Shown here: piece by piece, positions 1 through 40,173 of the stretch
How positions within the stretch are numbered: the stretch's first letter is position 1
Layout: each line of letters begins with the position of its first letter
Source: Elsinoe ampelina
Taxonomy: Eukaryota
Assembly (NCBI GenBank): GCA_010093995.1
Contig: ML992539.1
Location: forward strand, 1-40,173
DNA length: 40,173 nucleotides
Direction: 5' to 3'
The notes under the pieces: model-generated
Seen by the model: the letters and a program-made list of their open reading frames with translations, nothing else
Databases searched by the model: none
What the model was told of the DNA's origin: nothing
Program-made: the position numbers and the translations under genes

Positions 1-537
1 CCTCCACCTCCACCTCCCCCCCCCCCCCCCCCCCCTCCTCTCCCCCTCCTCCATCCGTCCCTCCCACGCCCTCCTCCCCTCCTCCTCCCTCTCCACCCAC
101 ACCCCCGCTGCCCTCCCCGGCGCCTCCCGCCTCAAATTCGCCAACGTCAACGTCAACTCCTCAATCTCGCTCGCGACAGCCTGCACCCTCCTCGCGAGCC
201 GGTGGTCAAACGCCTCCGTCTCTTGACCGACACCCACGCCACCCTGCCCCTCGCCATTCGCGTCGCCGAGGAGACGCGCCATGTCGTCCCCTTCGAGGCC
301 GTTGATGGAGATGTTGCCCTTGACTCCCGTGAAGGTGCGGGTGAGGAAGGATTGGACTTCTTCTTCGACGAGGCGGCGCATGGGGTCCGGGGTGGTCGGG
401 GAGGGGGCGAGAGGGTCGGGTGGGGCGGGGGGGAAGTGCAGGTCGATTTTTTGGCGGGCGAGGAGGGAGGCGCTGGAGATGAGGTGTTGGAGGTCCGAGG
501 GGGATTGGAGCTCGATTTTGCGGTGGGTTGTGTCCAT
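1..537 (-). CDS. MIS14: Kinetochore Mis12-complex subunit Mis14/Nsl1 (3' end runs off window)
   Basis: Absent from the ORF track because it has no stop in the window. ATG at 537 reads MDTTHRKIELQSPSDLQHLISSASLLARQKIDLHFPP...DPMRRLVEEEVQSFLTRTF...NISINGLEG...EAFDHRLARRVQAVASEIEELTLTLANLRREAP. This matches the fungal Mis14-like pattern (HRKIELQSP..DL, KIDLHFPP, SING, LRREAP). Confidence 0.85.
   Translation of the reverse strand, partial: MDTTHRKIELQSPSDLQHLISSASLLARQKIDLHFPPAPPDPLAPSPTTPDPMRRLVEEEVQSFLTRTFTGVKGNISINGLEGDDMARLLGDANGEGQGGVGVGQETEAFDHRLARRVQAVASEIEELTLTLANLRREAPGRAAGVWVEREEEGRRAWEGRMEEGERRGGGGGGRWRWR
16..35. repeat. Homopolymer C20 (G20 on the coding strand of Mis14)
   Basis: 20 consecutive C at 16-35, read directly. 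Confidence 0.95.
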
Positions 538-1126
538 TTCGGAATGCGTTGTAGGATTGAAGACTTGGGAGCGGCGAGGAGCTGGTATGCTGGTGATATT
601 CAGTTATTGCATGATGTGATTGAAGAGAGACTGGTTCTTGTGGTGCTGGCGTGAAGTTGGTGGACGTGCAGGACGTGTTTTGTTTAGACGCGGATCAAGC
701 CCGCCCGCCGCGGCTCCCGGGAGTGGTAGGGCTGAGCTAAAGTCGGCCGTCATGCGGGGTAGCGTTATCGGGACCTTGATGCTGGGGGCCCTCTTATCTC
801 ATAGACGGGCGGAATACGAGCATGAGCAAGTTCTGTCAAGCGCAATCAAGATGCGATCAAGTAGTACGGCCAGAGCTGTGCACCTTGTCAAGTTCTCAAG
901 TATCAAATTCAAAGTGGAGTATCTGTGCTATCCCATTGCCAATTGGTCCCCTCTGGAAGGCCGCCCTCCACACCATGTGTATGACCCACCGTACGCCATG
1001 ATCTCTCTGAGCTTGCGTAGAGAGCTTCGAGATTGTGCCATTAGAATCAATGTGAATCGGAAAGAAATCGTGCCATTGTGGAGTTCGGGAGTCGTGTTGT
1101 GTCATGTACATGTCGGCTGTGCCTCA

Positions 1127-1772
1127 TCACTTGGGAAGCAGAGCTTCGGCCTCTTCGTCGGTGAGAATAATGTCTTTGACCGGGTCTGGCTTGAGCTCCA
1201 AGTCCGAGGAGTCGTAGTCAATGTACGAAGGGAGGAAGATGTCTGGTCAGTGTCAGTATGCCCAACTTGCTCGAGGGTAGTGCTGCATACCCTGGTTCCA
1301 GTCGAAGCCCTGGGATGATTTGACGCAAGTTACCTACATAGAAATCAGGATCTGAGCATTTGAGTACCTGTATTGACTACTTACCAGCCTTGGAGGACCG
1401 TCTGGACCAGCCACGTTGACGACGGTGTACTCGGAGTGTGATAGGGAGGTGCCTTTGTCTCGTTAGCGACCAGTCGACCGGGATACTGGTTATGTTCCAA
1501 GACCACATACCCAGCAGTGAAGGCCTCCTTGTCCAATCCCTACTCTTCTTGCTTTCGCTCGACGACGCCATAGGCGGTGACGGAGCTGCCATACTCGGAG
1601 AAGCCGCCGACGGTGTGCGTGGAGAGTGAGCAGCTGAATAGCTCGCAAATGATGACGAAGCTGAATCTGAACTTGATGCCGCAGCAGATGAAGACGATGA
1701 TGCAATGCTGCTGCCGCCGTAGCTGCTATTGCGTGGACGTCGGCGTTTGGGGATTGCTATGGAGGATGACAT
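1127..1772 (-). CDS. Small conserved fungal hypothetical protein, 4 exons (~162 aa, Ser-rich N-terminus)
   Basis: Exons 1772-1511, 1452-1385, 1333-1291, 1242-1127. Introns GTATGT..AAG, GTAAGT..TAG, GTATGC..CAG, with GCTAAC/CTGAT/CTGAC branch sites. Spliced frame: ...RRPSLLGTSLSHSEYTVVNVAGPDGPPRLVTCVKSSQGFDWNQDIFLPSYIDYDSSDLELKPDPVKDIILTDEEAEALLPK*. I recall this pattern from uncharacterised Pezizomycotina proteins. Confidence 0.85.
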
Positions 1773-2412
1773 GGTCGGAAGTTAACGCCGAGGGAAGCCG
1801 AGCAGATGAATGGTCGATCGCAGCATGTGAAAGCTAGACAAAGGATATGTTACTCTGACAGTCCTGGAGAAGAGCAAATAGAGCAAGAGGTGAGAGTGGC
1901 TAATTGCAGTCGAGAATACCTGAGAACGACAGGTTGTCCATCTAGGTTCGGAAGATAGGCAAATGGCAGCAGATGACATGATGGGGAACCCCGAGTCACG
2001 TTCCCCAATTCAAGGTTTCATGACTCAGGGCACGCATCCATACAAGATACCGAAAAGGGAAGCGATTTGCCGATCTTCTGACTTCCACGACATGAGAGCA
2101 GCGTAGAAAGACCCTTAGTTCTTGAATAATTCATGACATTACAATCGGAGTAAATTCTGCTCCACCACGCGGTTATCTGAAATACAATGAACATATACAA
2201 GGTCTTTCCCCTCCACAATGAAATTGGACAACCAGGGTATCTCAAATCCAACTTAGAATAGAAGGGTAGGGATAATTTGAAGATCGTCCGTCAAGTTTGG
2301 TACGTGCGGTAGTGTGCTGTGTCCAGTCTAGCTAGGGTCGTGGTCGTAAGAATGCTGCGTGAGTGTTATAGTACAGTTGGGAAGTCGTTTCTAAAGCTGG
2401 TTGACTGATGCT

Positions 2413-4963
2413 CTACCAGCCTCGTTTGCGGGCAAACTTCTTGTTCAAAAGGACCAGAAGTCGAGGGACATTCAAGGTGATGTAGTCGAGGTCTAGCTCG
2501 TCATTGCCATCCTTTTGCATTTCGAGAAGATCGTCGAGCTTGAGATCGAGCTCGAAGATGCCTCTGTTGCGGCCCTTGTACCAGAGCGAGATGATGAATG
2601 TGCCTGGACTCGGGCTGGTCATGTTGAAATATGTACCGCTCTTTCTGTTCTCGGGGATGTTGGAGCGGACAAGCACACCGTCCTTCTCAGCTTGAGCGTG
2701 GGTGAGTTTGTAAGGTCCAAGAACCTTTTGTGCTCCAGATCGTTTTCCCTGACTCTCAGCCTGACCACGGACGTTGTGCAGGTATGACTTGTAGGTCTCC
2801 AGTTGTCCGTTGAGATAATTGTTGTGGTCGATGATGGTAGAGTAGACTTCTTCAAGCTTTTGTGTCTCGATAACAACCTTGTCTTTAAGCGAACCGAGGT
2901 GGTGCAGCTCTTGCTCGACTTCATCACGAAGTGCGGCAAAACCGTCCGCCTTTTCGATCGCACCCATCTCTTGAAGCTGGTTGAGCAGTTCCATGGCTCT
3001 GATACCCTTTCGTACCATGACAGAGTCGTTCTTTGTTGTAGCAGCAGCTTCAGCGATTCTGTCGAGTCGGAGTGGTCTTCGAGTAACGACTGCATTCCTC
3101 GGCAAAGTTCTGAGGATCATGACGAAGGTTGACTTGGCCTCCATGAAGTAGACCTCCTCTTCTGTAATATCCAGAGCAGCAGTCAAATCATCGAGCGCAG
3201 TCTCCCATCTGCTGAATAGAGGAAGATTGATAGCGCGATTCTCCTTCCTTGGTAATTGAGATGGTGCGTGTCCAAGCTCTTGCAGCAATTGGTTCAAATG
3301 GGAACTCTCGTCTCTCGTGAGAATAGTCTGGTGTTTCTCGAGAAGTGCATGGATGGCGTAGACTTCGTTGAGAGAAATTGACAGTTCGAGATCCTTCTTC
3401 GACAATGCAACGTAATTGTCCATTTCCAGCGCCTCATAGAAATCCTGGACCTCACAGAGGTTGAGAAGAAATCGATTCATCCTCTCCTTGTTGTCGTAGA
3501 CGAATGATTGCAATGAGGACATGTACGGCTCTTTCGCATAGGACGGCTTGTTGGCAAGATTCTGCAACATCTTTGCGATCTGTGACTTGTCAGTTTGCAA
3601 TACAGCAGTATATCCGGGTCAATGTCACATACGTAAGTAAGAGTTCTCTTGGGATTCTCCGAAGGAAGTTGCTCAATGAGCATGTAGGATCTCGGCGTGA
3701 CAATGGCTGGGTTGAGGAAGCGAAGGAAGAAGAATCCACCAATCAGTGTACAGATAGTCGTATCGTGTGCGTCCGGATACTTTCTCCTCGATAGACTGCG
3801 AATTTGCTTGCATATCCACCGAATCCCATAGGGCACCTCGTCGATGTTTGTGATGATGGTGTCCAAAAATTGGTTGGCGAGTCTGGTCAATGTCTCGACT
3901 CTTGGCTGGATGACCTTCTGCACCTCTCTATTGGAAGCAGCTTGCTCGGCCGTGACGCCTTTAGGCAGATATGCAGGTAGAGGATTGCCACTGCCTTCAA
4001 TCTGGGCGACCATGTGCTCATAAACTTTGAGCGGATTGATCTCACAATCCAGATCCCGGACTGAGCAAAGCGAGTTGATCTCTTCGGAAAGGACTTTCTG
4101 CAGGTAACTCTGACCAGGACCGCGTCTCGTGTATGTGGTCATCATTCGGGATACAGGAGTGTTTGCGCGGAGAAGCGAAGAGTAGTCAGTCGTGTGGTCG
4201 AACTGATAGGTCAAAACAGACTGGTAAGGAAGTCAGTAAGGCTATCAAATTGAACATCAAAATACATACCTGAAACATGGTAAGAAGGAGATATTCTTCG
4301 CGACTGTCGTACTGGTTTCCGTAGATTGTGAACATGACTGTTTGTAGCAATTGATCAATCTCGGCCATGGTAACCAGTCTGCAAAGGTGTGCAATATGTC
4401 GAGGCTCTGACTGAAGCAAGAAGAGCAGATTGCCGTATCGTTGTGTCTTTTCGTCGTTTGGGAAAGACCCCTCTGCCAATTCCACTGCGTCGTCAAGTGT
4501 CTCTGCGACTTCATTGCGCTGTTCATCTGTCAGCGCGACCTCAAGACATCTCATGCGGATATACTTACCTCCTCCTGTGCCATACGATTCTGCACGAGCA
4601 GAGCAATTCTGGAGTCCAAGTATCGTACATCCTTCTCAAGCACGAAATTCTTCTTTGATTGGGATGAGATCTTAGTCTTGAGCTCCCGAAGGATTTTTTG
4701 AGCTGCGCGATACATCTTAGCAATCTGTCTCGTATTTGCTGTGATCGCAACTCACCTTTTGCAAGGTCATCCTCAATTTCTAAATCTCTCTGATTTGCAT
4801 TCATAGACAGATACAAAGCAGTAACGGAGTACCGCTTTGACTGTCTTGATTGTCTGGCGCCATCACGAGATACTCTTGTGTCATTGCGATTCAGCGCTGG
4901 TAGGTAGGAATTGGTTGAGGCGCTCGAGGTCCTCGAAGGCGCATGAAGCGCCGCGATCGACAT
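2413..4963 (-). CDS. gapA: Ras GTPase-activating protein (GapA/Gap1-Sar1 type, RasGAP + RasGAP_C), 5 exons, ~781 aa
   Basis: Exons 4963-4756, 4702-4569, 4518-4270, 4220-3633, 3579-2413 splice in frame. Arginine-finger LLRANT, RasGAP signature [16 protein letters not shown], and IQGAP-like C-terminus LDDLLEMQ...LNKKF. Confidence 0.95.
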
Positions 4964-6413
4964 CTTGTGTGGCTCTCAGAATGGTGTAGTGCCGTGCTCT
5001 TTCAATGGTCGTCGCACCTGTGCACAATGCACATGTGAGGGTGCGTTCCGGTGCTCAGACGGCACAGGGGTTTGCACGAAGCGCCGATAATGTCGGAAAG
5101 AGGTAATTGTAGTCTGAAAGCCGTCGGACTAAATCAAATTGGTTGTCTGCAACTAGGCGACTGGTATGGTATGGTCGGGTTCTGTCAAAGGAGGTTGCGA
5201 GGTACTTTGCTGTGGGAGAAGGTCCCAATCGGTAAGCGCAACGTGGGTTGCGAGCTTGGAAAGTCAAAAGAGCAGTAAAGGAAGGTGTGAACGTCGCAGG
5301 CGAAAGGTGAGAGCAGAGAGCAAACGGTTGGGTAGCCACGAGAAACGGGCGACTTGGAATGCTGCAGAGAATTGGCAGATGGACGAAGAAAGGAGAGAAG
5401 TGGTGGTGATAGTCGAGAGGGGCCTTGGGGATCTGAAACGACTCCTGCATGTACCCAAAGTGGCCAGAGCTCATCGGTTCTGTCTCACTGGTCGTGCTGG
5501 GTTCTGCTTCCCATTGGTCAGGATTTTACTTCATTGTTCCTGGGGGCTCTTTTTATTGATTCGATTACGGGAGTGCCTCTCTTGTCTATTTTGACGTGGA
5601 ACTCCCCTGTCACTCCTGCTCTTGCCTTTCCGGAATCAATTGCTGAGATCGAAGCATGAGGAATGTCATGCCCAAGTGGTATGGCAACCAACGGACATCC
5701 CGAGCACATGCCCAACAACTGCAAGATCGTTTCGTGACGACGCCGTTGCCCAGGTACACCAGGTTCCTGCGAGCTACTGAGGAAGCGGGGATGCCGGGCA
5801 ATTTTGTAGCTCTCCCATTGTAAGACCTGCGTGAGCTTGTAGCAAAGCCATGGCAGTCTTTGACGACATCCAGGCACAATGGTCGGTCTTTGACCAAGCT
5901 GTGTAAGGTATCCCAAAGCAACAATTCGTGACAGGTTAGGGTGTGCAGCATCCGACTCGGGCAGGATTCTCCCTAGCTTCAACGGGTGGCCAATTTTGTA
6001 CAGCTTCCAAGACGGATCTTGCATGCTTTGTCCTTGCAACTGTTCGAGCGGCGAAATACGTTTTATTATTCTCTGTTATTGCACAACTCTGTAGATGTTC
6101 CTCTGCGATTGGCTTGAGATCTGTCTGCCAGCATCAGACGCCCGGGCGTCCGACAATATATTGGCATAGCGGCTTCAGCCCTATACTGTTACTTAAACTC
6201 AGATGAGCTATGACCACCATACTCTCGTGCCTGTTTGATCACCTTCGAGAACAATGTTGGTCGCTCCAAATAGATGAAGCTCATCTATGGCTGACGCAAG
6301 CTTTCCCGGGCCCCACTAGGACCACATCCGAGGTATGTATAAGTTACCGGCATGTAAAGGAAGAGAGACGACAATGATTTTCTGTATGTAAGGTCGAATC
6401 ATAGCTCATTCAT

Positions 6414-6997
6414 CTACAGAAGGCCGGCTTTCTTCTTCTCAGCGAATTCCTTCAATGGCCGAAGATGGAGAGGAATCTCCTGGCCCAACCAAGTTGCCCT
6501 CTGCGTATGATCCCGATAGTCGTCTCCAGTGTTTGGATGCACCAGAGCCGACAAGGGACCTCGGTGAATGACCAGCCATGCGATGAAAGCGCCAAATTGA
6601 ACAGGGGTAAAGACATTAACCTCGAACATCCCTATTGGATGAGGTCCAATTGGTTTGTCCCACACCTTGTATATCCTCAACTCTGGGAACTCTCGTCGTA
6701 TGCGTTCCCATAGCTCTGTGGCAAATTTCGTTTCATACTCGGAGTTTTGTTGGAAGTAGATATGGATGTCGAATCCACCACGTATGCCGTTCGTGATGGG
6801 TCCCACGAAGCTGGTATATGCCTCGCTCTGCTTAGCGGCTGGTGGATTCACGTATGATTTGCCATCATCGGCTAAGTCGCTGTAATTCTAATCAGCGTAG
6901 TCTTAGGCATTGATGTCTTGACACACCTTGGAAGAGGTTCCAGATTCTCGTAGCCCTGAAGAGGCGAATCATAGGTGTAGAGAAGTGGGTCGGCCAT
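6414..6997 (-). CDS. DOPA 4,5-dioxygenase family protein (fungal DODA type), 2 exons, ~178 aa
   Basis: Exon 1 6997-6927 (MADPLLYTYDSPLQGYENLEPLP), 47-nt intron GTGTGT..CAG, exon 2 6879-6414. Motifs FDIHIYF, PIGPHP..MFEV, LSALVHPNTG..RDH...ATWLG are typical of the DOPA_dioxygen family. Confidence 0.9.
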
Positions 6998-7359
6998 TGG
7001 ATATGTTTGTTGTTCTATTTGAGGGAGAAAGATGGCACTGTATTGTTAGACAATGTAGGACTTGTGAGTTGAATGATGTTTGAAGGGGAAAATAACATGC
7101 TCGAAATATACTTCCTTCTTGACCGGAACATTAAACGTAGCTTTTTACTTCTGCTGTTTCTAAGCAGCGCGGAATTGACGCGCCAGAGCTATTGTTGCAG
7201 CTCTCCTCGAAGCACCATGCGCTTCTATATTGGTAATCCGTGACTACATCGAAACCTGGACCACAGGCTATGAATACCCATGATGGCTCCGACAGAAGCA
7301 TGTAAGATGTTGGCCAAGGTAGAATGAGGGATACAGTGGACCAGTCCGTGGGAATCAAG

Positions 7360-7398
7360 TGACGTCAGTTTCGAGATTGTCGCGTGTGGGCGCGTCGC
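7360..7398. promoter_or_regulatory. CRE palindrome (TGACGTCA) plus clustered CGCG MCB/SCB-like elements upstream of SLD2
   Basis: TGACGTCA at 7360-7367. TCGCGT, GCGCGT and TCGCG cores at about 7380-7398, 70-110 bp before the SLD2 ATG. These fit G1/S MBF-type regulation of a replication gene. Confidence 0.5.
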
Positions 7399-7470
7399 GG
7401 CTAAATTGCTCTACTCACATTTCCGCCCCCACCACATCTTCACGTCTCTTCATACACTCTCGATATTTTT

Positions 7471-8981
7471 ATGTCTGATACGACACAAGCAGAGCTGAGG
7501 CAGCTCAAGTATGAGCTCAAATTATGGGAAAGATCATTTGCTTCCGCCAACGATGGGCGGAAGGCTACCAAGGCGGACATCAAAGCCGATACAGTTATAG
7601 GTACGCGTCTCAAGACAAGAAGTCTGGAAGTTGCTGATCATGTGCCACAGCCGCGAAGTACAGACAGTATAGTCAGCTTAGTCGACCAAAGGACCAGACT
7701 CGACACTCGCCCAGAAAGTCGCAGCATGTAGTGGGTGGTCAAACCGAAGAGCGCGTTGCAAAACAACAAATTGGCACACCTAGCAAATCTCGGATTATCT
7801 CCATGTCGCCCCGAAAGACGCCTGGTAATACGGAGAAGCATGCTGCTTTGTCGCCAACCCCTCAGGCTCTGCGTATGCGATTAGGTCCAACTCCTCAGAA
7901 AGACGGACAAATCCTCAGTTTGTTTGAAATGTCCTTCGGGGGTACACCCTCGAGACCTAGGACCGCTTTAGGCGACATGGACACAAACGTTGCTGCAACA
8001 CCAAGCAAGACCCAGACAGATTCTGGACTAGAGATTGAAGATACCGAAAATGCCAGGCCAAGTCGGACGCCAACCTCGAGTGGGAAGAGATACATGCTCG
8101 ATACCTTTGCTACGCCAATGAAGAGAAAGCGGGAGGAAATTGCTCATACCCCGTCTTCCAATCGAGAAGTGCACGCGACGCCACAGTTTCTTCGAAGGAC
8201 GAATGTGCTTTTCGGCTCGAAACTTGGTACCGTAGACGAAGGAGATGATAGCGTGGTCAACCGAGCCCAACCTCCTTTCAAGAAGCGCAGTCTGGCCAGA
8301 AGTCTCAGTAGCATCATTCGAGGACTGAAGGCGCAGGAAGACGACAAGGCTGACGAAGATCTGGATCTGTTGCGAGAACTCGAGGGAGACATGTTTGAGT
8401 CGGTCTCGAACGACAAGGTCCGGAGTGTTCCCGTGAAGGATAGAGACCCGCCGACAGAAAAAGTGCTAGAAACACAAGTTGAGATGCCACTCGGACCAGA
8501 TGCCTTGCCACTCAGCGATGAAGAGATCAACGACGTCGGTTCTTTAGATGCCAACGGTCAGCCACGCAAGGTCTGGAAGAAGAAGGGGCTGAAGAGGCAG
8601 ACCAAACGAGTGAAAAGTAAATATCAATCGCATTAAGGTGAAAGTCAATTGCTAACAACTTCAGTGCGACCACGACCTCAAGCAAAACCAGCCGCTGTCC
8701 ACACCACGGACCTGATGGAATTCAGCTCGGTGAAGGACGATCAATCGGAACATGAAGCCATGCCCGAAGGAAGCGACTCCGAATTCAGTGAATCTGAGGT
8801 GAAGCCAGTCAGCAAACCAACGAAGAAAGCCGGTCCGACGAGTGGTGGCAACGATGCGGAAACAGACAAGACGAAGAAGACCAAAAAGGTCAGCGCCACG
8901 GCACATGCCAACTTTTGCCGTCTGAAGATCAAGAACAAGAACTCCAAAGCCAACGGCCGTGGCCGCTTTGGCAGGAGGTGA
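7471..8981 (+). CDS. SLD2: DNA replication regulator Sld2/Drc1, 3 exons, ~470 aa
   Basis: Exons 7471-7600, 7651-8616, 8665-8981. N-terminal LKYELKLWERSFA..NDGRKATKADIK...AKYRQYSQL, central LGPTPQKDGQILSLFE, many S/T-P CDK sites, WKKKGLKRQTKRVKMRP, and C-terminal HANFCRLKIKNK..GRGRFGRR. Confidence 0.93.
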
Positions 8982-9208
8982 ATATATTCATCATGTCTAA
9001 TCATCAGCTTGCCATCTCTTCATGCACATGCCGTGCTTGCTTGCGGTGCCAATTGAGAGGCTGCCGGCCCGTCAGTCCTCGCCCTATGGCTGGATACGTG
9101 TTTGTTCCCCCGGCATTGCTGCACGTTTGACTTCTGCTCCCCATCGACTGGTGCGGTCGTTACGGGTTTTGCATTTTCATCTTCCAAACCCCAAAAGTCA
9201 CAACCCAC

Positions 9209-9723
9209 TCACTTCTTCTCCCCCTTCCCCTTCTTCGTCTTCTTCCGCTTACTCCTGTCCCTCTTCTTCAACGCCGTCATGCCCGCCTTACACGTCTCCG
9301 CATACCTCGTATAAAACGCCTCCAGATCATCCGGTTGCACCACGGTGCTCAGCCTGACCTTATCTCTATTCTTCTTCTTGCTCTCCTTGTCGATTGTACT
9401 TTTGCCATCTGTGGCTCGTATAATAATCGGGAGAGGGTTGGGTGGGTGCGTGTCCCAGAGTGGATCGTCGGCGACTTTGACCGGGTCGGGTTGCTCGAGT
9501 GTGTCATGGGAGACTGGGCGGTCAGTGATGGGAACATATAAGGGGGAAAGGGGATCGAACGTCGTTTTTGAGTCAGCCATACGCTGCCGTGGCCTTCTTG
9601 TGTGCGGGAGGAGAGGAGGGCGGAGAGCTTCGTGAAGAACTGGGATCGTCAGCCATTGAGGCGTCGCGTGGAAGTGTCGACATATAGGCTCACCTCATCG
9701 TGGCTCAAGTGGCCTTGCGCCAT
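9209..9723 (-). CDS. SRP14: Signal recognition particle 14 kDa subunit, 3 exons, ~137 aa
   Basis: Exons 9723-9694, 9639-9561, 9513-9209. Protein MAQGHLSHDEFFTKLSALLSSRTQEGHGSVWLTQKRL...IIIRATDGK...KVRLSTVVQPDDLEAFYTRYAETCKAGMTALKKRDRSKRKK carries the canonical SRP14 motifs. Confidence 0.95.
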
Positions 9724-10047
9724 TCTTGAGAGTGCTATGGAGGACAGGAGCGGGGCAGCGGTGGAGTGTGCGGCGGTGGTGGGAGGTGTGAAGTCAGTGG
9801 TTGGTTAGCGGGGCCAAGATTTCGCGGTGCGGTGGGGGTTCGAGGGCAAGTTTTGCCGACCATTTTTGACATTTCACCTCACAAGCTGCATTTTAGTCCT
9901 CCATCTCCTCCGGTGCCACTGAAATCTAGATATGGACATTTTCTCCGCCGTCGTTTACCAATCAATCAAGGCTAAGTACACTTTACGTAAGTACCTCCCT
10001 CCAGCGGTTACCCTCGCCATCCCACAGCCCGAGGACCCCTCTGCCCC

Positions 10048-10065
10048 GCTATCGGACCCCGCCGA
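10048..10065. promoter_or_regulatory. UaY/Ppr1-type Zn2Cys6 site TCGG-N6-CCGA with overlapping GATA (AreA-type) site
   Basis: TCGG(10052-10055)-ACCCCG-CCGA(10062-10065), about 120 bp upstream of the allantoicase ATG. CGATAG on the minus strand at 10049-10054. Confidence 0.7.
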
Positions 10066-10181
10066 CATCTGTTTGACATCGCGTGCCCCTACAACTCTAT
10101 TCCAGTCATCTTTTTTCCCATTCAACAATTGCTCTCCCAATCCTTCTCTCCCACCCTCACAACTCCTCCAGCACACCCACC

Positions 10182-11338
10182 ATGGCCATCCCCATCATTT
10201 CCTCAGAACCAATTCCCCCCTCCTCCACCGCCCCTATCTCCTCCCCAGTCCCCGTCCCAGTCGACCAAATCTCCACCGTCTTCGGCAGCGACAGCATCGG
10301 TAGCCCCCTCCCATCCCCACCCTCATCCACACCTCTCTAACTCCCATCTCAGACCTCATCTCCAAACCCCTCGGCTCCCGCATCCTCGGCTTCTCAGACG
10401 AATGGTTCGCCGAAGCCGCCAACCTCACCGTCCCCTCGGCCCCCGTCCACAAACCCGGCGTCTTCACCTACGCCGGGGCATGGTACGACGGATGGGAAAC
10501 GCGGCGGCACAACACCGAGCCCTTCGACTGGGTGGTATTCCGCCTCGGGGTCTCCTCCGGCAAGGTGAAAGGTGTAGAAATCGACACTGCGTTTTTCAAC
10601 GGGAACCACGCGCCGGAAGTGGTGGTGGAAGGGTGTTTCATCTCGGACGAGCAAGAGGGGGAGACGTTGAAGAAGGATTTCGCTGGGTGGGAGACGATTT
10701 TGGAGAAGCAGGAGTGTGGGCCGAGTCAAAGGCATGCGTGGTTGGTGAGGCAGGAGGAGGGGAGGCAGTATACCCATGTGAGGCTGTGTATGTTTCCCGA
10801 TGGAGGGATTGCGAGGTTTAGGTTGTATGGGACTGTGGTGCCGGTGTTGCCGCAGGATGTCGGGGAGGTGTTTGATTTGGCGGCGACGGTGAATGGGGGT
10901 GTGGCGGTCAAGTGCTCGGATCAGCATTTTGGGACGAAGGATAATTTGCTGTTGCCGGGGAGGGGAGTGGATATGGGGGATGGGTGGGAGACGAAAAGGA
11001 GTAGAGGGGTGCATGTTGATTGGGTGATTATCAAGTTGGGTCTGCCTGGGGTTATTGAGAAGGTGGTGGTGGACACGGCGCATTTTAGGGGCAACTTTCC
11101 ACAAAAGGTACAAGTGTTTGCTGCGAAGCCGACGGCGGACGGTAAAGTGCCAGAACATGAGGATCATGAAAAGTGGGTGCAGATCCTGGCGCCGAGTAAG
11201 ACTGGGCCGGATAAAGAGCATGAGTATGGCCAGGCGGAGTTGGTGGAGATCAAAGATACAACGTATGCATATGTCAAGCTGGTAATCATGCCCGATGGAG
11301 GCGTCAAGCGAATAAGAGTGTTTGGTAGACGCGGATAG
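10182..11338 (+). CDS. DAL2: Allantoicase, 2 exons, ~367 aa
   Basis: Exon 1 10182-10299, 53-nt intron GTAGCC..CTAAC..CAG, exon 2 10353-11338. Two allantoicase repeats: SDEWFAEAANL, YDGWETRRHN, IDTAFFNGNH, PDGGIARFRLYG, then SDQHFG, MGDGWETKRSR, VDTAHFRGNFP, PDGGVKRIRVFG. Confidence 0.96.
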
Positions 11339-11976
11339 ATATAGAATAGAAGGTAGAAAAGCGTTCAATGATAGACAGATGACCTTGTTCGGCTCCCGTC
11401 GCCTTGGGTGCCATAAACGAAGTCGAACCCAGTGAGCGGTCGTGAATGGAAGAAAGGATCGTCAGAGTATCTTGTCCCGTCTGTTGCATAGCCTACACTG
11501 CGAAGCCCACGCCGACCCACTGATGAGGCCCTGAAAGCATGTCAGACGTCATATTCCAGATGTCAATAACGAAGGTAGGCAAAGAGGTCAAAGGCTCAAA
11601 GCGATGAGGCCCACTCTTGCCGAAATGTCCGAAAAAGCCGGGGCCCCTCGCGAAGAGTGCGGGGGACTGTCAACATCACCTCCTTTCCTTCTCTCCTCCT
11701 CCACAATCTACACTTCACCTTGTTTTCAATGATCGCCTTCACTTTATCAATTCGCTCGTCTGTCGGACTGCTCCGAACGCCTGAATTGATTTGGATGCAT
11801 CCCTACCTGTCATGTCTATGTAAACTACCACAAATTGCATGAGGGACTAAATCCACAACATGGTACACAGGTGGTAGTACCCTCCCATTCTGCTCATTCT
11901 TCGTCTCCCTCCACCCAATCATGATGATACGTCGCTATAGAACACCCAAAATCCGCGAGACCCTCTCAAGTCACCA

Positions 11977-12504
11977 CTAGAAAAACTCCTCAAACTCCCC
12001 AATCGCCCCATCAAAAGCCGGCCCCAACGGCGCAATCAAAGCCTCAGCAAAAGGCTGCAATCCCACCGGCACCCTCCCCACCACCGCCCTGCCAAACGCA
12101 TCCGACGCCTCCTTCTCCGCCTTCAGATTCACCAACGCCACCACCTGCGTCAACGTTCGCCTAAATACCGGCTTCTTCCTCACCACCGTGTTCAGAGTAC
12201 TCTGCACCGTCGCGACGAGATCCTGCGTCGGCCCTACGAGCGTCAGGGCTTCGGCGTCGGTGAGGTTGGCGGAGGATTTGGCGGTGAGAGTGCCTTTTTT
12301 GATGGAGATGAGGAGGTCGGTGGATTGCTTCAGGATGGTGAGGATGGTGGGGAGGTCGCCGGTGAAGGAGGCGACGGTGGAGTTGAAGGTGGTGGCGGAG
12401 CGGGTGACGGATTTGGTGGCGGAAAGGATGGAAGCGCCGTCGGCGGAGGTCAAAGCAGGTATGAGGGTGAGAAGGGAGAGGAGAGGTAGGGTTGGGAACT
12501 TCAT
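11977..12504 (-). CDS. Secreted HsbA-like (hydrophobic surface-binding / cell-wall galactomannoprotein family) protein, 175 aa
   Basis: Signal peptide MKFPTLPLLSLLTLIPALTSA followed by amphipathic helices with HsbA-like patterns (S.NLTDAEAL.L, VVRKKPVF, ASDAFG.AVVGRVP, FDGAIGEF). Confidence 0.85.
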   Translation of the reverse strand: MKFPTLPLLSLLTLIPALTSADGASILSATKSVTRSATTFNSTVASFTGDLPTILTILKQSTDLLISIKKGTLTAKSSANLTDAEALTLVGPTQDLVATVQSTLNTVVRKKPVFRRTLTQVVALVNLKAEKEASDAFGRAVVGRVPVGLQPFAEALIAPLGPAFDGAIGEFEEFF

Positions 12505-13120
12505 GGTGGGTTGTTGGTGAGTGCTTGTGTGCTGGGATTGAGAGCTGTTTAACTCGTTCGAGTTGATCGTCGACCATTGGTGTTCTTATGTAGACGATGT
12601 AAAGGACATCCAGACCAGGTCTGTCGTCTGTCACATGTCAAGTCCTCGGCTTGGTGGTCTTTCCTCAGTATCAAGTTATGCAGCAACAAGATCACCAGAG
12701 AGGTCCGACGAACCTTACCATCCCAGGAAGCGATCAGGCTTGTCACCTGCGGCGTACCTGACCGACCCAAACCATGCTGTCATCTTCTGCTGTCGTACCT
12801 GCCGGTTTCCCCGCATGTATGCGGGACAAGCTTCGTGGTTTGCTCAATTAAGCTTTCCAGTATTGTCTTCGTGCACCTGGTCAGGCCTCGGCAACAACTG
12901 TAGTCGACGGAGAAAGAAGAGGGGGCGATCAGCGTCTTTTCGGAAATTTGGACAGAGTTGCGCAGCCATGCTATGATCACAGCCACCGAAGACGAGACAC
13001 AATCCGAACTCTTGGACATGTGACAAGGCCATAACACGGCTCGTGCATTACTACCGGAGGAACCTATCCTGTGGTCCCTCTCAACGTCGTAACCCCATAA
13101 TCAGTCGTCCCAGATCCATC

Positions 13121-14475
13121 TCACAGAGGACATGCGACCTGAATAGCAGCGATATCCTGCGCAGCACAATCAAAGAAAGATTCCAATCCACTCTGTATCT
13201 TATGCAAAGCATTCGGCGCTTGACTGCAGCTCGCAAAGCTAACCCTCGCACCACCTTCCTGAGTGCAAGAAAGTCGCCCAGCAGCACCAGAGACCGACGA
13301 GTCACCACGACCCACAGTGCAGAATAGTGAAATGGTCTTGTAGAATTGTTGAGACGAATCCGTCATTTGGACGACGTAATAGGCAAAGTCCGACAAGGTG
13401 GTCCAGCCCCAGATGTTGTCGTCGTAGACTCGACCATTTTGCCGGATGATGTAAGTAGATGCGCTGGTGGCGCTTGTCCCGAAGGTGACGTTACCGTAGC
13501 TGATGTCCCTCGCGTTTGGCTTGTCACCAATCATGTACTGACCGGCCTTGGAACCGCTGGCGACGACGAATTTGTAGGCATTGCAAGGTGTGGATGTTGC
13601 GGTGACGGTGACGGTAACATCTGTGGTCTTGGTGGTTGGAGAGGGCACGATGATGGTGGTAATCGTGGTGATGAAAGTCTTGGAATCGATACTGGTGGAG
13701 ATCGATATCTCGGGTATGATGTTAGTAGCTGTGGCTGTAGCGAAGGAGGTTGGCGTGACCGTCACGACGGACGTAGTGACATCTGTGACTGTAATCGCAG
13801 CGAGAGTGGTAGCGGCAGTCGTAATGCCAACGCAAGAGCAAGCCGAAGAATAGCGTACTGTTCCAGAACAAGCTGATGCATAAGTGGGCACGCTGGAAGC
13901 CGATCCAGTTGCTGGTGCTGTGCAAGAACTGGTTAAGCGTTTCAGCAGGTGATTGATGGGAGATGGAGCTTCTGGTAGTGGCCTTGGAGGTTGGCCGTTC
14001 GCATCACGTTTGATGGGAGCTCTCGTGGTCGTGGTTGTTACAGTGAAGGTATTGGTTCTGATCACCGTTGTGGGCGTAGTCTCGGTGAGGCTGTCAAACC
14101 TAATTGTCACTGTAGAGATCACCGTCGTCCCCACGATAGCTGTTGATGTCGAATCGACAGTGTTTGTCACGGTGATAGTCGTCGGGATTGCTGTGACTGT
14201 GTTGAACACTGTCTCGACAGAGGTCCTGGTATGTTCATTAGACTGCGTTCATCTCAAGCGTGGTCAACTCACACAGGGCAAGGCGTCACCGTCCTGCGGA
14301 AGAATGAAGAGCAATCAACCGACGCTGAAATCGAGCCTGGTTTGGCAGAGCATGCCCTGACGGCCCGCAAGCAGTTATCAGCATTACATACTGCCCTTCT
14401 GAACAGATGTGCTCCAGGAAAAGCCCACGCGGACGTGGTGAAGAAAGACAAGAATAGGACGGAGTGTGCGTGCAT
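13121..14475 (-). CDS. Secreted Thr-rich protein with Cys-motif modules, 2 exons, ~435 aa
   Basis: Exon 1 14475-14273 (signal peptide, CNADNCLRAV, DCSSFFRRTVTP), 47-nt intron GTGAGT..CTAAT..CAG, exon 2 14225-13121 (T/V-rich stalks, VPTYASACSGTVRYSSACSCVG, C-terminal beta-rich Cys domain). Confidence 0.85.
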
Positions 14476-14541
14476 CGTGATGGTAGCTTGAAGTTGGAGA
14501 GTGATGAGTAGGGACTATCTGTCCAGCAAGCGGACACCATG

Positions 14542-14549
14542 TATATATA
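14542..14549 (-). promoter_or_regulatory. TATA box of the Thr-rich secreted protein gene
   Basis: TATATATA about 70 bp upstream of the ATG at 14475. Confidence 0.55.
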
Positions 14550-15745
14550 GGACCCTGCCTGTAAGAAGTACGGCTATGCAATAAGACAAAGAGGCATCAC
14601 TCGCTTGCAGTTGGTAAGAGACTGAATACGATGGTTGGGAAGAGGGCCAATCCTCAGCTGGCACTGGGCAGCCACAAGCCATCTCTGAACAACGGATACC
14701 ACTTTCAATCGGATCCTGGTGTTGATGCAAGCCACGCCGGTATACAATGTGTAAGTCCATGCAAAAGTATGAATGTCTGAAGCGAGGAGGCGAACCAGTG
14801 TTCCATGGTGCTGGAATGTTGCGGCGTCGTTAGTCGGAACCGACGAACAGTAGTTCCATGGGTTCCGATCTGATCTGGATAACAGTAAAGGGGCTTTGAC
14901 ATGGATGTATGGAGTTCGGACGTGCCAGAAACTTGAAATGTGGTGAACGATTCCCCCGCCACGTGATTGGCAGGGGCAAAACAGCCGACCGTGGTGACCA
15001 TGCAGCTTTCAGGGACTGGGGATGCATGGCCGTTGATTTCATTCTGTCACTTCGCGACACGCGCCGACCTCACACTGAGATTTTCATGCTTGTCCTTGAC
15101 CCTGGTCGTGTTTTCGCGAATTCACCGCGTGCTTCTGATGGACATTAGGCGGTCCCTGTGGATGCAGAACAAATGCACTATCCGCATTACCAGAGACACC
15201 GGGAAAAGAGTGGCCATCATTCATAAGCAGCGTATCGCCACGGTATACTACCATACGATTGAGAACCTTCTCCGTGATCCTCGCAGAAGTGCCCGTTCTC
15301 AGAAACGTTGTGATTATGCATGAGCCCTGGAGTTCTGTCGCGAGACCGCTACCAATGAATGAAGCTGAATCGCAAGTGGCAGTCCGTGCTGATGGCTTGC
15401 ACCACAGTGTGATCCACGTGGACCCTTCAGCGGGCCAGTCAGACGCTGTGGGTGGGACATGAGATCGTGCAAGAAGAGTTGTGTTAGCCCTGTATGACCG
15501 TGGGAACGCCCAAGACTGCTCGAGATCAGATAACTTAGTTGGTTACTTTCGAATGCGGTTTGCCAATGCTTGATGTCTCGTGTGCTCATATCGAAACGAT
15601 AGGGGTCGAGTTCTGGTGCCTGATATTTACTAGAGGAGGTCGTCTTTCTCAGCGGTGCATTTCGTTCTCCTTTCGGGTTATGCTACCATGGCGGAGTGGT
15701 GGCAGTTGTCATGGTCGGAAGGCCGAACAGTGTAACGGACAAAGA

Positions 15746-16353
15746 TCATTTGTCTTGTTTGTCGCCCATGAGTCTCCGGGTAAGGACTGCGTGAGAAGCA
15801 TGCAATTGTTTCTTCACAAAAGCTGCCAGTAGGATATTACAAGTCATGTCAATATCTTCGCATAATACAAGACCGCTGTGTCCGTGAATGGACGACTCGC
15901 TGTCACTCCTGCCTGCACTGCCGGAGTCGTTTTTACGAGCAATTTCGCTGCCATCGCAGACAGACCAGCGCTCACGTATCTCCAGTCCAGCAGGCGCGTA
16001 GACATGCGTCTTGACACCTTCTGGCATGTCAAGAAAAGCGCCATTGTATGTGACATTCCTCGTCAAGCCGGGCAGATAGGTAATTTTGTCCGTCATTTCA
16101 TACCAGGTATAATGCGCCTCGTCATCAGGAGCACGTTCCGGTTTTGGGATCTGCTTGAAGTCCATGATGAGTGGATTGAGACGAATGATCTAGCAATGTC
16201 GTCAGTGGTCTAGCTCATTCGACTTACCCTTTGTCGTACCTCTGCATGGTTGTGTAAAAGATCTACCGCAGCAGTCCGGCTCAAAGCGGGTGGCAGCGGT
16301 GTGATCTTCGTGAATTGTGAGCGCTGAGAGAGATACGATGTCACAAACTCCAT
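15746..16353 (-). CDS. DUF7053-like fungal protein, 2 exons, ~185 aa
   Basis: Exon 1 16353-16240 (..FTKITPLPPALSRTAAVDLLHNHAE), 50-nt intron GTACGA..CTGAC..TAG, exon 2 16189-15746 (IIRLNPLI..WYEMTDKITYLPG..FLDMPEGVKTHVYAPAGLEIRERWSV..LCEDIDMTCNILLAAFVKKQLHASHAVL). Confidence 0.8.
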
Positions 16354-16412
16354 CGTGTCGAATCTGATGCTGAACAATGAAATTCTAGTAGGAGCTGTAG
16401 TCTATTGATGAT

Positions 16413-17033
16413 ATGACGTGGCGGGAAGACGTCCAAAAGGTGCGAATGTGGAGCGAATCCGGTCACGTGCTGTTTTCATCACTGCCCAGCGCCACCTTCG
16501 TTTCTTCCAGTTTTGCAACGGACTATGATTTTCGCCCATCAAACAGACTACAGACAATTGCGGACTTCGAGGACCGCTTCGACGGCGCCAAAAGCTCCAC
16601 CCTGATAGCAGCAGCTACCACCTCCCCAGACAGGGGCCAGCAAGACAAAGAGGACTTCATCCGCATGCTCCACACATATAGCCACGCGGGGGTCCTCTAC
16701 GCTTACCACCGCTCGAGCTGCTTCCACACCGGCCACTTCGTAGCATACCACTCCCGCCGCCTGTTCCGCCTTCTCAGAACCGCGGAAGAGCAGCGATCGC
16801 CTTTGATCAATTTCGCGTGGCCAATCTTCATCGCCGGACTCTGCAGCTGGCCCGATCTAGAGCGCATGGATGTTGTGCGGAAGCTATGCCGTCGACGATC
16901 CGAGGAAAACAGATTTGCATGCTACGAGAGCATATCAGCTTTCCATCAAGCGTTGTGGGACAGTGAGCATCGTGATTGGATCCGGCTGGCGAAAGATTGG
17001 CGGGAGCAGGGACAACAGATTACAGCTATATGA
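16413..17033 (+). CDS. C-terminal fragment resembling a fungal-specific transcription-factor domain (Fungal_trans_2-like); probably truncated
   Basis: 206-aa ORF with Y.HAGVLYAY.R, NFAWPIFIAGLC, R..VRKLC, LW.....DW..LA motifs typical of the end of this domain. No Zn2Cys6 cluster, and only 59 bp separate it from the divergent DUF7053 start codon. Confidence 0.6.
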   Translation: MTWREDVQKVRMWSESGHVLFSSLPSATFVSSSFATDYDFRPSNRLQTIADFEDRFDGAKSSTLIAAATTSPDRGQQDKEDFIRMLHTYSHAGVLYAYHRSSCFHTGHFVAYHSRRLFRLLRTAEEQRSPLINFAWPIFIAGLCSWPDLERMDVVRKLCRRRSEENRFACYESISAFHQALWDSEHRDWIRLAKDWREQGQQITAI

Positions 17034-18584
17034 GAAGATATTTCTAGATCATGGATGCCAAACGCAGCATGACAAGACGAAGGCGTGGCATTTACGCTCG
17101 CAGATTTGTGTAGGCCGGAGGAGCAGCTGGTCGCGCTAGTCCTGCCGGCCACGAGGAAGACCCCTCATCACGCTCGCTATCGCAATCTGTATCGCTGCGA
17201 TACTCTGATCCTGTTGCTGACTCCTCGGCCACATCACACCGATAGCTTTCCTGCGCGGCATCCACTTCTGGACTAGATGGGCCAGTTGACCCGCCGTTCA
17301 CCGCTTGCACGCAAAGTGTGACGGGCACCGTCAACTTGACGGTTCCCCCTTGCTAACACAATATCTCACCACATGCTTACCGCGTCGAGCAGTAGAATTG
17401 AGAACATTGTGGATTCTCACAAAACTTGCCTAATTGGGCTTAGTACGGTCTCTGATTCTCGCCAACTCCTCTTCTTGCATTCTCCAAAATGCGACAAAAT
17501 CGAGAAAATGTGGCCAGGAGCTTTGAAGTCGGTACAGCCTAGCTTGTAGTAAGGACGAGTCGTGGTGTATTCAGGTCTGGGGGAGTGCCAGAAGATGAGA
17601 GCTTGAGCTACGCTTCTAGACACGGTACGTCAGTGCTCCACAGAGAGAGTCAGCAGCCGACGGAACAAGTGCCGCCATAGAGATACTGGTATGCCGTGGC
17701 AGTCTTGCCAATGTGACAGCCTACTGTACGAGGTGGCGGCGTGATCGTGGCGCCCGCGGTAATTCTTCTGACCAGGATACTTGCTCAAGCATCGCAACTT
17801 GGTATGGGCTAAGAGAAAGGCATGGCCAGCCAAGATGGTCTGGGCATCCCAAAGATCTGGATTCGTGCAGATTGGACCTCTTGGAGTCTTGGTGGGCAAC
17901 TCGTGATGCTGCGCCCAAAGTCAAATACTTTGCCCGATAATTTGGAGGACAGCAGAGATGGTTTCGACGTTGAAGTGAAACGGAGCCGCACGGAAAGTAG
18001 AGTGACGGCAGGATGCCGCTTGACATTGGGCGCCTTGCAACTTCTGCAGGTCCGGGACGGAAAGAAAGGAGAGCGAAAAGACGTGGTCGAAACCAAGATT
18101 GATCCACGATGATCACCTTCCAACCACAGCCAGGCGATGCTCTGTTGATTCCTGATCTTCCAGAACAAGTGGAGAAGTGAGAGAAAAGGCGGAGCAAACA
18201 ACCCTGCCTGAAAGGGCTCTTCTCGCAGATCCAGACCTGTCAATTTGTCGATTTTCGGAGCAGCTCCTGTTGTCCTTGAGGTCAGCATCGATATGCTGTC
18301 TATTACGCTTTCCGTTGGTGATGTGCAATTCCGTTTCTCGGCCTTGAATCGGAGAAAAGGCAGATGAAGGAGGCAGGAGCAGACAGGGCATTGTGCTTGG
18401 CAGCGAAAAACTCTGGAACCAGCCCAAACACTGTCGACGGGGCAGGAAAAAAGTCTCACCTTCAATCTCTGTGACCTTAAACAACACGAGAGGCCATCCT
18501 TGATGACACCCACATCGGACATTATTCGTACGATTCTCAACAGCCACGCCAAGCGCTGACAGTATCACAAACATTTGACGACAC

Positions 18585-18628
18585 CTCGCTCTCGCTCTCG
18601 CTGACCCGGACTCGCTGACCCGGACTCG
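18585..18628. repeat. Short tandem repeat: (CTCGCT)x3 merging into 14-bp duplication CTCGCTGACCCGGA x2
   Basis: CTCGCT at 18585, 18591 and 18597; 14-mer at 18597-18610 and 18611-18624; partial copy to 18628. Confidence 0.85.
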
Positions 18629-19004
18629 TGGCAACCTTCAAGCCCACTCAAGATTGTCCAAGCGACCCCTTGTTTCCATCAAGGCAGTAAAAGCCATTCA
18701 CATCCCTGCTTCAACACCAGCAAGACCTCTCCGCAACCCTGCAGCTCGTTCTCGGCCACGCCGCCGAGTTTCACACCACGTCCCGCCGCGCCCTTGGCGC
18801 CACTACATATCCTGGCCCTATGTCGACCGGACTATGGCTGAGTACCCCGCCAGACGACGTGCCCAGTAATCGAAGCTTGGTGAGAAGTCCTGCATTCTTC
18901 CGCCAAGGCTCTCATTTGCCTCCAGTTGTGATTGCTTGATGTGTGGTGTATCGTCCCCACCATGTGGTTTGTAGATTGCCTTTGTCTTGTCTCGAGGGCA
19001 CGAG

Positions 19005-19010
19005 TATAAA
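19005..19010 (+). promoter_or_regulatory. TATA box of carbonic anhydrase gene
   Basis: TATAAA about 90 bp upstream of the ATG at 19096, followed by a CT/CA-rich leader. Confidence 0.55.
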
Positions 19011-19095
19011 GACTGTCCTGTATCCTGGTAGGGCTCTCATCCTCGTACCCACAAATTCCCTCCTCCTACACATCTCCCCCATCACATCACCCACC

Positions 19096-19932
19096 ATGCC
19101 ATCCCTCACCACCTTCGCGGCCCTCCTCCCCGCCGCCCTCGCCTGCTCCGACCACCTCAACTTCCAACGCACACCCAAGCTCATCGGCCGACAAGTCTCG
19201 GACAACCGCACCACCCGCATCCCCCAAGACGCCGACTGGGCCTACGAAGCCTCCTTCAACTGGGGACGCATCAACCCAGAATACGAACTCTGCCAGACGG
19301 GCACGCAACAATCCCCCATCGGCTTCTCCCTCAACCAAGGCCTATCCACCAACCACATCCCGGACTTCTCCAACGTCTCAGGCCTCTACACGGGCAACTT
19401 CTACAACTGGGGCTACGGGCCCGCATTCACCCTCCTCCACGACAAAGGCGTGTACGAAACCCTCCCCTCCGTCTCCTTCGACAACGAAACCGACTACCTC
19501 TCGGGCTGGCACGTCCACACCCCCGCCGACCACACCGTCGGCGGCGACAGGAGCAAAGCAGAGCTGCACTACGTCTTCACCGACGGGGGAGGGGACTACC
19601 GCGCCGTGGCGGCCATCCGCCTCGACGCGGGCGGACAGAACAACAGCTTCTTCGACGCCGTGCCCAAGCCGTTTATCGGTTTCAACGAGACGGATCAGCA
19701 GATGGAGGTCGATCTGCCGTTGCGCTTGCCCATCGAGGCCGTGGGCAATTTCACCGAGTTTTGGACGTACAGGGGCAGTTTGACCAGCCCGCCGTGTACG
19801 GAGGGAGTGAGGTTTTTCATGGCAAGGAATATCATGTTTGTGAGTGATGATCAGATGAGGGAGATTCTCAGGGTGGGCGCGTATTCGGCCAGGCAGGAGC
19901 AGGAGGTTTGGAGGCATGGGGTGAATGAGTAG
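19096..19932 (+). CDS. Secreted alpha-class carbonic anhydrase, 278 aa
   Basis: True start is CACC-ATG at 19096 (MPSLTTFAALLPAALAC, signal peptide). Motifs C.TGTQQSPI, Zn ligands WHVH...H and ELHYV, YRGSLTSPPCTEGVRF. Confidence 0.93.
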   Translation: MPSLTTFAALLPAALACSDHLNFQRTPKLIGRQVSDNRTTRIPQDADWAYEASFNWGRINPEYELCQTGTQQSPIGFSLNQGLSTNHIPDFSNVSGLYTGNFYNWGYGPAFTLLHDKGVYETLPSVSFDNETDYLSGWHVHTPADHTVGGDRSKAELHYVFTDGGGDYRAVAAIRLDAGGQNNSFFDAVPKPFIGFNETDQQMEVDLPLRLPIEAVGNFTEFWTYRGSLTSPPCTEGVRFFMARNIMFVSDDQMREILRVGAYSARQEQEVWRHGVNE

Positions 19933-20129
19933 CGGGTCAAAGGGTGGGAGAGGAGAGCGATGTTTATGGTAAGGGAGGGAGATGATGATCAATACGACGA
20001 CAGAATCATGTAGATGCTTTGTATCAGAAGTTTCATTTCTATTGGGAGCTTTCGTGAATAGTACGTGTCTGCTTCCATGCCCTGTCTTCCAAAGCATAAG
20101 TGCCTGTGCCCCCGGGGACTAAGTCTTCC

Positions 20130-21193
20130 TCAGATTTGATGGAAGGTACACCAAGGCGGTTCGTCTTCTGATTCAAGCGTGTCGCCGGCATCTATACGCT
20201 GTGTACATATTCTCGCACAGATCGAAAGTGCCTCCGCCATGATCTTCGCAGCAGGATCTGCCTTGAAGAGGTGCTTCAAACATAGGCAGGTGTGGTATCT
20301 ACCATTCCAATATGCTTGAGAGCTCTCAACAAAATGTCGGATCCAACAGCGTGTACACTTTCCGGCCGCCAGAATCGTCAGTAGCTCTTTCTGTCCGCGC
20401 TCAGAACCTCTTGCCAATACCAGAGGCCGAAGATCATGGAAGAACCTGACTGGGTTAATCCAGATGCCAGATGTGGGAATATTGTCAGCCTCAGACAGTG
20501 AACCAGACTTATGAAGACTAAGATGCCGAACGTAGAAGGAACGGAGAGCGCGAGCATTGGCCAGGTACTGGGCCAATTCAAAGTAACCACCGGTGTACAA
20601 GGTGCCATCCCCGCCGACGGACAGGTGCCGCAGAAGCTGAATATCGTCGCCGATCAATTTACAAAAGAGAATTGCCGATTGCAAGCATTCAGTGTAGAAA
20701 CAAGCCTGCCGGAAGAGAGCATGCTTTGCTTCGCGATGAACCATTTTGTTGACTAGGAATAGAGCTTCGTGTATGGTAGAGGAGAAGACTAGCAGTTGCT
20801 TCTGGCTACAACTCCAGCGCTGAAGGACGAATTCTACGACGACCGGTACAAGAAGGCCAAAAATCCTGCTACGGAGTTCAGTCGGAAGATCCATCAGGCT
20901 TCTACCAGAACGGCTCTTTTTGACGGGTGCCTGGTCAATACATCCCTCGCCAAGAGTATCGAAGATCCTGGAAACCGCAGCTGGAGTGCCCACTACCAGG
21001 TATGACACTGGCGGAGACTCGTCGACGACGGCTGGGGCGATTACGCTGCCTGTATTGCTGCCTCCTTGGGGCGCATTGCTGGTAGTACGTGCATGTTTCC
21101 TGAACGCCTGCGCAGCGTGAGTACTCTGCTCCGAGCGAACAGGATAGAGGTTAGACTCACCCGCCGCAGCGCTGCATAATCAAATTTCTGCAT
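20130..21193 (-). CDS. F-box-like (DUF7730-type) hypothetical protein A, 2 exons, ~336 aa
   Basis: Exon 1 21193-21161 (alternative in-frame ATG at 21238), 53-nt intron GTGAGT..CAG, exon 2 21107-20130. SLMDLPTELRSRIFGLL, ALFLVNKMVHREAKHALF..ACF, IG....LLRHLSV. Confidence 0.7.
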
Positions 21194-21757
21194 GGTAGCT
21201 TGCTGATGCTGGTAGTATTGCCGTGGACCTACTAGCATCAAAGGGTGGAACTGAGATGCGACCGCAAACCGCAAGGGGTGGGCGGAAGAGGTGGAAGAAG
21301 GTGAAAGTGTTCTGTGAGTCGGGATTGGAAATTTTCAAATGAAAGTTAGAATGGAATGCGGAGGGCCATGAAGGTGGCGGGAGGGCCGATCGAGATCTGG
21401 ACACGAGAAGGCATGTGAAGGTGCCAAGGGAAACCCCCAGCAACGAAGGTGACGTGGATCGACCCGAAGAGGTGGAATCGTACCTCTTTGGCGAGCGATC
21501 ACATGCGTCAATACTGCGCTCTCAATCTGGCTCAGGCGGATGGCGAGCCAATGGAGTCGAGAGTGCTGCGACGAGCGTGGGAGGGTGGTACTTCCACATA
21601 TGAAACACTGACTTACTTGATGCTCGATATGCTACACCTTATGACGCTTGCACTCCCCGCTTATGCGCTGTTCATGCACTACCAGGATCCTCGTTTACTC
21701 TCAGTGCCCATACTCATCTTCCTCCCGAACACATTTCTTCCTTGCTCCTGCCCCACG

Positions 21758-22597
21758 TCACTCCTCAACCTCCTCGATCTTGCGCTTCCTCGACTTGCGC
21801 TCCGCCACAATGACCTCGAACGCCTTCTTCAGCTCGTAATGAAACCTCTCCGACTTTGGCGAGCGACTGCCGCATGAGCATACTGTCAGCTTTCCGAAGA
21901 TATTGTTGAAGAACTTGGTGGAGTCATCGCCGGCCAAGAGTCCGACGACGCTCGGGACTGTCGTGTCGGCGCCATATTTGATGCAGTTGCTGCATTGCGA
22001 AGAGGTGAACAGCTCCATAAGCTCGTCTGCAGACTTGTCCTTGGCGTACTCCCATTCTGTGAGCTTCATGGCTCGGACGAAGGATTGGACGCTTTTCTCC
22101 GACGGCGTAAACATGCAGTAATTTCCAAGGTGGAGGTGCTGCAAGGACTTGGCCCCAGGGAATAAGGTAGACAATGCACTCGACTTCGGGCTCTCCTGAT
22201 ATTCGACAATGCTGATTTCTGTAATGCATGACGCGATCAGTGGTCCAACCCTGTTGAAGAGTTCTCGAGCAGCGAGGTCGTTGTGTAGGACAAAGATTGT
22301 GTTCGAATACATCGGCACGATAGCTTCTTGGGCGAGTTTCTTGCATACTGAGATGATGGCGAAGCCATGGCGTTGTGAACATCGTGTACGAAGATTGAAT
22401 TGATCTGTCCAAGGGATCTTCTGACAGGCAACATCGATAAAGCGAGGTGCGAGGTATCTGAAGATCTCCTGGCGGACTTCTGGTGCGATACCCATCAAGC
22501 TTGCGTCCTTGTATGTCTTCTTCCGGATGCTGTTCTCGGGTCAGATAACGTGAAGGTCCTGCCAGAGTGGTACGTACAGCATTGGTTTGTACGGCAT
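21758..22597 (-). CDS. F-box-like (DUF7730-type) hypothetical protein B, 2 exons, ~263 aa
   Basis: Exon 1 22597-22578, 48-nt intron GTACGT..CTGAC..CAG, exon 2 22529-21758. SLMGIAPEVRQEIFRYL, AIISVCKKLAQEAIVPMYSNTIF, VGP....CITEISI, basic C-terminal NLS-like RKSRKRK. Confidence 0.75.
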
Positions 22598-22990
22598 CGT
22601 TGCGGATGTTGGCCGTGATCGGAGTAACTCTGGTAGTATGAACAGGCTGGAACTACCAGTCTTTTGTGCGATTGCTGATGAAGAGTTGGTAGTGAAGCTG
22701 GAATGAAGTGGAGAAGCTAAGCTTGTGTGTAAGTTTGGACGTGCTGCTGGTAGTACAGCTCGCAGGCAGCAGCTGGCGAAAATGCCAAGCATTCCCTCCC
22801 TGCACCAAGACCTACCTTTCATTGACTTCAATTTCGAGTCTGAATGAGTTTGCTAGGATCAGTTCATGTTTGCACGGACTCACTAACGAAGGATCGTCAG
22901 AGATGCTTGTTGAGTTTCTGTCGTGGTATCGTGATGCTCATAAGAAGCCTTCTTCTCACTGCACAGGTCCTGTACCAGCAGGAGACTACC

Positions 22991-24272
22991 TCAGCTCTTC
23001 TCCAAGAACTCCGTCATCATGTCAAATGCTTCACTCTGTGCCGTCTTGATCTTCTGATCAGCGTACTCGCCGACCACTGCGAAGCCTGTCACCTGTCAGC
23101 CATGTTCTCCTCTACAACAAAGCAACCATACCATGCGGCACACCCTCCCACACCTTCTCCTCCACCTGCACACCCTTCTCCTTCGCGAGCCCCGTCCCAT
23201 AATCCCTCACCTCATCTGTGAACAACCCATCCTCCCTGACCGCCACAATCCCCAGCTTTCCCCCCTCCTTCAACCCCGCAAAATCCTCCTTCCCAATCCC
23301 CGTCCCATGCGCCAACACCCCAGCCTTGATCCACGGGCCCCTCCCCACCATCCCCTCCTCACTCTTCACCGCCGCATCGAACCCCTCCCCTGCCTCTCCC
23401 TCCTTCTCACTCGGACTCGGCAATGCAGCACCCACATCCCTCGTGCCCGCCACCACATCATCCGGCAACTCACTCAACAACAACAAGATATACCTGCCCC
23501 CGAAACAATACCCGGCCCCGTACACCCCGCCCCCATACGCCACAGCATCAGCATACATCTCCTTGGCCGCCGCCACCACCTTTACCAACCTCGGCAGCAC
23601 AGTCGCAGGCGTATGTCTCGCCAACCACATATCGATCCTGAAACTCTTTGCCGTCTCCACGAAGCCGAGCTTGAGTCGCTCGATGAAGCTCGGGTTGGCG
23701 GCGGCGCCGGGCTCGCCTCCGTCGGGGGCCAGGTCGGAGGTGTCCAGCTTGGGGGCTGGGTCGCCGTTGAATTGGTCTGGCATGAGCACGACGTAGCCTT
23801 TTGTGGCCCATTGGTCGGCTTGGAGTTGGTTGTTGGTGGAGTGGATGCCGGTGCCGGGGGAGAGGAGGAGGAGGAGTTTGGCGGGTTGGGAGGGGTAGAA
23901 GGGGGGACAGGTGATGTAAGTTTCTATGCCCGAGAGGGTGGTGATTTCCTGTAGGAAATTAGGGGAGAAGGGGAGGTGAGGGAAGCGGGAGGACGGACGC
24001 CTTGGGGGGTGGAACCGGGAGCTAGGAGGTATTAGCTAATGGTTTGGACAGAGAGAGGCGGAGAGAAGTCATACGGCTTGGTCTGTCTGAGACGCAGTGT
24101 TCCTTCAAGAATCAGCATCAATCACGAATGTGGACCGGAGAAGGTGTACACCCATAGTAGGCTTCTGCCCCTCGTCGGCGCTCGTGGGCGCATCTGCCGT
24201 CTTTTGCTCTTGCGCATCGCTCTCCGGTGCTTTAGTAGCGACATCAATATCTTCGAGATCATCTGCTGCCAT
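22991..24272 (-). CDS. Dienelactone hydrolase family alpha/beta-hydrolase, 5 exons, ~361 aa
   Basis: Exons 24272-24150, 24102-24075, 24021-23999, 23948-23132, 23085-22991. MGEHCVSDRP, NNQLQADQWA..GYVVLMPDQF.GD, nucleophile GYCFGG, EDGLF, VPHGFAVVGEY. Confidence 0.9.
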
Positions 24273-24647
24273 TGTTGCGTTTGGTGCAGGTGAACGGTGT
24301 GGTGATTGAAATGAAACAAGTCAAGTTGACAGACGGCGGGGCTGTGAAGGAAACGCGTCAGGCCGAGGGGATCACCAGGACAGCTCAAGCTTTGGCATCA
24401 ACCACTCCTTGTCACAAGTCATGAACGTCAAAAATCATTAGATCTGCAATTCCGAAAGTCTGCCTGTCTAAAGTACATCATGGACGTAATGGTATGAAGA
24501 GTAAAGGTCCATCGAAAGGTCATTGCCGACCGTCAATCATCTACCGCTTTTTCAGTCCAGCGAGGTCATGAGAAAGCAAACCCGTCAATCACCCATGATC
24601 TCTGCCTTGCCTTTTCCCTTGTCCTCCTCCAATGGAGAATAAGGGTT

Positions 24648-25324
24648 CTACTCCTTCTGCTGCAGCTTCTGCGAGTATGACTCCTTCTTCTGCTTGGCCT
24701 GTCCGATAAACTCATCCTTCTTCTGTGCAGCCTCATCCTTCTTGGGTCCGAGCCAGTCGGCAGCGATCTGAAGAGCATCGCTGGCAATCCTCATCTCGGT
24801 GCTGATGATAGACAGGCCGAATGACCAGATACCTGGACCACGACCATTGCGCTTGACCGTCTTGTTGTACTCATCCTGCCAGGTGCTGAGGACGTAGTCC
24901 TTGCCGTCGAAAGCGAGCTGGACGGGCCAGAAAGCGTAGCCCTTGGCAGTACCGACGATGGTGTTGGTGTCCTCCTTGACGATGGGAAAACGGTTGTCGA
25001 CGCTGTTCAACACATTGTCGGCGAGAGAATCGGCCTTCTCAACGTATGGCTTTGCGTAGCTGTACGGGACACGGAGATGGGGCTCAATAGGCTTGCCGAT
25101 CTTGGTGTAGGCAGCGTCGGCGATCTCGATGGATTTGGCGCCGTACTGGTTGGACTTGACAGTATCAATTCCATCAGAGACGATGGGGTATGACTTGAGA
25201 TGCTTGACGTTGTTAGCACATTTAAGAGAGTGATGCAGAGAGATCATACCGAGAGGAACTGGCTTTTGGAGTCACCGTTAGTGAGCACCTGCGTTTGGCT
25301 CATCTTGTCTTCAGCGTGTGGCAT
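24648..25324 (-). CDS. CAP20: Perilipin-like lipid-droplet protein CAP20/MPL1, 2 coding exons
   Basis: Two in-frame ATGs (25324 MPHAEDK; 25303 MSQTQVLTNGD). Exon 1 ends at 25250, intron GTATGA..GCTAAC..AAG, exon 2 25202-24648. SQFLSHLKSYPIVSDGI..VKSNQYGAKSI, PYSYAKPYVEKADSLAD..L..VD.RFPIVKEDT, GKDYVLSTWQDEY. Confidence 0.9.
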
Positions 25325-25328
25325 GTGT

Positions 25329-25382
25329 CTGAGATACTGTCAGTGTTATACACGACTTGATAGCGATGAGTAGTAGACTGAC
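25329..25382 (-). other. Probable 5'-UTR intron of CAP20
   Basis: CAG|GTCAGT...ACTGAC...TCTCAG, 54 nt, ending 4 nt before the first in-frame ATG; size matches the other introns here. Confidence 0.6.
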
Positions 25383-26755
25383 CTGTGGAGGATGTGAATG
25401 TGAGATGTGTAGCTCTGAGGAATCGCCGGAAGCGATTGTGGACGAAGCTAGAGGAATGCCAATGAGCTCGGTTGCACTGACGATGAGGGATGATGAGCTG
25501 CAGGAATGTTGCAGCAGAAGGGTGGTGGTGTGGGAAAAAGCAATAGAAGTGGGTGCTGCAGCGGTCAAGGATAAAAAGTGAAGCAGGTACAATGGTGGCA
25601 GGTCAAGCTTATCTTGTGCGAAGAAACGATCCTTTACGCGCCATCGTTCCTTCCCACTCTACACAAGACGAGCACATGTCAAATGAGCCACACCGGTCCC
25701 ACTTCGCAGGCTGTCACTTTTTGTTGCAGGCTATCTCGCGGGCTGAGAATCAGGGAAAGCGGCCACGAGAGCACGAGCTGGCAGCACGAGGGACCAAGAG
25801 GAAGAGACACGCGAATTTGACATGTGAAAGTCCAAGGATGGCCGCTGTGACGTGAGGCGTTCTCGATCGAGCTCTGTGATTGGCGGTCCGGTTTGACGGG
25901 ACGAGGGCGTGGGGCGGGAAGGACGGGCTCGTTTCCGTTTATGGACGGGTGCTGCATCTCAACAACTGCATATTATTCCATCATATCGCGACGGCAGCCA
26001 TGATCCATCAGATGTTGTTGCCTTTGTGTGTGTCACTGCTGGCCGCCATCACGATATGAATGGTCAATTTTATCTGAGACACCAGTCGTTGTGGTCCGAA
26101 TGACTCGAGTAACAGACATGTGAACATGGCCTGAGAAGAATGGCAGAAACAGACCTGGCTGTCAATGTCAGAGCTGCATCCCACGCTATTCACCCCTGGA
26201 CAGGCGCGTCAGACAAGATCCAACGTCCAGCTTGCAGGATCTTCCAATGTGCCGAAAAGGATGGATGCTTGATCTGGTCCCGTATCGTTTCTGTCCTGAA
26301 TGTCATCTCGGTCATTGATGTCTGTCTCAAATCCTGCATCAATACCACGAGTTCTCGACATGAGGTGTGTGGACAGAAGCCTTCCCTCGGCAGGTCAGTC
26401 CATCTTCACATGCCATGTAGTCAAGTAGTTCACGCATCAGTAGTGGGTCTCAAATGTTGGTTGACCTGCAGCTGTGGAGCTTATATTCTAGGTTGTATTC
26501 GGTACACGGAACATGATCAGGGTTTTGAGGCCCGAAGCCATCCGCGCCATCTCGCTTGCCGCATCGCGACAATCGCGAGCGAGGCATGATTACTTGATAA
26601 CCACGGGTATCGCACACGGCTCTCATCATCTCGACTTGCGGCTGACGGCAAGTGTTCCCCGAGGCCTGGTTATTGCTGGTGGCTTGCATCGCCTGGACGC
26701 CTTGTCGGGATATCATTCATCGCTTCAGCTCGGATAGCGACAACTTCATCACCTC

Positions 26756-28957
26756 TCAACCACCTTCCTTCTCCTTCGCCTGCTGGCTTCTCTCCCAGAA
26801 CTCCAACCCCGCCGCGGCCAAGAAACACGGCACCTCCCCTCTCCCCTCGATCCAGAATTCCACCATATCTCTTATCTCTTGCGCGAACCTGGACCTTTCC
26901 CCGCCCGAGACCTTCATGGTCCCCTTCTCGCTGTCAAAAAGGATGAAGTTCTCCTCTTCCTCACCCGTCTCCGGATTGATCCCGGTTGGGTAGTACACTG
27001 GCGAGAGCTGCAGCTTGCCGTGCGGGAGGAACTTGACTGTCCAACCAAGTGTAGACGCGACGGCTTCTTGAAACTCGATCACTTTGCCCGACCAGATCTG
27101 GCGCAAGCGGAGTGTCTTCTTGTCTCGTTGTGCTAATTCAGCATCCTTCTCCTCGAGTTGTAGCTTCAAAGAGTCTACAACAGCGGCAGGCACAGAGGCA
27201 GGTGGAGGTGACCGGCCTTTGATCTGGGCTAGCAGAGCCTCATTCTCGGCCTGAAGCGTCTTGAGTGTTGAAGCTCGAATGGCCTGGAATTGAGCTGTTG
27301 GATTGTTCGAAAGCTCGAGCACTCTTGTCCGGCTGGACTCTCTCAGAGCGGCAAGCTGTGCGTTACTGGCCTTGAGATCGTTCGTCAAGGTGGCGTTCTT
27401 CGAGTCCAGCGACACAACAGCACCTTGTAGCTTTCGAAGCTTCCGTTGCAGTGTGCCCATAGCCTCGTTCTCTTCCGAGTCTGGGGCGGGCCGCTTCAGT
27501 GACGGCTGTGCAGGAGCCGGTGCAGGCTGTGCTTCAAGCTTGGTAAGCTGTGCGTGAAGTTCCGAGATCTCCTTCTTGTACTCGTCCACTAGAGCTTCAA
27601 GCTCTGCCGTCTTGGAGGTTGTGCCTTGATCTGCCCTGTCTGGATCGAACTCTGTCGTTTCGTCTTCGAGTGATTTGAGTTGAGCTCGTAAGTACTCGAC
27701 CTCTTTCACTGCGAGCATCCTCTGTCTTTCCAATCGCGCTCGAGCCTTTGCATCACCACTCGCGGTGCCGTCTCCACCCATGGTCTTCAGTCTCTTCAAC
27801 TCAGCTTGAAGAGTCGTCCGCTCCTGCTCCAAAGCATTGATAGCTTCATCCTTGACCGCCAACTCCGGCTGTATCTGTCCCATCTGTTCCACTAACTGCA
27901 GCTTCTCCATCCTCTCCTTGACAAACGCCCTCGCCATCTCTTCCGGGCTATCAAACGCCGCCTCCCCCTCCTGATTCTCCAAATATGTAGCCCAAGCTCT
28001 TCTCTCATCCTCCAACATTCTCCTCTTGATCTCACTCTCGCTCAACTCCCTCCTCACATCATCCAGCAACCCCAACTTTCCCTCCAAAACCCTCTTCTCC
28101 TCCTCCACAACCTCCACCGCCTTCCTCTCCCTCCTCAACCTCTTCACCTCCCCACTCATCTCCGCATTCACCTTCTCCAACCTCTTGATATGCCCCACCT
28201 GCTCCCCCAACTCCCTCTTCACCACCCCCAACGTCTCCTGATCCCCCGTCACAGCCTTCAACCTCAACACCTCCTGCTCCAACTCCCCCACCCTCTTCTC
28301 CCTCCCCTGCACCTCCTCCTTCAACCCCCTCACCGTCTCCCCCAACCCATCCCTCTCCCCCTCCGCCCTCTCCAACCTACTCTCCAACCCCTTCACCCTC
28401 CCCTCCACCTCCCTCACCCCCCGCTCCGCCTCCCTCCTCACCATCTCCACCTCCGTCCTCCCCTCCTCCACCTCCTCCTTCAACCCCCTGACCTCCTCCC
28501 CCCTCTCCCTAACCCTCCTCTCCAACTCCGCCCGTTCATTCGCCCCCCTCGTCTCCCGCTCTCCCATCTCCCTCCTCCCCTCCTCCAGCCTCCTCTCCGC
28601 CTGCGCCCTCCCCCTCTCCGCCTCCGCGGCCCGCTTCGCCTCAACCTCCACCCTCCGCTCCGCCTCCCGGATCTCGCACGCGAGCTTCTCGACTTGCATC
28701 GCGCGGTCTTGCTTCAGCGTGTCCAGCTCGTACTGCAGCGTGTTGAGTTGTGCGCGCAGGGTTTCGTTGTCGATTGTGCTTCGCGCCGGGACGGCGGAGG
28801 GGGCACCCGCGAGCGATTGGCGGAGTTTGCTGGTGGTGGCGTTGGCGGAGAGGGAGGTGCGGCGGGTGGAGGAGGCGAGGGGGAGGCGGGAGGGGTTCGA
28901 GGAGGTGTCCCCTGTGATGAGGTCGTAGGTCGGGAGTTGGTTGCGGGCGGCTGCCAT
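26756..28957 (-). CDS. MAD1: Spindle assembly checkpoint protein Mad1, single exon, ~733 aa
   Basis: First ATG at 28957 (MAAARNQLPTYDLITG). Long coiled coil, FDSPEEMARA, RARLERQRMLAVKEVEYLRAQL, Mad2-interaction motif RVLELSNNP, RL(R)QIW..K..EFQEAVASTLGW, C-terminal EVPCFLAAAGLEFWE. Confidence 0.95.
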   Translation of the reverse strand: MAAARNQLPTYDLITGDTSSNPSRLPLASSTRRTSLSANATTSKLRQSLAGAPSAVPARSTIDNETLRAQLNTLQYELDTLKQDRAMQVEKLACEIREAERRVEVEAKRAAEAERGRAQAERRLEEGRREMGERETRGANERAELERRVRERGEEVRGLKEEVEEGRTEVEMVRREAERGVREVEGRVKGLESRLERAEGERDGLGETVRGLKEEVQGREKRVGELEQEVLRLKAVTGDQETLGVVKRELGEQVGHIKRLEKVNAEMSGEVKRLRRERKAVEVVEEEKRVLEGKLGLLDDVRRELSESEIKRRMLEDERRAWATYLENQEGEAAFDSPEEMARAFVKERMEKLQLVEQMGQIQPELAVKDEAINALEQERTTLQAELKRLKTMGGDGTASGDAKARARLERQRMLAVKEVEYLRAQLKSLEDETTEFDPDRADQGTTSKTAELEALVDEYKKEISELHAQLTKLEAQPAPAPAQPSLKRPAPDSEENEAMGTLQRKLRKLQGAVVSLDSKNATLTNDLKASNAQLAALRESSRTRVLELSNNPTAQFQAIRASTLKTLQAENEALLAQIKGRSPPPASVPAAVVDSLKLQLEEKDAELAQRDKKTLRLRQIWSGKVIEFQEAVASTLGWTVKFLPHGKLQLSPVYYPTGINPETGEEEENFILFDSEKGTMKVSGGERSRFAQEIRDMVEFWIEGRGEVPCFLAAAGLEFWERSQQAKEKEGG

Positions 28958-29164
28958 TGTTTGGGGTTCAGGAGTGGTCAACAGAGGAGTGTGGATGAAT
29001 TCTTGAGTCAAGGAGTGAGATTTGTCGGCGGCATCGTCGAATGTGAAAATTGGGTGTGCGCTGTGGATGCGTCGACGTGTTTGTTGATTCGAAGGTGAAG
29101 CTTTGGACTTTTGCGGAGTTTGAGGGCGGAGGTGCAGAGCCGCATGCGGATCGTGGAGCGTTAG

Positions 29165-29172
29165 CACGTGAC
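29165..29172 (-). promoter_or_regulatory. bHLH/Cbf1-type site GTCACGTG upstream of MAD1
   Basis: CACGTGAC on + strand, about 210 bp upstream of the MAD1 ATG in a 340-bp intergenic gap. Confidence 0.35.
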
Positions 29173-29296
29173 CTGTTCTGGCGGGGCCACAGCAGATGAC
29201 TGGATCACGTCAACGCCGACATGGGATGGCAGAGGATTCAATAGAGTGCTGTATCATTCATATTGTCGACTTTATGTACACATTCCTCTTTGTCAT

Positions 29297-32200
29297 CTAA
29301 GCACTACTATCCCTCCACATCTCCCCAATCTCCACCCTCCCAACAGACCACACCTCCCTCTCGTCCTCCTCCTCATCTGCACTGAGCCAACTTTCGCCTG
29401 GCCCAGCCTTACTCGTACGACCTTCTGCTTCTCTGCGCTCTCTGGCTTGTGCTCCCAATCTGACCGCCACTCTCTTGAAGTAGTCACCCATGCTTCGCTT
29501 CGTATTCGGTGGCAGGTCCTTGCCTTCTTTCTCGAGATACTTCTCAAAGTCCTCTGCTTCGTTATCCACTACATCGAAGATGGCGAGGAATGCCTGCTCA
29601 GCCGCAAGCTTGACTGGAATCAGTGGATCGCGGACAACACCAAAGACGGGTGGGACCAGTATCGACAGGTAGGGCGCGATCAGGTCCGGGTGGCTGTGTC
29701 TGGCAATCGTCCGGATGACAATGAGTGACAGACGACGAGCATCGACTGAAGCGCCTCCTGTTGGCGGTATGATGCTGACTAGGGCATCGAGGATTGGTTG
29801 GACATGTGCTTCGTCCTTGGGTGAGCTCGCGGACAGGAAGTACTTGCCGGATGCGACGACGAAGTTCTCTGACAGCTGCGGATTCTGATAGTGGTTAGTA
29901 CTGACACTCTCAGGCAGGAAGGGGTATACTTACAGAGTTTTTGATGCCTTGCGCCACGAGATTGACAAGGACATCAGCATAGTTGGCTGTCAAAGCTTCC
30001 GGCGCTTCAAGCAAGATTGCATTGAGCGCAAGCACAGATGGGTATGTCGGATGAGGTGTCAACACGCGGTTCTTGATGAGACCAGCGGCAGCATCCGCGG
30101 GCAAGACCTTGATAAGAGCCCCAAGAAGTCTTGCATTTGTGATGATCATGCCAGGGTCAGCTTCTCCAGAGTCTGCATCTATTAAACCAAGGATGGCATT
30201 TCTGCTGGCTTCGTTCATAGCTGAGCCAGCTTTGCTGACCACTTCGAAGAGTGCTTTCAGCATAGCAGAGCGGACACCTGCGTCTGGAGTCTTGGAGCCG
30301 GTGACGAGCTCGGTGATCAGTGGATCGATGCGAGGCGTGAGCGTTATGAGTGTGCCCAGAGCTTTCGCAGCTCTTGTCCGCAAGATCTCAGACGATGGAT
30401 CAGCCAGTGACTTGGCAAAGGTGCGTTGCAATTGCGGCAGAAAGGGTTTGAGGAAGGTCGGGATCTTCTCAAGCAAGTTGTTGAGTGTAAGCAGAATAGC
30501 CGACTTGACATCCACGGATCGCTCAGAAACAACACGAATGAGTGGACCTGTGATCTGTGTAACAAACGGCTTGAGCCCATCTGCACTTGTTCTGTCGATG
30601 ATGTCCGAGATGGCCAGTGCGGCTTGCGTCCTCTGTTCCGCAGTACCGTTCATCAAACCCTGCAAGAAGATTGGCAGGATAGCGTTGATACCCTTCGGCA
30701 GGGAGAAACCTGGTAGATTGTGCCCAGCCACACCGACTTGATTGAGCGTTTGCCTCGTGGAGATGACAAGCCCTTCCATTTCTTCTTTTCGAAGGCGGCT
30801 CGTGAGTGCACTAAGAGCAGTCCAAGCAGCCTTGATGACCTCCGTATCACTATCGTCGAATGCCAGCAGCAGAGCACGAATGAGGTCAGGGTAGTATCTG
30901 GAGAAATCCATCTCCGCGGACTGGAAGAATTTGGCAAGATGATGGTCGGCTGCTGCTCTCTTTCTGTGATCATCATGCTTGACAAGAGCCAGCATGACGC
31001 TCATGGCAGTGTTCAGACCGTCGTATTCATCCACGGATTGCAGCACAGTGTCCAAGGCAGTGTCGAGTTCTGACTTGAGCTCTTCGTCCTTGCACGAGAC
31101 GGTGGCGTCCATGAGAGAATTGAGGATGTTCGGAAGTCTCCTGGTCATACTTGAGCCAGCCACTTCGGCAAGAGAAGCCAATGCACGGGCATTGAATGCG
31201 CTGATCGGAGGGGTGAGAAGTGTTGGGAGTAAGTTGGGGAGGATGATGTTGGCGCGAGTCTGCTCAGTGAGCAGTGTGAGGAGTGCGGACAGAGCATTGT
31301 CAGCACCATCATCGGACCGCAGTAGACTGAGCAGATGAGGCAGAACCTGATCAACAGCTTTCTTGCCCAAGATCTTCTGCAACGAATCGAATGCTTCGGC
31401 GGCTGCCTCTCGCACATCAGCATCAGAGTCGACCAGGGCAGTCCTGACTACCGAAATGAGAGTCTTCTCATACTCCTCCAATGTGTCTGGAGATGCCGAG
31501 CTAATCAGCTCTCGCAGAGCGATACAGATACCTTGCCTAGAGTCTGAATCTGTCGATGTCTGCAGGCCTTCTTCAAGGGTGGGAAGCAGTGTTGACAGCA
31601 CACTTTCGCCAGCCTTCCTAATAAGCTCACCAAGAGCATTACCCGCGATCACCTTCTGCTCCATATTCGAGCTGGCCAGGCGGCGGATAAGAAGTTGAGT
31701 AAGAGTCGGCACAAGTTCGCGAAGTGTCCTAGGTGTAGCGACCAAGGCCTTCCAGACATTGATCGCAGCAGCTCTGACGAGACCAGATGTGTCATTACGG
31801 CAGATATACAGAGCAGAGAGGACCTTGTTTCGCTTCTCTTCGCCAAGCACTTCCAAGAGCGATGCACCGGCTTCGTTGGCGTCTTCTTCCTCCTCGTCCG
31901 CTTCCGTTGTGCCACTGATACCAGTGAGGTTGAAAAGTAGGTCTCCGACGAGCTCAACGGAAGACAGACGGATACGGTAGCTGTCATCTGCAAGACCACG
32001 CTCGAGCTCAGGAAGTAGGAGGTCGATTGCTCTGGTAGCAAAGTTTTTGACAAGCAAGCGACCAGCACGAAGCGACGTTTCTCTAATCGACTCGACCTCA
32101 TCGGCCAGACCCGCAAGAATAGGAGGGATGATTTTGCTAAGGTAATTTGCGAAACTGTTACCGAACGTTGCCGGCAAGAAGATGAACAGCGACATGAAGC

Positions 32201-35200
32201 CTTCTCTGATGGCAGGTCGCGAGCTTGACACGTTCTGCAGGATGGTGGGAAGAGTCTCTTCCAGACGACTAGTACCGAGACCAGCAAGAACTTCACTGAG
32301 CGCTTGTGCTGATCCAAGACGGTCGCCTGCACCGGTGTCTGCCTTAAGTGCGGTCATCAAGCTGGGGATGAGATCAGGCAGAGCATCTTCCCCGAGCTTC
32401 TCAACGGTCGACCCGAGAGCCTTTGATGCAGTTGCTCTTGTAGCGGGTACAGGATCGACGACAGCTGTACGCAGACCGGCGACTAGGATGGGCAAATGAC
32501 TGATCAAGTCCTTCCTGTCTGTCAAATGTGCCAGACTGCCAATGATTTGGGAAGCCTTCCTCTTTGTAGCAGATCGATCTCCCAGACCTCTTTCGAGGAT
32601 ACGGACGACCAGGGCCAACGAAGGGGCATCCAAGTAGTGGATGAAATTGACCTTGATCAAAGCATCAAGCGCTTCATCCGTGAATTTCGTAGGGTCACTC
32701 AGAGCTTTGAGAAGGATATTGACCTGGCTCTTAATCTCGGGATTCTCAATGACATCGCCGAATCGTTGCAAACTGCGGTTGGCAGATGCTCGTACTTCTT
32801 TGTGGCTGTCATTGAGAACATCTGTGAGGGGAGGGATGATTTCCGGCAAGCTGACTGCGAGCTGCTGGGGATCAAGGTACGCCATGGCTCCGAGAGAGTC
32901 ACAAGCTCCCTTTTTGCTTCGCCATTGCGATTCGTCGAGGCCTTCGAGCAACATGGGCAAGACTTGCTTGACGCCGAAAGAGCTCAAAGTGGAGAAGCAG
33001 GTCTTCGCAGCATCCAAGCATGCATCTCGCACATCAGCGGAGGGGTCTGCGAACCCGCCCAGCAATTGAGGGACAATTTGAATGACGTACGGCTCGAACA
33101 CTCTCCCGAGAATAAGAGAGAGGAGCTCATATGCAAGGAAGGCGCCCTGCCTCTGGTTGGTGTCCTTCTTTGCTTCCGTGGCGGCCTTTAGAGTAGACAT
33201 GACGCGGAACTCGCGGAAAGCTGCCACACCACGGCCCTTGACGATGCCGGCCAGACCATATGCGGCGCCACGACGGACGGCGTACTTTTTGCCGCCAGTG
33301 AGGTCTTCCATCATCTTCGACACATATTGACCAGCTTCTTGGCTTGATGCCTGTACCAGTGGTGGCAGACATTGTGCCACAGCATACTGAACAGACTCCG
33401 ATGGTGTGCTCAGTGTCTGGAGTAGTCTCTGAACGACCTTTGGCACGCGCGAATCGCCAACCTTCAAGTGCCTGGCCAAAGCTCCGTAGAGAATGACCAC
33501 AGCTTCGTTGACCAAGTCTTTGCTTTGTGAGGCAGAGTCAGGTCCATCCAGACTCCTCTCAAACAGGCTCATGAGATTCTCAACCTTGAGATTGCCGCGC
33601 TCTGAGACGATAGCAGTGGCTGCGTCCAGCATCGTGTCGCGGACAGCGCCGTGGCTGTCTCCAAGTGGGCCATTGTTGACCATAAATTCGAAGAAAGGAA
33701 CCAGATCGTTCGCAGTGAAAGCCTCTGCTAGCTCTTTGAAGGCCAGGGCGATTCCCTGTCTAGCTGGCCAGGGATCGTCCGAGTCGACCTTGATTGGCAT
33801 GCCGTACTTGTCTCTTTGTGGTACTCTTGGCTTGGCTCGTTCATTGTACATATCCTGGAGTTGTTGCAAAAGGCCCGCCAGAGTATTCGGATACTCTTGC
33901 ACCAGAGCAGCAACACCTCTCGCCGCAGCACGACGCAGCTGAATATCCTTCGATTCCAGGTATGGGAGTAGCAAGGAAACATCTTTCTCATGCGTTTCCT
34001 GTTCATTCTCTTCCCAAATCTCCTTGGCCAATTCAACATTCTCCTCCACATCGTCGTACGAAGCAGTCCAGATCTCTCTACAGAAGGTGTGCTCGGGGAG
34101 GTCAAGCTCTGCACTAATTGCTTGTAAGGAAGCAGTGCGAACGGCTACCTGAGGGACTATTGTTGCCTTGACGATAACATCTGTCTCTTCTGGAGCCAGA
34201 GTCGCGGCAATCCCTCTGCTGAAGTCGTTCAAGCAATCCTTGAACAGTCGGAAATGCTGTGTATATGCTTGAAGTGCTTTAATGATGGCAGAAAGGATTC
34301 GAGCTCGTGGTAGTCGTGTATCACTGCAGACATCCGTGTGGAAGGACAGGATCTCCCCAGCCAGGATGAGCTGCTCGTCAGCCTCTTCTCCAGATCGCTC
34401 TACAGATCCTTGCTCTAGTACAATGAAAACGAGATGCAATGCGTATGCGAGTGTGGCTGGGTCGAAAGGTCTCTGCTCGCTAAGGAACCGCAGACGGTAC
34501 AGAATCCTGGTGACCGCCTCGCCCAGTGGCTCTTCCTGAACATACTGAGGGATGGCGACCACACCGGCAGCTCGCAGTGCTACTGCACCAAGGAACGGTC
34601 TGTTGGCTCCCAATCGTGGCGATATCTTCGTCGAACATTGCAGATAAGTCTCAGCGACTGATTCACCAAGCAGGAGACCGGCACCTGCAACAATGATGTC
34701 GAACAGCTGCTGTGTGCACTTACCCAACCAGGCCTCAGTCTCGGTTGGCGGGCCATGCACGAGCGCTTTGATGATTCCGGATCCTCGTTGTATTCGAGCA
34801 ACGACGCCCGCGACCTCTTTGCGAACTTGTGATTCTTTCGAAAGCTGTGCGTCAACCTTGGCTTGTTCTTCTTTGGTCAACTTCTTGACCGAGCCCTTCT
34901 TCTTTGACAGCTGAGCTCTGAGCTCAGCTTCCCACTGTAAAGTATCATAATCTTTGGAATTCTTGCTTGGCGGCTGTGGTGGCGCCTGGGTGGCAAGAAC
35001 ATCAACGAAGGCTGTGCCTTCTGGTGTGCGGTAGATAGCAGCCTCGGTCGGTCCAATGTCTGCAAGTAGTACCGGATCGAGATCACTGCAAACCTCTTCT
35101 ATGACAAGATGGAGTAATTTATCCGGGGAGACAAAGGCGAGGTCAGCAGCCGCTGCAAATGCAGCTTCTTGGAATGCAGGTAGACCTGCAAAACGTGGAT

Positions 35201-37451
35201 CCTCTGTCCAGTCCTTGATCTTCCGAATACATGCTTCAGAGTTCCGTTCGGCGAATTGACCGGGATCAATGCCAATCTTCAAGACAGTCTCGATCCAATT
35301 ACCTCTCGCCATAAACTGTGGGCGTGCTATGATCAGCAACGACAGGGCTTGTTGATCCGGGGTTTCATCGTTGTCCTCAGACTGATCAAGCTTCACTGAA
35401 ATGCATCTGATGACCTTGTAAAGACTGTCGGTACCCGTGTGTGAAGCTGCAGCCACACTATCCTTGTTCTCGCTAGCAACGTCGAGTGCCCAATGCGTCA
35501 GACCAAGCACCATGACGTTCGTTGTTTTCAACGGATCGCTCTGATAGATGGATTGTAATGTCTGGGTAGCCTCGGATTTGACTGCAGAGGGTGACGATCC
35601 TGCAACAAGAGTATAGGCAATCGCCTGAGCCCATGCACTCTGTGCGGATTCCGGGGTATTGACTGAGAGAGCTGTGGAGGATAGAGCTGCTAATGCCCGT
35701 AGTACCCAGGTGAGGTCGTCGACTGTGGTGAATTTGGTAAAGACTTTGGAATTGAGCAAGAGAGATGGCTTTGGGTCAGCGACAAGGCTCTTTTCTGCTA
35801 CACCAGCTTTCTTGACTATGGACCAGTTCTTGAGCTCAGCTTGAATCGTGTTGAATTTGCCAGTGATGAGTGCAGTTGCAGCAACCGCAGCGGAAGCTAA
35901 GCCTGACTGGACTGCTGGAAGAGGGTTGTTCTGCACTTCTGTCCAAATATCGACAAGCTTGCCGAGGGTCGCATCTGCCAGCTTGGTCGCTGAAGCTGAC
36001 TTGAGGTCCTCATCCGACAGATTCCAGAAAAGCTGGGCAAGCTGTAAGGTCCAGGTCTTCCTTGTTGAGGGTTTCTTATCGGCCAGTCCCTTGACGACCG
36101 CATCCAAGACGCCACTCTCCGAGGACCCATCGGGCTTGATGCTGTGACTGAGGTGAGTCATGTAAGCAGCTATCTCTGCCGCGGCAGCCGTGTCGTTCGC
36201 TTCTTTAGCGATCACTGATGCCAGGCCTGACGGTATTTTTTTTGACAATGCTGCTGTCGCTGGAATTTTAGATAGTAACTGCGCATGAGACGTGCGATGG
36301 TCAGCAGATGTAAGCTTCCCGCCTTTGAGTGGCGTAAGGACAGCATCTGCCGCCTTCTCCAGACTAGCTTCGTCCTTACTTCGTTGGCAAAGTGCTTCAA
36401 AGCTCTCGATGGCTCCATTCCGGATGCTAACATTCGATGAGTTCACGTTCTTGAGCAGTGGAGTTGAGAGCTTGGTTGCCAAAAGATTTCCAAGGTCAAT
36501 CGAGGTAGGTAGTGACCTGATCACGGACGCAAGAATATTGACCAACACCACCTCAGGCGCTCGTAGCAAAGCTTTCTCGATTGCAGGTACCAGCGTCTTG
36601 TCCAGGTCCTCGCTGGTCACATATGACTCGAAGTAAGGTGACAATGATTGCGCGATCCTGTCAGGCAGTACCGTCCGCGAACCAAGAATCTCCCGAATGA
36701 AGAAGTCGTTGTATGCCGGCTTCAACTTCTCGAAGTCGACCTCGATCCCCTTGAAGCGATTGCACACCGCAGCAATGATTCCAAGAAGAATACCATTCTG
36801 CGGACTTGGTGCCGCGGCCTTTGCAATGAGAAACCCAACACAGTCGGCCAAAAGCTTCTGACCATTCTCCGACCTGGTTGCCAGCCACCTAAAGGTCCTC
36901 CTAGTGACCCTGAATACAGTCGCATCCGTACTCTCGCGCGGCTCCGAGGCCAAAAAGGTATTCATCGATCGCACCAGGGAATGTATCGTTTTGCTGCCCC
37001 ATTTCTGCCACGCCTTGTCCGACTTTCCGATCGCAGGTATGATGTGGTGTAGCCATCGAACCAGTATGAATGCATTACCAGGCGAGAAACTCTTCTTCTC
37101 CGACTCCTTGACTACCAGATCAATGAACAGATTGGCCGGACCTTGCTCGACTCTACGATTCAGTATAGCGTTGATGCAATCCTCGGTCGCATGTCGAGAT
37201 TTCATATCCACGTAGACTGGGAGGGTGTCGAAGAGATTGTGGACCAAGGGGGTCCATTGCTCGTCTTGTATCTCTGTGTTGTGTCAGTATCCATCGAAGT
37301 CTCGCCCAGCATCCCACTGACCATCTTTTTTGATCAGCTCGTGCAGAGCTTGTAGCTGCGCGGTGCGCTTCTTTGCGGCATTGGACAGCAGCACCAAACG
37401 CACGCCGTCCAGATTTGGGCCTACTGACCCGTTGACAGGCTGATCAGCCAT
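29297..37451 (-). CDS. GCN1: Translational activator GCN1 (HEAT-repeat eIF2-alpha kinase activator), 3 exons, ~2685 aa
   Basis: Exons 37451-37322, 37273-29934, 29884-29297; second intron has a perfect TACTAAC branch site. Signature segments ALLRAPE, RLRFLSEQRPFD, RRGAAYGLAGIVKG, FEPYVIQIVPQLL, HYLDAPSLALVVRILERGL, LKPFVTQITGPLIRV, C-terminal EEEDEREVWSVG. Confidence 0.98.
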
Positions 37452-37695
37452 GTCAGCATTGTGTGCGTAAGTCGCGACTGCTTCGTTTGTCGAGGTCGTA
37501 AAGGTGAGGTTGTCGATGAGCCATCATGAGCAATCTCAAAAGGGAAGTTTTACGCGAGCGCACATGGAATATATATCACCAGGCGATCCAGCATCACTGA
37601 TTGAAGACGGGCAAGCAAGGCAAACAGTGTTCATTGCAAGCCGTCATGTAATGTCTCAAGTCTACGTCTCTGCCTATCTCCTTCTCACGTGCCCG

Positions 37696-40172
37696 TCAGT
37701 CCGTCCTAGCTCTGTTGACCTTGCAACTGCTTGAATCAGATTCATGCTCAACCTCCGAAGCTGCTTTCCCGGTATCGAATGGCTTCACAGGATGCTCTCT
37801 ACGAGGGGTCGTCTTTCTCCATCGAGTGCACAACTTCTCAAGGTCTTTGAGATGGGCTTTCCTTAGTGATCCCGTCTCTCCCTCAATCGTAAGCTGGGCC
37901 CGGTATGCAGCAATGATTTCACCAAATCGCCCTACATGCCAATCGCTGCGGGCTTCGAACAGACCAGCACTGAGGACCAACGAGACCAGACCAGTAAGCC
38001 AGCAGAAATATGGAAGTGTAAGAGCCGAAATCCAGAGACTGATCATCGTTGGCTCATACGCTAAGTTTCGTAATCCATCATCGGATAGGGCGCAGAGAAA
38101 AGTCTTGATCACCAGAAAGCGTGATATACCAATGGCCCAAGTGACACCAAGCACTATACCAGTCATGTGTTGATACAGCTGTCCTGCCGGGGTGAAAGCT
38201 GAAAATAACTCGGCACCGGGAGGTTGTCCTACGAAATCATTTCAGATCTTCGGACGGTGGAAGCTGGTCCTGCCGCTATACCGTCAGATCTCAATCTTGA
38301 AGCTGGTTTGGAAAGGCATACCTCATCGTCCACATTTGTGGAAGTTTCAGCGGGCGTATTGCTGGAGGTCGTTTCCTTGGTACATTCCCTGGCAGCATCG
38401 TCGTCGACCGTCTTCAGAGGACGGGGTCCATCCGTGATGTCTGTCATTTCTGCTCCACTAGGACGATCCCAATATAGTAAGCATGCAAACATCGTAGAAA
38501 CTATTACGAAGAGTTGCAAGAATGCTCCGAGTATCCCATAGAGCTCATACGAGTGCCAGGAAAGAATCGCGCCAATGACAAGCCAGACTACCCAGATGGG
38601 GACCCCTTTCCTACTTTTTGACGTGGACAAGTGAGAAGCTGTACGGATGTCCTGATGTATCCAAGTGAGCAAAGAGATCAGGGAGATGGCACTGAAGATC
38701 ATCGGCAAAATTTTACCGATGATCAGCTCCAATACAGGACCTGTGTTCCTAAGCTTTGTCGCGGCAAATGATAGGAACTGACACAGGATAATGAGGATGC
38801 TACAGGCCACAGCGAAATCAATCCAGTCGAACGATGATGCTGAAGATGAGATCTCGGAATCGTTCAAGGTGGGCGAGGGGTCCGGTTTCGTTGTCGAGCC
38901 TCTGATTTCCGCGTCGACTGGACACTCCTGCCATGGCTTTGCTTCATCGGATTGGGATGATTGGGAAGATGAGTCAAAGCTTTCGTCCGTTGGGGGGACG
39001 CTTCGATCTTGCGTCGGGTCCTGCTTGATTGGTATGACAAAGTACTCTGTATTGTCGAAGAGCTCGGTCGATGGAGACGGACTTTCTAGAGTGGCGTTGG
39101 AGCTAGCCAGATCGATCGCTTTCTTGTATTGTTCTAACTTCTGGAAAACATGGGCGAGTATGGCGCGGCGACGCTCTTGCAAGTCATGGAGATGGCCCAC
39201 ATCAGGGCCCGGGTACGTCCTGATGCGCTGCTCGAGCCCAGCTAATTGGCTTTCATAGATGACGAGATCGGACTGAATCTGAGCGATTAGCCGGTGATGC
39301 AGGGACATGAATCGGCGGAAGACGTTGTTCGGAGGTGCGACTCCTGTCTGCGATTGATGAGGCATTTGCTCAGAATTCTGTCCTGACGTAGCTTCACCTT
39401 CGCCGTTTGCTATGGTCCCCTTTTGCGAGTAGTATTGTGCCGGTGCGGGGTTTGGTATCTGCTGTATCCTCGCGTACTTTGATCGGCTGTCCGCATTGGA
39501 ATTCGAGGTTGGCGCGTAGTTAGCTTGCTGGAAAGGCTTCAGAGGATGGTATTGTCCGTATAATTCCGAGCCGTAAGCATGCATTGGTAACGAGTGGTCC
39601 TCTCCACCGATGTTCGTCCCGTGACGGTATATCGCTCGATAAGCTGACGACGTGGGACTCGCTGTTGGCGTGGGAATGGCAGTGTATGCGCCTGTGGCAG
39701 AACTCATGGAGGATGAGCTTGATCGAAGCTGAGGGTGCGCAGGTATCGTCTCCGTGCCAGGAGATGCAACGTGAGGACCTCTGACCAAGTGATCAACACT
39801 CTCGGCTTGATGTGGCAGCCGCATTTTTCCAGCGGCTCTGTCGTATTTGTTCTGGGTCATAGTGGAGTTCGTTGATGTCGAGAGGATAGTCAGGTCTGAT
39901 AATACCGAGAGGACAGAAGGGTGTATCGAGAGGTAGGGTGCAGTCCTTGTTGCACGAACTCGACGGACAGGCAGCTTCTTTGTGTGAAGGGAGAGTTTTG
40001 AACGACCCTCACGTGTAGGCGAAGGCGAATATTCATACTCTCTGTCCCGCTCACGCTCACGCTTGCTTTTGCTTCCGTGCTGGTCGTCCTCTTCCCCTTT
40101 CCTGGTCCGTTCTAGCTTTTTATCCGTCCCTTGCTTCGTTTTGAAGCTTGGAAAGCTGGATCTGCGTCTCTC
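37696..40172 (-). CDS. DUF6594-like multi-pass membrane protein (5' end beyond window)
   Basis: The frame of ORF 38229-39860 stays open for 104 more codons to the window edge, so the Met at 39860 is probably internal. FRRFMSLHHRLIAQIQSDLVIYESQLAGLE resembles the DUF6594 start and is followed by hydrophobic TM segments. A 53-nt intron 38281-38229 (GTATAG..TAG) joins it in frame to ORF 37696-38166. Confidence 0.65.
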
Positions 40173-40173
40173 G

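Follow-up and report, generated by a model that had tools for sequence, protein, structure and literature searches.

Gene-bound C-to-G skew islands in Elsinoe ampelina: probably an amplified form of the fungal intragenic skew gradient

The seven strong strand-skew inversions in a 40,173-nt stretch of Elsinoe ampelina DNA (contig ML992539.1; hereafter the window) are anchored inside genes, and they probably represent an extreme, lineage-amplified and gene-specific form of the 5'-C/3'-G skew gradient of fungal genes, that is, islands bound to transcription units and not replication origins. The skew is thus of a known kind, amplified far beyond published genome averages. An earlier note, made from the letters alone, had presented these C-to-G flips as candidate fixed replication origins or the work of a focal asymmetric mutator, naming a transcription-linked 5'-C/3'-G gradient restricted to some genes as the competing explanation. 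It is this competitor that the gene-anchored flips, their borders and the silent sites favour; a focal asymmetric mutator is compatible with a gene-bound gradient, and the fixed-origin half of the proposal is not supported.

Seven flips and their place in genes

We defined the position of a flip as the minimum of the cumulative G-C count on the + strand. Over the ~29 kb in which flips were counted, the minima agree to ~65 nt with the places named in the earlier note, and neighbouring flips lie 1.1-9.1 kb apart, much as its spacing of about 1-9 kb had it. Six further, weaker flips are present beside the seven strong ones. [quoted passage not shown]

1..700, minus strand: Mis14 unit, left end cut by the window start; ATG 537, flip 294 (-0.59 to +0.54); 5' arm 295-700, coding strand C-rich (C40/G5); 3' arm 1-294, coding strand G-rich (G32/C8), with a 20-nt homopolymer at 16-35
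9100..9855, minus strand: SRP14 unit; inferred ATG 9723, flip 9409 (-0.33 to +0.33); inferred introns 9640-9693 and 9514-9560; gene model based on GT..AG borders and an open joined frame, without a Pfam check; 5' arm C22/G6, 3' arm G16/C4
9856..11541, plus strand: allantoicase unit; ATG 10182, flip 10474 (-0.66 to +0.58), stop 11338; intron 10300-10352 (C 29/53, G 3/53); RNA contig 10112-11541; 5' arm C43/G1, 3' arm G81/C19
11665..12605, minus strand: HsbA unit; CDS 11980-12507, flip 12237 (-0.49 to +0.61); RNA contigs begin at 11713 and 11733; 5' arm C53/G3, 3' arm G36/C3
18404..20100, plus strand: alpha-carbonic anhydrase unit; ATG 19096, broad flip 19536-19686 (-0.53 to +0.45), stop 19932; RNA contig 18494-19997; 5' arm C71/G13, 3' arm G19/C17 (the weakest 3' arm)
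22785..24371, minus strand: dienelactone-hydrolase-like unit; ATG 24272, flip 23666 (-0.70 to +0.54); introns 23086-23131, 23949-23998, 24022-24074 and 24103-24149; 5' arm C54/G11, 3' arm G65/C12
24400..25650, minus strand: perilipin-like gene; flip 24880 of the same polarity, with low amplitude and no G+C peak
27800..29252, minus strand: MAD1 skew island; ATG 28957, flip 28739 (-0.87 to +0.54); 5' arm 28740-29252 (C39/G9); 3' arm 27800-28739, coding strand 52% G and 9% C (G82/C7)
26759-27799, minus strand: distal CDS of MAD1, almost without skew
29254..29575, minus strand: 3' end of GCN1, coding strand G-rich over the last ~300 nt

Gene names and strands were borne out by Pfam. The extremes of skew in 300-nt windows are -0.87 and +0.61; when the sequence was shuffled 200 times by mononucleotide, the top absolute skew of any 200-nt window had a mean of 0.36 and a maximum of 0.46. 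The prominence of cumulative-skew minima was rejected as a test statistic: shuffles reach 180 over 40 kb, and we therefore used window skews as evidence. The flips are also rich in G+C, at 0.60-0.71 versus ~0.50 elsewhere. An assembly artefact was likewise rejected as their source, as independent spliced RNA contigs agree with the window at flips 3-6 (allantoicase, HsbA, carbonic anhydrase and hydrolase, 0-8 letters different) and a DNA contig of a relative, at ~91% identity, spans flip 7 (MAD1).

Each of the seven strong flips falls inside coding sequence, 218-606 nt past its start codon. The earlier note had proposed looking for jumps in intergenic DNA as a check on the origin reading, and none of the seven is found there. 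Its remark that the switch sits at varying relative positions of the CDS stands, with the correction that, counted in nucleotides from the start codon, the position is confined. Stretches 150-650 nt past a putative start codon make up about 30% of the region, which makes the chance of 7/7 ~2e-4, an estimate for which the interval was picked post hoc and an earlier SRP14 start was used. The flips are also independent of gene orientation, the + strand jumping from C to G in both + and - genes, because a 5'-C/3'-G unit equals its own reverse complement; and since such a unit reads the same reversed, the G-to-C jumps fall between units.

These G-to-C switches between transcription units are as sharp as the C-to-G flips. 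Where the SRP14 and allantoicase genes diverge, for instance, the skew goes from +0.33 to -0.51 within 300 nt, the switch lying at 9855. The G-to-C maxima (11474-11665, 18403, 22784, 24371 and 26173-26530) lie ~30-115 nt from RNA-contig ends at 11541, 11713/11733, 18494, 22897, 24461/24462 and 26604, a match that gives a weak hint of transcription-unit borders, the contigs being unstranded run contigs that we treated as RNA because of their GT..AG joints and that cannot reveal transcript ends or strand. Several borders (700, 12605, 18403, 20100 and 24371) are one-sided, with strong skew on the unit side and weak skew outside. The fade of the skew, put at 300-800 bp per side in the earlier note, measures 0.3-1.3 kb and ends close to RNA-contig ends, and the C-rich arm reaches ~100-330 nt upstream of the ATG (~690 nt in the carbonic-anhydrase unit), likely into promoter DNA. 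Where strong segments adjoin (gap <=250 nt), C-then-G pairs occur seven times and G-then-C pairs three times.

The pattern is absent from many genes of the window, including the RasGAP gene, Sld2, DUF6594 and the 5' end of the 7.9-kb GCN1, where no C-rich arm was found. The lack of comparable skew in long neighbours, already remarked on, thus holds for GCN1, the RasGAP gene and Sld2, GCN1 being G-rich at its 3' end. The perilipin-like gene has the deepest RNA contigs and yet weak skew, contig depth being an unreliable guide to expression. A divergent promoter inside the gene at the flip, of the mammalian CpG-island type, was rejected as the main transcription start site (TSS): conserved coding sequence and a sense-spliced intron lie in the 5' arms, and RNA contigs cover them.

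Silent sites, codon choice and introns

The signal is strongest where it leaves the protein unchanged. Pooled four-fold sites count A44 C322 G48 T20 in the 5' arms (74% C) and A39 C70 G331 T43 in the 3' arms (69% G), compared with A41 C45 G53 T43 in MAD1 beyond 900 nt, and the excess of C over G in the 5' arm and of G over C in the 3' arm is found in every one of the seven genes. Two-fold codons follow the same rule, with A61/G20 at NNR codons and C123/T10 at NNY codons of the 5' arm, and A26/G238 and C53/T112 in the 3' arm. In both silent-site composition and two-fold codon choice, the arms are mirror images of each other; a process working in both directions from the flip would be expected to yield this mirror symmetry equally well. 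At codon positions 1 and 2 the skew is 0.00 and -0.48 in the 5' arms and +0.59 and +0.19 in the 3' arms, the background values being +0.16 and -0.28.

Non-coding sequence is skewed as well, at -0.40 in the 5' arms (2151 nt) and +0.29 in the 3' arms (977 nt), so the skew does cross introns and UTRs, as the earlier note had it, and persists at silent and intronic sites. In the hydrolase gene, for instance, skew is -0.73, -0.52 and -0.09 in the three introns of the 5' arm and +0.55 in that of the 3' arm. Given that the bias is strongest at silent sites, that two-fold choice is reversed and that introns follow, protein-level selection is excluded as its source. The skew at four-fold sites (-0.74 and +0.65) is nevertheless stronger than that of UTRs and introns, a difference that allows for some contribution from selection. 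G-quadruplex-type runs belong to the same picture: the arms hold 14 of 15, those of the 5' arms on the template strand and those of the 3' arms on the coding strand.

The silent-site and two-fold codon evidence also excludes plain GC-biased conversion and C-to-T deamination. Cytosine deamination, which the earlier note had invoked as cause, does not fit four-fold sites at which T is rarest or near-rarest (5% in 5' arms, 9% in 3' arms) and G+C is ~85% (0.83-0.85, compared with 0.34-0.65 for 46 of the 50 bins taken from other reading frames). Furthermore, the flip from C(A) to G(T) described there is borne out at all seven sites for G and C only. A/T choice flips at third codon positions alone; over all bases it tracks gene orientation and not flip side, with coding-strand AT skew averaging ~+0.10 (5' arms) and ~+0.12 (3' arms).

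Protein change and lineage

The clearest consequence for a protein is seen in MAD1. Residues 74-373 align to 12 orthologues without gaps, on which ground an insertion or repeat expansion was rejected as the source of this 300-residue tract. When unambiguous single-step amino-acid changes were polarised against the majority of five outgroups, these residues showed 57 changes (including A>G 25, C>G 8, T>G 6 and C>A 5) with a net G of +33, and the remainder of the protein a net G of -2. Any base, in other words, has tended to become G. The 5' arm of MAD1 gave five usable changes only, and the carbonic-anhydrase 5' arm showed no drift towards C (net C -4 over 13 usable changes). Among the 40 listed of the 1329 differences that separate the window from the runs, those in the allantoicase 3' arm are mixed (e.g., T>C 6, G>A 4) and give no polarity of substitution.

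MAD1 proteins of the Elsinoë group have gained 12-14 Gly in the coiled coil and lost none. Their divergence is 0.47 in the arm versus 0.33 elsewhere, and that of the five outgroup proteins 0.11-0.33 in both parts. The bias has rewritten these 300 residues of MAD1 by substitution in Elsinoë-like fungi, a change that other Dothideomycetes do not share. Along the lineage, Aureobasidium, Baudoinia and Plenodomus lack the pattern, Myriangium has it at an intermediate level, and Elsinoë and Sphaceloma show it in full; across the Elsinoë group the position of the flip is kept with the gene. At 35 orthologous loci of other ascomycetes the profile has the same shape at low amplitude, with a mean skew of +0.17 to +0.27 compared with +0.76 to +0.88 in the window (bins starting +300 to +750), and the coiled coil of MAD1 has a positive baseline skew in all orthologues.

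Possible causes and what sets the pattern apart

The closest published likeness is the gradient described by McLean & Tirosh 2011 (PMC3315797), in which fungal genes are C-biased at the 5' end and G-biased at the 3' end, the bias reaching promoters and UTRs, affecting four-fold sites and amino acids, and correlating weakly with expression. The islands share its coding-strand polarity (seven of seven genes at four-fold sites, and likewise when all bases are counted), its spread into promoter, 5'UTR and 3'UTR, the shifted amino-acid usage, a flat and positive coding-strand AT skew, a loose tie to expression level, and variation among genes and species. On the other hand, that work dealt in genome averages and per-gene shuffling tests, whereas here the skew of single genes reaches 0.6-0.87, the switch is sharp, G+C peaks locally, two-fold codon choice is reversed, there are homopolymer and G-quadruplex-type runs, and a protein is visibly rewritten. 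The G-rich arm of MAD1 follows directly on the 5' arm in mid-gene and does not sit at the stop codon, at odds with the published 3'-end pattern. Myriangiales are absent from the species listed in PMC3315797, and we found no description of the pattern in Elsinoë or Pezizomycotina in the literature beyond McLean & Tirosh. The available text of Fujimori et al. 2005 (PMC555766) describes a TSS-centred C>G skew in plants and fungi; PMC7403616 uses 'GC skew' for GC-biased substitution, which is a different thing.

How might such islands arise? Some genes of an Elsinoë-like Dothideomycete carry a G+C-rich island of ~1-1.7 kb that begins in the promoter or 5'UTR and spans an entire short gene, or the first ~1.5 kb of MAD1. 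Within it, a single substitution process turning any base into G would act on opposite strands in the two halves: on the template strand from the promoter to ~0.4-1.3 kb downstream, leaving the coding strand C-rich, and on the coding strand further downstream, leaving it G-rich. The exposed single strand would downstream be the non-template strand of sense transcription, and upstream that of promoter-proximal antisense transcription or antisense R-loops. Lesions on it (base loss, deaminated bases) may be bypassed by insertion of C, as by Rev1 in yeast, and G-rich RNA may stabilise the R-loop, which would make the process run away and produce sharp borders in some genes only. As molecular cause we would favour R-loops with abasic-site bypass. 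Sense transcription alone accounts for the G-rich arm only; the C-rich arm requires antisense transcription or another promoter-proximal asymmetry.

GC-skewed mammalian CpG-island promoters reportedly form R-loops, as Ginno et al. (cited in PMC8327920) are said to have found in 2012. Such islands resemble ours in being G+C-rich, ~1-2 kb long and marked by a C-to-G switch, the likeness on our side being one of composition only. In mammals, the switch coincides with the TSS and the transcript is G-rich from the outset, whereas sense transcripts here first cross a C-rich arm of 0.4-1.3 kb with conserved coding sequence and a sense-spliced intron. Strand-specific R-loop maps of plants come closer: according to the available text of PMC8327920, antisense R-loops lie around the TSS and sense R-loops in gene bodies, which is the geometry that the proposed mechanism requires.

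A bolder version of this mechanism, which we offer as a tentative possibility, is that Elsinoë-group fungi harbour runaway skew islands, in which a self-reinforcing and strand-specific N-to-G drive, likely R-loop-based, overrides codon preference and purifying selection. Each gain of G on the displaced strand would stabilise the next R-loop, with sense hybrids downstream and antisense hybrids near the promoter; the drive would rewrite proteins such as MAD1, and its borders would be sharp and bistable.

The rival that survives best, itself unlikely, places meiotic break hotspots in nucleosome-free unit ends or inside genes, where resection would expose 3' tails, error-prone fill-in would turn damaged tail-strand bases into G, and the G-to-C switch would mark the hotspot centre. 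The available text of Hinch et al. 2023 (PMC7615360) reports that mutations of the types C>G, A>G and C>A are strongly strand-asymmetric in the 2-kb flanks of human hotspots and that they peak off-centre, at 700-800 bp, which is attributed to translesion synthesis. This spectrum resembles the A>G, C>G and C>A changes of MAD1, the kilobase scale and the sign change at a centre are shared, the islands are G+C-rich and gene-specific with G-to-C switches at promoters and terminators, and both flanks are strongly skewed at 9855, 11474-11665 and 29252. At the five one-sided borders, however, only the unit-side flank is strong where both are expected. In MAD1 the strongest arm of all (27800-28739) is 0.5-1.45 kb away from the promoter border, and its sign is wrong for a break there, so an extra mid-gene hotspot would be needed; adjoining strong segments favour C-then-G over G-then-C pairs; and GC-biased conversion is contradicted by the two-fold codon counts. 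The sign change expected from resection geometry is G-to-C and the one at our flips C-to-G, a polarity argument that is our own reading and not stated in PMC7615360. Compared with the hotspot asymmetry described in that text, the skew here is a fixed composition that accumulated as a genus diverged, with transcription units as its bounds.

Selection on the RNA, avoiding G early and C late in the transcript, for example for unstructured mRNA or for pacing RNA polymerase II, strikes us as quite unlikely. The hypothesis has been published, McLean & Tirosh (PMC3315797) having suggested an adaptive pacing of the polymerase when CTP is scarce; both arms lie inside transcribed sequence, and four-fold sites are more skewed than UTRs and introns. 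Nevertheless, conserved MAD1 residues have been replaced, with new Gly in the coiled coil and faster protein divergence, and such costly replacements suggest drive rather than benefit. The C-rich arm also extends upstream of the ATG into likely promoter DNA, the effect is confined to some genes, skew is slight in the gene whose RNA contigs are deepest, and there is no known reason why the need should be far greater in the Elsinoë group than in other Dothideomycetes.

A fixed bidirectional origin at each flip, with damage to the exposed single-stranded lagging-strand template producing the skew on both sides, is very improbable. The polarity does fit at all seven sites (C>G to the left, G>C to the right), and replication skew jumps share with our flips both this polarity and mirror-image sides. 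The independence from gene orientation, which also seemed to speak for origins, is a trivial outcome of a 5'-C/3'-G unit. Fungal origins lie tens of kb apart and eukaryotic replication skews are of the order of 0.01-0.1, but here seven flips, and six weaker ones besides, crowd into 29 kb, at an amplitude at least ~10 times higher. At bacterial origins and in mammalian skew domains, replication-associated jumps extend over tens to hundreds of kb; here the scale is ~1 kb, the skew fading without lasting to a terminus, and the required 'termini' would be as sharp as the 'origins' and located at gene borders. The flips are anchored in coding sequence and conserved with the gene across the Elsinoë group.

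Finally, the idea that GC-biased gene conversion alone makes the G+C-rich islands, with skew as a by-product of amino-acid composition, is hardly tenable: it would account for the high four-fold G+C of the arms and the baseline skew of the MAD1 coiled coil, but the 5' arm prefers A where G is the sole strong option (NNR), the 3' arm prefers T where C is (NNY), and the skew is carried by four-fold sites and introns.

There are practical consequences. Transcript assemblies break at the low-complexity arms, gene models such as a 467-residue model of MAD1 appear to be cut short by them, and skewed arms could pass for origins in skew-based scans. More broadly, what gives fungal genes their 5'-C/3'-G skew, and the start sites of plants and fungi their C skew, has been an open question since 2005-2011. 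Most species show the signal as no more than a faint average; in the window it is legible in single genes, datable along the lineage from Aureobasidium, Baudoinia and Plenodomus through Myriangium to Elsinoë and Sphaceloma, and seen altering protein sequence. If the islands were indeed runaway products, this lineage would offer a natural model, of high amplitude, in which to study a GC skew that is so far unexplained in the genes of fungi and plants.

Skew flips and the genes that carry them

The window, with an overall G+C of 52-53%, passes from strongly C-rich to strongly G-rich on the + strand at seven sites, each time inside ~150-300 nt. All seven inversions claimed in the earlier note are present where it placed them, as minima of the cumulative G-C count, and all seven lie within coding sequence. 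Read in coding orientation, each skewed gene has its C-rich part (here the 5' arm) first and its G-rich part (the 3' arm) second.

Skewed genes in window order, all identified by Pfam, with the cumulative G-C minimum of each flip and its genomic distance from the ATG
Mis14, - strand: minimum at 294, 243 nt from the ATG
SRP14, - strand: minimum at 9409, 314 nt from the ATG
Allantoicase, + strand: minimum at 10474, 292 nt from the ATG
HsbA, - strand: minimum at 12237, 270 nt from the ATG
Alpha-carbonic anhydrase, + strand: minimum at 19536-19686, 440-590 nt from the ATG
Dienelactone-hydrolase-like gene, - strand: minimum at 23666, 606 nt from the ATG
MAD1, - strand: minimum at 28739, 218 nt from the ATG

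The most extreme flanking skews in 300-nt windows are -0.87 (28201-28500) and +0.61 (12301-12600), while |0.46| was never exceeded by any 200-nt window in 200 shuffles of the sequence. G+C near each flip is 0.60-0.71, compared with ~0.50 elsewhere. The sequence is genuine at the flips, given that spliced RNA contigs from two runs cover flips 3-6 (allantoicase to hydrolase) with 0-8 other letters and a related organism's DNA contig spans flip 7 (MAD1) at ~91% identity. Skews of at least 0.6 in absolute value occur in 2.8% of 399 300-nt windows here and in 0.3% of 2545 from 46 non-redundant loci of other ascomycetes. GC skews of -0.8 in 300-nt windows just 3' of the MAD1 orthologues on metagenome contigs L030 (~5401-5700) and L058 (~5301-5700) show that other ascomycetes, too, have sporadic local skews of great strength.

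The earlier note stressed that the flips are independent of gene orientation. This independence is seen, but a 5'-C/3'-G unit is its own reverse complement, so a gene-bound pattern must look this way. The region 150-650 nt past a putative start codon makes up ~30% of the total, and seven of seven flips would fall there by chance with a probability of ~2e-4, for an interval picked post hoc on data already seen. Between units, reverse G-to-C switches occur at 9855, 11474-11665, 12605, 18403, 22784, 24371, 26173-26530 and 29252; RNA-contig ends, a weak hint of transcript ends, fall within ~30-115 nt of those switches that can be compared (11541, 11713/11733, 18494, 22897, 24461/24462 and 26604). 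The 9855 switch, at the midpoint between the divergent genes for SRP14 and allantoicase, matches any flip in sharpness, and five borders (700, 12605, 18403, 20100 and 24371) have strong skew on the flank inside the skewed unit and weak skew outside.

RasGAP, Sld2, GCN1 and other Pfam-confirmed neighbours lack the skew. RNA contigs are deepest by a wide margin over the perilipin-like gene (24400-25650, - strand; word depth ~7400-8000 in X3, a sequencing run behaving as RNA), but its skew gradient is weak and it has no G+C peak; since contig depth measures expression poorly, this is no more than a hint that the amplitude is not set by expression level. The exons of the allantoicase, hydrolase and perilipin-like genes were placed by RNA joints and GT..AG borders; for SRP14 the structure was inferred from splice borders together with a joined frame that stays open. 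SRP14 (9212-9723, - strand) has an apparent 10-codon first exon and two short introns, one of 54 and one of 47 nt, and its longest-ORF start, 9580, is an out-of-frame position within the second exon. At 16-35 the + strand carries 20 consecutive C (20 G on the Mis14 coding strand) within the open reading frame, encoding a Gly run; a homopolymer this long in a coding sequence is liable to slippage and sequencing error. For the carbonic anhydrase (19096-19929, + strand), the nearest named relatives are from Sphaceloma murrayae (86%) and a protein labelled Gnomoniopsis smithogilvyi, a Sordariomycete (77%), whereas the listed E. fawcettii protein is just 50% identical; these identities point to a patchy distribution, a paralogue, gene transfer or contamination.

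Bias at silent sites and in introns

The bias is strongest at sites indifferent to the protein. Four-fold sites are 74% C in the 5' arms (A44 C322 G48 T20) and 69% G in the 3' arms (A39 C70 G331 T43), with A41 C45 G53 T43 in MAD1 past 900 nt. Two-fold codons go from A61/G20 to A26/G238 (NNR) and from C123/T10 to C53/T112 (NNY), and codon choice moves from CTC to TTG for Leu, CGC to AGG for Arg and TCC to AGT for Ser. The arms are mirror images, C being favoured and G avoided in the 5' arm and the reverse in the 3' arm. GC-biased conversion, which would pick G and C everywhere, does not produce arms that avoid one of them. C-to-T deamination of cytosine, the cause put forward in the earlier note, does not produce them either, as it would raise T, which makes up just 5-9% of four-fold sites.

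The skew does cross introns and UTRs, as had been proposed. In allantoicase the intron counts are C29/G3. Of the hydrolase introns, three lie in the 5' arm, two of them being clearly C-rich, and another, in the 3' arm, is G-rich. As introns track the local skew, translational selection is excluded. Non-coding skew (-0.40 in 5' arms, +0.29 in 3' arms) is weaker than at four-fold sites, leaving some room for a selective component.

Protein change and lineage of the MAD1 arm

Codon positions 1 and 2 are also shifted in both arms, relative to the other reading frames of the window. The G-rich arm of MAD1 (residues 74-373) aligns without gaps to 12 orthologues and hence arose by substitution. Measured against the majority of five outgroups, it carries 57 unambiguous single-step replacements, including 25 A>G, 8 C>G and 6 T>G; the net change in G is +33 in the arm and -2 in the rest of the protein, and 12-14 Gly were gained and none lost.

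The implied skew of the arm, that is, the skew at codon positions 1 and 2 deduced from residues, is 0.54-0.58 in the window and four Elsinoë-group proteins, 0.44 in Myriangium, 0.40 in one further relative and 0.16-0.23 in Aureobasidium, Neodothiora, Baudoinia, Plenodomus and one more Dothideomycete. It is also 0.44 in the distant Dothideomycete Cladosporium halotolerans (P0032), with 9 Gly gains in the same 300 residues, and similar drift may have arisen there independently. Four-fold sites of the arm have a skew of +0.84 and G+C of 0.88 in the window, compared with -0.41 to +0.58 and 0.34-0.74 at 65 orthologous metagenome loci; averaged over 35 of these loci, the skew profile keeps this shape but reaches only some 25% of the amplitude. 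Judged by best protein matches (Elsinoë fawcettii 79%, E. australis 73%, Sphaceloma murrayae 69%, Myriangium duriaei 55%), the DNA comes from an Elsinoë-like member of Myriangiales (Dothideomycetes).

The stored protein for this gene (P0006; 26759-28957, - strand) has 467 residues and accounts for 64% of a 733-residue open frame, which can be aligned over its whole length with the E. fawcettii protein of 741 residues; the gene model was apparently truncated at the G-rich, low-complexity arm. The RNA contigs break at this arm too, and their many loose ends, themselves C/T-rich, suggest that similar tracts are present elsewhere in the transcriptome.

Possible causes of the gradient

The transcription-linked 5'-C/3'-G gradient, named earlier as the competing explanation, is best supported: a process bound to the transcription unit would drive one strand to G and swap strand 0.4-1.3 kb from the unit's upstream border. 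Break hotspots at the ends of skewed units are unlikely; going by PMC7615360 their spectrum, with A>G and C>G, would be similar, yet under this model every border should be skewed on both sides, and the MAD1 arm is hard to place. Selection on RNA is possible but quite improbable, as it would need to pay for many amino-acid changes. Fixed replication origins at the flips, the reading first proposed, are not supported, being contradicted by flip density, the short range of the skew, the sharp 'termini', the anchoring to coding sequences and the conservation of the flip with the gene.

As to how a transcription-linked process might act, the mechanism we prefer is an inference rather than a finding. 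Exposure would affect the non-template strand, on which lesions could escape transcription-coupled repair and be bypassed with C. Rev1-type bypass inserting C is known in yeast, and such insertion would make any base drift to G. Close to the promoter, antisense transcription or antisense R-loops would set which strand is exposed; in plants, antisense R-loops around start sites and sense R-loops in gene bodies are reported in PMC8327920. Hybrids stabilised by G-rich RNA could make the process self-reinforcing, which would account for borders being sharp and for genes showing either the full pattern or little of it. Of 15 G-quadruplex-type runs, 14 lie in the arms, those of the 5' arms on the template strand and those of the 3' arms on the coding strand; they fit this geometry, yet are a consequence of the skew and not independent evidence.

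The window shows a pattern that McLean & Tirosh (2011, PMC3315797) described as a fungal genome average: a GC-skew gradient that reaches UTRs and promoters, four-fold sites and amino acids and correlates weakly with expression. C skew at start sites was described by Fujimori et al. (2005, PMC555766). The skew seen here is much stronger and sharper, and it is gene-specific; in MAD1 the G-rich arm directly follows the C-rich arm instead of lying at the stop codon. What the window holds is a striking variant, amplified in its lineage, of a feature already known from fungi.
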